Source: a virus. From it: DNA of 64,000 nt. A program made the position numbers and the translations under genes. Location of the stretch: positions 1 through 64,000 of the IMG/VR virus record IMGVR_UViG_3300038415_000126, one strand, 5' to 3'. The notes below the pieces were generated by a model. It did not search any database. It was given only the letters and a program-made list of their open reading frames with translations, and was not told the origin of the DNA. This document shows positions 1-64,000 of the stretch, piece by piece (positions within the stretch are counted from its first letter, which is position 1; each line of letters opens with the position of its first letter).

Positions 1-223
1 GTGGTGTATGAGTCGGTCTCTCAGGCCTCTTGTTCAGCTTCGGGTGCTCGCACTCGGGGCAGGTGAAGTGGACTTCTGTCCCTTGAGTCTTTGGTACAAT
101 TTGAGGTACCCACCCGGTAGGAAGCAGAAAATCAAGGATGAGACTTGACTCATTTTCACGAGTACCAAGTATACAGTGATTCTCGCAGTATCGGCAAGAA
201 ATATGAATCGGAGGGTTAGCCAA
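1..223 (-). CDS. Small Cys-rich (CxxC...CxxC) hypothetical protein, 3' end runs off the window
   Basis: Manual translation LANPPIHISCRYC...FTCPECEHP, open to position 1. Confidence 0.4.
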   Translation of the reverse strand, partial: MANPPIHISCRYCENHCILGTRENESSLILDFLLPTGWVPQIVPKTQGTEVHFTCPECEHPKLNKRPERPTHTP

Positions 224-256
224 GATGACCTAAATTAGTACAACTATTGAGGATTG

Positions 257-820
257 TCAAATCACCCAAGCGCGGTTGTACCGGGATACTCGATTGACCG
301 GCGCAGATTTAGGAGGATCATAGATAGGGGTCCAATTCTCCGCGTTGTCCTCCAACCGGGTTATCCCAACCGGATTCTGACCAAATAGATCCACGTAGCC
401 ATTGCGGCTGTAGACCAAACCCAGGGTGGCCCACCGAAACCAGGGGTTCCCTGAGTAACCCCTGGCTGAGATTGGTACCCGTTCGACATCCCTAATCAGG
501 CCGGTGAATCCTCCATTGGCTAGGTCGGTGTCAGGTATCACACTAGCCATAAAGTTCACAAGTTTAGTGGTAATCAACCCGATCTCATAAAGGGAGTCGT
601 TCGAAGACTGCACCTCTATGAGATTGACATTGATGTAACTATCCTCACTTTGAGTGAATCCTACCGAGCTAACCGGGGTATCCAGTTTGACTTGGTCCGT
701 ACCAATAGGTATTCCAAGTATGTACTTGAAACCACCCTCATAGGTCTCGAACCTGAGTGGGGTATGGTCGTCCTGATCAAGCAACCACCAGGTGATAGGG
801 CAAGGGCTGTAGAAGGGCAT
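257..820 (-). CDS. Hypothetical protein with C-terminal SRYxRxWVI tag
   Basis: Ends RVSRYNRAWVI; start moved to the ATG overlapping the upstream stop (TGATG at 822-818). Confidence 0.75.
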   Translation of the reverse strand: MPFYSPCPITWWLLDQDDHTPLRFETYEGGFKYILGIPIGTDQVKLDTPVSSVGFTQSEDSYINVNLIEVQSSNDSLYEIGLITTKLVNFMASVIPDTDLANGGFTGLIRDVERVPISARGYSGNPWFRWATLGLVYSRNGYVDLFGQNPVGITRLEDNAENWTPIYDPPKSAPVNRVSRYNRAWVI

Positions 821-1248
821 CAGATCACCCACTGCCTATTGTATCGGCTTAGAATAGGCTGCGTCTTCTCCGCATGGTACAACTTGGGTAGTTTGAAACC
901 AAGGCCTGCAGCTGCACGATTCTCGAACTGATACGAGATCAACTTGTTGTAGCTCAGGGCTATACCAATACCCCACTTGTCATCGAAGACTAAGACATGG
1001 AACCGATGGTTCTTGTGAGGCTCCACTCCTCGCACATTGAAGAAGACCGAGAAGCACTCCTCGATTAATTCGTAGGTTAGGGGGCGACCGAAAGAGATGA
1101 TGGGGATCTCTGCCTTCGTCAATCGCTCCGTTGTGGTTTTATCCATGAGCGCAAGCACATATCCCTCGGGTCCGTTAGCCCAACTTGTGAACATTGTTGG
1201 GCTCTGAGAGGTCATATTCCACGTGATGGGGATGTAGTGTACCGACAT
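820..1248 (-). CDS. Hypothetical protein with C-terminal tag
   Basis: Ends ILSRYNRQWVI; TGATG coupling with the upstream gene. Confidence 0.75.
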   Translation of the reverse strand: MSVHYIPITWNMTSQSPTMFTSWANGPEGYVLALMDKTTTERLTKAEIPIISFGRPLTYELIEECFSVFFNVRGVEPHKNHRFHVLVFDDKWGIGIALSYNKLISYQFENRAAAGLGFKLPKLYHAEKTQPILSRYNRQWVI

Positions 1249-1763
1249 CAGATCACCCACTTGCGCTCGTACCTGGAAGTTCTAACGGGTGGGGCAACCG
1301 GTGGTAGATCCCCCACGAAGATGGTATCCAACTCTACACCCTCGAAGGCTGGGATCAACTCATTGGGCGTGAATCCAAAGGCCATTGTCATGCTGAGTGT
1401 AGTACCACTTCGCTCACTGTCCATGAGCACCACATAGAGTGTACCTTCATTAGCCCTGAGGACCTTCATTCGTTGGCCAAACTCCTCAAGGTCACGACAG
1501 TGTCTCTTCAAGGCATTCGAGATCAGCTCCTCATTCTGTGCAATAAACATGACCAAAGGGAACTGAATCACACCTTGGTTGTCATCAGTCCCCCTGAGTC
1601 TGTCTCCAGTATACCAACCAGTTAGCTTAGGGGAGATGACTCCGATGTCCCCTTCAACATTCTTCACCAGGATCGCGCGGGCATCGAGACCCCCCACGCG
1701 GGTGAACCTCACCATATTATCTTGTGAGGACTGGAAGAACCACCATCGGGTCTTGGCTGCCAT
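1248..1763 (-). CDS. Hypothetical protein with C-terminal tag; paralog of 15033-15512
   Basis: Ends RTSRYERKWVI; shares GTLYVV and (E/D)LIP(A/T)FEG with 15033-15512. Confidence 0.8.
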   Translation of the reverse strand: MAAKTRWWFFQSSQDNMVRFTRVGGLDARAILVKNVEGDIGVISPKLTGWYTGDRLRGTDDNQGVIQFPLVMFIAQNEELISNALKRHCRDLEEFGQRMKVLRANEGTLYVVLMDSERSGTTLSMTMAFGFTPNELIPAFEGVELDTIFVGDLPPVAPPVRTSRYERKWVI

Positions 1764-1797
1764 CTACGCCGGATGATGCGTCAATCTCGAATGAATG

Positions 1798-2202
1798 TCA
1801 ATCGCGCGGCCCGTGGGTCCCTCGACAGAGGTTGTTGTCCCTCTCGTAATCACTTCTCGGTTTGGCCGGTTGGACCATCGCGTGGGCAAGACAATGGGTA
1901 CAGCACACAATCTCCCTCCCATCCTTGAGTAGAGTCAATGTTCTCTGGAACCCATGGATCTTGCACCACTTTCTGGCCTTGAACTCAGCTAGGGCTCGGG
2001 CCGCCTCGTCTCGAACAATCTCCTTGGAGACGTAGGCTATGATCGCCGCACGAGCAAGCTTCTCGCGAAGGGACCAGCTGAATGGCTTCCCGCACTTGGG
2101 GCAGTCGTTGACCTCCGGAGGGATGTGGGTCCCACAAGACTTGCAGAGAGGCTCTGGTAGAAGGAATATGGCTTCAGAATAGTGCATGTTCCTCATATCC
2201 AT
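1798..2202 (-). CDS. Zinc-ribbon hypothetical protein
   Basis: CKSC..CPKC and CKIH..CTHC motifs. Confidence 0.65.
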   Translation of the reverse strand: MDMRNMHYSEAIFLLPEPLCKSCGTHIPPEVNDCPKCGKPFSWSLREKLARAAIIAYVSKEIVRDEAARALAEFKARKWCKIHGFQRTLTLLKDGREIVCCTHCLAHAMVQPAKPRSDYERDNNLCRGTHGPRD

Positions 2203-2471
2203 GACTCCACGGCTGGTAACCCTGGGGTGTTTGGCTCCGAGAAGCAGCAGCGCCCCTCTGGGATGAACTTGCGCGCCTCTTCCAGGGTGTCGGCGAGATC
2301 ACAGGACTTGCGCGCGAGAAGCTGTCCGTCAACGTCCAGGATGAACTCTCGAACCACGTACTTGTCCGGGTGATCCTTAGGGTGACGGTAGACGGTCAGG
2401 ATGCTGAGGGGCGTCGCTCGGGATTGACCAATGACGAAGATGGGTCTTTTAGGCTGATTCAGGTTCGGCAT
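2193..2471 (-). CDS. Phage hypothetical protein
   Basis: ORF in the packed minus-strand cluster; VYRHPKDHPDKYVVR. Confidence 0.65.
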   Translation of the reverse strand: MPNLNQPKRPIFVIGQSRATPLSILTVYRHPKDHPDKYVVREFILDVDGQLLARKSCDLADTLEEARKFIPEGRCCFSEPNTPGLPAVESWI

Positions 2472-2694
2472 TGGCTATCTCTGACTCTTCGACCAAGTGG
2501 TGGTGGTAGGCTTGGGCTGCGATGCTTTCCTCAAACATCTCCCTGATGAATGCTTCCGGGGTCTGCCCTTGTTCAAAGGAGCTTAGCGCCACCTCGAAGA
2601 GATCATACGGGTCACCCTCGGACCAGATTGGCTCTAGATCAAGGAGCTGGCGCGCTACCTTATCCGCTTCAGCCTTCCACTCGTCGTAGGTCAT
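2449..2694 (-). CDS. Acidic hypothetical protein
   Basis: Start at TAATG overlap with the upstream gene. Confidence 0.55.
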   Translation of the reverse strand: MTYDEWKAEADKVARQLLDLEPIWSEGDPYDLFEVALSSFEQGQTPEAFIREMFEESIAAQAYHHHLVEESEIANAEPESA

Positions 2695-2954
2695 TACACC
2701 TTCCACTCGTCAGCCGGTCTGATTGTCCCCGTGACCACAATGTCGACCTCGAACCCCTCAAAGGTCTCCGGTACCTTGGGGCTACTAGGCTTGTGATGGA
2801 GCATGATGTGGATGGCGGGACGTTTCTGGTTCGAACTGGACCCTATTCCAACGCCGGTGAGTTGAAATCCCTGACTCTTGAGTTGGTTGTAAAGCCGTTT
2901 TCCGGCTTCTTTGCATGCGCGGAACTCTGGTGGATCGTCTGTGGGCATGGTCAT
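2694..2954 (-). CDS. Hypothetical protein (VGIG...P..FEG..V motif, similar to the C-terminus of 39972-40451)
   Basis: ORF downstream of the GGTGTA motif at 2966-2971. Confidence 0.6.
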   Translation of the reverse strand: MTMPTDDPPEFRACKEAGKRLYNQLKSQGFQLTGVGIGSSSNQKRPAIHIMLHHKPSSPKVPETFEGFEVDIVVTGTIRPADEWKV

Positions 2955-2977
2955 TGATTGAGTATTACACCTCAAAT

Positions 2978-3018
2978 GAACAAAAGGGAACGGCCCCGGT
3001 ACCGAAGTACCAGGGCCG
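2978..3018 (-). terminator. Rho-independent terminator
   Basis: CGGCCCTGGTAC-TTCG-GTACCGGGGCCG hairpin (UUCG loop) followed by TTCCCTTTTGTT on the minus strand. Confidence 0.8.
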
Positions 3019-3176
3019 CTCTACCTATGCCTAATCACACATCGAACGCAACTATGTCCATTTGTTTCAACTCACGTGGTGATTGAACCGTCACCACGAC
3101 AACCAACCCGAACCTTCAAGTCCCATCGAACTCTGAAGAAACCTAACCTTACACCCGAGGTCGGAGCTGGTCAAGT

Positions 3177-3428
3177 TTATTCCCAGATCTCTTCTCGATG
3201 GGGCTTCTTGTCCTTCCGCATACTGTACTTTCGGTCAAACTTGGCCTCCTGACCTGAACAGATGGCGCATTTGATTCTGTAGGGAAGCCCTGGGTGGCGA
3301 GCCTTCCAAGCGTTCCATTTGGCCATCCAGAACCGATAGTGCTTGTGGGCCTTAGAGTATCCTCTCCCAATGACGTGGGATAGGAATTCGTCGAGGGTGC
3401 GAAAAGTGTGTGGGGGGTGATGAGGCAT
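3177..3428 (-). CDS. Basic hypothetical protein
   Basis: ORF in the minus-strand cluster. Confidence 0.5.
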   Translation of the reverse strand: MPHHPPHTFRTLDEFLSHVIGRGYSKAHKHYRFWMAKWNAWKARHPGLPYRIKCAICSGQEAKFDRKYSMRKDKKPHREEIWE

Positions 3429-3437
3429 GGGAGTACT

Positions 3438-3830
3438 CTATTTCTTGAACTTGGCCGTTGGGTACCTGTCACGAACATACTTCTTGGCTTGTCTTCTGTC
3501 TACCGCGCGGAAGGTCAATTCGATTGCCCGGTCCTCAGATGCACACCAGTAGAGGGGTAGGCCAAGGCCAAAGTAGGTTCCAAATCGATCATACCCCAAA
3601 CGGTCAAGGTGGATCTCATGCATCCTCAGAAGGTTCCCGTCGTACACCCCATGAAGGTTGGGTCGAGCAGTAAAGCCATTCTTGGGCTCGGGCTCCGTAT
3701 CCATACCCACTTCTGACTTCAGCCTCTGTTGCAGGACACTGAGGATCCGGTAGGCATCGTTCTTCGTTGTCATGGGTAACAACTCCCGCAATGCCAAGTC
3801 CAGCTGGTCAAGTATCTCAGTGATTCTCAT
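3438..3830 (-). CDS. Hypothetical protein
   Basis: 130-aa ORF in the cluster. Confidence 0.65.
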   Translation of the reverse strand: MRITEILDQLDLALRELLPMTTKNDAYRILSVLQQRLKSEVGMDTEPEPKNGFTARPNLHGVYDGNLLRMHEIHLDRLGYDRFGTYFGLGLPLYWCASEDRAIELTFRAVDRRQAKKYVRDRYPTAKFKK

Positions 3831-4001
3831 AGCTTGGACTTTTGGGGGCGGCCCTTGCCGCGAGATCTCAGCGTCCGCGCAACAGAGCGCGCAAGCCGAG
3901 CCTCGTCATCGCCGGAAGTGTTGATCGCAGGGTTCTTCAAGTGCTCGGTCTCATTGAAGGAGAGGGGGCGCCTGGCTCTCCACCAGGCTAGAGCGGCTCT
4001 T

Positions 4002-4253
4002 TCAAGTGGGGATGCTAGGATGATCTTCATTGGGTTCTTCATCTTGGTTCTGGTTGATGGTTCTTTGAGCCTGTGAGTACCAAGCCCACACGTAGGGTCC
4101 GTACAGAGCCTCAAGGACGTTGGTGACGATGTGCTTCTCAAAGTCTGGAACCGAGCGTCCTGCCGCAAGCTCATCACACACGTAGACTGCGTACTCCTTG
4201 ACCGTCGACCAGTCAGGGTTGTCATTCAACTTGGGTCGCTTGTTATCGCTCAT
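4002..4253 (-). CDS. Hypothetical protein
   Basis: ATGA overlap with the HD gene. Confidence 0.6.
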   Translation of the reverse strand: MSDNKRPKLNDNPDWSTVKEYAVYVCDELAAGRSVPDFEKHIVTNVLEALYGPYVWAWYSQAQRTINQNQDEEPNEDHPSIPT

Positions 4254-4762
4254 TGGTTCTTCTCGGCTAGTATCTTGTTGATCTCGGCGATGACCGCCTT
4301 ATGGCTCTTGGTGAGCTTGCGAGTGGCGCGTAAGTGCTTGATAATCAAGGGAGTATCTTCCACCTGCTTGAGGGAGGGGTTGTCCATGAGATTCGCTAAC
4401 CTATCGCAAAGCTTGAGGAAAAGAGCATAGCTGGACATCCCCTGCATGTGGGACTTCAAGTACTCCAACTTGCCAACCTTCTTGAGAGCTACCGGGTCTG
4501 AGCTCAGCTCGAACACGATAGAAGCGATGGGCATCCCAAAGCGTCGAAGGATCTGATTGTAGGTCGCATCGGTATCCTCAACGGTATCATGGAGGATAGC
4601 TGCACAGATCAGAATCTCCTTGGCCTTCGACTGCTTGTAACTTGCAGCCAGGTAGGACACGAGTATCGGGTGGGCGATATAGTCAACCCCGGATACCTTG
4701 CGTTTCTGACCCCGATGCTTAGAAGTGGCGTACTTGATGGCTCTTAGTATGAGTTCACTCAT
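4250..4762 (-). CDS. HD-domain small alarmone hydrolase (Mesh1/SpoT-hydrolase-like)
   Basis: HRGQKRK..YIAHP, AAILHDTVEDT and LKLCDRLANL motifs of the RelA/SpoT HD hydrolase. Confidence 0.9.
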   Translation of the reverse strand: MSELILRAIKYATSKHRGQKRKVSGVDYIAHPILVSYLAASYKQSKAKEILICAAILHDTVEDTDATYNQILRRFGMPIASIVFELSSDPVALKKVGKLEYLKSHMQGMSSYALFLKLCDRLANLMDNPSLKQVEDTPLIIKHLRATRKLTKSHKAVIAEINKILAEKNQ

Positions 4763-4767
4763 ACTCT

Positions 4768-4796
4768 GTATTACGCGCGAGGAGGAATAATCTCAA
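4768..4796 (-). promoter_or_regulatory. Class 1 phage promoter-like motif TTGAGA-N17-TAATAC
   Basis: GTTGAGATTATTCCTCCTCGCGCGTAATAC, 5 nt upstream of ATG 4762. Confidence 0.7.
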
Positions 4797-5187
4797 CCAC
4801 TTTATTCCAGTTGTCCCACTCCTCCTCGGTCACTACCAGAGCCCCAACCGGCAATGGGTTATTTCCTTCCCCATGGAGGTTCTCGCCATTGAGGCGGGTG
4901 ATGTGGCCTTCCGGATGGCGGATAAAGACCATGCATCCCGCGTGCGAAGACTTGCCCTGCCAACCATTCTTCTTTTCCGACCAAACGACCAAGTCGTTAT
5001 GTTCCAATGGTTTACCGCAAGTGGCGCAGCAGTAAGGGTGGATCTTGACCCGTCCGAGCTTGGGGTACTCGACATGGTCCTCCATATTCGACTTGGGCTT
5101 CTTTTTTATCTGGTGGCGACCGCAGACAATAGCTATGGTCAAGGCCACCAAAAATGAGATGATGAAACCAACTGCTGGGTGGTTCAT
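4771..5187 (-). CDS. Membrane-anchored hypothetical protein with CxxC...HxxC
   Basis: N-terminal hydrophobic helix; CATC and HAGC. Confidence 0.65.
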   Translation of the reverse strand: MNHPAVGFIISFLVALTIAIVCGRHQIKKKPKSNMEDHVEYPKLGRVKIHPYCCATCGKPLEHNDLVVWSEKKNGWQGKSSHAGCMVFIRHPEGHITRLNGENLHGEGNNPLPVGALVVTEEEWDNWNKVVEIIPPRA

Positions 5188-6002
5188 GTCATAACCATGG
5201 TCAGGGGTTCTGGGGATACCCTGAAGTTGACTTGTTGTTCGTACTCGACGGGGAATGAGAGGAAGGGCCCGTCGAGGTACAGGATGCCGTCGCTGACCTT
5301 GGAGATGAGCTTGAAGCTCTTACCGCTTTGGAACCGGTTCAGAGTCTTCCCAGGGGCTCTGTAGGGTTCCCTGATGATGGCTTGAAGCTCCTTGGTCTCA
5401 GGTGGGTAGCTGGTCCCGCCTGCTGACCTCATGGCGCCGGTCGAGCCCGCTCCGGTCCCCACCCAGATCCCAGAGCACCCGTAGCGATCCTGTCCCAGGA
5501 TGAATTTGGTCATAGCGGCAGGGCAAACATGGGAGAATAGGGCCTCATTGAGGACTCGACTGCAGACTACCTCTCCGTCAATTGAGACCTGGAGTCGGGT
5601 GATCTTTTTGACTGAACTCTTGAAGTTCTTGGCAAGAAGAATTCCCCTGACGTCCTCTGCGCGAGCTGCGCAGAGGTAGCCAACCGAGGTCTTGGGATCT
5701 GAGTTGACTCCAAGGATGGGGATGCCCGCGGGGACCTTGTGGGAAGCCGCGAGGAGCGTCCCGTCACCGCCGACCGTGATGACAACCCTAGTATCCTCGG
5801 GAACCTTAAACTCCTTCTCTGGACCGTTGACCACTACGGCTCGGTACTTGAGTTTGCTCAGCTCGTGGAGGACCCTATCAACCGACTTCGAATGCCTTTG
5901 GTGTACCGCAAACGCGCGTTTTGCAGCCGAGGAGTCAGCCACATTGAACTTGAGCTGATCCCAAGTACTACGTTTTAGAATGACAATTGCCTGCTCTCTC
6001 AT
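5184..6002 (-). CDS. nadK: NAD(+) kinase
   Basis: GGDGTLL signature, LNE motif, GTGAGSTGA glycine-rich motif, LDG. Confidence 0.9.
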   Translation of the reverse strand: MREQAIVILKRSTWDQLKFNVADSSAAKRAFAVHQRHSKSVDRVLHELSKLKYRAVVVNGPEKEFKVPEDTRVVITVGGDGTLLAASHKVPAGIPILGVNSDPKTSVGYLCAARAEDVRGILLAKNFKSSVKKITRLQVSIDGEVVCSRVLNEALFSHVCPAAMTKFILGQDRYGCSGIWVGTGAGSTGAMRSAGGTSYPPETKELQAIIREPYRAPGKTLNRFQSGKSFKLISKVSDGILYLDGPFLSFPVEYEQQVNFRVSPEPLTMVMT

Positions 6003-6194
6003 CGGGGAATCCTCAAATTAGCTCTAAGTACTGCTTGTACAACTTCCAGCGGAGCAATACCAGTGGAGATTCTCAAACTACCGCTTTCGAGGATCTCGAC
6101 AATGCAGTCGTACTCCCAGGTGAATAAGCAGGCAGCCCAGGTCCCACCAACCTGACGGACTTGCCACTCCCACCCAAGGGGAAGTGAGGGGAAC

Positions 6195-6422
6195 TCAGTG
6201 GGTGTGCTCTTCGACGTATCTTTGGATGCAGACGATTGAGCATGCGAAGCGGAGGCCGTCGTCTCCCGGCGGGTAGGTGTCCGTGACGAACCAGCCCGGT
6301 GGGACTTGGCTGCAGGACACCCATTCGTTCCAGACAAGGAGCGACGGGACTTCAGCTTTCTTCCTGCATTGACAGCATTCAATCGTGGTACGGTCAAGTT
6401 CGGTCTCCTTGGTATCGGCCAT
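6195..6422 (-). CDS. Small zinc-binding hypothetical protein
   Basis: CCQC...ACSIVC; GGTGTA motif 10 nt upstream. Confidence 0.55.
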   Translation of the reverse strand: MADTKETELDRTTIECCQCRKKAEVPSLLVWNEWVSCSQVPPGWFVTDTYPPGDDGLRFACSIVCIQRYVEEHTH

Positions 6423-6437
6423 GCAAGGTAGCTACAC

Positions 6438-6653
6438 CTACGCTACCTTGCACCCTACACTGGACCCTGTTACTTGAACCGCTCTCCGGAAGAACATCTC
6501 ATCGACCACTCGTGTCGGATACGGGTACTTGCCCTTGATTAGTTCCAGATGAAAGTATGGCTCTTCAGCCTGGATGGTGATGTTCGCCAGCTTCCAAACC
6601 CGAGGGCCCTCCTTCCAGTGAGTACCTAGTTCCTTGTCAGTGAGTCCGAACAT
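6438..6653 (-). CDS. Hypothetical protein
   Basis: ATG 5 nt after the class 1 promoter variant at 6659-6687. Confidence 0.55.
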   Translation of the reverse strand: MFGLTDKELGTHWKEGPRVWKLANITIQAEEPYFHLELIKGKYPYPTRVVDEMFFRRAVQVTGSSVGCKVA

Positions 6654-6858
6654 GATCAGTATCTCGCGCGAGAAACTGGTTTCTCAACCAGTTTCTTTAG
6701 CTTCTTCCTCAACGCGGCTCGCGCTCGATTGGCGACCCATCCAATCAATCCAATAGTGGTATTATCACTACTATTGAAACGGTCATAGGCTCTCAGGCAG
6801 GATAGACATAGACCACCAGGGACTCTAGCCGGACCTTCACAGATGATGCAGGGATAGG

Positions 6859-7209
6859 TCACCTTTGAGGTTCCTCGTACAGACAGAGGCGATGACGCGG
6901 AATGTAGACCGGGGGCTTGGCGCAGATGGTTGTTTGGGGCTTGTCCAAGCACTTGTCGGTCCAGTACTGACGGAGGATCTCGTAATTGTGGTCGTAGGCT
7001 TCTTGTCGAGCATCTGACTCAGCATCCTCTTGCCGGTAGTGAGCAATCTCTTGCCGGTAGCGAGCAATCCGTTGTTCATGGGTTTCAAACTTTACCGCGT
7101 GAGATCTGATCCAAATGTTGGATGCAGTAGGGCGAAGAGCGAGGATACAGAGGATCGAACCACCTATGATGATTACAGTAATCAGCCACACGAACCACGG
7201 AGTCTTCAC
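6859..7209 (-). CDS. Membrane-anchored hypothetical protein
   Basis: N-terminal TM helix; IARYRQE/IAHYRQE tandem. Confidence 0.6.
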   Translation of the reverse strand: MKTPWFVWLITVIIIGGSILCILALRPTASNIWIRSHAVKFETHEQRIARYRQEIAHYRQEDAESDARQEAYDHNYEILRQYWTDKCLDKPQTTICAKPPVYIPRHRLCLYEEPQR

Positions 7210-7727
7210 AATTCACCTTTCTCATGCGCGAGCATGATCCGCACCCTGTCCAGCTCGGCTTGGGTGTGCGGAGTCCCGCCGGCATTGATGTTGAGGTACA
7301 ACTGAAGGACCTCGACTCTGGTTTCAAGGCTGCAGATGCGCCACTTGAAGCCCATGTGAAGCCGCATACGGTCCGTGAATTCAGACCGATAGTACCCATG
7401 AGCCTTGAACTCATCCCTGAGCCATGCTCGAACCGCTTCGAGCCGTTGCTTACCATCGACGATCTCGTAGGAACCAATCTCTATGTTGGTCCCCCAACCT
7501 ACCGCATTGAAGGTGATGTTCTTTCCAACTTCACCACCTTGCATGACATACTCGACGTAGTCCTGCTGTTGTTGTGGATTCCACACGTGGGCTCGTTGGA
7601 AGTCAGGTTCAAGGTTCAGGCCATCTTCAGTGATCGCTTGTTGGATGAACCCCTCCAAGAAATGCCAATCGACATCGACCTCATAGTGCGCGCGGGGAAG
7701 CAGGGGTATGTCTCGGAAAAAGGCCAT
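7206..7727 (-). CDS. Stand-alone DUF262 (ParB/Srx fold, GmrS-like) protein
   Basis: PDFQRAHVW and IVDGKQRL motifs, LNINAGGT. Confidence 0.85.
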   Translation of the reverse strand: MAFFRDIPLLPRAHYEVDVDWHFLEGFIQQAITEDGLNLEPDFQRAHVWNPQQQQDYVEYVMQGGEVGKNITFNAVGWGTNIEIGSYEIVDGKQRLEAVRAWLRDEFKAHGYYRSEFTDRMRLHMGFKWRICSLETRVEVLQLYLNINAGGTPHTQAELDRVRIMLAHEKGEL

Positions 7728-7963
7728 GATTCAAGCACTCAGTTCGGGGTAGGTTCGCTTGAAGGCGGCTTGGACAGACTCACCGATTCGAAGCCTGGTT
7801 GCATTGTACAGATAACGTCGAGCTTGAGTGACATCTAGCTCAGCCTGCTGACGCTGTTCGAGGGTTGACTCTGGTGACTCAAACACCTTCTCGTGATGAG
7901 CACAGGCCCTCAGGTACTGATTGTAGGCGTTGGTTTGTGGTGCGTTACGCTTGGCCATTGGTT

Positions 7964-8140
7964 TCAATCTTTAACGAGGCTCATGGCCTCAGAGATACTG
8001 CCGAACTGGATTTGCAAGGTGATCTCGTAGGCAAGTTTCATCGAGACCGGCCGAACCACTTCTCGGAGTGCAGGAAGTGAGAATGACCTGGCTTCTTCAA
8101 CTGTCCAACCAAGGACTTTTGCGATTAGTTCGTGCAGCAT
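7964..8140 (-). CDS. Small hypothetical protein (58 aa, below the ORF-track cut-off)
   Basis: MLHELIAKVLGWTVEEA...; ATG 4 nt after the class 1 promoter. Confidence 0.5.
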   Translation of the reverse strand: MLHELIAKVLGWTVEEARSFSLPALREVVRPVSMKLAYEITLQIQFGSISEAMSLVKD

Positions 8141-8144
8141 GCTA

Positions 8145-8174
8145 GTATTACGCGCGAGGTGGGTGGGATCTCAA
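8145..8174 (-). promoter_or_regulatory. Class 1 phage promoter-like motif
   Basis: TTGAGA-N18(...CGCGCG)-TAATAC. Confidence 0.7.
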
Positions 8175-8509
8175 CCAGTTTCTCTAATCGGCCTAGCGGC
8201 TATGAGAATCTCGGCTCTCTGAACATTGAAGGTCTCCAACCTTCTTTTTGCCCGCAGGAGATCTAGCTCAAGATCCTGCTTCATTTCGTTCAAGGCGGTC
8301 TCGATGACGGAAGGCAGATCTCCGACAGCTTCAACCCTATTACAATCCTTTGGGTACTGGACGATGGCAACGGCCTTACCTTTCATCCACCCGAGATTCA
8401 ATTGGACTTTGATTCCGGTGAGCCCGCCTGCTTCATACGTGTACTTATGCTCCTCTGTAGGGATACGGGTAAATACAAGGCTACCAACTCTCAGGGTGTC
8501 TTCAGGCAT
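8171..8509 (-). CDS. Hypothetical protein
   Basis: Start reassigned to MPEDTLRV. Confidence 0.55.
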   Translation of the reverse strand: MPEDTLRVGSLVFTRIPTEEHKYTYEAGGLTGIKVQLNLGWMKGKAVAIVQYPKDCNRVEAVGDLPSVIETALNEMKQDLELDLLRAKRRLETFNVQRAEILIAARPIRETG

Positions 8510-9053
8510 TGGACTTCTCTTCTGGTAAGGCTCCAACGAGTGTGATAATCGCCCGCACGCGAGCTTCGGAGAGCCCTTGAAGGCGTAGGCCAAAGTTACA
8601 CTCAGTGGTAGACGTTGGGTGGATCGAATCAGCGTACTCGGGGAAGTCTTTTCGGAGGCGGCCGAGGGCGGCTTGGACTGCTTGACGTTGAGCCTCATCG
8701 AGAGCCCGGCGCTCATGCATCCGTTTGACCCAGCTGTTCTGCTTGATGGCCTCATCATATACCTCTTGGTCGAAGTCTTCTAGGTTCTCTTGCAGGGCCA
8801 ACCCTCGGTAGAGGATCTCACCGTCGGGCTCCATTCGAATTGTGTCGAAGGATACTACGAGAACACCCTTGTCAACCCCTTCAGTGACGGTCATCGCCCG
8901 GTACACCTCAGGATCCTCAGTGACATTGAGGCTGAACCAGTACCAGTTTTGAGTCTTCTCAGACTTTATTCCGACTCCTTCGAGCTTTGCTTGGAGAGAC
9001 AGGATGATGTTTTGGGCTCTGGTTTCGGCTTCGGGGCTGCTGTAGTGAGTCAT
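8502..9053 (-). CDS. Hypothetical protein
   Basis: Start reassigned to MTHYSSPEA. Confidence 0.6.
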   Translation of the reverse strand: MTHYSSPEAETRAQNIILSLQAKLEGVGIKSEKTQNWYWFSLNVTEDPEVYRAMTVTEGVDKGVLVVSFDTIRMEPDGEILYRGLALQENLEDFDQEVYDEAIKQNSWVKRMHERRALDEAQRQAVQAALGRLRKDFPEYADSIHPTSTTECNFGLRLQGLSEARVRAIITLVGALPEEKSNA

Positions 9054-9372
9054 CAGGGTGTTCTTCCTCGATTGGTACAATGGGTGCTGGCGGGTAGTCT
9101 CGGTCGAGGCCACGTGCGACCTCACCGTAGGTTGGTCGATGAGCTATCTTCTCGCGACGACACCAGACTTCTTTAGTCGGGACGTCGGAGGGCTCTCCAC
9201 GGGCCGCGCAGAGAGTACAGATCGCCACCTGTGCACCTGGCTTACGGTCAGGGAGCGACGTCCACCAAGGCGAAGCCGTACGACAGAAACAGCACTTCTC
9301 CTGCTCAGTATTCTGAGTCAGTTCGTCATCAGGCTCTCGGTGGATGGGGATTGGCATTTGGCGTATCCTCAC
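8959..9372 (-). CDS. Zinc-finger hypothetical protein
   Basis: CCFC...CTLC; class 1 promoter at 9376-9404. Confidence 0.55.
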   Translation of the reverse strand: MRIRQMPIPIHREPDDELTQNTEQEKCCFCRTASPWWTSLPDRKPGAQVAICTLCAARGEPSDVPTKEVWCRREKIAHRPTYGEVARGLDRDYPPAPIVPIEEEHPDDSLQQPRSRNQSPKHHPVSPSKARRSRNKV

Positions 9373-9442
9373 AGAGTATTACGCCCCAGCTCCTCAGTTC
9401 TCAACCAATTACTTGTGAAAAGTATATGGCCGGCTATAAAGT

Positions 9443-10093
9443 CTATATAACCCAGGGTCTTTTGTACCGGCTAGGTCTGAGTATAGTACCGAGTGGTACT
9501 AGTCCTGAGCACCCCTTAGCGTCGAACAGCACCCAACATGGTTTACCGGCGACGAGGGCAGTGAACTTGCGAAGAGCCGGAGAGTAGAATGGTGCTGGAT
9601 CCTTTGAATGCCATCGTTGGCAGGTGGAACACGTTGTGGGTCCGGGAAGACCAGTCCACCCAAAAAAGTCAGGTACCTGCTCGGCGTTCAAGAAGCCCAG
9701 GGCTTCTTTTGAGTAGGCCATCGCAATGTCGACTGTTGTTCTTGCACCCTTACGACACCACAGGTCAATCAGGTCAAGGGTCCCTTCGTAACTTGGACCC
9801 ATGAAGGACTTTGAGTAGCTGACCAAGTTCATCGCTAGTGAGTTGACCATATCGACGATATCCTTCTCAAATCCTGAGATACGGATACGAGGTAGTGTGA
9901 CCTCCAAACTATTCACCTCTCGTGTACACTCAGCTATTCCAGATTCAGACCAGTTAGTAACCCCCAGAAGGCTATGACCTATCTGCCCGTCAGCCCTGAC
10001 TAGGAACACGTCATCTTTGATCTCAACCCTCCTAAGTAACTTGAGTGGATCGTTCCCTTTCCTGGTGAGCGCCCATAACCGAGTGTTCATCAA
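9443..10093 (-). CDS. Hypothetical protein with C-terminal tag
   Basis: Ends RPSRYKRPWVI. Confidence 0.75.
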   Translation of the reverse strand: MMNTRLWALTRKGNDPLKLLRRVEIKDDVFLVRADGQIGHSLLGVTNWSESGIAECTREVNSLEVTLPRIRISGFEKDIVDMVNSLAMNLVSYSKSFMGPSYEGTLDLIDLWCRKGARTTVDIAMAYSKEALGFLNAEQVPDFFGWTGLPGPTTCSTCQRWHSKDPAPFYSPALRKFTALVAGKPCWVLFDAKGCSGLVPLGTILRPSRYKRPWVI

Positions 10094-10234
10094 CGCTTGC
10101 CTTCGATGAGGTGAAGTTCCTTGAGTAGCTTGTCAGCCATGTCGCGCTTACCAGCTCGTCTTGCCCAATTGATCTTCAGGAGAAGGGCTAGACAAGCTTC
10201 CAACTTGGGGGATGGCTCACGCTCAGGTTGAACT

Positions 10235-10588
10235 TCAGTTTGGGGCATCAGCGCCCTCCCCACAGGGTATCACTTCGAGGGGGTACTTTGCTAAAGGCCA
10301 AGCCATTAATCGAGCCAGGTACACGAGCTTGCAGCCTAATTCCATGTAAGCTTGCTCGTACCTAGGACGACCTTTCGGGAAAACCCAGATGGAATAGTTT
10401 GGGGCTTCCTCCAAGGTCAATACAGGAGGGGGAGCTCCTTCATATGGTATGCCTCGAAGGATCGTGAAGTCGAGTGACCCTCCAAACAAGTCAGCGGCCA
10501 GGTAGATGAACTCCTGAGCCTTGGCGAAGTCCTCGACCGATACGAACAAACCACCGTGCTCTCGAACGTTAAACTCTACTTTTGGCAT
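10235..10588 (-). CDS. Hypothetical protein
   Basis: 117-aa ORF in the cluster. Confidence 0.6.
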   Translation of the reverse strand: MPKVEFNVREHGGLFVSVEDFAKAQEFIYLAADLFGGSLDFTILRGIPYEGAPPPVLTLEEAPNYSIWVFPKGRPRYEQAYMELGCKLVYLARLMAWPLAKYPLEVIPCGEGADAPN

Positions 10589-10591
10589 GGG

Positions 10592-10894
10592 TTACACCAA
10601 GAAGTTACTGAGTAGCTTCTTGGACTTTCGTAGGTTGGTGATCAGGTCAGCTCGTGCGGCATTTTCAGTCTTACCGGTACCCCCAAGGGTTGGACTTCCG
10701 AGGGGTAGTTGCACTGTGAAGCTCCAAGAATGGTCCCCGAACTTGTTCAAGGTGATGTGGACATCGAAGCGGTTGTACGTGTTGGTCCACATGTCAATCC
10801 TAGGGTCCTTCTCAAGCTTCCACCCTAGGACGTACTTGATGCTTAATTCTTCCGGTTTGGTCTTAGCTTTGGCTCTGGTCTTATCTTTAGGCAT
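10592..10894 (-). CDS. Hypothetical protein, G.TE..AR family (with 22252-22503 and 36381-36656)
   Basis: WSFTV...GKTENAAR versus WSIAI...GATERIAR and WTITV...GSTERKAR. Confidence 0.6.
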   Translation of the reverse strand: MPKDKTRAKAKTKPEELSIKYVLGWKLEKDPRIDMWTNTYNRFDVHITLNKFGDHSWSFTVQLPLGSPTLGGTGKTENAARADLITNLRKSKKLLSNFLV

Positions 10895-11200
10895 GACAGC
10901 ATGCCTCCGGTGGCTTCCCTGAGTCCCTACAGCTCACCGTAGTGCTGCAGAGCATTGGTGTTTGAGACCAACTCGGACCAAAGCTCCCGGGCTCTATCCA
11001 GCACTCAGCGTACTCAGGGTAGCACTGGGTCTCGTGGTGGCAGTAAGCCCTAGCCGTAAACGATGTCTCGACCAGGTAACCCGCATTGGAGACTGAGTTA
11101 GGGGACACTAGGATCTCGGAGGGGAGATCTCCGAGACCTAGAGCTATTACGACCGGCGGTATGTACCCGCACATAAACCACGGTAACATGGCTGTCAACG

Positions 11201-11728
11201 CTACATCAGCACGGGACCATTGTCAATCGACTGTTCTACTTGGAACCCTCCGCACTCGGGGCAATGGCAAGAAGTTTCTCTGCTTGAGTACTTAGACCAT
11301 TCAGCCGGGTAAGGGACGAGGAATGCCCAGTAGATGACCTCAACGAGGCCAGCCCGGCTTGGATGAGGGTCCCAGAGTAGCTCTCCGTAGCGCGCGACCA
11401 CAACATGGTTTTCCCTAGACGCTGGGGTTCGGACTGTCTTGCCAGACATGAAGTGGATACCCGGATCCTTGACTTCGAGGATGCTCATGAAGTGCGGCTG
11501 CAAATTGACGTAAGCGAGCCCATGATGCTTCTTCAAGTAGGCTCCCAGCTCATTGCTGTAGAAGGGCTCGCGTCGAGTCCAAGTCCCACTCTCCTCCGGG
11601 TTTGGCTTGTACCAGAGGTCACAGACTGTTTGATCGGGCAGCTTCTCTGGGGCAAGATCTAACACACAAGCAACGGCAGTTTGCCAACAGTTACCAGGAG
11701 ATAGAACGGTTTGAGTACACTCAATCAT
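11201..11728 (-). CDS. Papain-like (C39-type) cysteine peptidase-fold protein
   Basis: Q.....GNCWQTAVACVL, HVVV and LLWDP give the Cys-His-Asp arrangement. Confidence 0.6.
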   Translation of the reverse strand: MIECTQTVLSPGNCWQTAVACVLDLAPEKLPDQTVCDLWYKPNPEESGTWTRREPFYSNELGAYLKKHHGLAYVNLQPHFMSILEVKDPGIHFMSGKTVRTPASRENHVVVARYGELLWDPHPSRAGLVEVIYWAFLVPYPAEWSKYSSRETSCHCPECGGFQVEQSIDNGPVLM

Positions 11729-12028
11729 GCCTCCTAGCTACACCTAGGGAAACCCATGAGGTGGATCTTTGTTTGAGGCGAGTATTAGTGCTGGTGTACC
11801 TCCCCAGGTGACACTTACTCGACTGCGTCGTATGTACTTGGTGGCGATCAAAGGCAGATGGCGCTCGCGCTTCATTCGCTGCTCAGTATGCAAGACTACT
11901 ACCCCATACTCACGGATCTGTGAAGGGTATCGGCCGTGGCTCGACTGTGGTCACTCACTGGATGACCATGCGCTTACACTTAACCTGAGAAAGATGGGCG
12001 TTGAGTTCAGACCGAGCACCCCAGGAGA

Positions 12029-12304
12029 TTGATCATGAAACTACTGGAATGGATTGCCCGTTGGTTGGAAAAGAGAGGGGCTCTACCAACCCACCACACG
12101 AAGGACCCACGACTATTGCCTTCTAAAGCCCTGCTCAGATCCGGTGACCCACCACCTCACAGAAGCGTTGAGGGCAGGTGCTACATCTGCCCTCAATGTG
12201 GGCATGCCATTGACACTCGGTATGCCTTGAAGATGATAAGCGAAGAAGAGATAGATGAGCTCCGGTCTAAGATCCTGAATATGAAGTACACACGGATGAA
12301 GTGA
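12029..12304 (+). CDS. Zinc-ribbon hypothetical protein
   Basis: CPQCGH; GGAG Shine-Dalgarno upstream. Confidence 0.5.
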   Translation: MIMKLLEWIARWLEKRGALPTHHTKDPRLLPSKALLRSGDPPPHRSVEGRCYICPQCGHAIDTRYALKMISEEEIDELRSKILNMKYTRMK

Positions 12305-12308
12305 CCCG

Positions 12309-12722
12309 CTACTTGACTGCAATCAACGATTGCGACGAGCGAGTCTTTAGGGTTGACTCCATACTGTTAACTGCTGAACGCATTGAGGCGACCGGGCTGA
12401 CCTTCAACTGGGTCTCAACGCCGATGGTGAGTTGTTTCGTGGCCGCTTCGATTTGTTCGATCAGGTCAGTGAGGCCAATGAGGTTTTCGCCGATTTCAGT
12501 AACCGCTTCGAGCAACACTCCAGAGAATTCATCAAACTGAGGAGTGAACCGTTGGACACCCTTGGACGGGGCCAAGGTGGACTTCAGGACACCATCTTGA
12601 GTGATCTCGAAGTGAGTCACAATTTCGGAAAACCGGGTCTGAGCATTAGTTGCTCTTTGGATCAACTCAGGAAGTATTTTTAGGATCTGCGCTTGCTTCA
12701 GGCTTGTCGTCTGTTTCATCAT
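12309..12722 (-). CDS. Helical/coiled-coil hypothetical protein
   Basis: AGGGG SD; class 1 promoter at 12774-12802. Confidence 0.65.
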   Translation of the reverse strand: MMKQTTSLKQAQILKILPELIQRATNAQTRFSEIVTHFEITQDGVLKSTLAPSKGVQRFTPQFDEFSGVLLEAVTEIGENLIGLTDLIEQIEAATKQLTIGVETQLKVSPVASMRSAVNSMESTLKTRSSQSLIAVK

Positions 12723-12811
12723 TATCCCCTATTGGGTGCGTTGTAGTCTCGATACTTTCGAGGTACTCAGATGATATTACGCGCCAGGTCGAGAGATCTC
12801 AACAAGACAAG

Positions 12812-13177
12812 TCAGATTTGTAGTACAGGGTAGACAAGTGGCGTCCTAACCTCTGGATAATGTTTACTTCCATCATCTGGGCCGCCGGGCTTGCATACTA
12901 CTTGGACTTTGGCTCCTAGGCTCTCAAGTTCCCGGCGGACCATCTCCGCATCGGAGTCCTCGAACCAAGAGCACAGTAGCGGGAGGGGTAACTTGACCGC
13001 CATCACTTCGGCTAGTGAGTATACGAACCGTTGGCGCAGATACTGGCGGACGCGGTTCGGAGTGGGTCCAAAGGAGGTCAGCGTCGCATGGTACTCATCC
13101 CCGTAGTCGACACAGAAGGGCATCTGCGCGACAAATAGTATACTTGATAGTTCGTCAGGGTTCATAGTATCTGTCAC
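12812..13177 (-). CDS. Ribosomal bL12 (L7/L12) C-terminal-domain-like protein
   Basis: TLTSFGP..NRV...LR......SLAEV...LP.......SDAEMVRRELESLGAKVQV follows the bL12 CTD pattern. Confidence 0.55.
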   Translation of the reverse strand: MTDTMNPDELSSILFVAQMPFCVDYGDEYHATLTSFGPTPNRVRQYLRQRFVYSLAEVMAVKLPLPLLCSWFEDSDAEMVRRELESLGAKVQVVCKPGGPDDGSKHYPEVRTPLVYPVLQI

Positions 13178-13631
13178 GCCAGATCTCGCCGGTGAAGGAT
13201 TGGTTGACTAGGTCGTACTCCATACCAATCGCTATGGTCTTCTCAGGATCTATTTCCCAGGATGAAACTTTGAATGACACCCCTTGGTGTAGCCCCGAGG
13301 TTGCGTAGACCCACCTGACACTCATGTGGTCTCCGGTCTCAAGGTTGAATAATCCAACCCCAACCCGTTGGGCCACAAGTCTAGTCTGGCGTTGAAGCCT
13401 CAGGTCCTCCTCCCAAGCTATAATGTTTTCCCAGGTCACGTCTGAGAATTGAGGTAGATCTGAGGTGGGTCGATCTCTAGGTTCAAACTTGTGTGGGATA
13501 GCCTGAAGAGCCGCATTGATAGCAGCCTTACATTGTGGGCAGTGGTCTGTAGATGACTCTGAAGAACGGTCGTAGGAGTTCCAAAGGTAGATGACCTGAC
13601 AGTGTTTGCATCGGATGTAACGTTCGATCAT
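13155..13631 (-). CDS. Zinc-ribbon hypothetical protein
   Basis: CKHC...CPQC. Confidence 0.65.
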   Translation of the reverse strand: MIERYIRCKHCQVIYLWNSYDRSSESSTDHCPQCKAAINAALQAIPHKFEPRDRPTSDLPQFSDVTWENIIAWEEDLRLQRQTRLVAQRVGVGLFNLETGDHMSVRWVYATSGLHQGVSFKVSSWEIDPEKTIAIGMEYDLVNQSFTGEIWRDRYYEP

Positions 13632-13879
13632 ATAATTGGATCCCTCTCGTATCGACTCTTGACCAGGCCTCTTTGCCTCAGCTCGTGGGTCAAGTTTCGA
13701 ATGAACTCCTTCTTGTTCCGGAACTTGGCCCTGACCTCAGCGTTGTTGTCCCAGATAGCTCCGACCACCCCAGCCGCGGTCTCGATGACGATCTCCTCGG
13801 CTGGTTTACCAGTGATCCCGTTGTCCGCGAGGACCCAAGTGATTGACTCAATCAGCCTCTGGTAGTGGCCAGGGTTCAT
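13628..13879 (-). CDS. Hypothetical protein with C-terminal tag
   Basis: Ends VKSRYERDPII. Confidence 0.75.
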   Translation of the reverse strand: MNPGHYQRLIESITWVLADNGITGKPAEEIVIETAAGVVGAIWDNNAEVRAKFRNKKEFIRNLTHELRQRGLVKSRYERDPII

Positions 13880-14295
13880 ATCACCGGGTCCCTCTCGTAG
13901 CGGCTTGGACGTGGGCCTTGGTATGGTTCCGGTGGGTTACGATGTGGATATCCGTCAATTGTTCGAAAGGCATCGACAACATCCATTGCTAAGTCGCCTA
14001 CCCTACTCAGAAGAGATATATTGTTGAGAATACTTGGGTTATCACCTAGGTTTCCGAACCTGGGTGTCGGGATCTGGTGAACCCAACACCTCCACATTAA
14101 CCGGGGATGCATGAGGGGGTCTACATAGGAGATGGGTCTAACATCGAGTAGATCAACGAGAGCCAGTATGTTTTGAGATCCATGTATGTTCTCTATTGCA
14201 TGAAGGAATACCTCGTACCTGTCAGATGTCTCAGTGTCTGCGACGACAACGAAGTTGCAGTTACTGATGATATTGCGGTTGACTGCAAGAGGCAT
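13876..14295 (-). CDS. Hypothetical protein with C-terminal tag
   Basis: Ends RPSRYERDPVI; start at TGATG overlap. Confidence 0.7.
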   Translation of the reverse strand: MPLAVNRNIISNCNFVVVADTETSDRYEVFLHAIENIHGSQNILALVDLLDVRPISYVDPLMHPRLMWRCWVHQIPTPRFGNLGDNPSILNNISLLSRVGDLAMDVVDAFRTIDGYPHRNPPEPYQGPRPSRYERDPVI

Positions 14296-14558
14296 CAGCC
14301 GTGTCCAGTGTAGAACTCCCAAGCGCTCTGCTCTTCGCTCCAGCACCAACCAAGCTTCTTGAGTTGCTTGATCTCGTCGGTTGTGAAGGACAAGTCTTCC
14401 TCAGGACTCTGTGTGGGGCCGACGTAGACTCCCTTGTCGAGCGCAATCAGGGTGACCTTCTTGTTGTGCTTCTGGATGATGCTGACCCCATAGAGGATGG
14501 CGCGGGCGCTCTTCTCAGCAGGGGAGCCTGGCTTGTTGTCTTCAGGTAGAGTGTTCAT
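14295..14558 (-). CDS. Hypothetical protein
   Basis: Coupled ORF in the cluster. Confidence 0.6.
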   Translation of the reverse strand: MNTLPEDNKPGSPAEKSARAILYGVSIIQKHNKKVTLIALDKGVYVGPTQSPEEDLSFTTDEIKQLKKLGWCWSEEQSAWEFYTGHG

Positions 14559-15025
14559 CGGGCTGGGGCCTCACAACCTGGTTGGATGTCCCTCTTGGGT
14601 ACACCAATATCTTCCAGGAACTCGTCACTCGAAACATAGGTTCGACCTGTCACGAAGCCAATCAACTCGGCAAGGACAACCGCGTCGGCCGCAGACACCT
14701 TGAGCTTCTCTCGAACGTACTCCCAATGGAGTAGGCCGCCCTGGTTGTCGGTCACTACCATCGACGGCATAGGTGAATAGCCAACGTGGGTCACTAGCCA
14801 ACCAGTGCTATCCGGACCCAACCCGAATCGGTCATTCACCTCAGGACTCAATCCAGAAAGGTTCGTGAACGTGACGGTGTAAATACTGCCATTTCCAGGA
14901 GCATAAACGACAACCTCTGTACCTTGGATGGTCTCTCGGTTGCGGATCCCCTCTTCGATTGTCTTCTTAGTACGTACTTCGAGGCGCATTCGCGGGATGC
15001 TACTCTGAACTACCAAGAAAAGCAA
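14555..15025 (-). CDS. Hypothetical protein
   Basis: Coupled ORF in the cluster. Confidence 0.65.
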   Translation of the reverse strand: MLFLVVQSSIPRMRLEVRTKKTIEEGIRNRETIQGTEVVVYAPGNGSIYTVTFTNLSGLSPEVNDRFGLGPDSTGWLVTHVGYSPMPSMVVTDNQGGLLHWEYVREKLKVSAADAVVLAELIGFVTGRTYVSSDEFLEDIGVPKRDIQPGCEAPAR

Positions 15026-15032
15026 TACCAGA

Positions 15033-15512
15033 TCAAATGACCCATGGGCGCTCGTATCGACTCAATCGGATCACCGGGGCTTTGGTTTGGTTGGTCTGCA
15101 GCCATTGGTCAATGTTCGCTAGCCAGTCTCCGCCCCCGAAGACCGTTGGCCGCCCCTCGAAAGTTGGTATCAAGTCTGGCTCAGCGAAACAAATGGCCAT
15201 GGACCATTCAATGCCTTCATCGAGAGCACCGAGATCTACCACATAAAGAGTACCGTCGGTTATGCCAAACTCTTTACGTCCTTGGTGGACAAGATACCTG
15301 ACGTTGTTGAGTAACCTGTCACCGGTTTCGAACTTGTCTCGCCCACTGAAGGTGACCATGGGGATAGTCACACAATCATCACTGGTCCGGGCTGGGCTCT
15401 CGATGAGGCTATCAGCCCAAAGGGCTAGGACCTTTCCATAGGGAGGCATGACGAGGAATTCAACCTCGTTGGCCACCTTGGAGTGAACACGCTCCCAAGC
15501 CCGGGTCGGCAT
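15033..15512 (-). CDS. Hypothetical protein with C-terminal tag; paralog of 1248-1763
   Basis: Ends RLSRYERPWVI; start at TGATG overlap. Confidence 0.75.
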   Translation of the reverse strand: MPTRAWERVHSKVANEVEFLVMPPYGKVLALWADSLIESPARTSDDCVTIPMVTFSGRDKFETGDRLLNNVRYLVHQGRKEFGITDGTLYVVDLGALDEGIEWSMAICFAEPDLIPTFEGRPTVFGGGDWLANIDQWLQTNQTKAPVIRLSRYERPWVI

Positions 15513-15955
15513 CAGATCACCCAACTTCGTTCGTAGCGGCTCAACCTTCGTACCTGGGGGGTCGGAGTCCCCCACTCAAACGGCTTCTCAGGCTCACGGA
15601 GCATAGATGGGAACTGTGGGACAACATCCTTGTTCGTGTAGAGCATCCCATATCGGACCAAGGACCCAGGGGTCTCGTACCACGTCACGATGTTCATGAT
15701 ACCATCAACGATGTTGAAACCAAACCAATTCTTGGTGAGCCGCGCACCACCCTCGTGCGCCTTCTCCTCAATGGTGTTGATGGTAGCGTAAAGGAGTGGG
15801 ACTCTGATGATTTGATCCCCCGAACCATCCGCTGAGTAAGGAAGTAGTAAATGATCTATGCCGTTGAAGGCATACCCCTTACTTCCGTTGATTAACCTGA
15901 AGCTAACTTCCTCCTCTTGATGCTGGATTACAGACCATATTGTGGTGATTGCCAT
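15512..15955 (-). CDS. Hypothetical protein with C-terminal tag
   Basis: Ends RLSRYERSWVI. Confidence 0.75.
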   Translation of the reverse strand: MAITTIWSVIQHQEEEVSFRLINGSKGYAFNGIDHLLLPYSADGSGDQIIRVPLLYATINTIEEKAHEGGARLTKNWFGFNIVDGIMNIVTWYETPGSLVRYGMLYTNKDVVPQFPSMLREPEKPFEWGTPTPQVRRLSRYERSWVI

Positions 15956-16200
15956 CAGATCACCGGCTTCCTCTCGTACCGAGTTGGGATCATTGACTTG
16001 TATGCCTTATTCACCGCTTTTTCGAACCTACTCCTGAGCTCTGGGCTACTAAGGAGTGCGTCCTCTAGTCTCATAGCTAGGTCCCAGTGCTTGTCACACA
16101 TTGGGATTGGGGGTCGAACTCCGTCTGGATCTTCAAGGTGGTGGGTCACCGGATCTGAGCAGGGCCCTAGCAGGCCAGTACATACTTCAGGTTCGCTCAT
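15955..16200 (-). CDS. Small Cys/His-containing protein with C-terminal tag
   Basis: Ends IPTRYERKPVI. Confidence 0.75.
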   Translation of the reverse strand: MSEPEVCTGLLGPCSDPVTHHLEDPDGVRPPIPMCDKHWDLAMRLEDALLSSPELRSRFEKAVNKAYKSMIPTRYERKPVI

Positions 16201-16472
16201 TGGCGTAGCCCTTGAATGATCCCTTTGAGGATAAGATTGTCTCCATCGAAGATCCCGAAGTATACCTTATGACCTCGGCTTTCATGGTCGGAGATGAATC
16301 CAGATATCTCCCACATATCACTCTCATTACAACTATCAAATCTAGCAATCAAAGCACAATTGAGGCAACAGATCCCGGGTTCACTAGGTCTCACATCCTC
16401 ACTAGGTCCCACACCCTGTGGATCAGCAGGGTTTATATCGCTCTCTGAAACCTTGAAAACCTTGAACGTCAT
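16197..16472 (-). CDS. Hypothetical protein (CxxC...HxxxxH)
   Basis: Coupled ORF. Confidence 0.6.
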   Translation of the reverse strand: MTFKVFKVSESDINPADPQGVGPSEDVRPSEPGICCLNCALIARFDSCNESDMWEISGFISDHESRGHKVYFGIFDGDNLILKGIIQGLRQ

Positions 16473-16750
16473 CAGATCACCGGTTCCCGCTCGTACCGAG
16501 TCGGTGGGTCAACTTCCACGATCTCAATTCTCTTGATGTCAACTTCGTAGTTAGTCACTATCAAAGCCAGACCCTCGTTACCAACAATCTTCTCCCAGGT
16601 ATCCCGAAACTCCTCGACCTCTTTATCAATTAACCCTTTGACGTAGACTAGACAGATTTGACTATCATCAACCTCGACGGTCTGGATCGTAGCCTCACCT
16701 ACTTCGAGGACATTGACCGGAAGTAACTTGACTGTAAACCGTTTAGGCAT
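16472..16750 (-). CDS. Hypothetical protein with C-terminal tag
   Basis: Ends PPTRYEREPVI. Confidence 0.75.
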   Translation of the reverse strand: MPKRFTVKLLPVNVLEVGEATIQTVEVDDSQICLVYVKGLIDKEVEEFRDTWEKIVGNEGLALIVTNYEVDIKRIEIVEVDPPTRYEREPVI

Positions 16751-16758
16751 AATGGGAC

Positions 16759-17511
16759 TTACCCACCGTCGTCCATACCATCTGTCTCAACGACAGATGT
16801 GTAGTCCTCATCAAGTGCATGGGGTGGTCCATGCTTTGGGTCCATGAGCTTCATCCCATCCGGGAAGCGTCGTTTGATGGTTTTCAACCACCCATGGGTA
16901 TGAAGGTCTGAAACTAGTACAGTCAGATCACGCATCGAGTAGACATCCATCTGAAGAGGGCCCATCTTGACGACCCAGGAGTCCTTTCCTCCCTTGGGCT
17001 TCCAGGTGATGCCCTCTTCCCTGATACCCCCTTGGAAGGGCCACTCGACGGGTTCAACGAGGGGGCTACAGTCCAACGGTCCCCATTCCATTCCCAATGA
17101 GTCCGTGAAGGTGATGGTGTCCTTCGGAGTCACCCCAGTATCATGGTTGAAGTCACTAGTCGGATCAGTGACCCATTCATTAGAAGCCCACTCCCCAAAC
17201 CAAGACCCACTTCGAATCTTCTTGACACTCAGATCAAGTGACTCGATTTTGCTTATGTATTCGAGAGCTCTATGAAGATAGGCTTCCGCGAGACCTTCTG
17301 CATAAGGTACGAGGGTTGAAATCTGGATGTCATGGGGTCGCTTACGAAGAGGCGCCAGCATCGCCCAGTAGCCATCAATCTCATAGTTGTCGTGGATCTT
17401 CCACGGGAACCCTGTCTGGTCTAGTAGGATAGCTTCCGGTTGCCACATCGGAGGGGTCGGTAAGAAGACCAGTTCCAACGGTGTGTGCTTACTGACATTT
17501 GATCTCGCCAT
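16759..17511 (-). CDS. Trp-rich hypothetical protein
   Basis: 250-aa ORF. Confidence 0.7.
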   Translation of the reverse strand: MARSNVSKHTPLELVFLPTPPMWQPEAILLDQTGFPWKIHDNYEIDGYWAMLAPLRKRPHDIQISTLVPYAEGLAEAYLHRALEYISKIESLDLSVKKIRSGSWFGEWASNEWVTDPTSDFNHDTGVTPKDTITFTDSLGMEWGPLDCSPLVEPVEWPFQGGIREEGITWKPKGGKDSWVVKMGPLQMDVYSMRDLTVLVSDLHTHGWLKTIKRRFPDGMKLMDPKHGPPHALDEDYTSVVETDGMDDGG

Positions 17512-17750
17512 GGCAATCTAGCCATTACACCTGATTGACCAATGAATCAATCTCTCTTTAGTCACTAGGGTCCTGAAAGTCAGCGGGTACTGTAAACCCG
17601 CAGTCATCGCAGTCAATAGTGCTGGTTTTCCTGTAGCCAGCTCGCTGCTTTGAACCACACCAAGGACACGGGGAGCACCCGTAGATGTTCACTAGCTCGA
17701 CGAGTGGATCCCGAGTCACCGTGTTGGATGATGCTTCGATGTTCACGACT

Positions 17751-18110
17751 TCAACCTCTTAGCCGACTGAGGACAACATCCCGCAACTCCGGACCATACG
17801 TGTCCGCAATGGCTGGGTCAAGCTTCGACAGGATTCGGTCGAGCTTCATCCCAGCATCCTCGGCCTCTTGTACGAAGTGTTTCCAATCAGGGATGCAATT
17901 GCGGGAGATCAATGAGTCGAAGATGACGTCCAAGGGGAGCCCCTCGGTCTCGTACAGCCGGAATATACCCCGGATAACGGTTCTCCCGTCGGTTGTCTGG
18001 CCACTTGAAGAGAGCACTAGTCCAACTCCCCTATGTGCACCTTCGGGATAACCTTGAGGAACTCGTCGAGTGTGTAAACCGTAGGGTTCTCGATGCCATT
18101 CTCTTTGCAC
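17751..18110 (-). CDS. Stand-alone alanyl-tRNA-synthetase helical-subdomain-like protein
   Basis: IFRLYETEGLPLDVI resembles the AlaRS motif AFKLYDTYGFPLDLT; true start uncertain. Confidence 0.55.
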   Translation of the reverse strand: MQREWHREPYGLHTRRVPQGYPEGAHRGVGLVLSSSGQTTDGRTVIRGIFRLYETEGLPLDVIFDSLISRNCIPDWKHFVQEAEDAGMKLDRILSKLDPAIADTYGPELRDVVLSRLRG

Positions 18111-18252
18111 TCGTCAATACAATGACTGATTGAGAACCAGTTTTGAGTAATCCGAAACTCCTCGTACAGAAGCCTTGCCACCCCTCCTGGGATCTCCGGG
18201 TCGATGTCGCCCATGAGTACATACCCGACCAGCTTTTTCTCTGTAAGAGGCA

Positions 18253-18711
18253 TCAGTTCGGCGCCCCCCTACCAGTAGGCGCGAATGGGGTATGCGCATG
18301 AGGCTTGCCCGTGTCGCCACAGACATGACACTCGCGGCAGATTGGGCAGACTATACGGTCACACTTCTCGCACTTAGGGATGCCACCTTGGGCGAGCATC
18401 TCTTCCATCAACTCCCGACCTGTTTGCGCCATACCATCTCGGATGGACTTATCATCCTCCTCAGAGTGGGCTTTCAAGTAAGCATCGACTGTATCGAGAT
18501 TGCCTATCCTTTTGGCTATCTCGGATGCTACCCAAAGTAAGGACCGGACTTCCAGCAGGACCGCTGGTGTCTGAAGCAGCTCGTAAGTCTTATCATCCCC
18601 GAGTTGCTTGGCTGCCGCTACGGTCTTTCCGAACTCTATGAGTATCCGGAGCATTGTCCGACCTGAAAGGGTCAGCCCCTTCTCATCTCTTCCTGATTGT
18701 TGGTCACCCAT
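18253..18711 (-). CDS. Hypothetical protein with C-terminal Cys cluster
   Basis: CEKC..CPIC.ECHVC. Confidence 0.65.
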   Translation of the reverse strand: MGDQQSGRDEKGLTLSGRTMLRILIEFGKTVAAAKQLGDDKTYELLQTPAVLLEVRSLLWVASEIAKRIGNLDTVDAYLKAHSEEDDKSIRDGMAQTGRELMEEMLAQGGIPKCEKCDRIVCPICRECHVCGDTGKPHAHTPFAPTGRGAPN

Positions 18712-18796
18712 AAATCACCAAAAAGTGCACCACTAAAGTCCAAAGCTGTCATGAAGTCAACAACCATTGAGTATTTTGGTGTAGTGTTACACCAAA

Positions 18797-19381
18797 ATGC
18801 CGATGCCGACCAGAAGAGCCCCAAAGACACCGATCCCCAAAGATGACCCTCTCGCCCTCATCGACTTGGACGGTACTATAGCCGATTACAACACCAAGAT
18901 GGATAAGGAGTTGGCCAGGCTGGTTGCGCCGGGGGAGACCGGCGTAAAGGGTGAGTACTTGGAGAACCGGCGCAAGTTGATCTCAAGTAGACCAGGGTTC
19001 TATTTGAACCTGAAGCCTCTCAAGTTAGGGTTCGAGGTGCTGGACCTGGTTCGAACGATAGGGTTCGAACTCGTAGTACTCACGAAGGCTTCGGTGGACG
19101 TACCCAACTCGTGGTCTGAGAAGGTGCAATGGGCTCAGAAGTACCTACCTGATGCTTCAATCACGATTTCGCAAACCAAAGAGCTTGTCTATGGTCGAGT
19201 ACTTGTCGACGACTGGCCAGAGTACTATGAGGCTTGGCTTCAGAACCGACCCAAGGGGCTAGTGATTGCGGTGGCTCACCCTCACAATGACAGGCCTACC
19301 AAAGACCAGCGCATCATCCGCTATGATGGGACCAACCTTGCCCAAGTTGAAGAAGCCTTGATCAAAGCATACAACCGATAG
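18797..19381 (+). CDS. HAD-family 5'(3')-deoxyribonucleotidase (NT5C-like)
   Basis: LIDLDGTIADY (motif I), LTK, EKVQW, LVDD (motif IV), HPHN. Confidence 0.85.
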   Translation: MPMPTRRAPKTPIPKDDPLALIDLDGTIADYNTKMDKELARLVAPGETGVKGEYLENRRKLISSRPGFYLNLKPLKLGFEVLDLVRTIGFELVVLTKASVDVPNSWSEKVQWAQKYLPDASITISQTKELVYGRVLVDDWPEYYEAWLQNRPKGLVIAVAHPHNDRPTKDQRIIRYDGTNLAQVEEALIKAYNR

Positions 19382-19550
19382 GACATCCCGTGGAAGTAAC
19401 TGTAAAGACAAGAGCTGAAGCTCACAAGATCGCCCGTGAGTACCTGCAAGAAGAACGGGTACTGAGTGACAACGCGATTGACCACTACATAGTGAACCAG
19501 TTGCTCGACAAGCTCGGCTTCCCGCACCGAGATCCACCCTCTGAAGAGTT

Positions 19551-20453
19551 TTGACCATGCAAGAGTTCGTATTCGACATGGAGACAAGTGACCCAGACGA
19601 CGTGTTCGCTCTGGCGCTACTCGCTACCCACCCGCGGTCAAAGCTGGTAGGGGTGACCATTCATCCGGGAGGGCTTGATCAGGTTGGGGTGGTTCGTCAC
19701 ATCCTTGGCCGCCTGGGTTGCTCTGGGGTACCTATTGGGACAGGGGCGCCTAAAAGCGCTAAGTCTCGTGTCTCCCAGTTCCACTATGAGTGGTTGGGTC
19801 AGGTTCCAGAGAGTAAGCCTGAAGGAACCGCCACGGAGGTTATCCGGGGCATACTTGACTCCTACCCTCATGCCCATCTAGTGACAGGCGCGGCTCTCAC
19901 CAACATTGCTGAGGCGCTCAAGGCCCTAAGCCCGCGGTTCTTCATTGAGTGGACCTGCCAAGGTGGCTTCGCCGGAGACAACATCGTCCCGCCGGAGCAT
20001 CGGCTTCCCAAGTTCGCTGGTAAGCTCACCTGCCCGACCTTCAACCTCAATGGTGACCCTAGGGCAGCCCAGGAGCTTCTCTGCAGAGACTTCTCTCCCT
20101 TTTGGGTCAGGAGGATGGTCTCGAAGAACGTCTGTCACGGTGTCTTCTGGACGCCCGAGGTCAACGACCGAGTACCCTCTGGGGTTCACGTGGGCCTCGA
20201 CCTCATCAAGGAAGGCATGGGTCACTACTTTCTGAAGCATCCGGATGGAAAGGCGCTTCACGACGTGATTGCGGCTGCAGCAGCCCTCAGCCCAACTATC
20301 GGAACTTGGTCGAAAGTTCACCCCTACCGAGAACGCGGGGAGTGGGGTTGTCGAGAGTTCACCGATCTGGAGATGGCCGCCGATGCACCCGCGCCACCGG
20401 AGGTCATGATCTCGTTCGACAACGATGCTTTTGAAAGGACCCTGGCGAGCTAG
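19551..20453 (+). CDS. Inosine/uridine-preferring nucleoside hydrolase family protein
   Basis: DMETSDPDDVFAL acidic motif, TGAALTN, TFNLNGDP, LHD. Confidence 0.85.
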   Translation: MTMQEFVFDMETSDPDDVFALALLATHPRSKLVGVTIHPGGLDQVGVVRHILGRLGCSGVPIGTGAPKSAKSRVSQFHYEWLGQVPESKPEGTATEVIRGILDSYPHAHLVTGAALTNIAEALKALSPRFFIEWTCQGGFAGDNIVPPEHRLPKFAGKLTCPTFNLNGDPRAAQELLCRDFSPFWVRRMVSKNVCHGVFWTPEVNDRVPSGVHVGLDLIKEGMGHYFLKHPDGKALHDVIAAAAALSPTIGTWSKVHPYRERGEWGCREFTDLEMAADAPAPPEVMISFDNDAFERTLAS

Positions 20454-21175
20454 GGCTTAGCGTCGTCAGTGACCTTCTCACCGAGGACTGGTTCTGGGAC
20501 GTCACCCACGACCTTGTCAGACATCCATTGAAGTAACCCGCTGAACCTATTGTAGATCCACAGTGAGATGTGGCGGGCCAGGTCGTGGAATATGGTACCC
20601 ACTACAGAGAATACCCATAAGCAGACCCAACCTGCAACCTTAGCCTTGTAATCTCGTATCCTTGGTGCTTTGAGGAGTGAGGTGTTCTTGTAGAGCTTTC
20701 CGGCTAGGCATTCACGGTCAGTCTGCTTGATGACTTCCTCATCCCTTGAGTAACCCTCAAGGTACTCAATCAACTTCTTGACTTGAGCGTCAGTCTGCTT
20801 GATGACTTCCTCATCCCTTGAGTAAGGGCTCTTGGCTTCGATGCGAGCACGAGCCCGCTCCTGGTCATCGTGGAACTCGTCTAGGGCCTCTCTACGAGCA
20901 TCGTTGAACTTGTGCAGGAACAAGAGCCACTTAAAGACCATCCAGATAGAACCACAAGGGAAGTACCCAAGTATGCATGACAGTGTGACAACGAAGTGAT
21001 TCCGGAAAGCTTCTACTATCGAAAATACGTGGAAGTAGTGGGTAGCTATTAGCCCTACAATGAGCAGAACAACGGACCTTTTATAGAACTCCAACTCTAC
21101 TAGGATCACCATCACTAGGTAGAGAGCCACTTCGACAGTGAACAACCAGGGTGCAAGACCAAACCAGAGGAGCAT
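20450..21175 (-). CDS. Multi-pass membrane protein with internal 12-aa duplication
   Basis: Several hydrophobic helices; YSRDEEVIKQTD occurs twice. Confidence 0.75.
   Translation of the reverse strand: MLLWFGLAPWLFTVEVALYLVMVILVELEFYKRSVVLLIVGLIATHYFHVFSIVEAFRNHFVVTLSCILGYFPCGSIWMVFKWLLFLHKFNDARREALDEFHDDQERARARIEAKSPYSRDEEVIKQTDAQVKKLIEYLEGYSRDEEVIKQTDRECLAGKLYKNTSLLKAPRIRDYKAKVAGWVCLWVFSVVGTIFHDLARHISLWIYNRFSGLLQWMSDKVVGDVPEPVLGEKVTDDAKP
20717..20825. repeat. 37-bp exact direct repeat (20717-20753, 20789-20825)
   Basis: GTCAGTCTGCTTGATGACTTCCTCATCCCTTGAGTAA twice, 72-bp period. Confidence 0.9.
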
Positions 21176-21654
21176 AGGCGCGGAGAATGCCAGTCAACTA
21201 TGGCGTTAGTCAACGGTTTTATGTGTCAGCCACTCCTATGTGTCCGGCCCGGGAAAATCCCCCACCCTCGGATGACGATTTTGAAAATAGTTCAGCGGGC
21301 CAAAAGTAGGCGCCCCGGTGGCCCCTTTCGATAGAGCCTCGGGCGGGACTAGTAATCCACCTTCACGACCGATTCGTCCCGGGACGTGGCTCAGCCTTAC
21401 TACCAGGCTCGATGGAGAGCAAGCCCTTCTCGTGCTTGTCGAGGAACTCGCGCAACTTATCTAGGGGGATCTCAGCAGGGTTGTCCGGGTCGGTCCCGCT
21501 CCTGACGATCAGCTTGCCATCTCGGATGTCAACCAGGTTCTTGAAGCAGAACCCAGGGCCTTGGAGGAGGTTGCCCATAGCTTCACAGATCCACCACTCG
21601 TTTGGGTCAATGGTCATCAGATCACCTATGCTTATCCGGTTTTCTCCCAAGAGG

Positions 21655-22116
21655 CTAGGGTTGCGTAGGTGGTTCTTCTTTTTTTGGCAAATCTTGTCCG
21701 AGGGTTCGGATCACTACCCCGCCTACCCCTGTCTCATGAATAGTAGCGAACGGAAGCAACCTTTTCAGCTTACCCAGATGACCCATGAGGCTCTCTTTGA
21801 AACCATCATGGGTCTCTACCCCTTCAGCGTCTGGGCTAAGGACGGAGAACTCCATTACAAGGCTACCATTACTATCAGCCTCGACTCGAACCTTACCCAA
21901 GCAAGCAACCTGACCCCCATCAATCATCACCTTGGTTATTGGTCTACCCCTAATCTCTCTACCATCTTCGGTGGTGATTGTGCGACCCTCTTGTACCCAA
22001 AGAAGTAGGTCATTCTCACCCACATCAACAACCTGACGAAAGCTCTCAGGTAACTCCATTGCTTGGCGCCGAACCACGAACACCTTGTCAAACTCACCGA
22101 CTTCTATTGTTGGCAT
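21655..22116 (-). CDS. Hypothetical protein; untagged paralog of 52159-52578
   Basis: MPTIEVGEFDKVFVVR versus MPTIEVDDSDVVFVVK; GGAGG SD. Confidence 0.7.
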   Translation of the reverse strand: MPTIEVGEFDKVFVVRRQAMELPESFRQVVDVGENDLLLWVQEGRTITTEDGREIRGRPITKVMIDGGQVACLGKVRVEADSNGSLVMEFSVLSPDAEGVETHDGFKESLMGHLGKLKRLLPFATIHETGVGGVVIRTLGQDLPKKEEPPTQP

Positions 22117-22251
22117 AAAACCTCCAAGTGATGGGTACAATTGGCTTGATGGCGATCTCGGGTGGTAAGCGGGGGTAATGCTTTGAGGATGCTTCGGCGA
22201 TTCATGGGTTACACTTATCTCCATCTTCGCGCATGAGACAGAGTACACCGA

Positions 22252-22503
22252 CTACGGCCCGCGGTCGAGTAGGTACTTCAGCATTTGCCATAGGTCCCGG
22301 AGCTGCTTGTGCATCCGGTTCCTAGCAATCCGTTCGGTTGCCCCACGCGACTCGAACCTCTGACCAGAGATCTCGATAGCGATGCTCCACGTAGTCGGGG
22401 TCAGTACTTGGGGCAAGAACTGGGTGATGTTCAAGCGCAGGTTGCTGTGCTCGACTTCAAGCTCCCACAAGTTGTACCCAGGATGAGTGGATACTTTGGG
22501 CAT
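22252..22503 (-). CDS. Hypothetical protein, G.TE..AR family
   Basis: Start reassigned to MPKVSTH. Confidence 0.55.
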   Translation of the reverse strand: MPKVSTHPGYNLWELEVEHSNLRLNITQFLPQVLTPTTWSIAIEISGQRFESRGATERIARNRMHKQLRDLWQMLKYLLDRGP

Positions 22504-22573
22504 CGAGAACCCGAGGAGTGTCTTTCGGTCAGGGGTCACTTGGCCAGCCTCTGCAGTTGATCTCGAACGCCCT

Positions 22574-22786
22574 TCATGTTCGCGGGTTCCGGTTGTTGTA
22601 GTCCTCGCAACGAGCAGTCTCGAACTCACGAAGAGCCTGGGTCACCTCAGCATCGCTCGGTTCATGGCCAAGCTCGATTCGAAGGTTCTTGAGCAGCAGC
22701 TCGATACTGACTGAGCCCTGTGGCCCAATAGATCCGACAGGGATGCCGTGTACGATGACCTCTTCAGAAGATTGCGAGCGGCCCAA
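22574..22786 (-). CDS. Small hypothetical protein
   Basis: GGAGG SD before a TTG start; preceded by a structured leader. Confidence 0.45.
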   Translation of the reverse strand: MGRSQSSEEVIVHGIPVGSIGPQGSVSIELLLKNLRIELGHEPSDAEVTQALREFETARCEDYNNRNPRT

Positions 22787-22931
22787 GGCGTTGTTCCTCC
22801 AGATAGGCCAGGCCGAAGCCTGCTTTCAACCGGGTGAACCAATTCCCGGGTGACGATCGATTATACGAAAGGTTCAAGTCCTTATCGATCCTGGGGTTTT
22901 TGCGGATGACTGACCGCTGTCATTTTACCCG

Positions 22932-23297
22932 TTAGGAGGCCGCCTTGGACCCTCTGCCCACAAGTACACCGGACTTGAGCTCCTCAAGTGTCAAAATCAA
23001 GATCCCAATCTCTTTTGCGCGCCGGATCTCGCTTGCGACCCCAGAGGACAACTCCCACCCGGGTACCAAGACCAGGATATCGCACGTCTCCATGAGCGAG
23101 ATGGCCGCTTCGAGCCAGAACCTGTAGTCCTGAAACTCCGCGAAAGGATGCCAGAATACGTTCGGGCAGATGGGTACCCATCCAGCTCGGAGCACATCCT
23201 CAACAGCCACACGGGCCTTCGAGACGTTGAGTTCGATCTCAGAGATGGTCCCACCACTGTAGGCGCTCGATATGAACGCGCGACCTTTTGGCTTCAT
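22932..23297 (-). CDS. DUF4406/DUF1937 nucleoside 2-deoxyribosyltransferase-like protein
   Basis: AFISSAYSG, PICPN, CDILVLVPGWELSSGVASE. Confidence 0.75.
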   Translation of the reverse strand: MKPKGRAFISSAYSGGTISEIELNVSKARVAVEDVLRAGWVPICPNVFWHPFAEFQDYRFWLEAAISLMETCDILVLVPGWELSSGVASEIRRAKEIGILILTLEELKSGVLVGRGSKAAS

Positions 23298-23641
23298 GCT
23301 TCACCAACCTCGGCCCTATGGCCAAAGATCCTGTCCCAACCGGAGCGATACTCATCGCTTGCGACCATGGCAGGTCCACTAAGCTGGGGGGCAGTAGATA
23401 TAGCATTGGGCCGATCAGGCTCATAGATGGGCGTGACCTCGAAGTCACCGATACTCGGGTCATACTGAAGGGATACCAGTGAGGCCCCATTCAGTGGTGC
23501 ACCCTGTTTCATCGGTCTAGCCCACCCTGAACTAATCTCGTGGTCTGGAGTATGTCGGACGAAAGGATGCATTCCATCTCCACGATCTGGACCTATTTGC
23601 ATCCGGTCACCTTGTAGCTTGCACTCATCCTTGGGCATCAA
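23294..23641 (-). CDS. Hypothetical protein
   Basis: GPAMVASDEYRSGWDRIFG C-terminal motif. Confidence 0.65.
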   Translation of the reverse strand: MMPKDECKLQGDRMQIGPDRGDGMHPFVRHTPDHEISSGWARPMKQGAPLNGASLVSLQYDPSIGDFEVTPIYEPDRPNAISTAPQLSGPAMVASDEYRSGWDRIFGHRAEVGEA

Positions 23642-23766
23642 GCATCTACAGTGTCAGGTATTACCCAAAAAATCAACAGGGGAAGTGACTTCGAATCAGG
23701 TTCGGCCTTACAATCAAAGGTGGGTCACCATTATCCGGTGGACTACCACAAATCTTTGGTTTCTTG

Positions 23767-23795
23767 TTGAGATCTGCTAACCAAAAACGTAATAC
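23767..23795 (+). promoter_or_regulatory. Class 1 phage promoter-like motif
   Basis: TTGAGA-N17-TAATAC, ATG 5 nt downstream. Confidence 0.65.
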
Positions 23796-23800
23796 TGATC

Positions 23801-24184
23801 ATGGAAACAAGGAAGTTCAAGATCCATCTACTCTGTCTGGTTATGTCCTTGGTTGGTTGCAGTGGAGGTAGTGCGCCCGTCAAACAAGCGACAGAAGCTC
23901 CACTTGTGCAAGAGCCGGTCAGCGTGTCAGCTGACTATGACTGTGAAACTCGAACTCAACCATCTGTAATAGCCTACATGCCGGATGGGTCTTTCAAGAC
24001 ACTCAAGCTCTACCCACCGACAGGTGACGGATCAACTGTCCCCTGTGATGCTGGATCTGTAGTCAACAGCCTTGTTGACTGCAACGGTAGCAAGTTAGGG
24101 TACTTCTGTACCCCATCGACCTTCGTGTGCACGTACTTCACCTCCGACGGGACCAGTACTCAAGAACTCTGCCAACCCCAGTAA
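23801..24184 (+). CDS. Putative lipoprotein
   Basis: Signal peptide with LVGC lipobox; Cys-rich mature part. Confidence 0.7.
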   Translation: METRKFKIHLLCLVMSLVGCSGGSAPVKQATEAPLVQEPVSVSADYDCETRTQPSVIAYMPDGSFKTLKLYPPTGDGSTVPCDAGSVVNSLVDCNGSKLGYFCTPSTFVCTYFTSDGTSTQELCQPQ

Positions 24185-24237
24185 TAGCTGGTTTTGGTTG
24201 ATACTCATGCGAATTTGGTGTAGGTTGTTCCAGAATA

Positions 24238-25176
24238 ATGGAAAAGTACCCATCAATCGTTGAGTTGTCAAAGTGTCCTGACATCTTTTCAGTCAAACAG
24301 GTGGTCGCAACCGAGAAGTTGCACGGATCGAACTTCAGGCTGTTCTTTCCACTCGGAATGAAGAGTATCGAGGAGATTGGGTTTGGCTCGCGTGACATTG
24401 AGTATGGTGTCGGGGATCAGAAGTTTCCCCTCGGGTCGATGCTAAATAAGTTCAAGGCCCAAACCGATCTGTTGACTCGCATGGTGGAGGTCATCCAGTC
24501 CTACGGGTTCTCCGAGACCACCGTCTTTGGTGAGGCCTACGGTCCTGGTATCAAGGCCAAGGGGGTTAGATACAGCACCGGACAGGAGCCGCTCTTCAGA
24601 GCCTTCGATATTATGGTGGCCCAGAACTTCGTCACCTACGACCTGTTCTGCGAGATTTGTGACAAGATGGGGGTACCCAGGGTTCACGAGGTTTGGCGCG
24701 GGGAGCCAACCCAGGCCAACTTCGATGCTCTCCTAGAGAAGCCCAGTACCGAGGGCCTACTCAATGGGTTCGGGGACGACAACATCGCCGAGGGGGTAGT
24801 CCTCCGGTCTAACCCTCTCCTCAGGGATGTATTCGGGGAGTGGCTTATCTGCAAGCACAAGTGCGCAAAGTTTGCCGAGGTGGCCACGGCCGCTGTGGAA
24901 AAGATCCCTCGGGGGCCATCGGCGGCCGATGACTTTGCAGCCAGGTATGTCACCGAAGGTCGAGTCACTAACGCCATCGGTCGACTCAATGACTCCGCAG
25001 TTGAGTTGACCAGTACCATGAGGGACATGCCAATCCTTCTGGGGGCGGTCTGCGCCGACCTCGCTAAGGACTTCCCTGAGGATATGGTCGAACTAGGAAT
25101 CACTGAGCAGTCCCTCAAAGGTAACGTATCTCGGATACTTGGCCCGATGTACAGGGGTATGTTGAGCAAAGAGTAG
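24238..25176 (+). CDS. RNA ligase, Rnl2 family
   Basis: Nucleotidyltransferase motifs TEKLHGSN (I), FGEAYG (III), FRAFDI (IIIa), EGVVLR (IV), KHK (V), plus an Rnl2-like C-domain (YVTEGRVTNA). Confidence 0.9.
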   Translation: MEKYPSIVELSKCPDIFSVKQVVATEKLHGSNFRLFFPLGMKSIEEIGFGSRDIEYGVGDQKFPLGSMLNKFKAQTDLLTRMVEVIQSYGFSETTVFGEAYGPGIKAKGVRYSTGQEPLFRAFDIMVAQNFVTYDLFCEICDKMGVPRVHEVWRGEPTQANFDALLEKPSTEGLLNGFGDDNIAEGVVLRSNPLLRDVFGEWLICKHKCAKFAEVATAAVEKIPRGPSAADDFAARYVTEGRVTNAIGRLNDSAVELTSTMRDMPILLGAVCADLAKDFPEDMVELGITEQSLKGNVSRILGPMYRGMLSKE

Positions 25177-25185
25177 AAGTTTTGG

Positions 25186-25215
25186 TTGAGATCTGCCCTA
25201 CCTAGCGCGTAATAG
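25186..25215 (+). promoter_or_regulatory. Class 1 phage promoter-like motif
   Basis: TTGAGA-N18(...GCGCG)-TAATAG. Confidence 0.65.
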
Positions 25216-25289
25216 AATGCATGTCTACTGTATCTCTTCATGCATCAGCTGATTATGGGAAAACCGGTCAGTATGGAGTGGAGTAAACC

Positions 25290-25625
25290 ATGTTCAAGTG
25301 GCTACTTCACCTGCTTGAACCCGTGATCCCCGATGGGGTTCTTCTACAGCAGAGATACCTGAGTCTTCAGGCAGATCTGAATGAGCTACGAACTGCTGAT
25401 ATCTGGATGGTTGCTTGGTTGGATACCAACAAGGAATCACCACGCTTTCAAGAGGTGGCAGCCCTCAAAGGTGCTATCGATGAGCGCGTTGTCGAGATCG
25501 GTGAGATCAGTGACCAACTAGGGGATGCACTTCAAAAGTTGGAGTTCAGGAGTGCGCGAGAGCGATTGCTGCGCAAAGGACTCCGAGAGTCAATCCAAGA
25601 AGAAAGAGTGGAGTATGAAAACTGA
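25290..25625 (+). CDS. Helical hypothetical protein
   Basis: GGAG SD. Confidence 0.6.
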   Translation: MFKWLLHLLEPVIPDGVLLQQRYLSLQADLNELRTADIWMVAWLDTNKESPRFQEVAALKGAIDERVVEIGEISDQLGDALQKLEFRSARERLLRKGLRESIQEERVEYEN

Positions 25626-25983
25626 TTGGACAGAAGCCCCCGATAAGGGAGCAAACACCTCAGATTTGTATCACAGGATCAGTACTTCGGTTGCTGAGAT
25701 CCTTATTGAATGTACGCGCGATCTTGAAGCTGGTGAGGTGAAACGGGTAGCTCGTAGGATAGTGGCCGACCTGGCGCACGAGCACCGGTTGACCCCTCAG
25801 GACTCTGAACCATCCAAGGAGCCTATCGTCCTTGAGATATGTAAGCGATCCAAGCACCTCCGAAGCACTCTGGAAGCCATTGGCAACGGGATGCCGGGGG
25901 CGAGTGAGAATGACCTTCGAGTAGCAGCCCAACAGGCCCTCTTGTGGGTCGCTGACCGTGAAACAAATTGGAGACTACCATGA
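25615..25983 (+). CDS. Hypothetical protein
   Basis: Start reassigned to MKTDW, with GGAG SD. Confidence 0.55.
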   Translation: MKTDWTEAPDKGANTSDLYHRISTSVAEILIECTRDLEAGEVKRVARRIVADLAHEHRLTPQDSEPSKEPIVLEICKRSKHLRSTLEAIGNGMPGASENDLRVAAQQALLWVADRETNWRLP

Positions 25984-26403
25984 AGCACGTGTATGCTGAC
26001 CCAGAACTCACAATCAGGATCGCCAATCAAAAGGGGGCAGCTCACCGGGTTCTAGGTAGTGGAAGTGAAGATGAATGGCTCACCTACGCGAAGTGAGGAC
26101 ACTCTCGCTCGGGTTCAACCTTTGGTTGTTTCTTGACCACGGGCTCCTCAGTGCAACCCTCAGGTCGAGCATCAGCGTTCTGGGGAATGTAAGGAGTCCC
26201 TTGGCAGCCGATGGATCCACAACCACAGAACCCGTGGTGAAGCGTACCAATTAGATTCTCGCGCTTGGCGATTGAGTTTAGCATCGCCTCTTCCCATCGG
26301 ATCTGGCGCATGCGCCACTGGGGGAGGAACACTCGCCCACCATCTTGGATGTGGAAGTACCTGCGGTTATTGGTGGTTCTGAACCTGATTTTCATTGGGT
26401 CCC

Positions 26404-26793
26404 TCACACGGGTTTCAATAAGTTTAACGTCGCTTTGGAACCCAGATCCCCATTCCAATGTCGAAGTAGAATATCCTGATTCTTCTCAATGAACCGGATG
26501 ACCTGCTTTTGAATCTTGCCAGGGAGTTTGCCTAAGACCACGGGCGGTTTCGTGATCCGTACTAATACGGCCTCTTTCAACCCTTCCGTGGTAACCTTGT
26601 TTCCAAGTACAACCTTGACTCTTGGGCCATGCTGGGCATCCACTCCAGAGAACTCTCCCGCTGAGATCCAGATGACAATCCATTTGATCCCTGTATCGTC
26701 GGGCAAAAGGTTAGACATCGCCTCCAGATGAAACTCCGAAGTCTTGAACCTAGTTGCCACTCTTTTCTCAATATCGCCCATTGAGTTATTCAA
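26404..26793 (-). CDS. DUF4160-like protein with N-terminal RVATRF motif
   Basis: HGPRVKV...FIEKNQDILLRHW pattern. Confidence 0.5.
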   Translation of the reverse strand: MNNSMGDIEKRVATRFKTSEFHLEAMSNLLPDDTGIKWIVIWISAGEFSGVDAQHGPRVKVVLGNKVTTEGLKEAVLVRITKPPVVLGKLPGKIQKQVIRFIEKNQDILLRHWNGDLGSKATLNLLKPV

Positions 26794-26824
26794 CTTACCC
26801 TATACAACTCGGAAGTCAATAGCA

Positions 26825-27223
26825 TCAACCACCGTTCATCTGTGGGGTCATGACGTAGTTTGCTTGAGGCTCGAACTCAGTAGCCAGTTCGGGGGCCGTG
26901 TAGATGTACTTTCCGGCTTTGGATTCAAAAGTATCCGTCGGCTTCTTCTGCTTGCAACCCATCCGATTGACCTTGAACGCGAGGAACCCCTTCTTCCGCA
27001 AAGAGTCAAAGTGCTCCTTGGCCGCATCACACTCGGCCTTGTTCTTTCGGTCCCACGAGTACGTCGTATCACCCTCATGGTTCAGCTGAGCCATGGTACC
27101 CGCGATGTCGTCAAGGATCTCCATCAGGTGTTCATCGGCCGCTTGGTTTACAAGCGCTTCACCGAAAGTAGCTACGCAAATCTCAAGGGTATCAGCGAAT
27201 GTCAGATTGGCTTCAGGTTCCAT
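26825..27223 (-). CDS. Hypothetical protein
   Basis: GGTGTA motif 10 nt upstream; ends MNGG. Confidence 0.65.
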   Translation of the reverse strand: MEPEANLTFADTLEICVATFGEALVNQAADEHLMEILDDIAGTMAQLNHEGDTTYSWDRKNKAECDAAKEHFDSLRKKGFLAFKVNRMGCKQKKPTDTFESKAGKYIYTAPELATEFEPQANYVMTPQMNGG

Positions 27224-27306
27224 TCGTGGACTTTACACCGAAAGATAAAGCAAAACAAGTTGGAGCTACGGGCCTTTTGGATTATGAGCGGCTTCCTGCT
27301 GATTCT

Positions 27307-27345
27307 GACACACGCCTGCTAATGATAAATTAGCAGGCGTGTGTC
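27307..27345. repeat. Perfect 17-bp inverted repeat with 5-nt loop
   Basis: GACACACGCCTGCTAAT-GATAA-ATTAGCAGGCGTGTGTC followed by GTTTTT. Confidence 0.9.
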
Positions 27346-27435
27346 GTTTTTATGTTGCAAGCCCAAGTAACTCGTGAGATAGTTCATGAATCACGGAACA
27401 AAGTAGAAAACTGGATCAGATAGTGTATTATTAGG

Positions 27436-27600
27436 GCTCCTCCATAGCCCTTAAGGCGAGGCTATCATGCACTCAGCTAAGTCTGACCCAGAGTGGTTGG
27501 ACCCCATACATTCTCACAATCTGGTCCAGTTTTCTGCTTTGATCCACTGAATATATGGGTTGTGGAGGTGGAGTTGGAGTGAGTAAGTGGCATGTCGTCA
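27436..27600 (+). ncRNA. Candidate tracrRNA / natural single-guide RNA of the Cas12f-like locus
   Basis: GCTCCTCCA (27436-44) complements the repeat 3' ends; ATAGCC/GGCTAT stem; anti-repeat CCCCATACATTC (27502-13); repeat-like GAATATATGGGTTGTGGAGG (27549-68); TATTAT -10-like box at 27426. Confidence 0.6.
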
Positions 27601-27665
27601 ACAAGTCAATTGCCATCGGACTACGGCTCGAAGACTCCCGACGGCCTCTGACACCAGCCTGAGAG

Positions 27666-29639
27666 ATGCGTATGCCTAGTACAAAGCCAAAAGCTGAAGT
27701 AGACCCCGTTGTAGCCGCCACTTCACTATGGTTAGTTGAGGAACTCAGGAATCGAGGGGTTGAAAAGCCTTATGTCAACAAGACCTCTAAGGGGTGGCAG
27801 GTCAAGGATGGGAACAAGCTCATTGGTCGCCCTCGCTCTGAATGGATGGATGAGCGATCACAAGACGCTATTGAGTGTTGTTTCCGTATCCCAGGATCAG
27901 TGACAATCGAACTCGAACCTTGGAGCTGGCATGCTAAAACAGAGGGCGAAGCCGCTGAAGGTCAGCAAGTAGCCCACCAGAAATGGGTGAAGAAGCACAA
28001 GAAAAAGAAGCCTAAGAAGGGCGCAGAGGCGACAGCTACTCAAGATGAAGCCAAGCTCAAGGAGGAGCCGGTAGATCACTACCCAGAACTATTCGAGGTG
28101 ATCCAGCTGGTCACTAAAGGGCAACGAGCTGTAGTCAGATCACTCCTCAAAGAGGAAGGTAGAGAGCCATACCCAGTTTTGGCTGAGGCTATTGGCGCTA
28201 CGGTAGAGCGCGTCCAACTCAAGACCTCGAAGGGCAAGAAGGCGAAAGAGGGTGCTACTCGTAACAAGTTAAGTGACAACCCTCTTTCGGGGAGCTTGAC
28301 CGCTTTTGCTTCTAAACAAGCCTCAGATAAGATGAGGACCTGGCTTAAGAAAGAGGCGGAACAATCTCCACCTTGGTTCAAGGCTAAGAGCCTCCCATTA
28401 CCTAGAGAGTGCTTTGACTTAGTGCTATGCGGACGCGATCTCGATGTAATCCTTACTCTACGAGCAGCTGTCAATGGTCGGTCACCCCACTTGACAGGAA
28501 AAGCTGTTGCAAGAGGCAACTCTCAATGGTCAACCCTTCACAAGATCCTGAAGCCGGGAAGTGAGTACACGATAGGGGGTGCTCGCCTGGTATGGGATGA
28601 TGACCGTTATCGGTTCCAACTTAAGGTGTCCTACTCCTACCCAAGACCAAGCACAAAAGAAGGCGTGGACACTCTTGTAGTCTGCCCTGGTCTGGATTCA
28701 ATCCTACGCCTGTGGGCTAGTAGTGGTCGCGGTGTTGGTAGGGTAGACGACAGCAAGTCTTACTTTGCTCATCGGCTTCAATTCGAAGGTCGGCGGACAC
28801 CTCATAAGCCCACAGCCAAGTCATTGAAACAGCTCAAGGCGTTAGGGAAAGATCCCAACGAGGTATTTATCTACAATGTGAACCAAGATACCCTTCTTCA
28901 GAAGAAGTTGGCTTTCGACGCCAGACGGGGTAGTATGGCTCAACACCTGAACCATCAAGGACGTGGGGCTCGTGGCCACGGTCGAAATCGATTTTTGAGG
29001 ATTAAAACGGAGGTCTCAGAAAAGGAGGCCTTGTTCACCAAGAGCTATTGTGAGCAACAAGCGTCGAGAGTTGCCAAGGTGGCGAGCGGGATGATCTTGA
29101 CTCACGAAGGTTGGGTTCAGAATCGAGAGCCCTATGCTGAGGTGTTACTTCACGATTGGAGCACCCACCTCGCGCATCACCCGGACAAGCGCATTGAGAA
29201 GATCCTAAGACAGTTCCCAAGTGCACTACTCCGTGAGAAGATTATCTGGGCCTTGACCAAGGCTGGAATCAACTACCGAGTACTCAAGGTTGGAACTTCC
29301 CTATGCCCATCTTGCTTGAAAGGGAAGATGGAATTTGACAAGATCTCCGGTAACCACGTTTGCAGCCACGATGACTGTAAACAAGAAGCTCCAAAGGAAT
29401 TCTTGACCGCTTGGGCCACCTTCAGAGCTGGAACGCCGAGCAAGGTGTATGACTACGATGCGGTGAGTGAAAGCTTCCGGAAGGTGATCCGAGACAGCAG
29501 AGCCCGTAAGAATCAAACAACTAACCTGGAAACTTCCGAATCGGAAGCACCTTCAATTGAAGTCCAAGCACCTACCAGAAAGACCACTAGAGATGCAAAC
29601 GCAACTAGAAGAGGTACGTCTCAAGAATCTCATCCGTGA
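27666..29639 (+). CDS. cas12f: Cas12f/TnpB-like type V effector with apparently inactivated RuvC (dCas12f-like)
   Basis: PPWFK..LP; YTIGGARLV...FQLKVSYSYP (WED); GRGARGHGR Cas12f1 hallmark; LREKIIWALTKAGI; CPSC/CxxxxC zinc finger; catalytic positions read C340, H496, E578; adjacent CRISPR array. Confidence 0.85.
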   Translation: MRMPSTKPKAEVDPVVAATSLWLVEELRNRGVEKPYVNKTSKGWQVKDGNKLIGRPRSEWMDERSQDAIECCFRIPGSVTIELEPWSWHAKTEGEAAEGQQVAHQKWVKKHKKKKPKKGAEATATQDEAKLKEEPVDHYPELFEVIQLVTKGQRAVVRSLLKEEGREPYPVLAEAIGATVERVQLKTSKGKKAKEGATRNKLSDNPLSGSLTAFASKQASDKMRTWLKKEAEQSPPWFKAKSLPLPRECFDLVLCGRDLDVILTLRAAVNGRSPHLTGKAVARGNSQWSTLHKILKPGSEYTIGGARLVWDDDRYRFQLKVSYSYPRPSTKEGVDTLVVCPGLDSILRLWASSGRGVGRVDDSKSYFAHRLQFEGRRTPHKPTAKSLKQLKALGKDPNEVFIYNVNQDTLLQKKLAFDARRGSMAQHLNHQGRGARGHGRNRFLRIKTEVSEKEALFTKSYCEQQASRVAKVASGMILTHEGWVQNREPYAEVLLHDWSTHLAHHPDKRIEKILRQFPSALLREKIIWALTKAGINYRVLKVGTSLCPSCLKGKMEFDKISGNHVCSHDDCKQEAPKEFLTAWATFRAGTPSKVYDYDAVSESFRKVIRDSRARKNQTTNLETSESEAPSIEVQAPTRKTTRDANATRRGTSQESHP

Positions 29640-30294
29640 CAGCAAAGCTCCAGAGCTGGTGGAGGGAGAGAGTTGGGCTATAGTCCTAAAGGAGCTAACT
29701 CGCCTAAAGGTAGCTGCTGAGGTCAATGAGGAGTGTATTGTACTCTACCTCTACCAATTGGAGATCGAGGATTCCATTTGGCGGAATGAGTCGGATAGCA
29801 CCAAGTGGAGTTTTGCAACCTTCCTCCGGAAACGTGACATCTACGACCCAACACGATATGGGGACTGCAAGGTAGCTCTCGCACGAACCCCATTGAACGT
29901 GCTGAAGAAGATCGGTCTGAGCGCGGCGGTTCTTGTCACAAAGAAGCTTCAGACGAAGTTCCACACAAAAGGTTTCGACAAGGTAGTTGAGTACATGACT
30001 ACCAACAAGAAGTCCTTCTTGTTGAGGTTGGAGGTTACCCGTCTGATAACCGAAGTTGGGGAAGCCAACCCGGGCTCAATGACGAAGAGGGTAAGGGTAG
30101 ATTCCAGAACTACGGCCAAGGAAGAACTAGTCCAAGCGAACGAGACCATCAAGAAGCTCAAGAAGAGGATTGCGTCCTTGGAGAGTAAGCTCGAAATCTC
30201 TGGGGATAAGAACCGGAAGCTCCAAATTCTGGTTGATGGGTTTAGGTCGGCTAGACGAAGTGGTCCTAAGAAGAGTGGTTCGAGAGCTGCCTAG
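29593..30294 (+). CDS. Unknown basic helical protein with C-terminal coiled coil, overlapping the cas12f-like 3' end
   Basis: ATG at 29593 (the track starts at TTG 29557); lies between the effector and the array leader. Confidence 0.75.
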   Translation: MQTQLEEVRLKNLIRDSKAPELVEGESWAIVLKELTRLKVAAEVNEECIVLYLYQLEIEDSIWRNESDSTKWSFATFLRKRDIYDPTRYGDCKVALARTPLNVLKKIGLSAAVLVTKKLQTKFHTKGFDKVVEYMTTNKKSFLLRLEVTRLITEVGEANPGSMTKRVRVDSRTTAKEELVQANETIKKLKKRIASLESKLEISGDKNRKLQILVDGFRSARRSGPKKSGSRAA

Positions 30295-30552
30295 TAACAT
30301 ATCTTGCGAGCGGTTCGGTGATAGACTAGACCCTGTACCCGCTCGCATTTCACTCTCTTCCACTAGAGAGCCTGTTCTCTGAAAATCTAGCATCTGATTC
30401 CCACGTAGTCAGAAGTAACCAGGTGGTTTGTATCACCTATATGGTTCACTGATCTACCGGGAGTCAGGTAGGACTCGTGCTGAGACGGTTATGCAGACCC
30501 TCTCGCATGTAGTATTGTAAGTGTATAGAACCACTGGGGATCTCATACTGAG
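30295..30552 (+). promoter_or_regulatory. CRISPR leader with multiple hairpins and partial anti-repeat
   Basis: Non-coding interval next to the non-degenerate array end; five inverted repeats; GAACCACTGGGG at 30528-39. Confidence 0.6.
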
Positions 30553-31447
30553 GCCTCAGTGGTTCATTGAGTGTATGGGGATTGGAGCTACCCGAGCACG
30601 CCGTCCCACTTGGCCTCAGTGGTTCATTGAGTGTATGGGGATTGGAGCTAGTTAGGACACGATTCGACGGGGTCGGGGCAGACACGCCTCAGTGGTTCAT
30701 TGAGTGTATGGGGATTGGAGCCGCAACAGCACTTGGCAATGGCGGCTTGAACTGTGCCTCAGTGGTTCATTGAGTGTATGGGGATTGGAGCCGGCTGATC
30801 CACCTTACAGGTAGCCTCGGGGCTCCTGAGCCTCAGTGGTTCATTGAGTGTATGGGGATTGGAGCGGGGTTCGAGAGCGCGAGGAACTCGGGAACTCGTA
30901 TCGCCTCAGTGGTTCATTGAGTGTATGGGGATTGGAGCTGGTTGTTCCGCATTATCGGTGCGACCGGGTCAGGCAAGCCTCAGTGGTTCATTGAGTGTAT
31001 GGGGATTGGAGCTGATTGAACAGGACCACCATGATATTAGAGCCAACGCCTCAGTGGTTCATTGAGTGTATGGGGATTGGAGCCAGATGAAATAGGCGAA
31101 TGGCCCCACCGAGGTGAAGCCAGCCTCAGTGGTTCATTGAGTGTATGGGGATTGGAGCGCAACTGGCTAGTGATTTCCTCGTCGCATTCGGGATGCCTCA
31201 GTGGTTCATTGAGTGTATGGGGATTGGAGCTCAACGATGACGATGAGTTTCGCATACGAGTGATCGTGCCTCAGTGGTTCATTGAGTGTATGGGGATTGG
31301 AGCTCCTCCGAAAGTCACCTCGATTGAGAAGGCAATCGTGGCCTCAGTGGTTCATTGAGTGTATGGGGATTGGAGCTCGTACTGTACCCTGCAGACAGCG
31401 ACATCCGTTGGGCCTCAGTGGTTCATTGAGTGTATGGGGATTGGAGC
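30553..31447 (+). CRISPR. CRISPR array A: 13 identical 36-nt repeats GCCTCAGTGGTTCATTGAGTGTATGGGGATTGGAGC, 12 spacers
   Basis: Repeat starts 30553, 30613, 30686, 30756, 30830, 30903, 30977, 31048, 31123, 31195, 31268, 31341, 31412; spacers 34-39 nt except the first (24 nt). Confidence 0.99.
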
Positions 31448-31482
31448 GATACCGTGGGCATCACAATGGAAGTGCTTCGGAC

Positions 31483-32016
31483 GTGAGAACCTAGGATCAA
31501 GTGTATGGGTGTTGGAGGTCAGGGTGGATGGCCGTCGACGCCACTGCCATGTTTCAACCGATGATTGAATGTATGGGTGTTGGAGGGAGGTTGAGCTACG
31601 CGCGTTAGTTCCGTCGCTAGAATCACGCGGGAACCTAGAATCAAATGTATGGGTGTTGGGGAAATGTCGTTGGTCAGCAATGCCCGGAGGTCTGAGACGT
31701 GGAAACCTGTAATAAAGTGTATGGGTGTTGGAGGAATCCACTGTTTGAACCTATTAAAGGCGCAGCGGATGTTACTAAATGGTCGAGTGTATGGGTGTTG
31801 GAGCACGTACAAGAAAGCTTGGACGACGCGGCGTAGAATGTGGGAACCTGGGATCAATTGTGAGCGTTGGAGGGTGATCATGCCTCTGGTCCAACCTCGA
31901 CCTATCAGGGTGGGAACCTAGAATCAAGTGTATGGGTATTGGAGCACCTCCGTCTCAGGAATAGCTGATGAAACTGCGACGTGGGAACCTAGAATCAAAT
32001 GTATGGGTATTGGAGA
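31483..32016 (+). CRISPR. CRISPR array B: 8 divergent repeats, consensus about GTGGGAACCTAGAATCAAGTGTATGGGTGTTGGAGG, in register with array A
   Basis: Repeat starts about 31483, 31551, 31627, 31699, 31769, 31840, 31910, 31981; unique 32-40-nt spacers; joined to array A by a 35-nt spacer. Confidence 0.9.
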
Positions 32017-32071
32017 CGGTCGGCTCCCGGAAGATGTCCGGTGGTAACTCTCTTATACTTGAGGTGCAATA

Positions 32072-32308
32072 GTGTCGAATCTCTTGGTCATCCAGCGTGT
32101 AGCCGCCAGGGCCATCCAGGCAGGTCTTGGACGGGACAAGTGCTTCTACTGTCACGCGCCTCTCTACACGAAGGGTGGCAAGTGCAAGAACTGTGGTGCT
32201 CCTGCAACTCCCATCCAGGACCCGCCGTCACCGGCGGAAGAAAAGAAGGTCCGGGACGATATCAAGCACAAGCCCCGACGGGACTCACCCGCCCAGTTCT
32301 TCAAGTAG
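32072..32308 (+). CDS. Small zinc-ribbon protein with N-terminal RVAAR motif
   Basis: QRVAARA; CFYC...CKNC. Confidence 0.6.
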   Translation: MSNLLVIQRVAARAIQAGLGRDKCFYCHAPLYTKGGKCKNCGAPATPIQDPPSPAEEKKVRDDIKHKPRRDSPAQFFK

Positions 32309-32540
32309 GGTCTTTACCCTTACGCGCCATGTTCTGAAGCTCATGGCGGACGTCTAGGATGTCCAAGGGCTTCTCGGAACGCTCACCTACAGGTTCGGCT
32401 CCGAGAGCTTTGGCGAGGTCAGCAGGGTCAATCATACGCTCCCTGGTGAGCTTCTTTCGAGTGAGTTGATCGACCTCTTCCTTCTCACCAAGCTCTTGAA
32501 AGAGGTCACTGAGAGTTTCATCACTTACATGCTTGGTCAT
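32301..32540 (-). CDS. Hypothetical protein
   Basis: ORF in the minus-strand cluster. Confidence 0.55.
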   Translation of the reverse strand: MTKHVSDETLSDLFQELGEKEEVDQLTRKKLTRERMIDPADLAKALGAEPVGERSEKPLDILDVRHELQNMARKGKDPT

Positions 32541-32544
32541 GTGG

Positions 32545-32796
32545 TTACCATACCTTGACTACGCCACCCTTGATCTCGACGAGCTTGACGATGAGTCCAG
32601 CCCCTTCTAGTGGGGCTGCCTGGTCGAGTACCTCGGTCACGTACGGAGCCAGGTTCTCGTAGCTCAGCTCGAAGTCAGCATTGATTGGTGCTCCTTGGTA
32701 GGTGAGCTCAGGGGAGGTTGACCCGCCACCGAAGGCGAACCTGGCCCCCGTGACATCATTTTTTACCCACCGAAGTGGGGGCATTTCAACTTTCAA
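32545..32796 (-). CDS. Hypothetical protein
   Basis: ORF in the minus-strand cluster. Confidence 0.5.
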   Translation of the reverse strand: MKVEMPPLRWVKNDVTGARFAFGGGSTSPELTYQGAPINADFELSYENLAPYVTEVLDQAAPLEGAGLIVKLVEIKGGVVKVW

Positions 32797-32821
32797 CTTC
32801 GCTTCCTTTCACCCCATGGCG

Positions 32822-33607
32822 CTATCTTGTCAATGGTGCTTGGCATACTAACTCTCTCGAACAGACTGGGCAGTTGAGTGTCTGAGGGCGAAGCTTCAGC
32901 TCTTGGAACGACATGTACCTGGCATCGAAGAGTATCATCCGACCCTCCAGGGACGTCCCGATCCTCAGAAGGTGCTTGAGCACCTCGGTCGCTTGGATCA
33001 TACCGATCATCCCAGGAACAACGCCCAGTACCCCACCAACACCTGGCGGCCTTCCGCTCCCGTGAGTGATGTCCAGGTCTGGGTACAGGCATCGGTAGCA
33101 GGCGCCACCGGGGACAAACTTCGTCACCTGGCCCTCATACCTCGCGACGGCCCCATGGATCCAAGGGATCTTGTACTTCACACAGGCTTCGTTGATGAGG
33201 TATCGGGTAGCCAGGTTGTCACAGGCATCGACGACGATGTCCCACCCAGTCCCAAAGACCCAATCGACTCTTCCATCCGTCAACCGATCTGGATATTCTA
33301 CGACGAGTATCTCTGAATTATGATGACTGACTGCTGCTTCTGCCATCCCAACTTTGAGATGCCCAAGTTGTGTTTCAGAGTAGAGGACTTGCCTGGGGAG
33401 GTTCGAGAGGCTCACCCTGTCATCATCGACGATACCCAGCACCCCAACCCCAGCTCCCGCCAGGTAGAGCGCCACTGGTGACCCGAGTCCGCCAGCGCCC
33501 ACGATGAGGACCTCGCTCTTGAGGAGGCGCTCTTGTCCCGCCTCTCCCACCTCGGGTAACTGAATCTGTCGCTCGTATCGTATTAATTGGTCAGAGGTTA
33601 GGGCCAT
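32822..33607 (-). CDS. ThiF/MoeB/HesA family E1-like adenylyltransferase
   Basis: RYERQI, GQERL, GAGGLGS, DDDRVSLSNLPRQ, DACDN, CYRC and CPVC zinc motifs. Confidence 0.93.
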   Translation of the reverse strand: MALTSDQLIRYERQIQLPEVGEAGQERLLKSEVLIVGAGGLGSPVALYLAGAGVGVLGIVDDDRVSLSNLPRQVLYSETQLGHLKVGMAEAAVSHHNSEILVVEYPDRLTDGRVDWVFGTGWDIVVDACDNLATRYLINEACVKYKIPWIHGAVARYEGQVTKFVPGGACYRCLYPDLDITHGSGRPPGVGGVLGVVPGMIGMIQATEVLKHLLRIGTSLEGRMILFDARYMSFQELKLRPQTLNCPVCSRELVCQAPLTR

Positions 33608-34956
33608 TCCCGGCGAGCATAGCGGGAAACCACGGCTTCTACAATAAGATCATCAGCTAGACGCATAACCGGCTTGTTGTACAGACCGGAAAGTGACAAG
33701 GCTCGTTGCATCCTGAACTTAGCGGTCGGGGTCAGCTTCTCAGGGGCTGCCATGAAGGCAACGAAGGTCTCGGCGAAGTCCTCCTTCTCGTTAGTCTTCC
33801 CATAATCCGAGACTATTTCTAGGTTTTGGAGCTCAGCCTTGTCTTTGGAGACCTTGAGGAGCACGGGATTGTCCAGGCCCATGCGCCTCATGGAAGCGTC
33901 AATCTTCTTCTGCTCAAACTCCCGATCAGAGTCTTTCATGCCAGCCGGACCGTAATCAGGGAAGCGGTCTGGGTGCTTGACCATGAAGAGCACATCTTTC
34001 CCCAAGCGGGTCGGTTTCACTGACTTCCCACTGGGCTCTATGACGGCAGCGCCCAGGCTACACTGACCCAACCAAGTCAGGTATCTAGCCTTGTCGTCAG
34101 GTTCAAGCTCTCCATAGGTAGCCTGCACGTTGTAGCTGTTCGACTTTAGGATCTCGAACAGTCGATGTCGATCCGCTTGATTGACCGTGAGAACACCACC
34201 CTCATCGGACTGAGCTTTCCAACCATTGTCCCATTCTTCTCTGGCTTCAGAAGCAAGATAGCTCAGGTGAATGTAGTGACCAAACTCATGAAGGAAAACC
34301 TCGTTCACCCACGCGATGAATCGTCCCGTACCCTTCCTGATAGTACTACCAGAGAGTGAGATCTGTCTTGTGTTAGATGAGTAGGTCCCAGCAGTATTGT
34401 GGGACATCTCAAGGTCATCATTCGTCGGTACTACCTGAATTGAACTCACACCTTCAGTGAGTAGCTTTTCGCACCCACGCTTCTTGAAGAGCGCATTCAA
34501 GTAGTCGACACCTTCAAGTGTTTCCCGACAGAAGTGGTCTGACATTCGATGTTCGTTGACTACGGAAAATCCACCATAGGTGAACGATGCGGGGGCAACA
34601 CCATTCAAGATGTCCTGAATGCAGGCTCGGTACTTGTCTAGATTCTGCAAGAAATCTTCAAGAGGGGTCTTCCTAGCGAGAACCTCCTCGACCATGTGAT
34701 CCGTCACATAATCATCAGCAAGCCGATCAAGGCGCTCTGGGCAACACACTTTGACCCATTCGACAAAAGGTCTCTTCTTGCTGGGTTTTAGGCCACCCAG
34801 TACCTTGATCCCCTTTTCGTCAAGGGGAGACTTGAGCTTCTTGGCATTCTGATACTTCTTGTTGAAGGCCTCAACTTCTTTGACGGCCGCGTCCCAAAGC
34901 GACACTTCAGCGGTCTTGTATCGGGCTGCTACCCGTAGCGTGATAGGGTCAGTCAT
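33598..34956 (-). CDS. Zincin-like metallopeptidase (HExxH) with N-terminal RVAARY motif
   Basis: LHEFGHYIH; SDYGKTNEKEDFAETF. Confidence 0.8.
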   Translation of the reverse strand: MTDPITLRVAARYKTAEVSLWDAAVKEVEAFNKKYQNAKKLKSPLDEKGIKVLGGLKPSKKRPFVEWVKVCCPERLDRLADDYVTDHMVEEVLARKTPLEDFLQNLDKYRACIQDILNGVAPASFTYGGFSVVNEHRMSDHFCRETLEGVDYLNALFKKRGCEKLLTEGVSSIQVVPTNDDLEMSHNTAGTYSSNTRQISLSGSTIRKGTGRFIAWVNEVFLHEFGHYIHLSYLASEAREEWDNGWKAQSDEGGVLTVNQADRHRLFEILKSNSYNVQATYGELEPDDKARYLTWLGQCSLGAAVIEPSGKSVKPTRLGKDVLFMVKHPDRFPDYGPAGMKDSDREFEQKKIDASMRRMGLDNPVLLKVSKDKAELQNLEIVSDYGKTNEKEDFAETFVAFMAAPEKLTPTAKFRMQRALSLSGLYNKPVMRLADDLIVEAVVSRYARREWP

Positions 34957-36197
34957 TTTCCCACCAAAGTCTCAAATGGCTCGACCAATGCTCTCGGGAG
35001 CCTGTCAAGACAGTAGAATGCGAACATCTCAGCGAAGTTCTCACTAGGTCCACCCTTCTTGGCATAGTTCGTCACAAAGCCTTTGAAGTCGGGTTGAGTG
35101 AGGTCACGAGTCTTCTCACCTTTCATAGACAACCAACCATCAAGATCGATCTTGTAGTTGGTCCCTGGCTTGGATTCGGTGACCATGTGCACTACCCATG
35201 AACCTCGCCCATTGGGTATGGTCTGAGTCACCTGGAACGTCTTGCCCTTGTTGACCACAGTATCACCGATAGCGGGAAGTAAGGCCTTAGTTTCGGATAG
35301 ACCCTTACCATCCTCTTGGTTTTCGATCACACGGTACAATTGTTTAATGTCCCAATCACGACCCTTCATGAACTGGTGTTGATAGCGATGTCCTAACTCA
35401 TGGATAGTGGTTTTCAGGATGTCCGGGGAGGCTTTTGCGTCAGCTCGAACGAACATCTCATCAGAGTTAAAAAGGTAGAAAGCATAGGCGTTACGCATCA
35501 GCTTGTTGGTGACCTGGATGTCTCCGTAGCAGACCTTGCCGAAGCCCTTCGACTTCAGATGTGCTTGAGCCTTCTGGGCCAAGTCAGTAATTGTATCCAT
35601 GACCTTACCAGGGAAGCCCCCAGTATTGACCAGTGTGAAGTCACCCACCTTGATTCGAGTTGCCCCCTCACCCCCTTCTGAGTGAGCCTTACCAGTCCCA
35701 ACGGCCAGTATCGCAACCGCAAGATGGCCCTTGAGTTGAGCCATCCGCTTCTCGTAGATGTCAAACTTTTCGAGGTCTCTTTCAATCCCACGTTGCTTAA
35801 TCCTCGGAAGGCCAACACTGGCATAAACGAGCGCCGCCTTCTCGACTTTCTTCCTCAGGGGTTCTGGTAGGACCTTTTCCTGCAAGATTGAGAGGAACAA
35901 CGGATCAAGAACCCCATTGGCAAGACCTTCAAACCCTTTCGTTGCCTTGAACCAAGCCTTGTAAGCTAGATCCTCAGCTTCAATGTATCCAGGCCACTTT
36001 CGTTCCCATGTATGGGGGCCAACCTTTTCAGCTTCGAGGTACTCGTTGATGACTTTCCGGGCTTTAGCAATATCCTGCTCGGGGATCTCCAATAACGCGA
36101 CCCCAGCTATGAACTTGTGCAGTAAGGCATTAGGGTCACCTACTGCCTTAGCCCGCAGGTACCTAGCTGCTACTCGGAGGCTGATCGGGTCTATCAC
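34953..36197 (-). CDS. Zincin-like metallopeptidase paralog with N-terminal RVAARY motif
   Basis: IHELGHRY; TNYAKKGGPSENFAEMF; start reassigned to GTG (IDPISLRVAARY) by analogy with its neighbour. Confidence 0.8.
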   Translation of the reverse strand: MIDPISLRVAARYLRAKAVGDPNALLHKFIAGVALLEIPEQDIAKARKVINEYLEAEKVGPHTWERKWPGYIEAEDLAYKAWFKATKGFEGLANGVLDPLFLSILQEKVLPEPLRKKVEKAALVYASVGLPRIKQRGIERDLEKFDIYEKRMAQLKGHLAVAILAVGTGKAHSEGGEGATRIKVGDFTLVNTGGFPGKVMDTITDLAQKAQAHLKSKGFGKVCYGDIQVTNKLMRNAYAFYLFNSDEMFVRADAKASPDILKTTIHELGHRYQHQFMKGRDWDIKQLYRVIENQEDGKGLSETKALLPAIGDTVVNKGKTFQVTQTIPNGRGSWVVHMVTESKPGTNYKIDLDGWLSMKGEKTRDLTQPDFKGFVTNYAKKGGPSENFAEMFAFYCLDRLPRALVEPFETLVGK

Positions 36198-36380
36198 CCT
36201 TGAGGTCGGACATAGATAGAATCTCGACACACTGCTCGATGATCCTGCGTACTTGACCAGCAAGGGCGGCCTCAAGAGCGGCATCGACCATCTCTACTGC
36301 TTGATCTAAGGTCACCTTGTCGCTACGGATCACTTCGACCAGATCAACGATAGCTTGCCTCTTTCGAGCCGCGTCCACAT

Positions 36381-36656
36381 TCACTTCCTCTTTGCCCATC
36401 CGTCGATTAGGCCAACGGCTTCTTTAGTCGAACTGATCTTGCGAGCGAAGTTGAGGCGAGCCTTCCGCTCTGTTGAGCCTTCCGCTTCGAACCTGTTCTT
36501 GTAAACTGAAACCGTGATAGTCCAAACACCCCGATGCGAGATGCAGATGAACGGATCACCCGGCTTGTCCTCGTTCATCCAGACATTGTGGAGGTTTTCG
36601 CTAGGCTTAAGCGTGAACCCCAAGAATCTCTTGACACCGGCGGTTAACTTCGGCAT
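36381..36656 (-). CDS. Hypothetical protein, G.TE..AR family
   Basis: Start reassigned to MPKLTAG. Confidence 0.55.
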   Translation of the reverse strand: MPKLTAGVKRFLGFTLKPSENLHNVWMNEDKPGDPFICISHRGVWTITVSVYKNRFEAEGSTERKARLNFARKISSTKEAVGLIDGWAKRK

Positions 36657-36686
36657 ACCGCTGCATATTACAAGGGAATCGAAGGA

Positions 36687-36947
36687 ATGACAAGAGCACA
36701 ACTGAAGGTATTGGCGAAGGTTCTGGATCAGTCGGCCGATGAGTTCAGCAACCATGGATGCAACGACTTGAACCTGAACAAGCTTGGGCTGACCCCCGAC
36801 GAGCTTGAGAGCTTCAAAGCGGAGTTCACCATGTGCATGAAGAGCGATGACCCCTATTACGAGAGGACCGGAAATTGTGTCGAGGACTGGCTCGTTATGC
36901 GATACCTGAGCAACTTGGCCTTGAGCGAAGCAACTACTTCGAAGTGA
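36687..36947 (+). CDS. Hypothetical protein
   Basis: GAAGGA SD; DEFSNHGCND. Confidence 0.6.
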   Translation: MTRAQLKVLAKVLDQSADEFSNHGCNDLNLNKLGLTPDELESFKAEFTMCMKSDDPYYERTGNCVEDWLVMRYLSNLALSEATTSK

Positions 36948-37710
36948 CCCTCTCTTGCTTGCTGGCAGTCCTTCTCCCCGACCTTGGGATCCACCGGACA
37001 TCCATCTTTAGCTCTGGCCAAGCACCAGGTACATGGAGCCAATGAAATGGCTGAACCGTCGGCATCGGTTACTTCGAGCATCCGCCCGCAAGCAGAACAA
37101 CTGTAATCGGTTGACATGAGGGAGATCTACACCAGGATTTGGAACTCCAAGGACACAAGAATCCCCTCAAGTCGCTTGTGGTCGTCCATCTCGTACCAGT
37201 ACTCAAAGAAGAATCGGTCAAATAGCTCTTCGGCCTCGGACTGTGACTTGTTGGTTTGGATGGCGAAAGCCCACATATGCGGTCTTTCATCGTCGGGCTT
37301 CACGATGACTGGCTCGTGGAAGTACTCGTCGAGCTTGATGAGCACCTCGCGCCCAACCTCGCGCAGGTTCTCTGGTAACTTCTGGACCTCATCTTCGATC
37401 ATCAGCTGACCTTTTCCCCTTTGAGGACCCGCTCGAAGGTCCTGGTAGCCCAATCGAGAGCTTCACGAGCTGTCATCACGTAGAACTCTTGCCCACAGGT
37501 GGCGCACTTCTTGGAGTACATCTTGGTCCTGAGCGACAAGGTGTCGACCAAGGTACCCTTCACACTCTAGGCAAACGTAGCCCAAGTAATGGCGAAGTGG
37601 CTCATCACCTGGAACTACTTGATGCCCAGTGTCAAGCACATGCTGATGGCAGTCTCGAACGAACTTGACTGGGTCATCATAGTCCATGCGATGACCAGTA
37701 CACCAGTACT

Positions 37711-38178
37711 CTAGCTTAGTTCGACCATCAGGATGTACCTGGCCTCATCTGGGTTGAAGCCCAGCATGAGGAACACATTGGTTAGTTCGAACAGGTCGAT
37801 ACCGATCTTCTTCGGACCGATAGGGTCAAACGAGGTCATCTTGTTGGTCCCCTCCTCGGCCACAATGGCTCCAAAGACCCATTTGCGCCGATCCGTGTTC
37901 CACTCCCGAGGTCCTTTCCACTGGTACTTGGATAGCTTGGCGTAGGCTGCATCCCCAGACATCCCGTGTTTTAGAGCAAAGGCGACCAGCAGAGGGGAGT
38001 GGACCATCCGTGCGACCTCTTCCACGTGAGAGCCGCAGCAAGGACAGAAGGATCTATCTGGGACTATCTGGTGCTGAGAGTTCGACCGACATTCGAACTT
38101 CGTCCCATCCGCGACCCGGAGTAGCTCCTCAGTCAGCTCGAACCCGTAGAGAACCTTAGCGTAAGCCGATGCGCTCAT
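37711..38178 (-). CDS. Zinc-ribbon hypothetical protein
   Basis: FCPCCG. Confidence 0.65.
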   Translation of the reverse strand: MSASAYAKVLYGFELTEELLRVADGTKFECRSNSQHQIVPDRSFCPCCGSHVEEVARMVHSPLLVAFALKHGMSGDAAYAKLSKYQWKGPREWNTDRRKWVFGAIVAEEGTNKMTSFDPIGPKKIGIDLFELTNVFLMLGFNPDEARYILMVELS

Positions 38179-38208
38179 GGTTTTGATTCCCCAGTCATTT
38201 TTTTGATG

Positions 38209-38802
38209 TCACCCAGCGCCTTGTTCGTCCTCTTCAATGACCGCCGCGAGATGAACATCGCTATTAGTGACAGGATCATCGCCAGGACGTTCACACAGGC
38301 CAGGATCAGCTGCAGTCTTTCGTGGGTCATTGGCTTCAGGTACACCAGGGGGCCTCGCTCTGTCAACCATCTCGTACAGGTCGTACAGGTCCCGCGCGAT
38401 AGCCCGTAGTGCGCAGACAGCCGGACTGAACCTCTCCGGTTCAGTCAAGATGCTGAAGAAGTTGTCATATTCGATGATTGACCGCTTGATTCGAACTAGC
38501 TCATGCCAGGGATCGGTCTTCGTCCCAATCAAGCTCCTCAGGCTGTTGCACTGATCAACCCCCGGCCTAGCCAGGGAGCGAGCCCAAGTGTTCCGGCCCT
38601 CGACCGTGAAAAAGTACCTAGTCAGTAGTTCCCGTCTCTCTTCTATGGGGATGGCTTCCCCGTCCCTTGACATCTCCTGCAGCCGGGTTACCGTCAGGTC
38701 GAGGTACCATTGGACGCGAGCCCGGTGACCAGCATCCTCGACATCCTCCTCCTGAGTGACATCTTGGAGCTTATCCAGGTACCATTCCAGATCGACGGCC
38801 AT
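38209..38802 (-). CDS. Hypothetical protein, YxFxxxGRxxxAxS family (with 49062-49595 and 49604-50137)
   Basis: EWYL...RARVQWYL...YFFTVEGRNTWARSLARP...IIEYDNFFS. Confidence 0.7.
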   Translation of the reverse strand: MAVDLEWYLDKLQDVTQEEDVEDAGHRARVQWYLDLTVTRLQEMSRDGEAIPIEERRELLTRYFFTVEGRNTWARSLARPGVDQCNSLRSLIGTKTDPWHELVRIKRSIIEYDNFFSILTEPERFSPAVCALRAIARDLYDLYEMVDRARPPGVPEANDPRKTAADPGLCERPGDDPVTNSDVHLAAVIEEDEQGAG

Positions 38803-38804
38803 CG

Positions 38805-39449
38805 CTAGATCACCCACGGACGTTCGTACCGTGATACCCGAGGGGGCCTAGGCTCACTTATCACACCCAAGCTCTTAGGTACCCATAGATCAGGGATGTC
38901 AGAGTAATGCATCGGAGTGCAGTGGAACTCAGGCTCGGGCTCGACCGTTGAATAGCCAAGGACCAGACTATACGACTTGCTATCGGCCAATGAAGCCTTG
39001 ACTCCCGGCCTAGTAACAATGAACAAGGTCCCGCCAGGTATCAAAATCCCCTTGTCACCGAGGAATCTGGTGAGTTGATTTACCCGATTCCCCATAGTCC
39101 TCATTGGATCAAACACACGCCCATTGTTCTTGAACCATCTGTCAGTGATCTTCAGAACAGGTAGAGTCAGCTTCAATGGCTCACTCAATGTCACGTGGTC
39201 CTGGCGCTCAAAGTGGAACTCAAACCGACCATTCTCAGTTTTATCCCACTTAGTATGCCACTTCTCACAAGTATCTTCCCAATTGACCAGTAGCCCACCC
39301 ACTCCAACTGAAACAACAGTATAGCTAGCAGCGGCCCGAGAGTACGGGACGACGCGCAAACCATCCAAGTTCTCCGAGGTCTCGTACCACTTGAGGTGGG
39401 TGGGTAAGGGCATCGCGTGGTCGTACCATGGTGCGACAATTGTTGTCAA
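38805..39449 (-). CDS. Hypothetical protein with C-terminal tag
   Basis: Ends RVSRYERPWVI; GTLFIV similar to the 1248/15033 family. Confidence 0.75.
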   Translation of the reverse strand: MTTIVAPWYDHAMPLPTHLKWYETSENLDGLRVVPYSRAAASYTVVSVGVGGLLVNWEDTCEKWHTKWDKTENGRFEFHFERQDHVTLSEPLKLTLPVLKITDRWFKNNGRVFDPMRTMGNRVNQLTRFLGDKGILIPGGTLFIVTRPGVKASLADSKSYSLVLGYSTVEPEPEFHCTPMHYSDIPDLWVPKSLGVISEPRPPRVSRYERPWVI

Positions 39450-39480
39450 TTGACGTGACTTGGGTGTAAACTACCGCCCC

Positions 39481-39765
39481 ATGGATGACGATACTGACGA
39501 AGGCTTTCTGCTCTATGTGGACCTGCACTCGGAGACCGATCTAGCCTTGTTCAGCCGAGAAGACGTTGTACGACTTTTGAGGCTAGCCTGTGTCCCTCCA
39601 GGCTCCTGGTTCATACCGAACAGGACCTTCCTCAGCGTTCACTCCGATGTTGCTCGTCCCCTCATCAAGCGAGCCAGAAGACATCTCAAGCGACTGAAGA
39701 CTCCACAGTTGGAACTCCCATTCGACTCATGCCGGGGCGCCGAGGACTACCTGCTATCCGAATGA
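39481..39765 (+). CDS. Hypothetical protein
   Basis: FLLYVDLHSETDLALFS; GGTGTA motif upstream. Confidence 0.6.
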   Translation: MDDDTDEGFLLYVDLHSETDLALFSREDVVRLLRLACVPPGSWFIPNRTFLSVHSDVARPLIKRARRHLKRLKTPQLELPFDSCRGAEDYLLSE

Positions 39766-39771
39766 GCCATT

Positions 39772-39939
39772 AAAGGCGAACGGCCCACGTGTCAGATGGG
39801 CCGCTCAAGCCTTGGTTACTCGCAAGGTTCCAATCCCTAGCGACTGATGATGGCTGGTCTGATCCTCAGTTCCCCCGTTTGCCCTGATCTTGAATTACTT
39901 CAGGAGGTAGCGTATAGGGGAACTGGAAACCAAACGAGT
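39772..39939 (-). ncRNA. Candidate structured small RNA (about 165 nt)
   Basis: TAGACA-N17-TATGCT promoter (39974-39946), nested stems, terminator hairpin 39778-39806, no ORF. Confidence 0.55.
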
Positions 39940-39971
39940 GATAGGAGCATAATCAAATGCCCTGACACTGT

Positions 39972-40451
39972 CTAGTTCCTTTTGAAAAATCCAGTTGCTT
40001 TTGGGGCCGGATCAGCTGTCAAAGGGACAACAACGCCAACCACTGGCATCCCATCAATCTCTGATGGGATGCCCGGAGGAACCTGGCCCACACTCACGAA
40101 GTTAGCAATTAGGGTAAACCCATCATGGGAAACACCCACGTAGTCAAAGCCCGGTAGACCCATTTGTCGGAGCACATTGGTCAGCTGCTCCCTTCGAGTA
40201 CCGATCTCACCTGGGTTGAAGAACCGTCGAAGCTCCTCACCAGGCTCAATCCGATACGCCGGATGATCCGACCCCATCTCAACGTACCATGCCGGCGGAG
40301 AGGGCTCGCGCATGACTACTCCGGGCTCTGGGTAGACTCGACGAACATACCAATGGTTCCCACGCGGGTCGACGTAGTCACCACATTCTGGCCGATCCTC
40401 TTGAAACACGAGGAAGGTCCAGGTTACTAGTTCAGGGTTCGAGACGATCAT
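39972..40451 (-). CDS. Hypothetical protein
   Basis: 159-aa ORF. Confidence 0.65.
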   Translation of the reverse strand: MIVSNPELVTWTFLVFQEDRPECGDYVDPRGNHWYVRRVYPEPGVVMREPSPPAWYVEMGSDHPAYRIEPGEELRRFFNPGEIGTRREQLTNVLRQMGLPGFDYVGVSHDGFTLIANFVSVGQVPPGIPSEIDGMPVVGVVVPLTADPAPKATGFFKRN

Positions 40452-41629
40452 GTAGAAAACCGTTCAAGCAACAGTTGCTCAACAACGGCAGGGGTAGACC
40501 CCAGTAAGTCAGAGAGAGCCCCAATACTGAGAATCTCACGAGGTATCAGACGAAGCAAGCCCGATAACATCTGGGCTAATACCCCCATTGACAACCCAAC
40601 TTTAGGATGGATCTTGAGGTACTCCTGACGGATCTCTCCCATGTCGCTCTCACTGAGGGCCCCTTTCGCGAATAATCGTTCGTACTCACGAAGCTTCCTC
40701 ACATCAGCGATGTTGTTCAAAGAGGTGTCTGCAAGCTCCATGAGTGACTTTTCGATGATCCCACTGTTCAGCTTGAGGGAGAGAACCTTTAAGCAGAGAT
40801 CGTCGTTGTTCCCATGAAGAATGACGAGACGTATCCGGCCCTCATCGTCCAGGTACTGCGCCTTCAACTGCGCCTTGACCTCTTCAATCCGGACCCGAGC
40901 TTTGGCTCTCTCCTCTTCGTTCACCTCAACAGGGGGGCGGGTGCTCAAGGGGGCCAGTTGGTAGTACTGCGCCCAGGTACTATTCTCGATTGATAGTCTG
41001 TTGAGCGTTACATCAGGCATGTAAACCACTGTATTACGTGCTTCAACAAGAGCCTCTTGCTCAACCCGGGCTTGCTCTTCAGGGCTGCGATGGGTAACCA
41101 GATTCTGGATTCCTCGTAGATCTGGACCAGAAACCCTCGGAACCGAGTTCCAAATGTGGGGTAACAAGTCCTCGTAGGGCATGTGAACCCCTGAATCGAG
41201 GTTATAGGGGTCGAGCCCAATCCCAAATATGGACTCATCCGACAGATCGCTGATACTACCAAGGGACGAGGATACCTGAGTGACCGTATCAATGGGGATC
41301 TCTTCTTGCCCCTCTATGACGGGCTTGCCACCACGAGGATTGAACACGAACCTGACGTCTGGTGAAAGTAAAGTACCCTTGCTTGAGTTGATTTGCCTCA
41401 GAAACTCCATCGCACTCAAGTACTTAGATCGAACGTCTGAAGGTAACCGGCTCACGAACTCATCATGCGTAATCCCATCCTCGGCCTCTAATTGGGTGGA
41501 TTCAGCCTTCTCAATCAACTCCTCAAAGCTATGCTCACGAAGACTCGCCAGTTGCTTCGCTTGGGTATGAAACTTCTTGCTGCTTACCGCAACTTCAAAG
41601 GACCACTTGCTTCTATTTGCAGGCTCCAT
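40448..41629 (-). CDS. Large hypothetical protein
   Basis: Start reassigned to MEPANRSKW, with GGAGGA SD. Confidence 0.7.
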   Translation of the reverse strand: MEPANRSKWSFEVAVSSKKFHTQAKQLASLREHSFEELIEKAESTQLEAEDGITHDEFVSRLPSDVRSKYLSAMEFLRQINSSKGTLLSPDVRFVFNPRGGKPVIEGQEEIPIDTVTQVSSSLGSISDLSDESIFGIGLDPYNLDSGVHMPYEDLLPHIWNSVPRVSGPDLRGIQNLVTHRSPEEQARVEQEALVEARNTVVYMPDVTLNRLSIENSTWAQYYQLAPLSTRPPVEVNEEERAKARVRIEEVKAQLKAQYLDDEGRIRLVILHGNNDDLCLKVLSLKLNSGIIEKSLMELADTSLNNIADVRKLREYERLFAKGALSESDMGEIRQEYLKIHPKVGLSMGVLAQMLSGLLRLIPREILSIGALSDLLGSTPAVVEQLLLERFST

Positions 41630-42497
41630 ATTTCCTCCACTTCCTTCAACTCCCACATACGCTCGATGTGTCAGCCACCAATAGGACCCAACCAGGGTTC
41701 GCCAACGTCCTTCAATTCCCACATACTCTGTCACTAACCATGGTTCAGCTCCACTCTGATTCGAGCGTGAGGACCTTTTGAGCCAGCAAGGTGATCGCCC
41801 GCTTCGTCTCCTCAGGGAGACCATCCGGAGGCGCCTCAGGTAGACTTGGGTCCAAGTCACGAGCCTCCAGCCACGCCCGAGGGAACTCGATAGCCCGGAT
41901 CTTGTCCAGCTCGGTACCGTGAGAGCTTACCGGTTGTCCTGAGACGTCTCTAACCCTTCGATTGCCTTTTGACATCGCTCTTGGACCTCTTCAGTGTTAC
42001 AGATATTGACTATGATGTCCTCATCTACTGGGATTCGAAAGATCTGACCACTCGATGTCCTAACATCAATATAGGCTCGTGTAGTACCGCTCACTGGGGC
42101 AGTGTAGATCACCCGATCAGACCCAGATTCCTTCACGGATGCAATTTCACGATCAATGTGGTAGCCAACCACATCAAGTACAGCAAGGGCTCCTGGTAGC
42201 AATGGGGTTTCACTCGGTACTGTCTCTTCTGGCATGGTACCTCCGGTTACACCGCCCGAAGCGGATTATCGGTCCCTGTTCTGCTTAGCCATCTCAGCCA
42301 TAGTGTTCACAGTACACTCAAGCGTGTCTGTCAGCTGCTTTATCTCGCGTTCTTGTACATCGAGTCGTCGTTCAACTGCGTCAAACTCGCGTCGATACCC
42401 ACGTGCTAACAGGACACTACTGGCCATGAATAGCAAGTAGATTGACGTCCATAGTGTATCTCTTCGCGTAAAGCTCACGATTCCACCTTATCCAGGG

Positions 42498-42746
42498 TTA
42501 GAAGTTCTTCACATTGGTGACTGTCTCTTGGGCCTTGCAAGCAGAGCATCCAACGGAAACAATATCACCACACCCAGTAGGAGTGAACTTCACGTAGAAG
42601 TTGGTATCGAAGAGCATTCCAACCACATTCGATGGCTTGCAAGCCTTCCGGTGCTCATCAATCCAATCCTTGATCTTCTCAGCTTCCTCTGGGGTCGCCT
42701 CGAACTTGAAGGCATGGTTCTCGAACCAACGCTTGTCCATCATCAC
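42498..42746 (-). CDS. Hypothetical protein
   Basis: FTPTGCG...CSAC; overlaps the upstream stop. Confidence 0.55.
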   Translation of the reverse strand: MMMDKRWFENHAFKFEATPEEAEKIKDWIDEHRKACKPSNVVGMLFDTNFYVKFTPTGCGDIVSVGCSACKAQETVTNVKNF

Positions 42747-43000
42747 CACCGAACCGTGCAGGCCTTCATGACAAGCCCGCAACATACGACACCGGGGACC
42801 CGCTTCAAACCAATTGGATTGGTCGCCTCGAACTCAGTGGCCGACCAATCACCCATGCACGCAAAGAAGCCATGCCCGCGGGTCTGCACCTCTGTGAAAC
42901 CACTGTACCTGAGGGCTCTCTGAGTATCAGCCTCGTTCGTCCAGGGGAGACACCAGGCAATCATAAAGAGTAGAGAAATCACGTTGATGATGAGTTTCAT
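42743..43000 (-). CDS. Secreted or membrane small Cys-rich protein
   Basis: N-terminal signal; GVVCCG; GGTGTA motif upstream. Confidence 0.65.
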   Translation of the reverse strand: MKLIINVISLLFMIAWCLPWTNEADTQRALRYSGFTEVQTRGHGFFACMGDWSATEFEATNPIGLKRVPGVVCCGLVMKACTVRW

Positions 43001-43022
43001 GCCAACTTGTTACACCAAGAGG

Positions 43023-43052
43023 TTGAGTTTTGACCCCTCTCGCGCGTAATAT
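43023..43052 (+). promoter_or_regulatory. Class 1 phage promoter-like motif
   Basis: TTGAGT-N18(...CGCGCG)-TAATAT, ATG 5 nt downstream. Confidence 0.7.
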
Positions 43053-43057
43053 TAGTC

Positions 43058-43360
43058 ATGAACACTGAACGACGCTCCCTCTTTGCTTGCGGGGTTGAAC
43101 TGGTACTCGAAAACGGCAAGGTCACTATCCCCGGCAAGAGCAACGACGGCCCTCCCCGCCAAGAGTACGCCGACAAGCTCGCCACTATGACCGAAGACGA
43201 GTTCTTCGAGGCCTGCAAGAAGTACATCTGGCTCTCGGCCTATGCCAGCAACAACCCAAGGTCTGACTATCACTGGCAGAATGATGCTTGTACCCTTGAG
43301 GGCTGGCGCCGGAACCGTGATGACATCTACCAGAAGGCCTGGAACGAGGTTGCAAGGTAA
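43058..43360 (+). CDS. Phage hypothetical protein
   Basis: YIWLSAYASNNPRSDYHWQ. Confidence 0.7.
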   Translation: MNTERRSLFACGVELVLENGKVTIPGKSNDGPPRQEYADKLATMTEDEFFEACKKYIWLSAYASNNPRSDYHWQNDACTLEGWRRNRDDIYQKAWNEVAR

Positions 43361-43379
43361 TCCCTGGTTGGATCACCAT

Positions 43380-43895
43380 TTAGATCACCCAAGCCCGATT
43401 GTACCGCGATACTCGACGAACCTGTGGCTCATCAGGGAGCCTAACCTCGACCTGAAGAGGGACAGCAAACTGTGGGGTCAACCACAAGTGACTCGCGAGG
43501 CTTGCAGGGAGCTCCTTCATCCCCTGAATAGGGGTTAGCTCGTTGGTCAGACTCGCATATGCGAGGCCCAAATACACAACAGCATAGCCCCTATCCTCAC
43601 GATGAATCCAGTAGGCCCCGTAGAAGTTCCCGTCTCTGAACCCGTACTCATTATCAGAGGCCGCATAGTCAACCATGTCCTGAGCACCCCTTGTGAGTTG
43701 TTCAAACAGAGGGTCAGCCCACTCACTGATGAGGGTGACAATCGCTATGTCATGCGTTAGGAACCATGCCTCAACGCCTGCATTCCGGTTGTCATAGTCC
43801 TTGTAGTTCAGGCAGACAATCGGAGTCGAAGTGGTGTGGAACCCAGCCGGTGCATCTGTTGGGACTTCGAACCAGCGAATCGCCTTTGAGATCAT
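43380..43895 (-). CDS. Hypothetical protein with C-terminal tag
   Basis: Ends RVSRYNRAWVI. Confidence 0.75.
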   Translation of the reverse strand: MISKAIRWFEVPTDAPAGFHTTSTPIVCLNYKDYDNRNAGVEAWFLTHDIAIVTLISEWADPLFEQLTRGAQDMVDYAASDNEYGFRDGNFYGAYWIHREDRGYAVVYLGLAYASLTNELTPIQGMKELPASLASHLWLTPQFAVPLQVEVRLPDEPQVRRVSRYNRAWVI

Positions 43896-44365
43896 ACCAA
43901 GACACTAGCCTTGAGGAAGGTCTTCTCCGGACCCCACACGACCTCGTACAGCTCGTCAAAGCCTTCCGCCAGGGTTGGGGCAACGAACAACTTTGCCTTC
44001 GCTAGAATGCCCACACGAGGTATCAAAGCCTTCCCGACCCTCCGTGAGTTGCGATCTAGTGACTGCTGGGTAGAGCACCTAAAGTGATACCCCACAACCC
44101 AGGCAGAGTACTCCCGGCCGATTTGTATCAGCTCAGACCGCTCTTCCAACGTCACATTCGTGTTGTCCACAACCACTGAGCGCCCAGCACTCAGATCTTC
44201 TCGGATGAGTTGCGCCTGCCGAGCCGACTTGGACACCCCGCTCTTCCGGTCTCGACCCATCATGTCCTTGCTCACGACACTATGCTTCGGGTACTCCGCC
44301 ATCCGGAATGTACTCTTCCCCGATGCTTGTAGGCCCACAAGTATGACTAGGTCCATTGAATTCAC
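43892..44365 (-). CDS. P-loop polynucleotide-kinase-like protein (AAA_33)
   Basis: GLQASGKST Walker A; VVVDNTN; RNSRR lid; EGFDE. Confidence 0.85.
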   Translation of the reverse strand: MNSMDLVILVGLQASGKSTFRMAEYPKHSVVSKDMMGRDRKSGVSKSARQAQLIREDLSAGRSVVVDNTNVTLEERSELIQIGREYSAWVVGYHFRCSTQQSLDRNSRRVGKALIPRVGILAKAKLFVAPTLAEGFDELYEVVWGPEKTFLKASVLV

Positions 44366-45132
44366 TCATCCGATCTAAGCACACCCAGACCGAGACACAA
44401 CTTAGTCACGAGACTAGCATATTCTGGCCCACGAGGGAGGTCTCGGTTTACATAGACCCTTCTCCTCAAAGCCATACTCGTCTCGTTCTTCTTGGGGTTG
44501 AACCCGTTCTTCTCGAAGTTCTCCCAGTAAATCCCGCAACCCCGCTTTTGCCATGCAGGAACGTTATTGAAGTTGATCCCGTGCTTGTGCAAGAGCTCGT
44601 TCTTCTCACTGAAGGTCTTGCCCTCAAGAGCTTTCGTCGCTTCCAAGGCGCTCTTGCCCTTGCCTCGAAGCGTCCAGTAGCACCACCCATTGAGGCAGCA
44701 CCGGGAAGCATCCGACTGCCTCCATCTGAAGTAGTCGACCACGTCATCATTCGAAACCCCAACCCACACGCGACTATCAAAGTGAGCCGGATAACTCAGT
44801 TTGACTGAGAAAATAGAACTTGCCACGCCCGCGGACACCGAAACCAGCTTCTCGATCTCTCGACCGAATAAGTCGGTATCACGGGGTAAGAGAACGCTGA
44901 TCTCATCCGACTCCGTGAAGGCGTAGAGCCCACCCAGCTCGACTAGTAGGGCAAGAGCCGTCGCCACCATGTAGTCGTGGAACTTGTGGTCAAAGGGGTG
45001 CTCAAACACCTTGGTCAATCGAGTGAAGCTCCGTCCATCAACGCGAATAACCATCCAAGCACCGGGAAGGGCCGCCATCGAGTGGTAACACTCAAGTCGT
45101 CGCATCCTGTCTTCAAGGCTATCGGACTTCAT
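44362..45132 (-). CDS. thg1: tRNA(His) guanylyltransferase Thg1-like protein (3'-5' polymerase)
   Basis: IRVDGRSF, TESDEIS, FDSR, YFRWRQ.DA.R, KNELL...GINFN..P.WQKRG. Confidence 0.95.
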   Translation of the reverse strand: MKSDSLEDRMRRLECYHSMAALPGAWMVIRVDGRSFTRLTKVFEHPFDHKFHDYMVATALALLVELGGLYAFTESDEISVLLPRDTDLFGREIEKLVSVSAGVASSIFSVKLSYPAHFDSRVWVGVSNDDVVDYFRWRQSDASRCCLNGWCYWTLRGKGKSALEATKALEGKTFSEKNELLHKHGINFNNVPAWQKRGCGIYWENFEKNGFNPKKNETSMALRRRVYVNRDLPRGPEYASLVTKLCLGLGVLRSDE

Positions 45133-45569
45133 GCTGTCGCAGCTTTCTTCAATCGGTTCAGAGCCTGAACTTCATTCCTATCATAAAGGGCTGTTCTCCG
45201 GATACCAATCAACTCACGCTCCGGGGTCACCAAGACGAGGTTCAGGCAGGTCATGTGGTAGTAGATCGCAATGATCCCATGAGGGACCTTCTGCAGAGCT
45301 TCCAAGACCGTGTTGTTTGGGTCAGTGGGCCAGTTCTCATGGGTCCAAACTTCATCGGTCAGCTGCTCGTGATCCATGGTGGGGAACTCATCCGTTTCGA
45401 GTATCTCACCTGTAGGTGAGCGGAAGCGACGAGTTGGGAAGAGCCCCTGCTTGATAGCTTCTTCCTGCGGAACCTCCTTCAGTCGATGCCCTAGAAGCCT
45501 CTCATGGTCGCGCTCCGCGAGGTAGGGAACACCAATGCGCTTTGCTAAGTCTGCAACGAACTTGGACAT
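45129..45569 (-). CDS. Hypothetical protein
   Basis: Coupled to thg1. Confidence 0.65.
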   Translation of the reverse strand: MSKFVADLAKRIGVPYLAERDHERLLGHRLKEVPQEEAIKQGLFPTRRFRSPTGEILETDEFPTMDHEQLTDEVWTHENWPTDPNNTVLEALQKVPHGIIAIYYHMTCLNLVLVTPERELIGIRRTALYDRNEVQALNRLKKAATA

Positions 45570-45577
45570 GAGTTATC

Positions 45578-45829
45578 TCAACTTTGGAGAACCTCAGTCG
45601 GCTCTACCCTCAAGGAGACCAACTGGGGAGCACCATCTTCCAGGTGGCGTGTGAACTCATACTCCCGAGACGACCTAGGGTTCCTGAAATCAGCGGTATG
45701 CATAAATCCAGTGACCTCTAAACCTAACTTAGTACCACCAGCGATGGCGGCATCGTCCGCTGTTTGCGCTTCAACTACTAGTGTCTGACAATCGCTACGC
45801 CCTTTAGGCCCCGTAACCAAGAACATCAT
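45578..45829 (-). CDS. Hypothetical protein; paralog of 46544-46789
   Basis: MFLVTGP...TLVVEA versus MIFVVTGP...TILVEA. Confidence 0.65.
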   Translation of the reverse strand: MMFLVTGPKGRSDCQTLVVEAQTADDAAIAGGTKLGLEVTGFMHTADFRNPRSSREYEFTRHLEDGAPQLVSLRVEPTEVLQS

Positions 45830-46543
45830 GACTTCTTCTCCTCAACGGGCCAGATAATGTACGGACCTTGACCCGAGGTCTGAATTACGAACCATCCTGT
45901 CTCCGGATGATGAACTATCGCTGTTGGAACCCCATCACCAGACTCACTCTCAAAGAGTTGAACAGCTTCTGGTGGCGCCCCGGCATAGTCAGTTACAATG
46001 AAGGTCTCAAGCTCCCCAGCACTTGGTCGCCTCACGACTTCTGGTCATCGCCCACCGTGATCAGGTGAGTGACCTTCCCCGAGGAGTCATAGGGCCCGTC
46101 CGCAATCCGGACTGCTTCAGCCTTGCACTCATGATCATGAGACAAAGCCCGCGCCCAGCCCTCGGCCCCAGCATCATTGCCACGATACGTGTGAACCTCT
46201 TGTTTACCTGTATACTTGTCCCTGTATCGAATCTCGTAGCTCATGACTTCTTCTCCAACTTCTTGATCTTCTTCACTACCCGGTCATACCGCCTCTGAAG
46301 CTCCAACATGTCGTCCCAGGCCGCTTGATTTGCTGCCTCGCTCCCGAGGTCGTCCGTTGACTGAAGGGCCGCTACCCCATCGTGAAGCTGATCCCGTAAC
46401 GTCTGAAGCTCACCCAAGTCAGTGGGGAGATCCGTCCCCAGCTCAAGTGCTTCTTGCCCATCCTTCAACCGCCGCTTGTCTACTGCTGATGGCATACTTC
46501 ATTTGTGTCCGGTATGGCTACCAAATTCCCATTATTGTCAACC

Positions 46544-46789
46544 TTAATCAACCTTGCCGGCGTGATCTTGTAGTACTCGTAGCATTGGGTAACGTCTGTC
46601 GAGCGGATGTATTGGTAATCCCTCGTGGTCTCTGAAGTCATCTATCTGGGCGTGACCCCCTACCTCAACCCCGAGTGCAACTCCCGCACCAAGAGCGGCA
46701 GCATCACTGGTCGGCGCTTCGACGAGTATCGTCCGTTGTTCCTTCGAGTTAGTGGGCCCGGTCACTACGAATATCATGGCGACAGCCAT
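46544..46789 (-). CDS. Hypothetical protein; paralog of 45578-45829
   Basis: Shared N-terminal motif. Confidence 0.65.
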   Translation of the reverse strand: MAVAMIFVVTGPTNSKEQRTILVEAPTSDAAALGAGVALGVEVGGHAQIDDFRDHEGLPIHPLDRRYPMLRVLQDHAGKVD

Positions 46790-47334
46790 ACCAGAAAGAG
46801 TTGCAATAAGTCAAGCTGGACAAGGGCCCGAATTGCGTGCTACTCTGATACTCATGCCCAATGTAACACTAGAATTGACCGAAAGTGAGGCTCGAATCGT
46901 CGTGAGGGCCCTGGATATTGCGGTATCTTACATCAACAGTGGAGAGCCGTTCGATGGCATACTTGAGGAGTTTGATCTCACGCCTGAGGAGACCGAAGCC
47001 TTTCGAACCAAGATGCAAGCCCGAAAGGACGCCTTCGATCGACGACTCAGTGCTATGCCAGGTTATGGTGAGGTTACCAATGAGCCCATCGATTGGCCCC
47101 CAACCGACGAGGCCATCATCGAGTTCGTGTCCGGAGTCATTGAACAGCAACTACCCCAAGGTTGAGTATGCGCGAGGTCAAGGTCTAGTCGGAGGCGAAC
47201 CTTGACCCCATTATCGGGCCAGAGCTCTTCCGGTGTTCCTACTGGGTTGTTCGGTCTTGGAATCTCCAAAGCTCGGGTCCGAACCGCTCACCCAGTTACA
47301 CCAGAGATAATCCACAAACCCATGAAAGGGCCAC

Positions 47335-47751
47335 ATGCCCCTGAATCAAGAATCCCTGACCATTGAAGAGATCAACCTGATGCCCATGGAAGCTCTGACA
47401 CTCAGAGACTTGGTGAGCATGCAATCCACCAGACTCCCTTACTCGAACTACACATACCTGCAAGCCTCGTCAGGGTTCCCCAAAGAGGAACGTGAACGTG
47501 TCTTGACCAAGTTCGGTAACGAGAACGATGCCCGGTGGTACTGGATCTGGATCCGTCGAGGTCTCGACCCAGATAAAGCCATGCGCAAAGTATGCGCGGA
47601 CGACATCAATAACAAGCAACAGATTCTACGGACCAAGATCCTCATGAAGCGGAACAAGCGCAAGCAACCTAAATTCAAGCCCATCGAGGTATTGCCGGCC
47701 CACCCATCCTGTCACCAAAGACATCCAATCCACTCCTGTGGCCAAGAATAG
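47335..47751 (+). CDS. Hypothetical protein
   Basis: GAAAGG SD; RRGLDPDKAMRKV. Confidence 0.65.
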   Translation: MPLNQESLTIEEINLMPMEALTLRDLVSMQSTRLPYSNYTYLQASSGFPKEERERVLTKFGNENDARWYWIWIRRGLDPDKAMRKVCADDINNKQQILRTKILMKRNKRKQPKFKPIEVLPAHPSCHQRHPIHSCGQE

Positions 47752-47757
47752 GTCCCC

Positions 47758-48042
47758 ATGCCCCCTAAGACCAAACCACCCTGCGAGAGACGGAACCGCA
47801 CTGTAGCCATCCTCTTGACCGAGGGAGAGATGAACGATCTCGACCAGTTGGTCGCTGAACAGAATAGGGCCATCAGATCCCTCGGCATATCCAACGTCAT
47901 CACCAGGGCGAACTTCATTCGAAACCTGGTCCACAAGGAGATAGCCACGCTCCACGAACGTCCTCTACCAGAGCCAGAACCTGATCCGGCGCCCTCGGCC
48001 CCGAAACTGAGAAAAGAAGAAGTGATTCAGTTCGAGACCTAG
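47758..48042 (+). CDS. Ribbon-helix-helix (CopG/NikR-like) DNA-binding protein
   Basis: RTVAILLTEGEMNDLD...TRANFIRNLV. Confidence 0.65.
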   Translation: MPPKTKPPCERRNRTVAILLTEGEMNDLDQLVAEQNRAIRSLGISNVITRANFIRNLVHKEIATLHERPLPEPEPDPAPSAPKLRKEEVIQFET

Positions 48043-48075
48043 GCCACATACTTCATCTATGCTGTCCTAACTACT

Positions 48076-48762
48076 ATGAGCACTGATCCGATCATCAAGG
48101 AGCTGGTCGAACGCGCCGAGCACATGCCCTCCCAAGGGGAGAACTGGCCAGCCTTCATTGATGCCCTCCGAGAGTCTGACTACGATGTCACGGGCCCTAT
48201 CTATCAAGGGGGTCCTGGAAGCCTCACCAGAAGCATCTCAATCGCCCTCGGCCCTAAAAAGGACGAGAAGGTCAGTCTGACTCGGTTATTCCAAGAGTGG
48301 GATGATTACTACAAGCGCGACCAAGCCAAAAGGGTAAGGCAGCGCTACCTCGACTCGACCGTGGAAGTCATCTACCTCGACAAGAATGGTCGACTCAAGA
48401 AGCCTGAGCATATCCCCAAAGAGGATGCCCACACTCCGTGGAAGCCCGGTTGCCACATCCAAGAGGAGGGGGCCCATGTCGAAGGCCGAGGATGGGACAA
48501 CGACCAAGGAGCCACCTTCGTCCTGAAGACCACCCCGATTGGGACCGAGACGCCTACGGGAACCATTGTGGGTAAGCGCAAGCTGAGTGGGACCGTCCAG
48601 TACCTCATCAAGCCCCGTAGTGGCCCAGCTGAGAAGAAGTACCTCGCGCGCCTCGAACTCGAATCACTCCAAACTCAGCTCAGAATCAACCTGGACTACA
48701 TGAGCCCTGAGGACATCCAGAAGACCCACGAGAGAATCGAAGTGCTCAAGCACAAGGTGTGA
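48076..48762 (+). CDS. Hypothetical protein
   Basis: 228-aa ORF. Confidence 0.7.
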   Translation: MSTDPIIKELVERAEHMPSQGENWPAFIDALRESDYDVTGPIYQGGPGSLTRSISIALGPKKDEKVSLTRLFQEWDDYYKRDQAKRVRQRYLDSTVEVIYLDKNGRLKKPEHIPKEDAHTPWKPGCHIQEEGAHVEGRGWDNDQGATFVLKTTPIGTETPTGTIVGKRKLSGTVQYLIKPRSGPAEKKYLARLELESLQTQLRINLDYMSPEDIQKTHERIEVLKHKV

Positions 48763-49061
48763 GGTAGCTAGTATGAACAGCGAGAGGCCCGCTTCGCTTG
48801 CTTCTCGCCTCTTTCCTTGAGCAGTTTTGCTAGATAGGACGTGCAATCTTTGCCGTAACTCGGTTTGCTCTTGCTCTTTTGGAACCCCTGGACGCTCTGA
48901 AACTCCCTCATGAACTCATCAGGTTGAGCAATATAGCGACGCATCCACTCATTGAAGGCCCATTGCAGGTCACGAACGGTAAATATTGCGTCGGATACTG
49001 GGGTTGTTTTGATCCTGGGTACCTTCGGCGCAGCTGTCCTTTTCACGGTCATGGCTACCAC

Positions 49062-49595
49062 CTACACCGATGGAGAGGACGTGTCGAGGGGTAATCGATC
49101 AGCCTCCGTCAGCGCCGTCCCCTGAATCACTTCGGATAGATCAAGCCCGTCACTCGCCTTCAAGGCATCCTTGTACAACGTGAACATATCCTGAATTATT
49201 GACCTGATCTCGAAGAAAGGCCCGGAAAACTGCTCTTCTTCAGGCATAACACTGATGAGGTTTTCATGATCAATGATAAGATCCTTGATCCCCTCAAGTA
49301 CCCCACCCCACGACCAATCAAGGCTCTCAGTGTGGGTATCGACTAGCTTCCGATAGTAGTTGTACCGAGCCAAACTCGGCCGAACCATACTCTGAATTAG
49401 CTTCTCCCGCCCCTGCTTAGTGAACAAGTAGTCAGAGTAAATCTTCCTCTTGACTTTATCCCAATGATCAGATGACCCAGGTTGCTTTTGCTTAGCTATA
49501 GTCAGCTCGATGTACCACCAAATTCTATCCTCATTGGATATATTGCGAGGTTCGACAGGGCTCTCTACGGCTGATAGGGCGCTCTCAGTTGACAT
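49062..49595 (-). CDS. YxFxxxGRxxxxQSM family protein
   Basis: KRKIYSDYLFTKQGREKLIQSMVRP. Confidence 0.75.
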   Translation of the reverse strand: MSTESALSAVESPVEPRNISNEDRIWWYIELTIAKQKQPGSSDHWDKVKRKIYSDYLFTKQGREKLIQSMVRPSLARYNYYRKLVDTHTESLDWSWGGVLEGIKDLIIDHENLISVMPEEEQFSGPFFEIRSIIQDMFTLYKDALKASDGLDLSEVIQGTALTEADRLPLDTSSPSV

Positions 49596-49603
49596 AAAGC
49601 AAG

Positions 49604-50137
49604 CTACACCGGAGGTCCATCTTCGTCACTTGTCTGGGTCACCAGAAGCGGGGTCCCAACCCCAGGGATCTCCTCGTAAGGATCAAGCCCAGAAACCACT
49701 TCAATCACTTCCTCCAACAACGCGATTAGCCGTACCAAACCCGCCCGTACCTCGCATACAGCTGGAATGAACCGCTCACCGTCAGGGTAGATGCTGATGA
49801 AGTTCTCGTACTCGACAATCGCTTCTTGAAGGCCCTTCAACACCCGGTTCCAAGTCCAGTCTATCGGCTGAGCCCGGGTATCTAGGATCTCCCGGTAGTA
49901 CTTGTACCGTACCTGTACCGGCTGAATCATCGACTGCGCGAACTTGTTCCGCCCATCTCGATTGAACAAGTACGCTGAGTAGATCTCGCGCTTCTGATCC
50001 GCTGTGATGTGCGACGGCCCACCCTGCGAGATGACCCAGTTGATATACCACTTGATCCGAGCCCGTATGCCCGAGTCGTTGCAGTCGTCTTCTAGGGCCT
50101 CTATCTGCTTAAGATATCACTCGACAATGAGAGGCAT
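49604..50137 (-). pseudogene. Paralog of 49062-49595 and 38209-38802, interrupted by in-frame TGA at codon 7
   Basis: MPLIVE*YLKQI...RARIKWYI aligns with MAVDLEWYLDKL...RARVQWYL; TGA at 50119-50117 sits at the Trp position. Confidence 0.7.
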
Positions 50138-50145
50138 GGTCAACC

Positions 50146-50508
50146 TTATTCGAGTACAGTGGCGATGTCCCTGAGCAGCTCCTCACCCTTGGCCGTCAGC
50201 CACGAGCACCGGATAGTCGCCCCATGCTCGATGTAGTCTTGGTTGGTCGCCCACGACAGGAAGAACATCACCGGCAGGTCGTCATGGTTGGTAGTAGCCC
50301 ACGTGGACTGCCCAACATGGAGCCGAAACATCTCGACGATGTACCGAAGGATTGCATCCGAGTCCCCGCAGTCACATAGAGGTAAGACACCTTGCTTGAG
50401 GTAGGCAGCTCGGGTCGCCCAAGCTACTCCATTTTCATCGTAGAACCCGTCATCACGGTCATAGACCAGCTTCTCAAGCATGACTGCCCTCTTCATCCCA
50501 TGGCGCAT
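50146..50508 (-). CDS. Hypothetical protein (CxCG...EHG...WLT.KG)
   Basis: LCDCGD, IEHGATIRCSWLTAKG. Confidence 0.65.
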   Translation of the reverse strand: MRHGMKRAVMLEKLVYDRDDGFYDENGVAWATRAAYLKQGVLPLCDCGDSDAILRYIVEMFRLHVGQSTWATTNHDDLPVMFFLSWATNQDYIEHGATIRCSWLTAKGEELLRDIATVLE

Positions 50509-51301
50509 AGTCAGACATCAGGACCGTCACCCCATGGGCGCCACACTCAATCGACACAGACCAAGCCCCCTCCACGTCCCCAAGCGTTATCTCCGTGGCC
50601 CTTGGATACGCCACGTAGACCCGCCCTTCCCACCCAATAGCCACATAGTGATACCTCAGGCATTGATGCTCACAGGAACGATTAGGCGCCCGGATCTCGA
50701 ACCGATGAGTCCCACACTCCTCTTCAATAGGGAGTTCAGGCATCCGTTGGTTCATCTCCTCAAGATCTCTGAACCCATCAAACCGGCCCGAGAATACCCC
50801 ACACTCAGGATGCCCCTCGCCCGTGAAACTATCCCCACAATCCAGCTCCACGACAAGCCGACGAGGGTACTGAACCGGGTCAATGACGAACCTGCCCGCA
50901 AGTTGAATCAGCATTTACTTGATCCGTCCTATTACACCCCGACCACCAACCGTCGTGTGAGTCACCGTCTGGTCCCGGGCTATCTCCGGCGGCTGTGGCT
51001 CATCACAGAAAGGTGACGTCGCAAACGGATACTCCGGGACCGGGTCGTGAGTCGGCTGGGAGAGCTCCTCGGTGTCTTTCTCGTTGTCCATGGTCCAACT
51101 TACACCGAGGACCAGCCGTCTATCGGCTCCGTCACATACCGAACTACCTGATACACCCTCATCCGATACCCGCACTTGAGACACACCCAGGAACCCTTGA
51201 GGATAACCTCCTCCTCAGGTCTATTGGTCGGGTTCTTCCCACATTGTGGACACTTCGGATGCAAAGTGTTTGAGCAGCTCTGACGTGTATGCACTTGGAA
51301 C

Positions 51302-51811
51302 CTAGAACCGTGTCAATTGGAACTCACTCGGCGCCTGGTCCCGAGTCAGGTTCTCCTCACCCTCCGCCACGATGACAAACGTTTGCTGAGGTATCAAACG
51401 AGACGTGTGAACCGTCGCCCCCCAAATCTTGCCCTGTATCCCTTGTACCAAGGCTGAACTATCAGCTTCATGCTCGAAGATGTCATGACACAACTTGCGG
51501 AGATCCGCGCAATTGTAGGCGTTCACCCAAATGTCGGTTACCTTCTTGTCCATCCTGTTCTTATTGACGAACGCAATCGAGAGGATATCCCGTGTTAAAC
51601 AGGACGGTCGTTGAACCGCAAGCTCCACCTGTTCAACTGCCTCCAGCAATAGGTCGAAAGCCTTGTCACGAGCCGGATTGGCATGAACTTCTTGAGCTAC
51701 TTCATTGGCCAAAGCCAGAAACTTACCCCTGATCCTATTGATGACTACAACCTGCTCATCCGTCAGAGCATTCTTCGGACCCAAGTAATGCGACATCTCT
51801 AAGTACGGCAT
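51302..51811 (-). CDS. Putative Acb2/Tad1-like helical hairpin fused to a capsid-protein-like segment
   Basis: LTDEQ...NRIRGKFLALA..V.......A...L.EA.....AV, then IWVNAYNCADLRK...KIWGATVHTSRLIP. Confidence 0.45.
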   Translation of the reverse strand: MPYLEMSHYLGPKNALTDEQVVVINRIRGKFLALANEVAQEVHANPARDKAFDLLLEAVEQVELAVQRPSCLTRDILSIAFVNKNRMDKKVTDIWVNAYNCADLRKLCHDIFEHEADSSALVQGIQGKIWGATVHTSRLIPQQTFVIVAEGEENLTRDQAPSEFQLTRF

Positions 51812-52158
51812 ACAAACCCTTTCCAAACCACCTACACCGGGGATCAGAACCGTGTGGATACCCATGACCCACGATCCTCATCCGGGATCTCGATGTCACT
51901 CAAAAAAGTGCTTTCAGCGTCGGTGAAGAGGTTCTGTCCAGGAACCCCATACAACTGGTTGTATATCTCGGTGGCATGATCAAAGATCTTCCGCTCCTCA
52001 AGTGTCACCCCTTCTGAAGGTGTCTTTTTCTCCTTGGGCATCATCGCGAATAGCTGGTCAAAACAGGAGTACCACTCCAGAATCAACTTCGCTCGCTCTC
52101 GACCTAGTATTCTCGACCCCTGAGCTTGATTGTCCATACCACAAGTACACCGATGGGG

Positions 52159-52578
52159 TTAGATCACCGGATCCCGGTTGTATCTCGAAATCCGTACCCC
52201 AATATATCGTTCAGGCTCCGTAACTTGAACCGGCTCAACAGTATCCCCTGAATACCGAATAGTCACAACTGGCTCAAGCCGACTGGTTAGGTTTTCATAC
52301 CAACCCGTAGCCTCTGGAAATGTGACTTCAACAGAACAAGGCCCAAACCCACTCTCCATCGTGAACCCAAATCGATTGAACCCCGTGAGTCGAGTCCCAC
52401 CTATCCAAACTCGACCCACAGATCTTGGACTCCCGTCACTATAGCCATACTCACCCTCAAGTACCTGCATCACAACAACTAAGTCGTTCGGCCCCAACTC
52501 GTGATAACCCCCACGTAAGCCCCCACGCCCCTTGACCACAAACACTACGTCACTGTCATCCACTTCAATGGTAGGCAT
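52159..52578 (-). CDS. Hypothetical protein with C-terminal tag; paralog of 21655-22116
   Basis: Ends RISRYNRDPVI. Confidence 0.75.
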   Translation of the reverse strand: MPTIEVDDSDVVFVVKGRGGLRGGYHELGPNDLVVVMQVLEGEYGYSDGSPRSVGRVWIGGTRLTGFNRFGFTMESGFGPCSVEVTFPEATGWYENLTSRLEPVVTIRYSGDTVEPVQVTEPERYIGVRISRYNRDPVI

Positions 52579-52579
52579 G

Positions 52580-52903
52580 TCAGATCACCGGCGACCTATC
52601 GTATCGACTCACTCAATGGATTGATGGGACTACCTCAGGGCTTGAACCCGTAACCGAGTACCCGAGCTGACTCACTAACCCACTAGGCCATTGAAGGGTA
52701 ACTGTCCAAAGCTCAAGGTTACCGCGACCATAAACAACCTGAGTCGCTGCCACCATCATAGCTTGAAGATCTGACATACCAGGGTCAAGAGCAGAAAGTA
52801 TCGAGTTCCACAGGTCCTCTGTCTCTTGGACATCGAGACCAGTAATTCTAGTCACCCGTACAGGGTTACCACCTTCACTAGCTTTTAGTGTTACTTCAAT
52901 CAT
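52580..52903 (-). pseudogene. Tagged hypothetical protein whose tag is cut off by an in-frame TGA
   Basis: ...PSIH*VSRYDRSPVI*; TGA at 52615-52613 occupies the usual Arg of RVSRY. Confidence 0.7.
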
Positions 52904-53172
52904 ATTACCGGCTCCCGGTTGTACCGTGATACACGAATCATCGGCGTCCAGTCCAAACAATCGTCATGCGTGTTCGCCCGATACAACCGAATTACCGGGA
53001 CCTTATTGGGATCCCCTGGCTTCTTCCACTCCCAGAGGATACCAACCGAATGCCCACGAAGGCAAGTCCCCTCCCACCCAAAGTCAGGGGACCGCTCTAC
53101 CTCATCTCCAGTAGCCCCTCGACTCGGATACGTGGTCGGACACCACCGACAACCATCACAGGGGCGTGGCAT
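52900..53172 (-). CDS. Cys-rich paralog 1 with C-terminal tag
   Basis: PCDGCR..P.TYP..G; ends RVSRYNREPVI. Confidence 0.75.
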   Translation of the reverse strand: MPRPCDGCRWCPTTYPSRGATGDEVERSPDFGWEGTCLRGHSVGILWEWKKPGDPNKVPVIRLYRANTHDDCLDWTPMIRVSRYNREPVI

Positions 53173-53629
53173 CCGGGTCCGGCTCCCGTGTCCCCAACGA
53201 CCAAAGCGACACTATTCCCTCCAAGTACCACTCAACTTGATCCGCTGAGGCATCAATGATACCCAACCCACCCCTTCGAAACGGGCTTATAGTGATGTGA
53301 GCACAATACGAGGACACCTTCCCGCAGATCTCACGAAAACTCTCCTCAAACTGACTATCGACCGAGTCAATAGTCAGTACCGTCACATGAGTCGAGCGCT
53401 CACCAATGAACAACACATTGTGCAGTAGAAGACGCACATAGAGCTGCTCAGCTACCCAAAGGATCCGCTGATCATGGTCTTCATCCCAGATAACAGCGAA
53501 GTCGTGAAACTTCATCCGCGGAACCCAAACCAACGCCCGTAGAACAGAGTAATGCGCCCCCTTGCCAAAATGGTCCGCCGGAGAGGGTTCATCGTACACG
53601 GTACTAAAAAACTCAGAGTATCTGTTCAT
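53156..53629 (-). CDS. Hypothetical protein
   Basis: HDFAVIWDEDHD. Confidence 0.7.
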   Translation of the reverse strand: MNRYSEFFSTVYDEPSPADHFGKGAHYSVLRALVWVPRMKFHDFAVIWDEDHDQRILWVAEQLYVRLLLHNVLFIGERSTHVTVLTIDSVDSQFEESFREICGKVSSYCAHITISPFRRGGLGIIDASADQVEWYLEGIVSLWSLGTREPDPDATPL

Positions 53630-53660
53630 GTAGGTGAGGATCCGATATAACTAGGCGAAA

Positions 53661-54080
53661 TCAGGCCTGTATCAGAGCCTCATACGCTACTTGCTCGAAT
53701 AATGCAACACGGGCTCCCCGAGAGTCGATTAGGGATACCCCTGCCTTGAAACCCAGACGGTCTAGCTCCTGAACCAAGGACCAGGATGGGCCCACCACCT
53801 TGGAGAGCGCTTCCACTACCGACTCCGCTCGAACCCCATCAACCGTGTCCCCAGGCTCCCCTACGCCCGCCCCAGGTAGACTAGGAGCCAAGTCCCACCA
53901 CCATAGAGGGTCCCAGTCGTCGATGTGAGCATGGTCCTCAAACGAGGTCGTGATCATCCACGCATTCTTCGTCTCAACCTGCCCCTGCCCAACCCGATAG
54001 TTCACCCCTCCAGTAGGCCTGAGAATCAGTATGTTCGCTCGCTTGTTGATGTGATACCGAGGATCTTCGTTATGCCACAT
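53661..54080 (-). CDS. Hypothetical protein
   Basis: GGTGTA motif 10 nt upstream. Confidence 0.65.
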   Translation of the reverse strand: MWHNEDPRYHINKRANILILRPTGGVNYRVGQGQVETKNAWMITTSFEDHAHIDDWDPLWWWDLAPSLPGAGVGEPGDTVDGVRAESVVEALSKVVGPSWSLVQELDRLGFKAGVSLIDSRGARVALFEQVAYEALIQA

Positions 54081-54187
54081 GAGGAGGGACTACACCGTGG
54101 ATCGATTCTATGACCCAATCCCCCCATGGTGGAATAGATACAATCGGCCAGAACGTTAGTGTCAGTTTAGTGTATACTTTTGAAGCC

Positions 54188-54958
54188 ATGCCAGAGGGTA
54201 CCTTAGAGCAAGTCATTAGAAGAGTCAGAAGTCTCTACGACTTGGCTGATAACACGACCGAGCATGAGGCTTCCACTGCTATCGGGGCTGCCGAACGACT
54301 CATGCAGAAGTATAGATTGACCCAGGTCGATCTCCTCCAGACCTACACTGTGGCGACCGAGATACCCTCTGAATGTGAATACCCAATTGAGTTTGCAGGT
54401 AGAATCCACCGCTGGAAGGGTCTGCTCATCCTGGACCTCGCCAAACAATACGGGTGCTCAATCTACTACCATACCCGCCGCCCGAAGGTAGGACCTAAAC
54501 GAATTGAGGTTAGAGTAGTTGGCCTACCCTCTGATGTAGCCATGCTCAGGATACAGTACGACAGCATCAAACAACAGGTCAACAATCTCACTCGAATTAA
54601 CACTAGAGGCCAGGGGATAAGAAACGCAGACAGTTACCGAAAAGGCCTCACAGACTCGATTCGCAGGGAACTGAAGGAACTAACTAATCAACTCAAACAA
54701 GAGTCATCGACTACCGCCATAGTGTTGCTTGATAGCAGGCTTCCTAAAGCCAAGAAAGCCAGGGATGAGTTACACCCAGATCTGACCGATAGATGTACCT
54801 CGTTTTCAGAACCAGCTTCAAATGCCTACATCCAGGGTTGGACTGACGGTGACAAGATCCACCTCGGTCGTGAACTTCCAGATCAATCTAAACCTGGTGA
54901 ACCAGTAGGGTACCTTAGCTCCGATAGCCACTCTATGACTGAACCGCCTTCGGAGTAA
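54188..54958 (+). CDS. DUF2786-domain protein
   Basis: IRRVRSLYDLA..TTEHEASTA...AERLMQKY N-terminal motif, SYRKG, AYIQGW.DG; start could be 54110. Confidence 0.8.
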   Translation: MPEGTLEQVIRRVRSLYDLADNTTEHEASTAIGAAERLMQKYRLTQVDLLQTYTVATEIPSECEYPIEFAGRIHRWKGLLILDLAKQYGCSIYYHTRRPKVGPKRIEVRVVGLPSDVAMLRIQYDSIKQQVNNLTRINTRGQGIRNADSYRKGLTDSIRRELKELTNQLKQESSTTAIVLLDSRLPKAKKARDELHPDLTDRCTSFSEPASNAYIQGWTDGDKIHLGRELPDQSKPGEPVGYLSSDSHSMTEPPSE

Positions 54959-54960
54959 CG

Positions 54961-55269
54961 TCAGATCACCGGCTTGCGAGCATACCTTGAAACCCGTGGC
55001 CCAAGGTATGGCTCCTCCCAGTCAGAACATATCATGGCTGGAGATCGATACAAGTGAATGGCCCTTTGATGGTCTATACCCCCAGTCTCATCAAGGTCAA
55101 AGCTCCAGGACACCAACACCTCGTACCCACGAGCACAAGTCCCCCTCCAAGTATAAATCGAATCCGGCTCCCGACCTATCGCATCCACCCCAACAACACC
55201 CCTCCCAGGATACATCGAAGGACTGAATCGACACTTGTCACACGGTGCTGGCATCGGATCAGTTGGCAT
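54961..55269 (-). CDS. Cys-rich paralog 2 with C-terminal tag
   Basis: PCDKCR.SP.MYPG.G; ends RVSRYARKPVI. Confidence 0.75.
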   Translation of the reverse strand: MPTDPMPAPCDKCRFSPSMYPGRGVVGVDAIGREPDSIYTWRGTCARGYEVLVSWSFDLDETGGIDHQRAIHLYRSPAMICSDWEEPYLGPRVSRYARKPVI

Positions 55270-55272
55270 AGA

Positions 55273-55578
55273 TCAAATCACAGGCTCCCTTGAGTAACGA
55301 CTAACCCTCGGCCCGTCATATGGCTCTTCCCGGTCACCACACTCAGTCCAAAACGGTAACCGAAACATGTAAATGACCCGCTCATGATCCTCATTCCAAA
55401 CCCATGTTATCGACACCGAATGACCCCTACTACATGAATTTTCCCAGTCAAAGCCCCCATCTGACACCTGATCAACTCGCTCACCAAGATAGCCCTTCCC
55501 AGGATAGGTAGCAGGACTGTACCGACACCCGTCACAAGGTTGCAGCATGGATGAGTTGCTCATGAAAAACTTTGACAC
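55273..55578 (-). CDS. Cys-rich paralog 3 with C-terminal tag
   Basis: PCDGCRYSPATYPGKG; ends RVSRYSREPVI. Confidence 0.75.
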   Translation of the reverse strand: MSKFFMSNSSMLQPCDGCRYSPATYPGKGYLGERVDQVSDGGFDWENSCSRGHSVSITWVWNEDHERVIYMFRLPFWTECGDREEPYDGPRVSRYSREPVI

Positions 55579-55581
55579 CGG

Positions 55582-56154
55582 TCAATCCTCGGCCTCAAAC
55601 TCCATCCCGTCCAGCCATGACATATCGTCAGAGCCCGTAGACGAAGTATCAACCTCAGCTGAAGACTCAACCAGCCTGCTCAAAGCCTCCGTCACCAAAG
55701 AATCCCAGGTGAGATTCGTTCCCTCCATCACAGATAGAATCACTGACCTGTTGCACTTCAACCACAGGTCACTTGGTATGGAAGCGCATACCTTCCTTGG
55801 TGGCTCAGTTGGTGTGGCTCGCTCCCGTACTGTAACCCGAATGACCTCAGGGACAAGTTGACCAATCTCACTTGGAACACCAAGCCCATTGACCGGTAAC
55901 TCGTCAGGGACAACACATCCAGCTGCTATCCAATACCGTACAGGTTCAGCGCTGAACCACTCGCCTCGGAACCGGTGTTCGTGGAAGAGCATGTGGAGGG
56001 TTCTTTCAAGGTTGGGTCCACCAGGGATGAAGGTCAACAGCTTGAGCTGATAGGGAAAGCACCCTTGTAGGTCAGACACCCTCCGGGCTACGTCTGTCGT
56101 CACCCCTATCTTGATGATGCCTGCCCCAATAGCTTACACGAAGTACACATACAT
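55582..56154 (-). pseudogene. GIY-YIG (T5orf172/Mug113-like) nuclease with in-frame TAA at codon 7
   Basis: MYVYFV*AIGAGIIKIGVTTDVARRVSDLQ...LERTLH..F...RFRGEWF; TAA at 56136-56134. Confidence 0.75.
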
Positions 56155-56165
56155 GGGCCTGTCAG

Positions 56166-56516
56166 TCATCGCCCGTCCTCCTCAAAACTGTCTGCCCTAG
56201 CCAATAGGTCTGCCCACTCGTCGCTACCAACCTCCAAAGGCTTGGGTGAAGATCCACCCTCAACTGCCCCTACCAGGATGAGACCTGCCTCGTCGTCACT
56301 ACTCTCAGAGTGTTGATCTGGCTCCTGAGAACCAGTCAGTGAGGGTGATACCTCTTGGCCCTTGAGCTTGGCAGCTACTAGAAGCCGTATCCACTCCGAT
56401 ATAGTTCTTTCTTCTGCACGGGCGCGGAGCGCCATTGCTTGATAAAGGCTCTCCGTGAACCTGACTTTTGCTACCCTAGAGCGTATTTCAGCCACTTCAT
56501 CGGTAGTATACACCAA
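56166..56516 (-). CDS. Ribbon-helix-helix DNA-binding protein with acidic tail
   Basis: VAKVRFTESLYQAMALRARAEERTISEWIRLLV. Confidence 0.7.
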   Translation of the reverse strand: MVYTTDEVAEIRSRVAKVRFTESLYQAMALRARAEERTISEWIRLLVAAKLKGQEVSPSLTGSQEPDQHSESSDDEAGLILVGAVEGGSSPKPLEVGSDEWADLLARADSFEEDGR

Positions 56517-56535
56517 GAGGCCCTCTAGGGTGACA

Positions 56536-56679
56536 ATGTAGTTTTTCGTGGTCCCCCTACATGTAGTTTTTCGTGGTCCCCCTACATGTAGTTTTTCGTG
56601 GTCCCCCTACATGTAGTTTTTCGTGGTCCCCCTACATGTAGTTTTTCGTGGTCCCCCTACATGTAGTTTTTCGTGGTCC
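56536..56679. repeat. Tandem array of 25-bp unit ATGTAGTTTTTCGTGGTCCCCCTAC (5 full copies plus a 19-bp partial); iteron-like
   Basis: Exact copies starting 56536, 56561, 56586, 56611, 56636, 56661. Confidence 0.95.
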
Positions 56680-57239
56680 ACTCAAACGGACCACGCTGGA
56701 CCACGGTTGCCTACCCCGCAAATACCAAACCCACCCGGTCCGAAATTCTAAAATAACCAATCATTCACAATTAACCCACAATTCAATGCGCTTCCGCGCG
56801 CTGATATGTTGTGTGTTTCCATACTCCAATCGAACCAGCACACACTTTCACTGCAGTTCACCGTGTGTTTCGTGTGGCCTGCTTAGATTCACAGTAAAAC
56901 ACACAACGAATGACATCGCGCCTCCGGCGCCCTGTGTTTCACTGTGAAAAGTATCATGGTAGGATACACGCACCTGAACGAGGCGCGAAGCGACAGGTTG
57001 GGGTGGGTGGGTTCATGGATAACCCTGAATGGCTCCCTCGACGTTCTAGTATGTAGGCAGAGGAGCGGTTCAGAGCTATAGGTCTGAGAGGGGTAGATGC
57101 GCACATGATGGTTAGAGGATGCGTTCGTAGCTATAGCTACGAAGCTAGTGCTTGCACACATGGTGAGCTAAAGTATCGTTGAAACCTGTATACAAGTATG
57201 AACCGATACTATGCTTACACGTAGAAAGTATAAAGTTGG

Positions 57240-57269
57240 TTGAGTTCTTGGGTGGCCTACGCGTAATAG
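57240..57269 (+). promoter_or_regulatory. Class 1 phage promoter-like motif
   Basis: TTGAGT-N18(...CGCG)-TAATAG, ATG 6 nt downstream. Confidence 0.7.
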
Positions 57270-57275
57270 TAGGGT

Positions 57276-57602
57276 ATGGCAACCCCAAAGATAAACTTAG
57301 TCTCCGAAGTAGTAGTTCGACGCAGGGATGGGAAGCTCTACCTGATGAATACTCGGGCTACTGGGTGGCAGTTTAGCTCTATCCCCATAAACAGTGAGAA
57401 GATCCTGCTGAGGGTCTTTAACGTTCAACTGGGGGAGTGGACTCGTGACGAATACTCGGAGTACTGTCCGGTGCACAGTCTACCACGCTCGGAGTTACCG
57501 ACACTCCATGACGATGAGAAGCCAGCCTCAGAGATGAAAGTGCTTTGGGAGATCGCGGATGTTGGGGCTGAGTACAGTCATGGGTTCCGAAGGAAGCCAT
57601 GA
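57276..57602 (+). CDS. Hypothetical protein; paralog of the N-terminal domain of 57709-58392
   Basis: LYLMN...GW...LG.WTRDEYSEYCPV shared. Confidence 0.75.
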   Translation: MATPKINLVSEVVVRRRDGKLYLMNTRATGWQFSSIPINSEKILLRVFNVQLGEWTRDEYSEYCPVHSLPRSELPTLHDDEKPASEMKVLWEIADVGAEYSHGFRRKP

Positions 57603-57708
57603 GGGTCAGTACCGTACTCAAGTAAAACTTGTTCAGTAGAGGGTTAATCCACTAGGGGTGAAACTCAAAACTTGTTCAGCAGTACGATAATCCAATGAGG
57701 GTGAAGAC

Positions 57709-58392
57709 ATGGCAAAGCAAAACTTGTTCAGCAATACAGTAATCCGTCGGGACGGTACCGGTGGGGACCTATACCTGATGAACCGGTTGGAGGGTGGTTG
57801 GCGCTCTCTAGCTGTCCCGGTGGCGAGTGAGGAGGCGCTCTTGGCCAAGTACAATGTACGGCTGGGGGCATGGACCCGAGACGAGTACTCGGAGTACTGT
57901 CCTGTGCTCTGCCTGGGGAGAGAAGAGCTGAGCACCATTCCCCCGCCAGCCCCTGACATGAAGCCGGTGGTCATTGTTGACGGGCTCAACGTGCTCAAGG
58001 GTTACAGCCTCATGGGTGATGGGGTGATCTCAGAGAATGAGGCGTTCGAAGCCATCGTGCGGACCAATGCCGGCCCAACTCTCATGGACGACAGCTACAA
58101 GTCTGGCCCGGTCCTAGTCGATGACGGGACCACCAAGAAGGTACATGACCTGTTGGACGCGCATCCGGAGCTGGTTGAGATAGGATCTGGAGGGCAGCCG
58201 TTCATGGTCGGTGACGGTATCACCCATGAGACCGTACGTGAGCTGGCCCGTGGTAGGGCTGGGTACAGCTCTGCTCTTGGCCCTAGCACGCTACCGGTTG
58301 ACCCCTATGAAGTGCTTCTTGAGGAGGGTCTGCGAAAGGTTATCCAGCTCCATGAGCTCGTTGACACAGCTGAACGTGAGAAGAAGCCGTGA
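57709..58392 (+). CDS. Hypothetical protein; paralog of 57276-57602 with C-terminal extension
   Basis: Same motif; GAGGGTG SD. Confidence 0.75.
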   Translation: MAKQNLFSNTVIRRDGTGGDLYLMNRLEGGWRSLAVPVASEEALLAKYNVRLGAWTRDEYSEYCPVLCLGREELSTIPPPAPDMKPVVIVDGLNVLKGYSLMGDGVISENEAFEAIVRTNAGPTLMDDSYKSGPVLVDDGTTKKVHDLLDAHPELVEIGSGGQPFMVGDGITHETVRELARGRAGYSSALGPSTLPVDPYEVLLEEGLRKVIQLHELVDTAEREKKP

Positions 58393-58742
58393 CGTTCAAG
58401 GACGAATCAGACCTCATCGACCCTCGTGGGCAGGTACCGGTGGACGACCAAAGCGAGGTCGAAGAAGAGGCGGAAGAAGACCAATCACTCATTCCAACAC
58501 TCCCATGCCCTGCTGGGGACCCAACACGACCCACACTACCTAGCATTGAAGTCAGCACAACACGGCAGAACAAGACTGCGCTAACCAATGAGATTGTAAG
58601 ACTTCAACAGGTGTTAGTACACGGCTATCAGAACAAGGCGGCTTCAAAAGAACGTATGAATATATGGGTAAACCTAGGGATCTGTAAGTCCCTACTCAAG
58701 AACCTGAAACAAATGGAAAGCCGAAGAAAACCACGTCAGTGA
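58389..58742 (+). CDS. Hypothetical protein
   Basis: GTGA overlap. Confidence 0.6.
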   Translation: MTFKDESDLIDPRGQVPVDDQSEVEEEAEEDQSLIPTLPCPAGDPTRPTLPSIEVSTTRQNKTALTNEIVRLQQVLVHGYQNKAASKERMNIWVNLGICKSLLKNLKQMESRRKPRQ

Positions 58743-58749
58743 GGATGTC

Positions 58750-58989
58750 ATGAAGTTCGTCATCGCTCATCGGGAGGTGTCAGGTGTCTACCTCTGCTAC
58801 CAAGAGGGTCTCAACCCGTACTGGGGACCGCGCGAGCTGGCGCGGGAGTACTCAGCTGAGGCGATTGCCGAGCTCACCAAGGTCTTCCCTCAGTGGAAGT
58901 ACCTTCTTGGGGTCAGCCATGAGGAGGCTTCGATTCAGGTGGACCAGAGCCCCGATACGGTCCCTCCCAAGGGTGGCTGCAGGCTTTGA
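58750..58989 (+). CDS. Hypothetical protein
   Basis: GAGGA SD. Confidence 0.6.
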   Translation: MKFVIAHREVSGVYLCYQEGLNPYWGPRELAREYSAEAIAELTKVFPQWKYLLGVSHEEASIQVDQSPDTVPPKGGCRL

Positions 58990-59294
58990 AGGGTTTGAAG
59001 AACACAGAGCCCTATGGTAAGTGAGCGTAATCACTAACTTCAGCAGGCTTTAGCTTGCAATGGGTGCAGGCTTTGGCTATGCTGGTTCTTGCGGGCTGGC
59101 CCTCTTGTTTCTTCTGCCGATTCTGCTATCCCCACTTTCATCGTCGCGGAGGGTCAGCCCGTACTACAATAGAGAGTGGGACTGAGATGGCAATGGATGC
59201 CACCATTGCGATGAGGGCTGCCTTCCGGTTACCGCCCATGAGGTAGCTGATGACCATGGATGTGAGTCCGAAGAGGAGGGCTTTGGTGACCATG

Positions 59295-59504
59295 CTAGAG
59301 CTTGATTCCAAGTAGGGGGTCAAACTTGTACCCTTGGGCTTCTTCCGGGTTGGGACTGGGTGTCACTGGCGCCCCAAGATTGCCCAAACACCCCTGCTCA
59401 ACGAGCTTTGAGACCGAAACAAAGGGGTGCTTACTCTTTTGGTCAATGATCCAAGCTTTGAGTTGCGGGGTCAATGTAACGCAAATAGTAGGAACTTTTG
59501 CCAT
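59295..59504 (-). CDS. Ribbon-helix-helix (CopG/ParD-like) protein
   Basis: TICVTLTPQLKAWI......F.SVSKLV. Confidence 0.6.
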   Translation of the reverse strand: MAKVPTICVTLTPQLKAWIIDQKSKHPFVSVSKLVEQGCLGNLGAPVTPSPNPEEAQGYKFDPLLGIKL

Positions 59505-59505
59505 T

Positions 59506-59552
59506 GTACGGTATCAACGTACTACTTTAGTACCGTACTAAGGTAAAGTCAA
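59506..59552 (-). promoter_or_regulatory. Sigma70-type promoter TTGACT-N17-TAAAGT with overlapping inverted repeat GTACGGTA/TACCGTAC
   Basis: -35 at 59552-59547, -10 at 59529-59524; repeat arms 59506-13 and 59531-38. Confidence 0.65.
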
Positions 59553-59570
59553 GTTCATGGGGTGACCACG

Positions 59571-59894
59571 TTACCCGCCCATGGACGTCACATCATAGGT
59601 GCGCCATCGCCGGAGGATGTCCTGGTGGTCAGGTCCGTCTATCTCGTCGCTTGGTTGGTCTGCCACGGTAGCCTGGCTGCTCAAGAGGAGCTGGACCACG
59701 GAGGTCAGCTCGATGGGTAGCAGGGGCTTATTGGCGGCGGCCATGGGCGCCCCAACCCTCACGGTCGTATGGGCGCTCTTCGCTAGGCCCATCACCTCTA
59801 CGACGTAAGTGTAGCAGCCCATGGTAGGGTCTTCCTCGAACTCGGTTATGACCCGGGCGCGCAAGTAGCCTGTGACATCAAGTCGAGTGATCAT
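59571..59894 (-). CDS. Hypothetical protein
   Basis: Coupled ORF; ends SMGG. Confidence 0.6.
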   Translation of the reverse strand: MITRLDVTGYLRARVITEFEEDPTMGCYTYVVEVMGLAKSAHTTVRVGAPMAAANKPLLPIELTSVVQLLLSSQATVADQPSDEIDGPDHQDILRRWRTYDVTSMGG

Positions 59895-60283
59895 CCTGTG
59901 TGCTTTCTGTGAGTGAGGAAGGCAAGGAACACTAGGGCTGCCAATAACCCAATACTACCGCTCCCGATGATGTACCACGGGTATGGGACATCGGTCACGA
60001 TGACCTGGGTCACATGCTGAATCGAACCATCGGATCGTACCCGATAGATGCCCGGCTCAAGCTTGCACGTGCAGTCGTTCATCTCGTGTTGTTATCCCCC
60101 GAGTAGACTCGGTAGCCTAGGGCCTTGAGGGCTCCCGTCACGGTAGCGATGTCATGCGCGTGTTGGCGCGGCCCTCGGGGGATCAGTGTCGGGACGTAGT
60201 CGTACTCCTTGCAAGCATTGACCAACTGTTCGAACGTGGTGAAGGCGGTCACGCGCGAGGTAGCCGCATCGAGGGTGACGGTA

Positions 60284-60463
60284 TCAGTGGCCATGACCGT
60301 CCATGTCCTGGAGGGTGTCGAGGACCAGCTCTTGGATGCCCTTCAGAGCGCCCTCCTCGGTCTTGTCGAGCCAGCTCAGGCTGGGGAACTTGAGGTAGGT
60401 CCCAACGAACGCCTGGTCCTCCTCAGACCATTCAACGCGGTAGTATCGAGTGTCAGCTTCCAT
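60284..60463 (-). CDS. HicB-like antitoxin N-terminal domain
   Basis: YYRVEWSEEDQAFVG....FPSLSW...TEEGALKGI..LV. Confidence 0.75.
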   Translation of the reverse strand: MEADTRYYRVEWSEEDQAFVGTYLKFPSLSWLDKTEEGALKGIQELVLDTLQDMDGHGH

Positions 60464-60893
60464 CGAACTTCTTTCCCTCAAGGAGGGTGATCTGCTTCTT
60501 CAAGGATCTGATCTTGGCCGCTCTCATGACTTCAGCTCTCCCTAGGGCCTCTTCCTTGGTGTCCCACCAGTCTCCCTTGTGGAAGTAGGCGCGGTTGTCA
60601 TTGTCCACGGCTGAACCAGCACTGAACCCATCCAACACCCTGACCTCGGTCTCGTACACCCCTTGGTGAGAGCGTACTTGGTGATCCATACTCGACGAAT
60701 CTCAGTTGCCACTATTCGACTCCGTATTCGGTAGGATCCTCGCCCCGGTACCACTCATCGAAGGTCATACCCTCACGGTTCAAGGCCGGTTGAGCCCGAC
60801 GCTTCTCAGAGAGGTTGAAATTGAACAGCTCCGAGAGAGTCATCGTGCTCAAGTCGGGGTCACCATGAGTGGTACTGCTGGGGGTCATGTCTA

Positions 60894-60922
60894 GTATTAC
60901 GCTTCAGCCTTGGGTTTCTCAA
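60894..60922 (-). promoter_or_regulatory. Class 1 phage promoter-like motif
   Basis: TTGAGA-N17-TAATAC, ATG 5 nt downstream. Confidence 0.65.
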
Positions 60923-61631
60923 CCTCAGGCTTCTTCTTTTTAGCCTCCTCCCAGGGCATGACTGGGTAGCTGGCATCGCCCGTATCAACCCCTGCAATCC
61001 TCAAAGCATCAAGCATGCCTGCGAGAATTTCCTTGGCCTCCTGAGTGTATGCCGAATGGATGACTAGAGCATTCCGCACTGACTGTAGCTCTTGCTGGGA
61101 GAGGTTCAAGAACGTCACCTCGAAACCCTCTTGTGACGTGTGAGAGACTCTGCAGGTGAGGTTGGTAGGCTCAGGCGTCTTCTTGGCAGCTACGGCCGTA
61201 GGCGTAGGGTTCTTCTTCTCAGAGACCGATGGGGGCTCGGGAACGAGCTTGCACCAACTCTCCAGGTTGGCCACGAAGGTGCACCACTCGTGGCTCATCT
61301 TCGGCCCCCAGGTTTCAGAGCTCTGGTCAAGGGTTCTGGCAATCTTGATCAGGGCAATGACCACTTCTAGTACGCCCTTCCGATCTACATCGCGCAAGTT
61401 CACATACTCAGGCGGGTCGCCCTGCTTTGGTGGCGACAGCTTCTCGGCCAGGTACTTGAGCTCGTTCTTCAGTTTCTTGAGGTATTTCACTTTGCGCCTT
61501 TCAAGCGGGTTATGCGTTCTCCGGTTTTTACTAGTTGGTCTACTGGCAGGTACATCAAGTCGAAAGCTTGGTTCTCCAGGTCCTCGGGCGTCCCTAAAGC
61601 CCCAAAAATCAGGTGACTGATCTGAACGCAA
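60897..61631 (-). CDS. Hypothetical protein (true start probably near 61490)
   Basis: Long ORF; its stop codon coincides with the promoter TAA. Confidence 0.6.
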   Translation of the reverse strand: MRSDQSPDFWGFRDARGPGEPSFRLDVPASRPTSKNRRTHNPLERRKVKYLKKLKNELKYLAEKLSPPKQGDPPEYVNLRDVDRKGVLEVVIALIKIARTLDQSSETWGPKMSHEWCTFVANLESWCKLVPEPPSVSEKKNPTPTAVAAKKTPEPTNLTCRVSHTSQEGFEVTFLNLSQQELQSVRNALVIHSAYTQEAKEILAGMLDALRIAGVDTGDASYPVMPWEEAKKKKPEVEKPKAEA

Positions 61632-62694
61632 ACTGTGGCTTTAGCCTTGAGGTAAACCTCGGTCTCGGTAAGTGGTGGCTCAGCCATCTTCTGTGCTTGA
61701 GGAGCTGATTGTACCCTGAAAACAAGTTTGGGGATACTCGGGTCGTTTGACTCATCAGCCACTTCTTTCAGCCTTGGTATAAGCAGGCTTGGATGCGCCC
61801 CCTCCCAGGCTAAGTCAGTTGTGTGCATCAATGCTTCCTTAGGATTAGGGCCCAAAAGATCGCAGTGGCCGAGAGAATGTACCACACGACATGGCTTGGA
61901 AAGACCTTCTCGGCCCGATAGGTCACCCCCGCCCCCATCTTGGTCGTGAGCCAGGAGAAGAACCCATCCGCATGTTGCCCCCACGTGTTCGCCCCATGGA
62001 CGAGGAGCCCAATGATGAGGAGTAGGCCCGCTAGGATGATGCAAAGTACTGTAATCATGGTTCTTTCACGTCCCGGATCTCGTAGTAGCTCCCACTCTCA
62101 TGGTCGAACGAGGATACTTCTTGCTTGATTGGGGTTTTCCATACATGAACGTCCGGCCCTAGGAGAACTCGGATGAAGGCTTCGACGGTACTGAGGGAGA
62201 TTTTGTCTTGTTGTGGTCCGATGGGCTCAACCACTCGGACATGGGCGCGGCCCTCTGAGAGCTGACCATCGAAGGACATTCGGATGGTCTTGGGTAGCAC
62301 GCCCTTGTGGTAGGTCACTCGCACATCAATCTGATTGAGCATAGGTCACCTCAGGAGCTCTGGTGGAACGTCTTCGCACGGTACTCGGAAGGCTGATCGC
62401 ATCCAATAGCACAGGCAGATCTTTGGCGCGCGGGGGTCGCGCCGGTACATGGGCGTGTCCCATGACTCTTGGGACCGTTGACTAATGCTCACTAGGAGGA
62501 TGAAGAGCCCTACAGCGACTGTAAGGCCAATCAGCAAGAACAGGATGATCTTGCTTGCCTTGCTGTGCTCTGGCTTAAGGTTTGGGTCTATTGTCATCGT
62601 CGACCACACCACTCGGTCACTGAGCACCATAAGGTGCAACCAACAAGGACCGTGACCCATACCGAGGCGCAGCCCCAATCATATATCGCACGCA

Positions 62695-63348
62695 CTAGAG
62701 CCATTCCCCTAATTCCTTGTCGAAGTACTTGCGGGTGACCGGGCATACCTTTGACACTAGCTGGCGCACCTTCCCCGGGTCAATCTTATTCAGCGATTCC
62801 AGCCCAATAACCAACGCTGCCTTCGTCACCCGCCGGTGAGACACCTCCCCGCCTATCGCCTGCCACACCCGATCAACCCCCTCTAACAACCCCTGGGTCG
62901 AAGAACACTCAAGGACCAGCTCCGCCTTGATCCGCCTCTTGTGCGACCGTACCCCCACAGGTGGCTTCTCCCGATAAGGAGCCGCTCCCTCAACCATACT
63001 CAAAGCAACCCCCCGAGGCTTCCCCAAGAGGAGTTTAATCCCCAGTAGTATCGCAGTCTTCGCCACCCTGTGTTTCGTGATGGTACACTTGATCCGACCG
63101 TCAGCAACGCCCTTGGAGGCTTCATAAAGTGAGGTCAGGATCTCAACACTCTCGATGGAATTGCTCAAATCTAGCACGGTGTTCCGGTGAGTTGACAAGA
63201 TAACATGTTCTCTTGGGTAGCAGTTACTTAACAAATACAACCACTTAGCATAGGTTTGACCCCACCTCAAGAGGCCTGTTTGCCGATATAACTGAACGCA
63301 CGTGATGCTACATGGCTTGCCCACCCGTGGCAAGCCATGTAGCATCAA
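62695..63348 (-). CDS. Hypothetical protein with internally duplicated helical unit; start uncertain
   Basis: TKHRVAKTAILLGI versus SHRRVTKAALVIGL. Confidence 0.55.
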   Translation of the reverse strand: MMLHGLPRVGKPCSITCVQLYRQTGLLRWGQTYAKWLYLLSNCYPREHVILSTHRNTVLDLSNSIESVEILTSLYEASKGVADGRIKCTITKHRVAKTAILLGIKLLLGKPRGVALSMVEGAAPYREKPPVGVRSHKRRIKAELVLECSSTQGLLEGVDRVWQAIGGEVSHRRVTKAALVIGLESLNKIDPGKVRQLVSKVCPVTRKYFDKELGEWL

Positions 63349-63507
63349 AAAGAACGTCGATTAACATAGGGTTATCTAGTTTAGCACCAGACACGCGTCC
63401 CTAATGTCCCACAAGTCCAGTTCAGTCTTATGGCCTATACTGACGCACGGGAGCAGTTACACAGGTTCAAATAGTATCGAGGTCCCTCTTGGTGTACCCT
63501 GGATAGT

Positions 63508-64000
63508 ATGACTATGAGTCGCAAGATGTTCATCTATCGGGCCAACCGGATACATGGCTCAAGGTATGATTACACCCAGGTCCCAGAGAGGGTCGGCTCG
63601 CGAGTAGTCATTATATGCAGGGAGCATGGTGGGTTCGAGCGAGGGGTCAAGGAGCACTTCCAGAGGAGAGGATGCCCCGTCTGTGACGCCCGAGATAAGC
63701 ACAAGTGGGTATTGTATAAATTTGTGCATGAGGCCCGCAAGGTGCACAAGGATCTCTATAGCTACCCGAGGGTAGGTGAGGCTCAGTTTCCAATGGTGGT
63801 GGTCACCTGCAGGGAGCATGGGGACTTCGAGCAGAGCAAGTACAGCCACCTGAGGGGTAGTGGATGCCCCATCTGTCACCCGCCCTTCTATCGCCAGTCG
63901 AGAGTTGCTAACCGCTGGCTCGACTCCATTGGTCTGCCCAATGACACGAAGCACAGAGAGGTCAAGGGGCTCATTCCTGGTAAGCAGTTCATAGTCGATG
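63508..64000 (+). CDS. DUF723-repeat homing-endonuclease-like protein (partial, not in the ORF track)
   Basis: Two F...A...H...Y.Y...V...C.EHG.F.....H....GCP.C units, then ANRWLD...FIVD(G), the start of a PD-(D/E)xK-like domain. Confidence 0.75.
   Translation, partial: MTMSRKMFIYRANRIHGSRYDYTQVPERVGSRVVIICREHGGFERGVKEHFQRRGCPVCDARDKHKWVLYKFVHEARKVHKDLYSYPRVGEAQFPMVVVTCREHGDFEQSKYSHLRGSGCPICHPPFYRQSRVANRWLDSIGLPNDTKHREVKGLIPGKQFIVD

Follow-up and report, generated by a model that had tools for sequence, protein, structure and literature searches.

A C-terminal peptide shared by unrelated small proteins of a huge peat phage is probably a portable docking tag

Why should many proteins of one phage, with bodies that have little in common, end in the same few residues? 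The question is raised by a 64,000-nt stretch of DNA (the window) from a 98,513-b record, part of the genome of an uncultured huge peat phage. A six-frame regex scan of the window for [ST]RY.R.[WP][VI]I returned exactly 17 matches, all on the minus strand and each followed immediately by a stop codon, with no internal match in any frame; by their low coordinates these recover every one of the 17 sites listed in the first-pass annotation (Table 1). The accompanying statement that all 17 ORFs end in the motif holds for 16 copies, which terminate ORFs of 81–216 aa, but not at 52580, where an in-frame TGA splits the ORF from its tag. This TGA occupies the Arg(-10) position, at which a sister strain (pond/viral-fraction) has CGA (Arg). 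Comparison of the whole record with a shuffled null, proposed when the motif was first noted, bears it out: there are 21 intact tags and two broken ones (52580 and +96263, the latter with W replaced by TAG) against a chance expectation of 0.015 (mean of 200 shuffles). Tag carriers amount to about one gene in seven on the 98.5-kb fragment.

The motif extends to 11 residues, R-[VIL]-[ST]-R-Y-x-R-x-[WP]-[VI]-I-COOH, and its window form, R-Y-x-R-x-[WP]-V-I, has a mean net charge of +2. Proline makes up 15% of the 15 residues that precede the tag and 6% of the carrier bodies, in agreement with the Pro-rich linker described earlier. The carriers are soluble proteins, 74 of the 77 found in the lineage being free of any hydrophobic segment.

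Table 1. Tag-carrying ORFs of the window, with their C-termini
Feature	Position	Strand	C-terminus	Remarks
Carrier	257..832	-	NRVSRYNRAWVI-stop	Tag and stop at 257-292; translation probably begins at the ATG that overlaps the stop upstream, at 820
Carrier	820..1260	-	PILSRYNRQWVI-stop	Stop overlaps ATG of next gene (TGATG); tag kept in orthologues from L048 and L076
Carrier	1248..1763	-	VRTSRYERKWVI-stop	Body related to the 15033 and 38805 carriers
Carrier	9443..10093	-	LRPSRYKRPWVI-stop	Ends GTT ATA TAG; no coupled downstream start
Carrier, 83 aa	13628..13879	-	VKSRYERDPII-stop	C-terminus of orthologue P0007 is SRYEREPVI
Carrier	13876..14349	-	PRPSRYERDPVI-stop	
Carrier	15033..15575	-	IRLSRYERPWVI-stop	
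Carrier	15512..15955	-	RRLSRYERSWVI-stop	Orthologue in L035
Carrier, 81 aa	15955..16200	-	IPTRYERKPVI-stop	
Carrier, 92 aa	16472..16750	-	PPTRYEREPVI-stop	
Carrier	38805..39449	-	PRVSRYERPWVI-stop	Tag kept in 6/6 homologues, 54-63% identical
Carrier	43380..43895	-	RRVSRYNRAWVI-stop	C-terminus of 52% identical orthologue is SRYERSWVI
Carrier	52159..52578	-	VRISRYNRDPVI-stop	
Broken carrier	52580..52903	-	VSRYDRSPVI-stop	Body 52616-52903; in-frame TGA at 52613-52615, then intact tag
Carrier, 90 aa, Cys-rich	52900..53172	-	IRVSRYNREPVI-stop	Orthologues end KWVI (G001) and AWVI (G002); P form and W form swapped
Carrier, 102 aa, Cys-rich paralogue	54961..55269	-	PRVSRYARKPVI-stop	
Carrier, 101 aa, Cys-rich paralogue	55273..55578	-	PRVSRYSREPVI-stop	

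The bodies to which the tag is joined are diverse, as had been noted. An all-against-all blastp of the window carriers gave one family of three, one pair and otherwise singletons, and the lineage's 77 carriers fall into 42 BLAST families. Orthologues that are only 50–63% identical nevertheless keep every conserved tag position, while the W and P forms interchange between orthologues. Homologues may also differ in having the tag at all: the HU body is tagged in G000 and its paralogues in the related records G001 and G002 are untagged, and there are several further tagged/untagged pairs. Together with the diverged, lineage-specific forms found in distant relatives, these observations uphold the earlier proposal of a modular, peptide-level signal that is not part of a shared fold. 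Where a carrier's domain can be recognised, it is mostly of a DNA-binding kind (HU, a transcriptional regulator, DUF3268 and Top1-type zinc ribbons, and one RecA/Rad51-like ATPase); one further carrier has a Tad2-like (anti-Thoeris) domain and, in one carrier family, an inserted domain matches tail and virion-structural PHROGs.

In the sequences searched, the tag in its exact form belongs to a single lineage, peat and pond phages of roughly 450–500 kb. A profile of 41 tails run against 1.84 billion representative proteins gave only 10 true matches, all of them orthologues of the lineage's proteins, and 596 Gb of prokaryote genomes yielded just 68 matches, each single and attributable to chance. 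Related virus records do carry copies (20 in G001 and 9 in G002, with none for the reversed-pattern controls), as do metagenome contigs with multiple tags, one of them of 443 kb (Ga0265338_10000010). More distant relatives end their proteins in diverged versions, SRFD[LM]I[GE] in G004, [ST]R[YF]D[LRK][IL] in G005 and TRF[DE]R[IL] in G006, with the core within 13 aa of the stop in 11, 14 and 12 cases, respectively (reversed control 0, 2 and 0). Since these are followed by 0–7 variable extra residues before the end, a need for a free carboxylate is not conserved. No published description of the tag was found in the literature.

Our results argue strongly for a portable docking peptide at the C-terminus. 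The lineage would attach this 11-residue short linear motif, carried on a flexible Pro/Glu-rich linker, to many unrelated small soluble proteins, which may thereby be recognised by one common partner. It is likely that a single reader co-evolves with the tag, because distant relatives carry diverged versions of it. No phage reader was found on the 98.5-kb fragment, and the candidates are ranked here in the order sliding clamp, ClpX, host factor and capsid.

The first candidate, put forward tentatively, is a very divergent sliding clamp of the beta type, encoded by the phage itself. On phage DNA, such a clamp would be a landing platform that gathers tagged proteins on the phage chromosome, among them HU, recombinase-like and zinc-ribbon DNA binders, small regulators and ORFans, much as gp45 of T4 does through the interchangeable tails of gp43, gp33 and gp55. 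G004, G005 and G006 each encode a protein of 403–416 aa whose AF2 model (pLDDT 94.5) has DnaN clamps as its sole structural matches (TM 0.7–0.8, 12–16% identity). The bacterial beta-clamp-binding motif is Q-phi-x-[L/M]-[F/L], with Ile tolerated in the last position (PMC11139829), and the R-F-D-[LM]-I of G004 fits it except at position 1. In T4, moreover, unrelated proteins have highly similar, freely interchangeable C-terminal clamp-binding tails on divergent unstructured linkers (PMC2988020). The analogy with T4 gp45 drawn in the first-pass annotation therefore gains some support from the relatives' clamp, the G004 motif and the DNA-binding carriers, and the clamp is a candidate for the reader. 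Against it, the window tag lies outside any known clamp-binding consensus, with Arg where the motif needs Leu/Met; the lineage's fragments of 98.5, 67 and 66 kb contain no clamp gene; and the relatives have no ORF of at least 400 aa, the range of polymerases, that ends in the tag, except for one of 422 aa without assigned function. No tags occur on G009 and G010, two clamp-carrying fragments. A client list of one gene in seven would, to our knowledge, far exceed that of any clamp. The Tad2-like carrier, for its part, has no obvious business on DNA, which is at odds with a clamp.

Alternatively, and with somewhat less probability, the tail may dock on the zinc-binding N-domain of a phage-encoded ClpX unfoldase or enter its pore. 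Its clients, the tagged proteins, of which many are probably early or accessory, would then be unfolded and passed to host ClpP for degradation, or else remodelled or translocated. If this is true, the phage gains a common timer or handler for its tagged proteins. Known ClpX-docking peptides such as those of SspB (...ALRVVK) and MuA (...RRKKAI) resemble the tag in being short, C-terminal and both basic and hydrophobic; ClpX also normally serves a large and diverse client list. A ClpX with a C4 zinc finger is encoded in G004, G005, G006 and G011, and that of G004 retains the IGF loop while its complete genome lacks ClpP, a combination compatible with the use of host ClpP. In G005, G006 and G011 the ClpX gene adjoins that of an HExxH peptidase beginning with a related R-V-x-x-R-[FY], and the nonsense loss of a tag in the peat strain would offer a simple means of stabilising one protein. 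However, ClpX is found in at least 58 huge-phage IMG/VR contigs, and tag-like ORF ends occur in the ~20 kb around its gene only in G004, G005 and G006. The gene is absent from the lineage's three fragments, the tag is close to no defined ClpX motif, and the DNA-binding bias among recognisable carriers is left unexplained. Another proposed reader, a PDZ protease, has lost ground: PDZ_2 is absent from the complete related genome, and the relatives' motif is followed by variable extra residues.

A host factor (protease, chaperone, clamp or RNA polymerase) that many phage proteins reach or use through the tag is an unlikely reader. With its hydrophobic V-I-COOH after basic residues, the tag resembles several host degrons and PDZ ligands; a sequence peculiar to one lineage could follow from the use of one particular host, and the fragment yielded no phage reader; but the tags of relatives run 0–7 residues further without conserving a free carboxylate, and the drift of the tag between phage lineages is faster than conserved host hubs usually allow.

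A loading signal for the capsid or another compartment is a little less probable again. The tails would bind the inner face of the assembling head, a scaffold or a portal-associated protein, and through this dozens of small proteins would accompany the DNA from packaging to delivery. HK97-fold shells are known to be addressed like this by the C-termini of scaffolding proteins and by the cargo-loading peptides of encapsulins. A C-terminal peptide on a flexible linker, the many cargoes, all small and soluble, and the lineage-specific sequence suit this reading, the HU and Tad2-like anti-defence carriers would be useful at injection, and the domain inserted in one carrier family, with its matches to tail and virion-structural PHROGs, points the same way. 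No structural gene was identified on this fragment, however; the tag is unlike any loading peptide known to us, and we know of no precedent for ~100 cargo species per genome.

Is it then the peptide, or the DNA beneath it, that is conserved? The synonymous variation reported earlier is confirmed: AGC, AGT, TCA, TCG and TCC are all used for Ser, and both invariant Arg positions draw on CGN and AGR codons at about genome-wide frequencies. Because Ser and Arg range over their codons in this way, selection on the tag acts at the peptide level. There is an added pull towards GGTGAT at the tag's end, where the downstream gene usually begins: GTG encodes Val(-1) in 17 of 22 tags (25% genome-wide), CCG encodes Pro(-2) in 8 of 12 (22% genome-wide), the stop is TGA in 16 of 22, and 15 of 22 have an ATG at -4 to +5 nt relative to the end of the stop. 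The last codons (G GTG ATC TGA), usually overlapping or abutting the next ATG, probably serve translational coupling too, as a secondary effect. The earlier suggestion that the terminal GGTGATC doubles as a ribosome-binding site thus has the codon bias and the nearby ATG in its favour, and against it the lack of any enrichment of canonical GGAG ahead of the genes of this genome.

The same over-use of GTG and CCG, TGA stops and adjacent ATGs would be expected if conservation were mainly at the nucleotide level, in a ribosome-binding or translational-coupling element or a gene-end recombination site, with the peptide a by-product. A truncated second tag sequence 5 nt past another tag's stop in G002, and the overlap of convergent genes' tags on opposite strands, are a hint of recombination at tags. 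This reading is very improbable, given that S-R-Y-x-R is written with five Ser codons from both codon boxes and all six Arg codons, at low DNA identity, that the tags at 257, 9443, 15033, 54961 and 89794 keep the peptide without a coupled downstream gene, that V-I is retained even as GTT ATA, GTC ATT or GTA ATA, and that GGAG-type Shine-Dalgarno sequences are not enriched. As a sole explanation, a nucleotide element is already largely refuted.

A portable docking peptide has several counterparts in known systems. Like PTS1 (S-K-L-COOH, read by Pex5), the tag stands strictly at the C-terminus of many unrelated soluble proteins, as an address with, as we propose, one receptor, but PTS1 has three residues and directs import into a eukaryotic organelle, and no compartment is known for this phage. 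Encapsulin cargo peptides, scaffold C-termini and the T4 capsid-targeting sequence are likewise terminal peptides that load unrelated cargo into a viral or virus-derived shell; the T4 signal, however, is N-terminal and cleaved, and the C-terminal loading peptides known to us have other sequences. With the ClpX tags (SspB XB tail ...LRVVK, MuA ...RRKKAI, ssrA ...LAA) which are short C-terminal peptides that send diverse proteins to one AAA+ machine, it shares a basic plus hydrophobic character, and relatives encode ClpX with a zinc-finger N-domain; it differs in matching none of the defined classes, in a complete relative that lacks ClpP, and in that many huge phages have ClpX with no such tag seen near the gene. 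The beta-clamp motif (QL[S/D]LF) is also a short linear motif, often a C-terminal tail, common to many unrelated partners, and R-F-D-[LM]-I-[GE] of G004 matches its positions 2–5; position 1 of the tag, however, is Arg and not Gln, and in the window lineage Arg at position 4 and three more residues, [WP]-V-I, take it outside the consensus. The T4 gp45-binding tails (gp43, gp33 and gp55) are hydrophobic and acidic and known from three proteins, whereas the tag described here is basic (net +2), with R-Y-x-R as its invariant core, and occurs on about one gene in seven, its link to a clamp being that of a candidate. What the two have in common is an extreme C-terminal peptide that is interchangeable between unrelated carriers, is joined by a divergent, unstructured linker and is read, for this tag as we propose, by one phage-encoded hub (PMC2988020), and relatives of this phage encode a clamp of their own.

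A C-terminal tag, [ST]RYxRx[WP][VI]I followed by a stop codon, was reported at the ends of seventeen proteins in the first-pass annotation, and a six-frame regular-expression scan of the window recovers the same 17 coordinates, all on the minus strand, each match with a stop codon immediately after it and with no internal (non-terminal) match in any reading frame. The claim that all 17 end ORFs holds for 16, which close ORFs of 81–216 aa; the exception, copy 52580 (copies and carriers, the proteins ending in the tag, are named by low coordinate), is in frame with ORF 52616–52903 but is cut off from it by a TGA at 52613–52615. The window covers the opening 64 kb of a virus record of 98,513 b, which in total holds 21 intact copies, every one of them a protein end, and two broken copies (52580 and, on the plus strand, 96263), as against a mean of 0.015 matches in 200 shuffles of the record; the occurrence of the tag is real and far beyond chance. 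Its fuller consensus is R-[VIL]-[ST]-R-Y-x-R-x-[WP]-[VI]-I-COOH (for example PRVSRYERPWVI), in which Arg, Tyr, Arg and Ile are invariant, and the core R-Y-x-R-x-[WP]-V-I has a net charge of +2. About one gene in seven on the record is tagged (of ∼147 strand-consistent ORFs at least 60 aa long), and tagging on this scale is unusual.

On sequence evidence, the best interpretation of the tag is a portable docking peptide at the C-terminus, akin to clamp-binding tails, degrons and loading peptides. All-versus-all blastp of the bodies of the record gives one family of three (Cys-rich 52900, 54961 and 55273) and one pair, the rest being singletons. The 77 distinct carriers (median length 137 aa) pooled from this record, two related IMG/VR fragments of the same lineage (G001 and G002) and metagenome contigs fall into 42 BLAST families under single linkage at E<1e-4. 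At the BLAST level, therefore, similarity outside the motif does not unite them into one homologous family with the motif as part of its fold, and the diversity of unrelated bodies first described is borne out, both by these families and by a HU fold that stops well short of the tag (table). The Pro-rich linker is likewise seen: Pro makes up 15% of the 15 residues preceding the tag, compared with 6% in the bodies, and Glu is enriched too. A hydrophobic segment is absent from 74 of the 77 carriers. HU aside, recognisable domains are confined to a few carriers (a transcriptional regulator, DUF2158); one domain among 75 carriers scanned is Tad2-like (anti-Thoeris), and one carrier family has an inserted domain matching tail and virion PHROGs. 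The window's own carriers have no match in Pfam or PHROGs, the HU match lying outside it, and the AF2 model of the Cys-rich carrier family has a pLDDT of 60. Some homologues of tagged bodies lack the tag, as do the HU paralogues of G001 and G002; several further pairs are of this kind. Separately, several nucleotide and RNA-repair genes that stand among the ORFans carry no tag (table).

Selection acts on the peptide, as the synonymous variation first noted had suggested, because the Ser and Arg codons vary: the conserved Ser is encoded by AGC, AGT, TCA, TCG or TCC, and at both invariant Arg positions each of the six codons occurs about as often as in the genome as a whole. The proposal that GGTGATC also serves to couple the next gene gains support, since GTG encodes Val(-1) in 17 of 22 copies (25% genome-wide) and CCG encodes Pro(-2) in 8 of 12 (22% genome-wide), the stop is TGA in 16 of 22, and 15 of 22 copies have an ATG at -4 to +5 nt from the stop's end. 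These biases support a weaker second layer at the tag end, in which ...G GTG ATC TGA may also couple the next gene; no enrichment of canonical GGAG is seen ahead of genes in this genome.

Every conserved tag position is kept in orthologues whose bodies are just 50–63% identical. The W and P forms, named for the residue at the [WP] position, interchange (52900 ends in EPVI, its orthologues in KWVI in G001 and AWVI in G002), and this swapping between orthologues argues for a single reader, that is, one partner recognising both forms, rather than two. Comparison of public contigs over 51800–55700 reveals a strain, ∼98% identical and present in pond and viral-fraction metagenomes, with G rather than A at 52615 and hence CGA (Arg) rather than TGA on the coding strand; the TGA is retained in two peat runs. 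Since the sister strain reads CGA and the peat runs TGA, the broken 52580 copy reflects a tag lost recently in the peat strain through a nonsense change that falls exactly on the conserved Arg(-10) codon. A TAG-interrupted ORF outside the window is a second natural tag disruption (table). Recoding of TGA or TAG was considered and dropped, as each in-frame stop differs from a sense codon by a single transition, and one of the two reads CGA in the sister strain. For neither broken carrier did the related loci examined yield an orthologue.

In a contig of an independent peat run, 54096 is joined directly to 54965 and the plus-strand ORF 54110–54958 (282 aa), which lies among minus-strand genes, is missing; the joint adjoins the stop of tagged gene 54961–55269. 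Because this contig skips 54097–54964, the ORF is a strain-variable insertion. At G002:23014–23072, a truncated second tag (RYERDPVI-stop, out of frame) lies 5 nt past the stop of a tagged gene, and at G001:44366–44411 and G002:44350–44395 the tags of convergent genes overlap on opposite strands. Such truncated and overlapping tags may have been left behind where recombination at tags removed or exchanged genes.

The exact tag is narrowly distributed in the databases searched. A profile of 41 tails, run against 1.84 billion representative proteins, yielded 11 matches at E<=1e-3, ten of them orthologues of this lineage's proteins and one a repeat protein. G001 holds 20 tags in 67 kb and G002 nine in 66 kb, with none in the reversed-pattern controls. 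Within IMG/VR the W-form DNA pattern occurs in this lineage only; on metagenome contigs it is multi-copy (one contig of 443 kb), and 596 Gb of prokaryote genomes gave 68 single matches, evidently by chance. Since the fragments are 13–19% complete by CheckV, the genome is probably roughly 450–500 kb. The phage is present in peat, pond and viral-fraction metagenomes, with no RNA dataset among the sequencing runs that contain it; a 10-kb megablast against GenBank phages gave no match, and a literature search found no published description of the tag.

Distant relatives were reached via ClpX and the HExxH peptidase at 34953–36284: G004 (447.8 kb, complete, with terminal repeats), G005 (363 kb) and G006 (286 kb). 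The exact tag is absent from all three. From an unbiased residue-triplet count anchored at ORF ends, SRFD.LIG emerges in G004, where the dialect is SRFD[LM]I[GE], or SRFDLM plus an acidic tail (∼10 genes); that of G005 is [ST]R[YF]D[LRK][IL], and G006 has TRF[DE]R[IL], TRFDREDPV and TRFNRDEPV. The core [ST]R[YF][DE][LMRK] lies at most 13 residues from the stop in 11, 14 and 12 cases, respectively, compared with 0, 2 and 0 in the reversed control, and no such near-stop core was seen in three further fragments, G009 and G010 (clamp-bearing) and G011 (ClpX-bearing). Because G006 forms such as PTRFDREDPV are visibly akin to the window's PTRYEREPVI, the tag is an old feature of the phage group that has drifted into lineage dialects, which is what a co-evolving reader predicts. 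Between 0 and 7 further residues follow the core in the relatives, so a free carboxylate right after the motif is not a conserved requirement. Known domains among the relatives' carriers are a DUF3268 zinc finger, two Top1-type zinc ribbons and one RecA/Rad51-like ATPase.

The reader may be the phage's own divergent beta sliding clamp, the candidate that we place first, though tentatively. The Pfam beta-clamp C-domain model gave no match; a weak clamp N-domain match in G006 led to a 403–416 aa protein present in G004, G005 and G006 (45–56% identity), with 110 relatives, many on contigs several hundred kb long, the largest 549 kb. Because its AF2 model (pLDDT 94.5) matches only DnaN sliding clamps (TM 0.7–0.8, 12–16% identity), these three relatives encode their own, very divergent clamp; the gene was not found on the record, G001 or G002, which are 13–19% fragments. 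T4 offers an anatomically exact precedent in its interchangeable C-terminal tails on unrelated proteins, each with a variable linker (PMC2988020). The clamp-binding motif is Q-phi-x-[L/M]-[F/L] or Q-phi-x-[L/M]-x-[F/L], with Ile also given at the last position, and, alone among the versions of the tag, the R-F-D-[LM]-I of G004 fits positions 2–5 of the canonical motif but not position 1 (PMC11139829). The recognisable carriers also lean towards DNA binding. However, the window's own tag is basic and falls outside the consensus, and inspection of C-termini in G004–G006 found no ORF of 400 aa or more, the size class expected to include the replicative polymerase, ending in the tag, save a 422-aa ORF without assigned function. 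A client load of one gene in seven also far exceeds that known for any clamp.

Phage ClpX, placed second, is a possible but doubtful reader. ClpX with an N-terminal zinc finger is encoded by all four relatives (G004, G005, G006 and G011), that of G004 retaining the IGF loop; a large and diverse clientele is normal for ClpX, the basic-plus-hydrophobic C-terminal style of the tag resembles known docking peptides, and in G005, G006 and G011 the gene adjoins a peptidase with a related R-V-x-x-R-[FY] start. Against this, ClpX occurs in at least 58 huge-phage contigs, but among the flanks searched such tags were found in G004, G005 and G006 only, and the tag matches no defined ClpX motif. ClpP was found in none of the relatives, including the complete G004, and neither ClpX nor ClpP on the record, G001 or G002. 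The ClpX gene of G005 (L152, G005:214250–217357) has an intein-like insertion within Walker A (GPSGC...HNTGKTH).

A host factor is an unlikely reader, and a role as capsid or other loading signal is less likely still; the odds beyond these readings go to something else. In the window's lineage V-I-COOH is a hydrophobic free C-terminus, as in ligands of PDZ domains and tail-specific proteases, and the PDZ_2 model found no such domain in the record, G001, G002, G005 or the complete G004. Membrane targeting was dropped because tags of the P type are too acidic for it, and because a protein is the likelier reader of the invariant S-R-Y-x-R. That the tag is a purely nucleotide-level element is highly improbable, and the peptide is also kept in tags without a coupled downstream gene.

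The minus-strand region 32301–36284 looks, from its gene arrangement, like a small conjugation or processing module. Its 83-aa ORF, with Gly-Gly six residues before the end, could encode a ubiquitin-like protein in which a short extension follows the Gly-Gly; an E1-like ThiF that reads the C-terminal carboxylate was dropped, this adjacent ORF being its likelier substrate. The two HExxH peptidases were also dropped as readers, as they have homologues in the relatives and their own ends bear a related but different motif. The 443-aa peptidase has one tblastn match (24%, LR745208.1); the end of the 452-aa peptidase, ...AVVSRYARREWP, resembles the tag, and its orthologues end in ...VAHRYLQAS.... 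A second shared motif, R-V-A-x-R-[YF], is seen at the N-terminus of larger proteins (MTDPITLRVAARYK, DPISLRVAARYL and MSADLIQRVASRFI) and may belong to the same address system at the other protein end; the peptidase beside ClpX in G005, G006 and G011 is a homologue that also has this start. The largest ORF (657 aa, region 27666–32016) has no Pfam or PHROG match.

Coordinates of features on the record that bear on the tag and on the ThiF/peptidase region
Feature	Coordinates	Strand	Remark
Nucleoside hydrolase, RNA ligase, AAA_33 kinase, tRNA-His guanylyltransferase (Thg1-like)	19551–20453, 24238–25176, 43892–45132		Untagged
83-aa ORF	32545–32796	-	After ThiF gene; ends ...EIKGGVVKVW
ThiF/E1-like adenylyltransferase	32822–33607	-	Pfam ThiF E=4e-72
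Two paralogous HExxH metallopeptidases	33598–34956, 34953–36284	-	Upstream of ThiF gene
R-V-A-x-R-[YF] motif loci	Window 33598–34956, 34953–36284, 26404–26793; record 77016–78356
HU-family carrier	79319–79705 (outside window)		Fold ends ∼30 residues before tag
Second broken tag	96087–96263 (outside window)	+	58-codon ORF, TAG replacing Trp codon: SRYDRK-stop-VI-stop

It is possible, although we propose it with some reserve, that a huge (about 300–550 kb) environmental phage clade uses proteome-wide addressing, in which a short terminal peptide on up to ∼15% of genes, drifting with its reader, gathers unrelated small proteins on one phage hub, its own divergent clamp or ClpX. If the hub is the clamp, the clamp would serve as a general landing pad that marks phage DNA. 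Should a seventh of a huge phage's proteins indeed share one reader, its identity would give dozens of ORFans a function, or failing that a place or time of action, and would show how the proteome of very large phages is organised. The tag could also act as an orthogonal docking or degradation handle, since it is short, portable and lineage-specific, and a regular expression at ORF ends is a simple marker for sorting this group's fragments in metagenomes of peat and pond.

Among known systems, the clamp-binding motifs of T4 and bacteria are like the tag in being short and C-terminal, behind a flexible linker and on unrelated bodies, but the window's tag fits neither the Q-phi consensus nor the hydrophobic-acidic T4 epitope. 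The tags recognised by ClpX fall into ssrA-like (...LAA), MuA-like basic (...KKAI) and SspB XB (...LRVVK) classes, which the window's ending ...R-x-[WP]-V-I resembles in style only. The T4 capsid-targeting sequence is an N-terminal leader of ∼10 residues removed by the prohead protease, whereas the window's tag is C-terminal in every copy.

Follow-up and report, generated by a model that had tools for sequence, protein, structure and literature searches.

A two-site tracrRNA very probably encoded in the leader of a phage-borne Cas12f relative with a degenerate RuvC site

The guide RNAs of Cas12f effectors are held together by two repeat:anti-repeat pairings, a short one that forms a pseudoknot (R:AR-1) and a long one (R:AR-2), as depicted by the structures of Un1Cas12f1. 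The tracrRNA of SpCas12f1 (156 nt) comprises stem 1, a pseudoknot, stems 2-4 and the repeat:anti-repeat stem 5, and possesses a 'head-to-toe' stem in which its 5' end is linked to the area next to stem 5 (PMC12255294). The sigma-E-linked dCas12f dispense with a tracrRNA and use chimeric single guides (Hoffmann et al., Nature 2026, PMC13472631), and the same study mentions in passing a bacterial cluster of array-linked dCas12f, the gRNAs of which were found by covariance. A natural single guide is typified by tracr-L of Streptococcus pyogenes Cas9, a tracrRNA isoform with a repeat-like segment and a short fixed guide that represses the cas promoter (Workman et al., bioRxiv 10.1101/2020.05.21.102756). 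Within the literature searched, we found no description of a phage-borne, array-linked dead Cas12f furnished with a tracrRNA, nor of a tracrRNA placed in the leader or in the open reading frame (ORF) of its effector; the closest published system to the one reported here is the sigma-E-linked dCas12f of Hoffmann et al. (PMC13472631).

The locus that we describe lies in a stretch of 64,000 nt (hereafter the window), which makes up positions 1 to 64,000 of a 98.5-kb IMG/VR virus record (IMGVR_UViG_3300038415_000126; 19% complete as estimated by CheckV). In resemblance to the type V-F1 Cas12f1 systems (i.e. AsCas12f1, SpCas12f1, Un1Cas12f1 and CnCas12f1), it combines an effector of the same family with a multi-stem RNA scaffold, a long repeat:anti-repeat duplex and a second, short contact beside the guide; the RNA is close in size to that of SpCas12f1 (approx. 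155 nt vs 156 nt), and its closing stem is the counterpart of the head-to-toe stem (PMC12255294). It is unlike them in that the effector is devoid of the catalytic Asp, accompanied by a conserved partner protein and borne by a phage, in that the RNA resides in the 5' leader of the effector (or, in sister clades, inside its ORF), and in that a solitary repeat handle is found behind the scaffold. With the sigma-E-linked dCas12f (PMC13472631), the guide RNAs of which are thought to derive from CRISPR repeats, it shares the status of a predicted nuclease-dead Cas12f relative; those systems, however, are without tracrRNA and mostly without arrays, have a covalently joined guide and a sigma factor as partner, whereas the present one possesses a separate tracrRNA and a 20-spacer array, and the profile of its effector family matches the sigma-E-type dCas12f structure 9n9c far more weakly (E 1.5e-4) than it does the type V-F1 structures. 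For an uncharacterised family of phage-borne and, by prediction, non-cutting Cas12f that has real spacer arrays and a conserved partner protein, the locus defines the ends of the scaffold, two docking sites and a 20-nt handle, a guide-RNA architecture that can be put to the test.

Table 1. Features of the locus and of the leader RNA, in positions of the window (L001 and L003 are related loci).
Feature	Position	Strand	Characteristics
Intrinsic terminator of upstream unit	27306-27346	+	18-bp hairpin followed by T-run; conserved in L001 and L003
Candidate promoter	27355-27383	+	TTGCAA (27355-60), 17-nt spacer, TG-extended GATAGT (27378-83)
Predicted tracrRNA scaffold, approx. 155 nt	27391-27549	+	RNAalifold, MFE z-score, covariance model, pair counts
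Closing (head-to-toe) stem, 29 bp	27395-27425 with 27515-27545	+	RNAalifold, covariation
Hairpin 1	27433-51	+	RNAalifold
Hairpin 1 loop UCCUCCAUA, short anti-repeat	27438-46	+	pairs with UGGAG, repeat positions 31-35
Hairpin 2	27455-78	+	RNAalifold
Hairpin 3	27481-27502	+	RNAalifold
Long anti-repeat CCCCAUACAUUC	27502-13	+	single-stranded in multiloop; pairs with repeat positions 17-28
Repeat-like element (solitary degenerate repeat handle)	27549-27568	+	relative of repeat 3' half; GAATATATGGGTTGTGGAG at 27549-67
GGAG-rich segment, supposed guide	27569-27586	+	least conserved part of leader
Pseudogene scrap of 88-aa ORF	about 27585-27640	+	36/39 match (family D6), in-frame internal deletion
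Effector gene	27666-29639	+	657-aa ORF, Cas12f family, degenerate RuvC site
Partner gene	29593-30294	+	233 aa, C-terminal coiled coil; conserved; overlaps effector gene end
CRISPR arrays, two back to back	30553-32016	+	start 0.9 kb 3' of effector gene

The locus is ordered as a strong terminator, the leader with the RNA, the effector gene, the overlapping partner gene and the arrays (Table 1). The first array (A, 30553-31447) contains 13 identical 36-nt repeats and the second one (B) 7-8 repeats, which differ from those of array A in their 5' half and are identical to them in their 3' half. None of the spacers matched the phage's own record or the related loci that were compared (designated by L numbers), and among contigs from four DNA runs only an identical variant or one of the L001 type was seen.

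When searched on its own, the effector sequence had no match in Pfam, NCBIfam and PHROGs and gave only a weak match to Cas12f1 in PDB. Six close homologs (57-95% identity) and approximately 100 distant ones were recovered, and a profile of 23 homologs matched the structures of AsCas12f, CnCas12f, Un1Cas12f and SpCas12f with E values from 1e-38 to 1e-19 (the best being AsCas12f 8j1j/7wju, E 1e-38), in an alignment that spans the WED, REC, RuvC and zinc-finger parts. In this alignment the intact D-E-D triad of the RuvC site is absent: the family motif VVxPG (Pro341 in the effector) falls on the GIDLG motif of AsCas12f, i.e. the site of the first catalytic Asp, while His496 and Glu578 fall on the second and third catalytic sites. 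The first catalytic Asp was present in none of the homologs examined (P0002-P0023), and Asp344, three residues past Pro341, is replaced by N or G in the close homologs and by other residues in the distant ones. The loss of the first aspartate, together with the lack of conservation of the nearby Asp344, argues that the effector is a nuclease-dead Cas12f relative, the complex of which should bind DNA rather than cut it. The Cas12r family of Thermus phages, which is active and has no tracrRNA, was discarded as a family for the effector.

Transcription of the leader would start near position 27390, just past the terminator of the upstream unit. The TTGCA and TGAGATA parts of the putative promoter are invariant in the window, L001 and L003; since it scores only 8/12 to the consensus, below the threshold of the scan tool, we treat it as a candidate. 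The notion that TTGCA-N-GAGATA is a recurrent phage promoter was abandoned, as the pattern has a single occurrence in the window. We regard it as probable that the tracrRNA derives from the transcript of the effector gene itself, namely from its 5' leader, with co-transcription of the effector gene and subsequent processing of the RNA as presumed steps, and the first approx. 155 nt of this transcript would form three hairpins within a long closing stem.

The leader is conserved upstream of the effector gene in L001 and L002 (95% protein identity) and in L003 (71%), and RNAalifold produced for the window, L001 and L003 (hereafter the window clade) one common fold with 8 compensatory pairs, accompanied by MFE z-scores of -5.5 (window) and -8.4 (L003). 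The same architecture emerged from separate folding of each of six loci, despite unrelated closing-stem sequences. A covariance model (R1) built from the window clade, a check on homologous loci that had been suggested in the preliminary description of this DNA, found the same RNA beside distant effector homologs (L007 82 bits, L023 85 bits, L052 56 bits and L012 47 bits), which amounts to seven loci in all (L008 being grouped with L007). In the alignment of these loci (A7, seven plus-strand rows) 95.5% of the stem cells are standard pairs, and 30 of the 50 pairs have changed in a compensatory manner on both sides while containing no more than one broken cell each; these counts lean towards the model's own structure, to which the alignment was fitted. 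As a control, the 3' partners were slid by 1-3 columns, which left 32-44% of the cells paired and 0-5 two-sided pairs; none of 500 column shuffles reached the observed pairing values. Model matches on the minus strand, which arise from the near-palindromic closing stem (51 vs 189 bits), were left out of the counts. The RNA matched no family of Rfam, either at the gathering score or at E values up to 10, a collection that may contain no model for Cas12f tracrRNAs.

These results amend the preliminary description in several respects. The RNA had been placed at 27426-27600, which is out of register with the scaffold (Table 1); the TATTAT box (27426-31) proposed as its promoter is part of the RNA itself, where it separates the closing stem from hairpin 1, and is absent in the sister clades, and the corresponding TAGAAA-16-TATTAT match is at chance level (0.5 expected), the better candidate being the conserved motif at 27355-83. 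Likewise, the suggested stem ATAGCC/GGCTAT is broken in L003, and covariation backs instead the stems AGGGC/GCCCU of hairpin 1 (27433-37 with 27447-51) and GGCGAGGC/GCACUCAGCU of hairpin 2 (27455-62 with 27469-78).

The central proposal of that description, namely a tracrRNA with a split short and long repeat:anti-repeat pairing, is strongly supported by covariation across the seven loci. The anti-repeat that it had singled out (CCCCATACATTC) pairs over 12 nt, with one G-U, with positions 17-28 of the repeat (GAGUGUAUGGGG), an extent reached by 2 of 2000 shuffled repeats. The long anti-repeat keeps the same register in every one of the seven loci (repeat positions 17-27/28, 9-12 bp), where the loop of hairpin 1 pairs over 5-9 bp with repeat positions ~29-35. 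The stretch previously put forward as the contact to the repeat end (GCTCCTCCA, 27436-44) falls mostly into this loop, the CUCCA of which complements the UGGAG at the 3' end of the repeat. Both pairings track five different repeat sequences among the seven loci: in the window they are formed by CCCCAUACAUUC with GAGUGUAUGGGG (long) and CUCCA with UGGAG (short), in L003 by CUCAUGCAUUC with GAGUGCAUGAG and CUCCA with UGGAG, in L007 by CCUCUGCAUCC with GGAUGCGGAGG and CUCCACU with AGUGGAG, in L052 by CUUCGCAUC with GGUGCGAAG and UUCCACU with AGUGGAA, and in L012 by CAUCCGCCAAG with UUUGGCGGAUG and CCUUCGAUC with GAUCGAAGG. The changes in the hairpin 1 loop are compensatory (CUCCA to UUCCA to CUUCG), and the short pairing is shortest in the window clade (5 bp), longer in L007, L023 and L052 (7 bp each) and longest in L012 (9 bp). 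In a cross-pairing matrix each anti-repeat paired best with its own or a closely related repeat, with the exception of that of L003 (12 bp with the repeat of the window and L001 vs 11 bp with its own). The tracrRNA makes no contact with the 5' 16 nt of the repeat (i.e. the half that varies between arrays A and B), which explains how array B can swap them. That the short pairing of the window counts only 5 bp is a point against the explanation that we favor.

Taken together, we consider it very probable that the region encodes a genuine Cas12f-style two-site tracrRNA. In the mechanism that we propose, the anti-repeat exposed in the multiloop would dock on positions 17-28 of every CRISPR repeat and the CUCCA of the hairpin 1 loop on the UGGAG beside the spacer, and the resulting dual RNA would load a Cas12f-like dimer without the first RuvC aspartate, which may then bind DNA without cutting it.

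The sister clades (L007, L023, L012 and L052) have their entire scaffold within the effector reading frame, which is the only frame open there and continues into the conserved protein. Their start codons are situated 7-20 nt before the closing stem (in L012 the motif AAAGGAG ends 7 nt before the ATG), and an N-terminal motif, G-x-L-x-x-P-x-G-E-x-x-x-x-S-A, is shared by 10 of 14 distant homologs. L052 retains the nucleotides CUCAGCCAAG and reads them in another frame, which points to a constraint on the RNA. The window clade has, in what was the ancestral frame, a conserved TAA (27452-54), followed by 70-120 extra nucleotides and a new start.

Behind the scaffold, the leader carries the repeat-like element, which had already been pointed out in the preliminary description and which is the only match to the 3' half of the repeat outside the arrays in the 64 kb of the window (3 mismatches, 0.09 such matches expected). 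No further convincing copy of the repeat was found elsewhere in the 98.5-kb record, and one candidate (G000:81619) was rejected as a chance match inside a coding region. The element is a degenerate copy of exactly that part of the repeat which is read by the tracrRNA. Equivalents occur at the same place in L001 and L003, and none was found 3' of the scaffold in L007, L023 and L012. In L003 the element follows the local repeat (GGUGCAUGAGG) and forms 11 bp with the anti-repeat of that locus, a length attained by 26 of 1000 shuffles, which argues for its maintenance, so that it may have a function that is understated here. The elements of the window and L001 carry different mismatches, and the segment at 27569-27596 is 68% identical between the two, with an indel, as compared to 96% for the scaffold; between the window and L003 the neutral flanks are saturated (43-48% identity). 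The scrap that adjoins the supposed guide stems from an 88-aa ORF, of which L001 has an intact version upstream (L001 1341-1607).

Three readings of this element can be ranked, none of which we hold to be probable. The foremost is that the element and the scrap are debris of a rearrangement which parted the tracrRNA from the reading frame, and that occasional gene conversion from the array keeps the element similar to the repeat. This reading, possible though unlikely in our estimate, agrees with the sister clades, in which the RNA lies inside the ORF and the element is missing, and with the conserved TAA in that frame and the downstream start of the window clade, where an insertion of ~70-120 nt separates the stem from the conserved KPK motif. 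The mismatches that differ between the window and L001, the fast evolution of the flank and the presence of the pseudogene scrap next to the element speak in its favor as well; against it stands L003, where, despite saturated neutral flanks, the element still matches the altered anti-repeat of that locus over 11 bp.

Second in rank, and doubtful, is the reading advanced in the preliminary description as a natural single guide. A long form of the transcript would fold the element onto the anti-repeat and become a built-in sgRNA (or supply a solitary crRNA by co-transcription), whose fixed guide, starting near 27569-27581, would take the dead effector to a host site or to one that serves autoregulation. 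The idea is the same as that of the Cas9 tracr-L (bioRxiv 10.1101/2020.05.21.102756), which demonstrates that natural single guides exist, and the sigma-E-linked dCas12f use chimeric single guides thought to be array-derived (PMC13472631). It is further favored by the element itself, which is real, sits at the same place in three loci and follows the repeat of L003, and by an N-terminal over-extension of P0006, which suggests that the element is also present at 60% protein identity. Such over-extensions, seen in P0006 and P0007, give a hint of what the leaders of these two homologs contain. Moreover, L003 has a second solitary handle, a perfect one located 2.7 kb beyond the array and behind a promoter-like motif, and thus solitary guide units may be used in the window clade.

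The fold-back that a covalent guide would need is at odds with the scaffold. The element begins 3 nt past the closing stem and the anti-repeat lies inside this stem, and therefore no fold-back can take place while the stem stands; forcing it removes the covariation-backed stem at a cost of +26.0 (window), +20.9 (L001) and +29.8 kcal/mol (L003). In a pseudoknotted arrangement, a 29-bp helix would hold the handle at its far end, a geometry that appears implausible. The duplex, formerly given as 11 of 13 pairs, is of 10 of 12 pairs in the window and at chance level (-11.7 kcal/mol, reached by 356 of 1000 shuffled leaders, against -19.0 kcal/mol for the array repeat with the same anti-repeat). Furthermore, the mismatches of the handle differ between the window and L001, the supposed guide belongs to the least conserved part of the leader and contains an indel, the adjoining ~27587-27640 is a pseudogene scrap, and the element is missing in L007, L023 and L012, though the scaffold is there. 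The earlier remark that the guide has no target in the window still holds after widening the search: the 98.5-kb record (~19% of the phage genome) contains no match of at least 14 nt, IMG/VR contains no exact 22-mer, and cultured phages gave no blastn match; the single 13-nt match in the record (at 58657, in a coding region) is at chance level. The likeness to tracr-L ends at the same points, since that RNA belongs to a type II system, has a fold-back that fits its scaffold and a known target in the cas promoter, whereas the present fold-back has to compete with a conserved stem, and the available sequence offers no target. On account of the stem clash, the poor conservation of the guide, the pseudogene scrap and the missing target, we regard the single-guide idea as weak. 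Of the preliminary description we thus retain the tracrRNA, whereas the built-in sgRNA with a fixed guide from ~27569 is unsupported as it was formulated (the stem clash, the poor conservation and the absence of the element from sister clades being the reasons), and boundaries, promoter and one stem had to be revised. If the handle works at all, it would do so in trans or after cleavage of the stem, as a weak partner that resembles a crRNA or serves as a decoy; that processing sets free a solitary crRNA acting in trans is possible, and this variant ranks together with the built-in guide.

Last of the three, and improbable, comes the reading that the weak handle and the scaffold form a site for the effector on its own mRNA, where surplus protein would block translation or trigger processing. 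The case for such an autoregulatory mimic is that the scaffold is found in the effector leader here and in the ORF in L007, L023, L012 and L052, so that bound protein would meet ribosomes, that the element is retained in the very clade whose start codon moved downstream, and that an upstream ORF (uORF, 27555-27662) has its start within the handle and its stop 3 nt short of the effector ATG. The uORF, however, is not conserved in L001, and the handle is not needed for binding of the protein to the scaffold. Read-through of the uORF TGA into the effector was dropped, the genes of the window being well delimited under the standard code.

That the region is no RNA gene at all, and that its conservation reflects a decayed N-terminal coding segment of the effector (motif GDLHSPKGEAKKHSAN in homologs), we consider extremely unlikely: although annotation places the region in the translated frame of the effector in P0008-P0022, L007, L023, L012 and L052, such a view is contradicted by 30 covarying base pairs, by two anti-repeats that follow the repeat, by L052, which keeps CUCAGCCAAG with a different reading (AQPS vs HSAN), by core nucleotides far better conserved than the protein (26-39% identical), and by the window clade, which keeps the RNA despite the stop codon.

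The full explanation that we regard as likely is that of a leader-derived, two-site tracrRNA of the Cas12f type that serves a dead effector, with the element at 27549-68 being no covalent guide. A more speculative extension, to which we attach little confidence, is that the effector messenger is at the same time the tracrRNA precursor (through its leader here and through the first 40-50 codons in the sister clades), so that each transcript would be either translated or made into helper RNA, and the effector, by binding its own message, would set its level; the solitary handle would then represent a living intermediate between dual-RNA Cas12f and the chimeric guides of sigma-E-linked dCas12f. 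The placement in the leader or ORF is unusual and, if functional, couples the supply of guide RNA to the synthesis of the effector. The solitary handle found behind the scaffold is relevant to the question, raised for the sigma-E-linked dCas12f (PMC13472631), of how dual-RNA systems collapse into single guides.

A pattern scan of genome contigs returned 120 loci, of which, as judged by the covariance model, only L052 is real; L022 and L119 were rejected as chance matches. L052 is a 4.4-kb contig from a fen that was binned as Armatimonadetes.

Among the sister-clade loci with distant effector homologs (L007, L023, L012 and L052), the effector ORF was found to contain the complete tracrRNA scaffold, with the closing stem located 7-20 nt 3' of the effector start codon, and within the scaffold region the effector frame is the sole open one. 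The scaffold sequence CUCAGCCAAG is kept in L052, but is translated there in another frame, so it is conserved as RNA. In L012, two copies of a 54-nt promoter-like element were also observed, placed ahead of the effector/tracrRNA (2873-2926) and immediately 3' of the CRISPR array (5542-5595).

Coordinates of tracrRNA-, effector- and repeat-associated features
Feature	Locus	Position	Remark
tracrRNA scaffold inside effector ORF	L007	7986-8144	
tracrRNA scaffold inside effector ORF	L023	239-402	
tracrRNA scaffold inside effector ORF	L012	2975-3106	
tracrRNA scaffold inside effector ORF	L052	2237-2424	minus strand
uORF	window	27555-27662	35 codons; start within repeat-like element
Partner gene	window	29593-30294	
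Partner gene	L003	4090-4776	
Partner gene	L010	3188-3919	
Partner gene	L012	4385-5020	
Solitary full repeat handle	L003	9723-9760	region 9700-9800

The uORF of the window shares the effector frame (its TGA stop lies 3 nt ahead of the effector ATG) and is not preserved as an ORF in the related locus L001. Its SKWHV-VNKSIAIGLRLE portion is an in-frame deletion derivative of an 88-aa ORF of L001 (1341-1607), a gene that sits upstream of the tracrRNA and whose counterpart is nearly all deleted in the window (27224-27330 vs L001 1341-1640), where only its last ~30 nt and the terminator are left, adjoined by a minus-strand ORF (26825-27223).

Directly 3' of the effector, all clades harbor a partner gene (211-243 aa, C-terminal coiled coil), the start of which usually overlaps the effector end. 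It had no match in Pfam, NCBIfam or PHROG, and Atlas offered weak leads only (DUF3102 and a ParB-type HTH).

Beyond the array of L003, a locus of the window clade, a solitary full repeat handle was identified at a distance of 2.7 kb, preceded by TTGCAA-12-GAGATA and directly followed by a small ORF beginning ATGAGCATG. The core of this handle is a perfect complement of the L003 anti-repeat. The handle may represent a stand-alone crRNA gene. In the window itself, spacer 1 of array A (30589-30612) measures 24 nt, as compared to 34-40 nt in the other spacers, and one array B unit (31805-31909) conceals a strongly degenerate repeat.

What the first reader, a model, noticed from the sequence alone, without database searches (positions are those of the whole stretch)
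27666..32016. Phage-encoded nuclease-dead Cas12f-like CRISPR system with a partner gene and a 20-spacer array
Seen: the 657-aa ORF has, in order, a WED-like PPWFK..LP and YTIGG...VSYSYP, the Cas12f1 hallmark GRGARGHGR (432-440), LREKII..L.KAGI and a CPSC/C..C zinc finger. The RuvC triad positions read VVCPG (C340 for D of GxDxG), VLLHDW (H496 for E of xxEDL) and APKEF (E578 for D of NADxNA). It has an about 75-aa N-terminal extension, Lys-rich inserts (KKHKKKKPKK) and an about 45-aa insert after RuvC-I. No cas1/cas2/cas4, Tn7 genes or sigma factor lie in the window. Known: RuvC-dead type V/TnpB derivatives work as transposon guides (Cas12k), silencers (Cas12m, TldR) or sigma-factor recruiters (dCas12f). 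Inference: this is an RNA-guided DNA-binding system of a phage that keeps a homogeneous, apparently still expanding array. It may silence host or competitor genes, or deliver the adjacent protein, and it fits none of those known contexts.
Basis: partly seen in the sequence, partly recalled or inferred. Interest (0 to 1): 0.95.

Follow-up and report, generated by a model that had tools for sequence, protein, structure and literature searches.

The report
Phage nuclease-dead Cas12f with partner gene
A large peat-soil phage carries a miniature CRISPR system whose Cas12f-type protein has lost all three DNA-cutting residues yet is kept under selection with a helper RNA, a dedicated partner protein and a fast-changing 20-spacer array, so it most likely binds chosen DNA rather than cutting it.

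Summary
ORF 27666-29639 encodes a 657-aa protein with a confident Cas12f fold; its closest solved relatives are AsCas12f, SpCas12f1 and OsCas12f. A profile alignment to AsCas12f places C340, H496 and E578 at the three RuvC catalytic positions. None of 93 family representatives has Asp at RuvC-I, and in the window's own clade all three positions drift.

The gene is not decaying: dN/dS is 0.17 against a 95%-identical relative. The module also has:
- a conserved upstream tracrRNA candidate, whose anti-repeat covaries with the repeat;
- an overlapping partner gene (233 aa), found beside the effector in all 10 loci I examined;
- an array of 13 identical plus 8 degenerate repeats.

A 95%-identical relative shares only one old spacer, and other peat samples show other spacers. 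No Cas1 or Cas2 was found, even in complete related phage genomes. No protospacer was found, so targets are unknown.

Best reading: a non-cutting, RNA-guided DNA-binding system of phages, probably a silencer. The partner's role is open. It is a new variant of a known kind (dCas12f, Cas12m). This scan already reported the same family on other DNA (for example e1-5989414 and e1-5982928).

The parts
27306..27346 (+). Terminator-like hairpin (18-bp stem followed by a T run) that ends the upstream transcription unit
   Evidence: The palindrome CTGCTAAT..ATTAGCAG is conserved in L002 and L006.
27404..27431 (+). Promoter-like site (TAGAAA, 16 nt, TATTAT) in front of the tracrRNA candidate
   Evidence: The TATTAT/TGTTAT box is conserved in L002 and L006. 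This is a consensus match only.
27438..27567 (+). tracrRNA candidate. It contains the anti-repeat CCCCATACATTC (27502-27513), a second segment GATCCACTGA (27541-27550) complementary to the repeat's 5' half, and a repeat-like stretch (27540-27567). The ends are not mapped.
   Evidence: The stretch is 78% identical to L006, against 62% and 47% in the flanks, while synonymous sites are saturated. The anti-repeat covaries with the repeat: window CCCCATACATTC with GAGTGTATGGGG, L006 CCTCATGCATTC with GAGTGCATGAGT. The repeat:upstream duplex has z -2.4, with 4 of 200 shuffles as good. No Rfam family matched.
27666..29639 (+). Effector gene: 657-aa Cas12f-fold protein with C340/H496/E578 at the RuvC triad positions, a zinc finger retained, and an extra N-terminal domain (1-73)
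   Evidence: dN/dS is 0.17 against L002.
29593..30294 (+). Partner gene, 233 aa from ATG 29593 (an alternative TTG start lies at 29557). It overlaps the end of the effector gene. It encodes an all-helical N-terminal domain (about 21-160) and a C-terminal coiled coil (171-222).
   Evidence: Homologues lie beside the effector in L002, L003/L004, L006, L007, L008, L009, L010 and Virus Rctr197k. The model has pLDDT 82. Resemblance to the ParB/Spo0J/KorB DNA-binding domain is weak. dN/dS is 0.21.
30295..30552 (+). Leader, with blocks conserved in L002 and L006. GAACCACTGGGG (30528-30539) is complementary to the 5' half of the first repeat.
   Evidence: The complementarity is kept in L006 through changes on both sides (AACCACTGAGAC with GTCTCAGTGGTT).
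30553..31482 (+). Leader-proximal part of the array: 13 identical 36-nt repeats (GCCTCAGTGGTTCATTGAGTGTATGGGGATTGGAGC) with 13 spacers of 24-39 nt
31483..32053 (+). Distal part of the array: 8 degenerate repeats whose 5' half differs (GTGGGAACCTAGAATCAA...) while the 3' half is conserved (GTATGGGTGTTGGAG), with their spacers. Spacer 18 (31805-31840) shares its first 23 nt with the last spacer of L002.

Best explanation
This is a phage-borne derivative of a type V-F (Cas12f1-like) CRISPR system that has lost DNA cleavage and works as an RNA-guided DNA binder.

Proposed steps:
1. A transcript that starts at about 27438 supplies a tracrRNA. Its anti-repeat pairs with the repeat part of crRNAs made from the array (30553-32053).
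2. The 657-aa effector is loaded with these guides and binds matching DNA.
3. Because C340, H496 and E578 replace the RuvC Asp-Glu-Asp, it cannot cut. The likely outcome is a block of transcription or replication of the target, in the manner of Cas12m or type IV-A.
4. The targets are presumably rival mobile elements or host genes, because the spacers turn over quickly and do not match the phage itself.
5. New spacers must come from Cas1-Cas2 supplied in trans, for example by the host, or by recombination between arrays.
6. The partner protein (helical, DNA-binding-like domain plus a dimerising coiled coil) is made from an overlapping gene and works with the effector. It could be a downstream module recruited to the bound site, or a regulator of the locus.

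Shown here: the fold, the lost triad, purifying selection, the conserved gene set, the anti-repeat covariation, spacer turnover, and the absence of Cas1/Cas2.

Inferred: binding without cutting, silencing, the identity of the targets, acquisition in trans, and any contact between effector and partner.
For: Fold and catalytic positions:
- AF2 model pLDDT 84, pTM 0.81.
- Foldseek top hit AsCas12f, E 8.6e-18.
- VIA-align Z 17 for AsCas12f and SpCas12f1 over model residues 74-591.
- Family profile against AsCas12f, E 3e-67, with the triad columns aligned.

Dead site:
- 0 of 93 family representatives have Asp at RuvC-I (H 43, R 33). 72 keep Glu and 71 keep Asp at the other two positions.
- In the window's clade all three positions vary, even between proteins 95% identical (H/N at 496, E/D at 578).

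Still functional:
- dN/dS is 0.17 and 0.065 for the effector and 0.21 for the partner.

Module conserved:
- Effector, partner and array occur together in all 10 loci examined, down to 23% effector identity. In Virus Rctr197k the partner lies upstream instead.

tracrRNA:
- The upstream block is conserved and its anti-repeat covaries with the repeat.

Spacer turnover:
-.

No self-targets:
- None in the 98.5-kb record, and none from the array of the complete 106.7-kb relative against its own genome.

No Cas1/Cas2:
- None here or in the complete relatives.
Against: - No protospacer was found anywhere I could search, so neither the targets nor a PAM are known.
- No RNA data exist for the locus, so the tracrRNA ends and crRNA processing are unverified.
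- Most of the wider family keeps Glu and Asp at RuvC-II and III, with His or Arg at RuvC-I. This could be an altered rather than dead site in those members, as Altae-Tran et al. 2023 (PMC10691335) raise for other branches.
- The partner's DNA-binding fold is only weakly supported: VIA-align Z 6.4-7.4, below the level the tool calls safe for helical proteins.
- In L003 and L009 no significant upstream anti-repeat was found.
Confidence: 0.6

Rival explanations
1. The effector acts alone as an RNA-guided roadblock. The partner is only a transcription regulator of the locus (an Aca- or Xre-like autoregulator) and not part of the effector machinery.
For: - The partner has a weak ParB/KorB-type helix-turn-helix resemblance and a dimerising coiled coil.
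- In dCas12f-sigmaE loci the neighbouring HTH protein binds its own promoter and is dispensable for targeting (PMC13472631, read).
- The gene order differs in Virus Rctr197k, where the partner is upstream.
Against: - The partner travels with the effector in all 10 loci across very deep divergence (23% effector identity). In contrast, Hoffmann et al. report weak co-evolution for their HTH proteins.
- The genes overlap in most loci, which suggests coupled translation.
- The partner family is tiny and was seen only in these loci.
Confidence: 0.2
2. The system still destroys its targets, either through a nuclease or helicase recruited in trans (as Cascade recruits Cas3, or type IV-A uses DinG) or through a non-canonical active site.
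For: - One relative (L010) has a DinG/XPD-type helicase gene overlapping the start of the effector gene.
- Most of the wider family keeps RuvC-II Glu and RuvC-III Asp.
- Fast spacer turnover is typical of interference systems.
Against: - No such helicase is present in this record or in the complete relatives.
- In the window's clade the three RuvC positions are unconstrained.
- The partner shows no nuclease or helicase features.
Confidence: 0.12
3. The effector recruits transcription machinery to its targets (RNA-guided activation, as in dCas12f-sigmaE), with the partner or a phage sigma factor as the recruited component.
For: - The phage record encodes a Sigma70_r2 protein.
- dCas12f-sigmaE sets a precedent (PMC13472631).
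- The partner is helical and possibly DNA-binding.
Against: - The sigma gene lies 36 kb away and is not linked.
- The partner matches no sigma family.
- The dCas12f-sigmaE protein is a distant relative (profile E 5.7e-15, against 3e-67 for AsCas12f).
- Long arrays that turn over do not fit a fixed regulatory programme.
Confidence: 0.05
4. The protein is an anti-CRISPR decoy that soaks up the crRNA or tracrRNA of a host Cas12f system.
For: A phage-encoded Cas9 with a dead RuvC domain has been proposed to act this way (PMC11656645, read).
Against: The locus keeps its own tracrRNA candidate, which covaries with its own repeats, and its own long, changing arrays. A decoy would not need these.
Confidence: 0.03

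Closest known systems
Type V-F1 Cas12f nucleases (AsCas12f 8j12/7wju/8dzj, SpCas12f1 9i8y, OsCas12f 9nzq)
   Same: - Same fold across WED, REC, RuvC and the zinc finger: Foldseek E 8.6e-18, VIA-align Z 17, family profile E 3e-67 to 2e-60.
- Shares the GxGARGHG motif.
- Has an adjacent CRISPR array of 36-nt repeats and a tracrRNA-type helper RNA.
   Different: - All three RuvC catalytic residues are replaced.
- It has an extra N-terminal domain (1-73), two inserts and a C-terminal helix.
- It has a dedicated partner gene and no cas1/cas2.
- The family was seen only on viral or viral-like contigs in what I searched.
dCas12f-sigmaE RNA-guided transcription systems of Bacteroidota, and the CRISPR-array-associated dCas12f cluster mentioned with them (Hoffmann et al. 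2026, PMC13472631; structure 9n9c)
   Same: A Cas12f-derived protein with an inactivated RuvC domain that is expected to bind DNA by RNA guide. Their array-associated cluster is also proposed to repress transcription.
   Different: - There is no adjacent rpoE gene.
- The RuvC/zinc-finger region is full length, not C-terminally truncated.
- There are long arrays that turn over, rather than fixed single guides.
- The relationship is distant (profile E 5.7e-15, Z 13.8), so inactivation was probably independent.
- The setting is a phage, not a chromosome, and the partner is not a sigma factor.
- I could not test whether their array-associated cluster overlaps this family.
Cas12m (type V-M) and type IV-A CRISPR systems of plasmids and prophages
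   Same: Systems carried by mobile elements that interfere by binding and blocking transcription rather than cutting, with spacers aimed at rival elements and often no adaptation genes of their own (PMC11656645, PMC11013384).
   Different: - Cas12m is only a remote structural relative (Z 10.5-11; profile E 2e-11 for one UnCas12m4a chain, 6e-5 to 5e-4 for the other Cas12m chains).
- From my own knowledge, Cas12m uses no tracrRNA.
- Type IV-A is a multi-subunit class 1 system with DinG.
- Neither has this partner protein.

Membership tests
Type V-F CRISPR-Cas (Cas12f) | Effector with the Cas12f architecture (WED, REC, RuvC and zinc-finger/TNB domains) | tested here: met
   Foldseek AsCas12f E 8.6e-18. 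VIA-align Z 17 over residues 74-591. Family profile against AsCas12f E 3e-67.
Type V-F CRISPR-Cas (Cas12f) | Intact RuvC catalytic triad (Asp-Glu-Asp) giving RNA-guided DNA cleavage | tested here: not met
   C340, H496 and E578 occupy the triad columns. 0 of 93 relatives have Asp at RuvC-I. Cleavage itself was not assayed.
Type V-F CRISPR-Cas (Cas12f) | Adjacent CRISPR array | tested here: met
   21 repeats at 30553-32016. Arrays are present in all related loci.
Type V-F CRISPR-Cas (Cas12f) | tracrRNA with an anti-repeat | tested here: inconclusive
   There is a conserved upstream block whose anti-repeat covaries with the repeat in the window/L002 and L006. The duplex is significant in the window, L006 and L007 but not in L003 or L009. 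No RNA data are available.
Type V-F CRISPR-Cas (Cas12f) | Adaptation genes cas1, cas2 and cas4 in the locus (present in many V-F loci, not all) | tested here: not met
   No Cas1 or Cas2 match in the 98.5-kb record or in complete relatives. Cas4 was not searched.
dCas12f-sigmaE system | ECF sigma factor gene (rpoE) in an operon with dcas12f | tested here: not met
   The only Sigma70_r2 match is 36 kb away on the other strand. The adjacent gene matches no sigma family.
dCas12f-sigmaE system | Fixed chimeric single guide RNA instead of a CRISPR array | tested here: not met
   A long array with spacer turnover is present. A repeat-like stretch fused behind the tracrRNA candidate (27540-27567) could be a natural single guide, but its 'guide' part is poorly conserved and matches nothing.
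dCas12f-sigmaE system | C-terminal truncation that removes part of the RuvC site (as described in PMC13472631) | tested here: not met
   The model aligns to AsCas12f through its C-terminal RuvC/zinc-finger region (residues to 591), and all four zinc-finger Cys are kept.
Cas12k / type V-K CAST | Tn7-like tnsB, tnsC and tniQ genes next to the effector | not tested
   No model search for Tns proteins was run. The ten neighbouring ORFs I scanned gave ThiF, RNA ligase, nucleoside hydrolase, a sub-threshold DUF4160 match or nothing.
TldR (TnpB-like nuclease-dead repressors) | TnpB-derived protein with an omega-RNA and a fixed guide, no CRISPR array, next to fliC or oppF | tested here: not met
   A CRISPR array is present. 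The nearest relatives are Cas12f1 proteins, not TnpB (TnpB chains E 1.4e-11 or weaker).

The most novel reading that the evidence does not exclude
The partner is the working end of the system. The dead Cas12f acts only as a programmable address, and it brings a dimeric, ParB/KorB-like DNA-binding protein to the target. There the partner bridges, spreads on or clamps DNA, and so shuts down a rival phage or a host locus. This would be a two-component, RNA-guided effector-delivery system that is specific to phages, and a new subtype-level variant of type V.
Probability: 0.25. Interest if true: 0.85.

Novelty: new variant of a known kind. Interest (0 to 1): 0.6.

Why it matters
Natural nuclease-dead Cas12 proteins have so far been tied to transposons (Cas12k), plasmids (Cas12m) and chromosomal regulation (dCas12f-sigmaE, TldR). 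A family carried by phages, which keeps long changing arrays without its own Cas1-Cas2 and always travels with one unknown partner protein, would add another case of CRISPR reuse by mobile elements. It raises two testable questions. How do phages use binding-only CRISPR against hosts or rivals? What does the partner add? A compact programmable binder with a natural accessory module could also be useful as a tool.

Tried and rejected
Protospacer searches, all negative:
- Window and L002 spacers against the 98.5-kb record and the loci held.
- The whole array against INPHARED phages.
- The array against the records of L002, L003, L004 and Rctr197k.
- The array of the complete relative G002 against five phage records, including its own genome.
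- Four exact 22-mers against IMG/VR, two from the window and two from G002. Only the arrays themselves matched.
- The array against 401 genomes of the phylum of the fen MAG that holds L010.

Putative guide. The 'guide' behind the repeat-like stretch at 27568 matches nothing in the record.

Expression. No RNA holder was listed for the locus.

Family and fold searches that gave nothing useful:
- Pfam found nothing for the effector; NCBIfam gave only chance-level hits; PHROGs gave one weak match to a family of unknown function (phrog_19034, E 0.024). PADLOC gave only local Cas12f/Cas12u3 hits, E 2e-4 to 3e-3.
- Partner: no Pfam, NCBIfam or PADLOC family; PHROGs gave only weak hits (E 0.09 or worse). 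PDB sequence hits were coiled coils only. Foldseek found no match with E <= 0.001.
- No Rfam family in the locus.
- The protein atlas gave nothing usable for the N-terminal domain.

RNA fold. The single-sequence fold of the tracrRNA region is not better than shuffles (z -0.27).

Decaying-relic reading. Rejected because of dN/dS and the conserved gene set.

- The look-up of encoding contigs and complex prediction were closed, so contexts of most family representatives and effector-partner contact were not tested.
- The wider alignments could not seed search for related loci.
- Al-Shayeb et al. 2022 (Cell), the main survey of virus-encoded CRISPR systems, is not held. I cannot exclude that it describes this family.

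Full report
**What is there.** The window is the first 64 kb of a 98.5-kb linear IMG/VR virus record that CheckV rates 19% complete, so it is a fragment of a much larger phage genome. Near-identical DNA is held by peat metagenomes from several studies. Two runs, one landfill and one groundwater, hold about a quarter of its sampled words. The finding covers a compact module on the + strand:
- a strong terminator-like hairpin (27306-27346) that closes the upstream unit, then a promoter-like site (27404-27431);
- a conserved non-coding block (about 27438-27567);
- a 657-aa ORF (27666-29639);
- an overlapping 233-aa ORF (29593-30294);
- a conserved leader (30295-30552);
- a CRISPR array of 13 identical 36-nt repeats followed by 8 degenerate repeats (30553-32016).

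**The effector.** Single-sequence searches give only weak, local Cas12f hits, and Pfam gives none. An exhaustive search found 102 cluster representatives.
- With their alignment, AlphaFold2 gave a confident model (pLDDT 84, pTM 0.81).
- Foldseek ranks AsCas12f first (E 8.6e-18), followed by SpCas12f1, OsCas12f, Un1Cas12f1 and the sigmaE-linked dCas12f.
- VIA-align gives Z 17 for AsCas12f and SpCas12f1 over model residues 74-591.
- The family profile matches AsCas12f at E 3e-67 over almost its full length. It matches the sigmaE-linked dCas12f at only 5.7e-15 and TnpB or Cas12m more weakly still.

So this is a Cas12f1-type protein, and its inactivation is probably independent of the sigmaE lineage. 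Residues 1-73 form an extra, confidently folded N-terminal domain with no match I could find. The Lys-rich segment and the insert after RuvC-I are low-confidence and missing from relatives.

**The catalytic site.** The profile-to-AsCas12f alignment places C340 on the Asp of GIDLG, H496 on the Glu of MEDL and E578 on the Asp of NADYNA.
- Across 93 representatives none has Asp at RuvC-I (His 43, Arg 33). 72 keep Glu and 71 keep Asp at the other two positions.
- In the window's own clade all three positions drift. They read C/V/L at the first, H/N/S/D/V/A at the second and E/D/T/G/V at the third.
- Positions 496 and 578 differ even between proteins that are 95% identical.
- D497 is the non-catalytic Asp of the 'ED' pair that AsCas12f also has.

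The four zinc-finger cysteines are kept. The gene is under purifying selection, with dN/dS 0.17 against L002 and 0.065 against L006. It is a maintained protein without a RuvC active site, not a pseudogene.

**The partner.** The 233-aa ORF has no family in Pfam, NCBIfam or PADLOC, and PHROGs gave only weak hits. Its own family is tiny: eight clusters, five of them on contigs of 53-107 kb and three seen only on short contigs. A homologue lies next to the effector in every related locus I could read.
- L002: effector 95% identical.
- L006: 71%.
- L003/L004: 32%.
- L007: 30%.
- L008: 27%.
- L009: 24%; partner detected by hhalign at 97.6% probability.
- L010, a fen MAG contig.
- Virus Rctr197k (KX853510): 23%; hhalign 95.8% probability. 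Here the partner lies upstream of the effector.

The partner's dN/dS is 0.21. The model (pLDDT 82) has a helical domain at about 21-160 and a long C-terminal coiled coil at 171-222. Three weak, concordant leads point to the DNA-binding domain of ParB, Spo0J, Noc or KorB:
- atlas structure rows carrying HTH_ParB;
- Foldseek rows at E around 1-4;
- VIA-align Z 6.4-7.4.

These values are below what the tool calls safe for helical proteins, so the fold assignment is a lead and not a result. The complex predictor was closed, so contact with the effector is untested.

**The RNAs.** The array reads on the + strand. The evidence is fourfold:
- The 3' end of the repeat (TGGAGC) is shared with distant relatives.
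- The degenerate repeats lie at the far end.
- A conserved leader precedes the first repeat.
- The candidate anti-repeat lies on the + strand.

The upstream block 27420-27560 is 78% identical between the window and L006. Its flanks are 62% and 47% identical, and synonymous sites between the two effector genes are saturated.

Within the block, CCCCATACATTC (27502-27513) pairs with the repeat core GAGTGTATGGGG. In L006 the repeat core is GAGTGCATGAGT and the upstream element reads CCTCATGCATTC, so pairing is kept through changes on both sides. The predicted repeat:upstream duplex is stronger than shuffled repeats in the window (z -2.4), L006 (z -2.7) and L007 (z -2.9), but not in L003 or L009.

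Directly behind lies a stretch that resembles the repeat itself (27540-27567). An earlier first-stage note (e1-6072121) read this as a natural single guide. I saw it independently. However, the following 'guide' is poorly conserved, carries a 12-nt deletion in one peat population and matches nothing in the record. That reading stays open. No RNA run is available.

**Spacer dynamics and adaptation.** L002, whose effector is 95% identical, has 20 repeats with entirely different spacers. The one exception is its last spacer, whose first 23 nt equal the window's spacer 18. This is the pattern expected from additions at the leader end over a shared old trailer.

Contigs from other peat, landfill and groundwater samples carry the effector region at 95-100% identity, yet different sequences follow the same repeats. 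No Cas1 or Cas2 is found in this record. None is found in two related phage genomes rated 99-100% complete, or in the 197-kb Rctr197k record. Acquisition therefore has to happen in trans or by recombination.

**Targets.** I found none. The searches covered the phage itself, related phages, INPHARED, four exact seeds against IMG/VR, and 401 genomes of one candidate host phylum. The array of the complete relative does not target its own genome, which argues against a purely self-regulatory role for the arrays.

**Where the family lives.**
- Members I could place sit on viral records or large unbinned contigs: 62-237 kb contigs, Virus Rctr197k, and IMG/VR records.
- One scan of 185,579 species genomes with the [HYW]QG[KR]GARGH pattern returned a single 4.5-kb contig of a fen MAG.
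- Among 301 genomes searched in that MAG's phylum, only the MAG itself held a true member; the other matches were ordinary TnpBs.

**How it most likely works.** An RNA-guided binder made of effector, tracrRNA and crRNA occupies matching DNA of rival elements or the host without cutting. This blocks transcription or replication, as shown for Cas12m and type IV-A (PMC11013384, PMC11656645). The partner acts with it. I put 0.6 on non-cutting, guide-dependent binding as the core activity.

How the partner contributes is open. About 0.25 goes to a delivered effector module, which is a sub-reading of the 0.6 and not an addition to it, and about 0.2 to a locus regulator. The remaining weight goes to recruited degradation (0.12), activation (0.05) and an anti-CRISPR decoy (0.03).

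**Comparison and novelty.** By fold and sequence this is a Cas12f1 derivative, but it fails the defining catalytic feature of type V-F. It is not a member of the dCas12f-sigmaE kind: there is no linked rpoE, it is not truncated, it has arrays instead of fixed guides, and the sequence is distant.

The concept is known. Hoffmann et al. mention a CRISPR-associated dCas12f cluster with a proposed repressor role (PMC13472631). Altae-Tran et al. note Cas12f branches with altered catalytic sites (PMC10691335). A glacier-foreland study saw roughly 700-aa Cas12f-like proteins in huge phages but did not examine their active sites or neighbours (PMC11748809).

I found no description of the phage-restricted family with its obligate partner. 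I could not read Al-Shayeb et al. 2022, the main survey. This scan has already reported the same kind of system on other DNA: 32 notes in at least 23 genomes, including a near-identical locus (e1-5989414) and the 107-kb relative (e1-5982928). Those are unchecked AI notes and not independent evidence, but they mean this window is a further member and not a first sighting. I class it as a new variant of a known kind, with interest 0.6.

Noticed in passing
L010:98-4221: In a fen MAG contig (PMZA01000373.1) a DinG/XPD-type helicase gene (Helicase_C_2, E 1.6e-42) overlaps the start of a gene of the same dCas12f family, which is followed by the partner gene. This recalls type IV-A. No such helicase occurs in the window's record, in the three related IMG/VR records searched (two rated 99-100% complete), or in Rctr197k.
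   Followed up: partly
L009:5539-7793: The effector and the partner of this distant relative begin with the same peptide, MCAMARQ(S/P)SET. This may be a shared N-terminal signal, or a duplicated start region.
   Followed up: no
P0004, P0005, P0007, P0008, P0009 and L010:2043-3635: Several relatives carry a conserved N-terminal peptide, G(D/A)LHSPxGEAxxHSAN, in front of the extra N-terminal domain. The window protein lacks it.
   Followed up: no
window 30528-30565: GAACCACTGGGG, just upstream of the array, is complementary to the 5' half of the first repeat. In L006 the pairing is kept through changes on both sides. This is a conserved leader-repeat hairpin of unknown role.
   Followed up: partly
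L006:4800-4860 and window 30308-30345: L006 has a lone repeat right after the partner gene, followed by sequence that is conserved in the window and L002, where the repeat itself is missing. This may be an old fixed guide unit.
   Followed up: no
window 31483-32016: The eight distal repeats keep the 3' half of the repeat but have a different 5' half (GTGGGAACCTAGAATCAA instead of GCCTCAGTGGTTCATTGA). The array is therefore a hybrid of two repeat types.
   Followed up: partly
L026:556-1212 (G002): The array of the complete 106.7-kb relative runs across the ends of the contig, so the 'direct terminal repeat' call may rest on CRISPR units. It also contains the same 37-nt spacer twice.
   Followed up: no
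L007:206-385: A second, unrelated array of 37-nt repeats (GTCTCGATCCCAACGAGATCGAGCATCTTTCGCGACC) lies upstream of the dCas12f-family gene on this contig.
   Followed up: no
window 32822-33607 (-), 24238-25176 (+), 19551-20453 (+): Nearby phage genes encode a ThiF-family E1-like enzyme (E 4e-72), an RNA ligase and an inosine-uridine nucleoside hydrolase.
   Followed up: no
window 33598-36284 (-): Two adjacent proteins of about 450 aa contain HExxH motifs (HEFGH, HELGH). Both carry the peptide DPIxLRVAARY: at the very start of the first (MTDPITLRVAARY), and about 30 residues inside the listed ORF of the second, which suggests a later true start. Other first-stage notes describe this as one of two peptide tags shared by many proteins of this phage.
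   Followed up: no
G000 record 67952-68158 (-), beyond the window: A Sigma70_r2 match (E 2.1e-6) lies 36 kb from the dCas12f module and is not linked to it.
   Followed up: no

Follow-up and report, generated by a model that had tools for sequence, protein, structure and literature searches.

A phage CRISPR array that probably combines two repeat families around a common tracrRNA-pairing handle

How does a CRISPR array come to change one half of its repeat partway along its length and keep the other half? The question is raised by an array in a 64,000-nt stretch of viral DNA (hereafter the window), which covers the first 64 kb of an IMG/VR virus record 98.5 kb long. The record is rated ~19% complete and is therefore a fragment of a very large phage. 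An earlier note made from the letters alone had described 13 identical repeats that run on at the same period into eight divergent units, and the coordinates and register of the repeats bear this description out. The array falls into two parts, and the 3′ part of the repeat that both have in common is called the handle below.

30553-31447, + strand: part A, 13 identical repeats of 36 nt separated by 12 spacers.
31483-32016, + strand: part B, eight units, six of which (B1, B3, B4, B6, B7 and B8) have the 5′ module of the B family; B2 is a chimera of A-like and B-like sequence, and B5 has decayed heavily.

The repeats of part A start at 30553, 30613, 30686 and so on up to 31412, and their spacers measure 34-39 nt, with the exception of spacer 1 (24 nt). 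Part B continues in register with part A: its units start at 31483, 31551, 31627, 31699, 31769, 31840, 31910 and 31981, the last one ends at 32016, and its spacers are 32-40 nt long. The whole is a regular array of 21 units, with spacer lengths of 24-40 nt and each spacer unique within the array. An 18-mer of the handle occurs 18 times at three or fewer mismatches, against 0.07 occurrences expected. A Logan contig from sequencing run X1, possibly the source sample, matches 31411-32400 without any difference and so covers the final A repeat, the A-to-B junction and part B in full, and a contig from run X3, which belongs to another study, matches 31720-31960 without any difference. Since these contigs agree and a k-mer misjoin would need longer exact words in common than A and B have, the composite of A and B is real and not an assembly artefact. 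Standard array callers would likely miss part B, as had been predicted; TRF rows end at 31303, and the repeat finder put A and B in separate families. Searches returned no Pfam family for the open reading frames (ORFs) that overlap the array and no Rfam match in the window.

Formal alignment of the eight B units to repeat A placed 94 mismatches in the 144 cells of positions 1-18 and 28 in the 144 cells of positions 19-36 (Fisher p = 2.5e-15; column permutation p = 0.007). Uniform divergence along the repeat, set beforehand as the outcome that would speak against a hybrid array, is thus not what the alignment revealed. The 5′ halves of part B had been called unrelated. Their six-unit consensus is indeed unrelated to A (p = 0.79), but the halves are not all unrelated to each other: six of the eight (B1, B3, B4, B6, B7 and B8) form one family, each lying 0-4 mismatches from the 5′ module GTGGGAACCTAGAATCAA, and the 5′ halves of B7 and B8 are identical. 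The three 5′ 16-mers that the note had quoted come from B7/B8, B2 and B5. Unit B2 is similar to A (p = 0.004) as well as to B (p = 0.015), and B5 has significant likeness to neither. The consensus RTGTATGGG.RTTGGAG given for the kept part is exact in six of the eight units; it fails in B3, which has GGGG for GGAG, and in B6, which has a 2-nt deletion and about four changes. Partial copies of the B module also stand at the ends of the spacers before B3 (31616-31626, GCTAGAATCAC) and B6 (31834-31839, TAGAAT), which would fit a partial tandem duplication of the module. Far from the array, TGGAACCTAGAACC at 51296-51309 matches the core of the B module at 12 of 14 positions, likely by chance.

Part B could in principle consist of old A repeats that degenerated at the trailer end, which is common in CRISPR arrays. 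The divergent units do lie at the leader-distal end, trailer-end decay is progressive in the arrays of relatives (where it proceeds by indels), B2 is significantly A-like, and B5 and B6 are damaged. Decaying A repeats should, however, yield scattered changes that are not shared, whereas six units have in common a coherent 5′ module without relation to A and stay within 0-4 mismatches of their own consensus; part B does not have the scattered point changes from its own repeat that mark ordinary degenerate repeats. The terminal repeat of L123, a distant relative of the locus, shows the reverse pattern, which is the ordinary one, in that its 3′ half is lost; this contrast makes the retention of the handle in part B notable, and is no proof of function. 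Neutral decay is already contradicted for the six B units, and as an account of part B we regard it as very improbable. Within the B family, divergence is about equal in the two halves (~8% in the 5′ half and ~12% in the handle, by hand count from the alignment). This equal divergence, together with a six-unit 5′ module unrelated to A, argues that the contrast lies between two repeat families with a common handle and is not a decay gradient.

The note had further held that the conserved half is exactly the part complementary to a candidate tracrRNA. This claim gained in strength, as the candidate proved to be a structured RNA that is present in distant relatives and has two covarying contacts with the repeat. 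Its elements lie upstream of the array:

27389-27556, + strand: structured tracrRNA, in which three hairpins and an unpaired anti-repeat are enclosed by a long closing stem (RNAalifold, covariance model).
27439-27444, + strand: loop of tracrRNA hairpin 1, CCTCCA, pairing with repeat positions 31-36 (TGGAGC/G).
27502-27513, + strand: unpaired anti-repeat CCCCATACATTC, complementary to repeat positions 17-28, with 12 bp to A and 10 bp to B.
27546-27568, + strand: solitary repeat-like handle directly 3′ of the tracrRNA closing stem, resembling repeat positions 14-36 (p = 0.0006).

RNAalifold folded the tracrRNA with 53 pairs, eight of which have compensatory changes, at a z-score of -5.2, and a covariance model built from three loci detected homologues that adjoin the effector gene in L120 and L123, at 79 and 43 bits respectively. 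Across four divergent loci, the two contact segments covary with the 3′ half of the local repeat. In L120 the loop CTCCAC stands opposite GTGGAG and the anti-repeat CCTCTGCATCC opposite GGATGCGGAGG; in L123 the loop CCTTCGATC stands opposite GATCGAAGG and the anti-repeat CCGCCAAG opposite TTTGGCGG. The anti-repeat covaries with the local repeat in L012 (a nearer relative), L120 and L123, and the diagonal of its energy matrix is strongest in three of four loci. More generally, the cross-matrix of duplex energies is strongest on its diagonal in most cases for both contact segments; for the 5′ half of the repeat, the diagonal is not favored. Window-wide duplex scans revealed that complementarity by itself is unexceptional in 64 kb, so the case for the tracrRNA rests on position, conserved fold and covariation. 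That both contacts change together with the local repeat, that the diagonal energies prevail and that the 5′ half has no such preference argue that repeat positions 17-36 are the tracrRNA-pairing handle across this effector family. An anti-repeat that pairs with the repeat, as a type V-F-like array should have, is thus present. RNAalifold also paired a leader segment (30390-30411) with the 3′ half of the repeat; given the far stronger evidence for the upstream tracrRNA, we regard this pairing as tentative and possibly a folding artefact. Seven of the eight B units keep both contacts, with 10 bp plus 5-6 bp, and the predicted duplex with the tracrRNA is weaker for the B handle (-14.5 kcal/mol) than for the A handle (-21.3 kcal/mol).

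The solitary handle covaries with the local repeat in L012 (2126-2146) and is absent after the tracrRNA in L120 and L123. Together, the tracrRNA, the solitary handle and a guide-like tail could make up a natural single guide just upstream of the effector gene. L012 has further solitary repeat units, one at the start of the leader (4789-4824) and one 2.7 kb downstream of the array (9723-9760), the latter with GGAGC at its end, immediately followed by ATG codons. The tracrRNA homologue of L120 (4998-5154) lies inside the called effector ORF (4995-6722), so that either the true effector start is further downstream or RNA and coding sequence overlap.

Repeat positions 1-16 form a separate module, which has no partner in the upstream tracrRNA. 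In part A, a partner is found instead at the end of the leader:

30295-30552, + strand: conserved leader (~80% column identity across four loci).
30528-30539, + strand: leader end (GAACCACTGGGG), 12 nt before a 13-nt loop, pairing with A repeat positions 2-13.

The hairpin between the leader end and repeat 1 has 12 bp (-26.9 kcal/mol, z = -3.5) and includes one compensatory pair in L012. Three independent relatives for which DNA is available carry the comparison of arrays, L010 and L011 (effectors 95% identical to that of the window) and L012 (71%), and all of them have A-like 5′ halves. In L012 the A 5′ half is identical at 17 of 19 positions and is better conserved than the handle. Conservation in all relatives and pairing with the leader end argue that the A 5′ half is not free of constraint. 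The suggestion that only the handle is under selection is not supported by these results, nor by the B family, inside which both halves diverge alike. For the B module, no complement at four or fewer mismatches was found elsewhere in the 98.5 kb, apart from one 9-nt match in the leader. This match (30398-30406, TTCCCACGT) complements ACGTGGGAA perfectly, the sequence with which four B units begin if the two bases preceding them are counted in; it was noticed post hoc, with ~0.011 such matches expected in the leader by chance. Its counterpart reads TTCCCATGT in L010 and L011 and TTCTCGCGT in L012, and it overlaps the leader stretch that RNAalifold pairs with the repeat handle. It would be conceivable that the two halves of the repeat evolve and are exchanged independently, the handle with the tracrRNA and the 5′ module with its leader partner, such that one locus serves old and new families and B guides work without the second contact; we consider this elaboration unlikely.

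The genes upstream of the leader place the array in a Cas12f-like system:

27666-29639, + strand: effector, 657 aa, with a Cas12f fold (AlphaFold2 and Foldseek).
29557-30294, + strand: partner ORF, ~245 aa with an uncertain start codon, overlapping the 3′ end of the effector gene; homologue in L120.

Sequence-only matches of the effector to Cas12f are weak. Its AlphaFold2 model (pLDDT 81, from an alignment of 51 homologues) matched AsCas12f best by Foldseek (8j12, E = 5e-19), with AsCas12f, SpCas12f1 and OsCas12f at 5e-19 to 1e-13, and the predicted structure is thus that of a Cas12f-fold effector. The RuvC triad (Asp, Glu, Asp) is not intact, and the placement of the RuvC-I Asp is uncertain: the column of the RuvC-II Glu holds His or Asn in seven of seven family members and Glu in 32 of 44 distant homologues, and the RuvC-III column holds Glu, Asp, Gly or Thr in the family versus Asp in 31 of 44 distant homologues. 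The effector is therefore probably not a normal nuclease and may bind DNA without cutting it. The partner ORF matches no Pfam family and has a homologue in the same overlapping position in L120 (6688-7419; 29% identity, E = 3e-13), where the effector family is ~36% identical. The remark that the window lacks adaptation genes was confirmed and holds across the record, as cas1, cas2 and cas4 were all absent from its 98.5 kb (~19% complete) in searches whose positive controls worked.

Where, then, does part B come from? Its 5′ half is like that of the L120 repeat (p = 0.0026; A, p = 0.25) and like that of the Un1Cas12f1 repeat (bioRxiv 10.1101/2022.10.20.513037; p = 0.016; A, p = 0.62). Since it is B, and not A, that resembles these two 5′ halves, B looks like the usual module of the family and A like an innovation of this sub-clade. 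In L010 and L011 the last unit consists of a foreign 5′ half and a kept handle, and resembles B only weakly (p = 0.08). Part B and the trailer units of relatives showed no significant orthology, apart from one spacer segment:

31805-31827, + strand: first 23 nt of the spacer after B5, identical to L010 6267-6289 (a trailer-side spacer).

In L010 this common segment follows a decayed A-type repeat and is followed by an A-type 5′ half with a ruined handle, and on a contig from run X4 it precedes an A-type repeat. Replacement of the 5′ half in place at orthologous units was dropped as a candidate: B6, spacer 17, spacer 19 and the terminal unit of relatives gave p = 0.02 to 0.49 against their L010 counterparts, none of which counted as significant. 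A contig from run X2 joins the A 5′ half to the B7 handle and continues with spacer 20 and B8, which is the product expected of a crossover inside the common handle. Pattern searches of IMG/VR found no donor array that has B-type repeats and the TGTATGGG handle; the handle pattern matched only the contig of a known relative, and the B 5′ pattern gave single chance matches only. The flanks of L012 are only ~69% identical to those of the window, and the B7 and B8 5′ halves are identical to each other, so the B units cannot be neutral relics that predate the split from L012. Either they were recently imported from an unsampled relative with the same handle, or they were kept by selection.

At the other end of the array, the leader-side spacers are entirely different between phages whose effectors are 95% identical, and acquisition or exchange must therefore be ongoing. 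Seven leader-side repeats of L011 (3535-4232) carry two variant bases (GACTCAG, GGGTATTGG) and its older units have the form found in the window, which looks like a variant of the repeat spreading inward from the leader side. The spacers themselves matched no target in 50,697 phage records, in the phage's own genome or in the fetched loci; one plasmid match was at chance level (E = 0.4), and the 22-nt core of spacer 15 had no exact match in IMG/VR. A 168-nt contig of run X2, from another peat sample, holds 33 nt of the B2-B3 spacer (31594-31626) with one mismatch and between different flanks. The two flanks, of which 30 nt each are visible, are similar to one another, and the preceding one ends in GTTGAAAC, like a class 1 CRISPR repeat. 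This contig may represent a host spacer taken from the array of this phage, or a shared target.

The earlier note had proposed that the 5′ half is read by Cas1-Cas2 and was swapped to fit the adaptation machinery of different hosts. The lack of cas1, cas2 and cas4 in the 98.5-kb record is what such a dependence on hosts would predict, and leader-side spacers that differ wholly at 95% effector identity imply ongoing acquisition by machinery encoded elsewhere. The unseen part of a record that is 19% complete may, however, hold adaptation genes. Moreover, exact-match searches of IMG/VR and of 185,579 prokaryotes (one genome per species) found no array with either 5′ half as its repeat, and thus no host array from which one could have been borrowed. 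The search of both repeat types for hosts, which the note had recommended, named none: the B 18-mer had no match, and the A pattern had four single genome matches against ~17 estimated by chance, with no array at the two loci that were examined (L115 and L118). The A 5′ half is the same even where the effector is only 71% identical, and it covaries with the leader end, and the B module resembles repeats of the same effector family and is thus the family's own rather than borrowed from a host. The proposal is not supported by these data, and we consider host matching an improbable cause of the change of module.

A promoter function for the B module has even less in its favor. In such a scheme the module would carry a -10 box (TAGAAT) and each unit would be transcribed alone, as in type II-C arrays. 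A promoter scan marked TAGAAT in B7 and B8, B3 also has TAGAAT, and most other B units keep a hexamer ending in AT at this place (TAGGAT, TGTAAT, GATGAT). Promoter-like sites nevertheless number four, against 3.7 expected from shuffled sequence, and the -35 box would fall in variable spacer sequence. A transcript starting ~7 nt past the box would begin at positions 21-25 and lose most of the anti-repeat pairing, and the similar module of L120 has GAGAAC there, which is no -10-like box. We therefore give transcription of single B units very little credence.

A more serious alternative is that part B is a dead fossil, in which the handles are conserved only as the block is young or recently imported and which yields no functional guides. 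Divergence in the B family is uniform over both halves, B pairs more weakly with the anti-repeat and is without the leader-end partner that A has, and B6 is clearly broken. On the other hand, the handle positions that vary (19, 28, 29 and 36) leave the tracrRNA pairing of 10 bp plus 5-6 bp in place, and the identity of part B in the X3 contig from the second study (31720-31960) implies that it is stably kept. In the B family the handle (~12% divergence) is no better conserved than the 5′ module (~8%), so that selection on the B handles is no more than a possibility. We rate the fossil reading as quite possible, if short of probable. That the B units really give guides is likewise plausible, as seven of the eight keep both contacts; we stop short of calling it likely.

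Together, these data suggest a single array of a phage-borne, tracrRNA-dependent, Cas12f-like type V system that is read from left to right, starting at a conserved leader. Its 36-nt repeat has two separately evolving parts, a guide handle (positions 17-36) that pairs with two tracrRNA segments and a separate module (positions 1-16). Part A carries the typical module of the sub-clade, which pairs with the leader end, and part B is a trailer-side block in which six units carry another, mutually similar module, like those of canonical Cas12f and of relatives further away. Recombination inside the common handle joins and reshuffles the two families, as one variant contig shows. We infer that part B is either an older version of the repeat kept at the trailer or a block that came in from a close relative, so far unsampled, whose handle is the same, and that seven of its eight units, which keep both tracrRNA contacts, could be loaded as guides if the transcript reaches them. 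As a whole, this explanation of a composite array of two families with a common tracrRNA-pairing handle seems to us probable, with appreciable room for doubt.

The locus is like type V-F (Cas12f/Cas14) systems in its Cas12f-fold effector (here predicted), in a guide made of a repeat-derived handle followed by the spacer, and in a tracrRNA that contacts the repeat at two places. In engineered guides of Un1Cas12f1, the 5′ end of the repeat is dispensable and can be shortened. The sequence of the Un1Cas12f1 single guide has the repeat 5′ end paired with the 3′ end of the tracrRNA (bioRxiv 10.1101/2022.10.20.513037). By contrast, the tracrRNA described here lies upstream of the effector gene, has a closing stem of ~35 bp and contacts only the 3′ half of the repeat; the effector has another residue in place of the RuvC-II Glu, its gene is overlapped by a conserved partner ORF, and the locus belongs to a huge phage whose 98.5 kb of available sequence contain no adaptation genes. 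Part B shares with degenerate terminal repeats its place at the leader-distal end of the array. It differs from them in comprising eight units rather than one or two, in the coherent alternative 5′ module that six of them share, and in keeping the half that adjoins the guided spacer, where L123 shows the usual loss of the 3′ half.

A further parallel is offered by dCas12f proteins, nuclease-dead Cas12f homologues used for RNA-guided transcription control (PMC12259090). The effector studied here is likewise related to Cas12f, has a damaged RuvC site and adjoins a CRISPR array, and one cluster of dCas12f described in that paper lies near arrays and is proposed there to act in repression. The dCas12f proteins are bacterial and shorter, work mostly with single chimeric guides and no tracrRNA, and are paired with sigma-E or HTH genes (PMC12259090). 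Unlike these, the present effector is phage-borne and has a clear tracrRNA, ~20 spacers and an unrelated partner ORF. The solitary degenerate handle upstream of the effector gene (27546-27568) recalls standalone repeat-like regulatory RNAs in cas loci (bioRxiv 10.1101/2023.03.03.530964), and matters for the array only as a further case in which nothing but the handle has been retained. A literature search for hybrid or chimeric repeat arrays, or for these repeat sequences, found nothing relevant. The array is a variant of known array behavior in a little-studied phage Cas12f-like system.

For this family, the array amounts to a natural dissection of a type V repeat, in which comparison alone separates 20 nt needed by the tracrRNA and effector from 16 nt that can be replaced wholesale, and this would aid the design of minimal guides for its compact Cas12f-like effectors. 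Array callers that demand identity over the whole repeat would shorten such arrays and lose their oldest spacers. For the arrays of related phages, the common handle offers a route of recombination, and if the B units are active, guide production in this system would be independent of the 5′ module.
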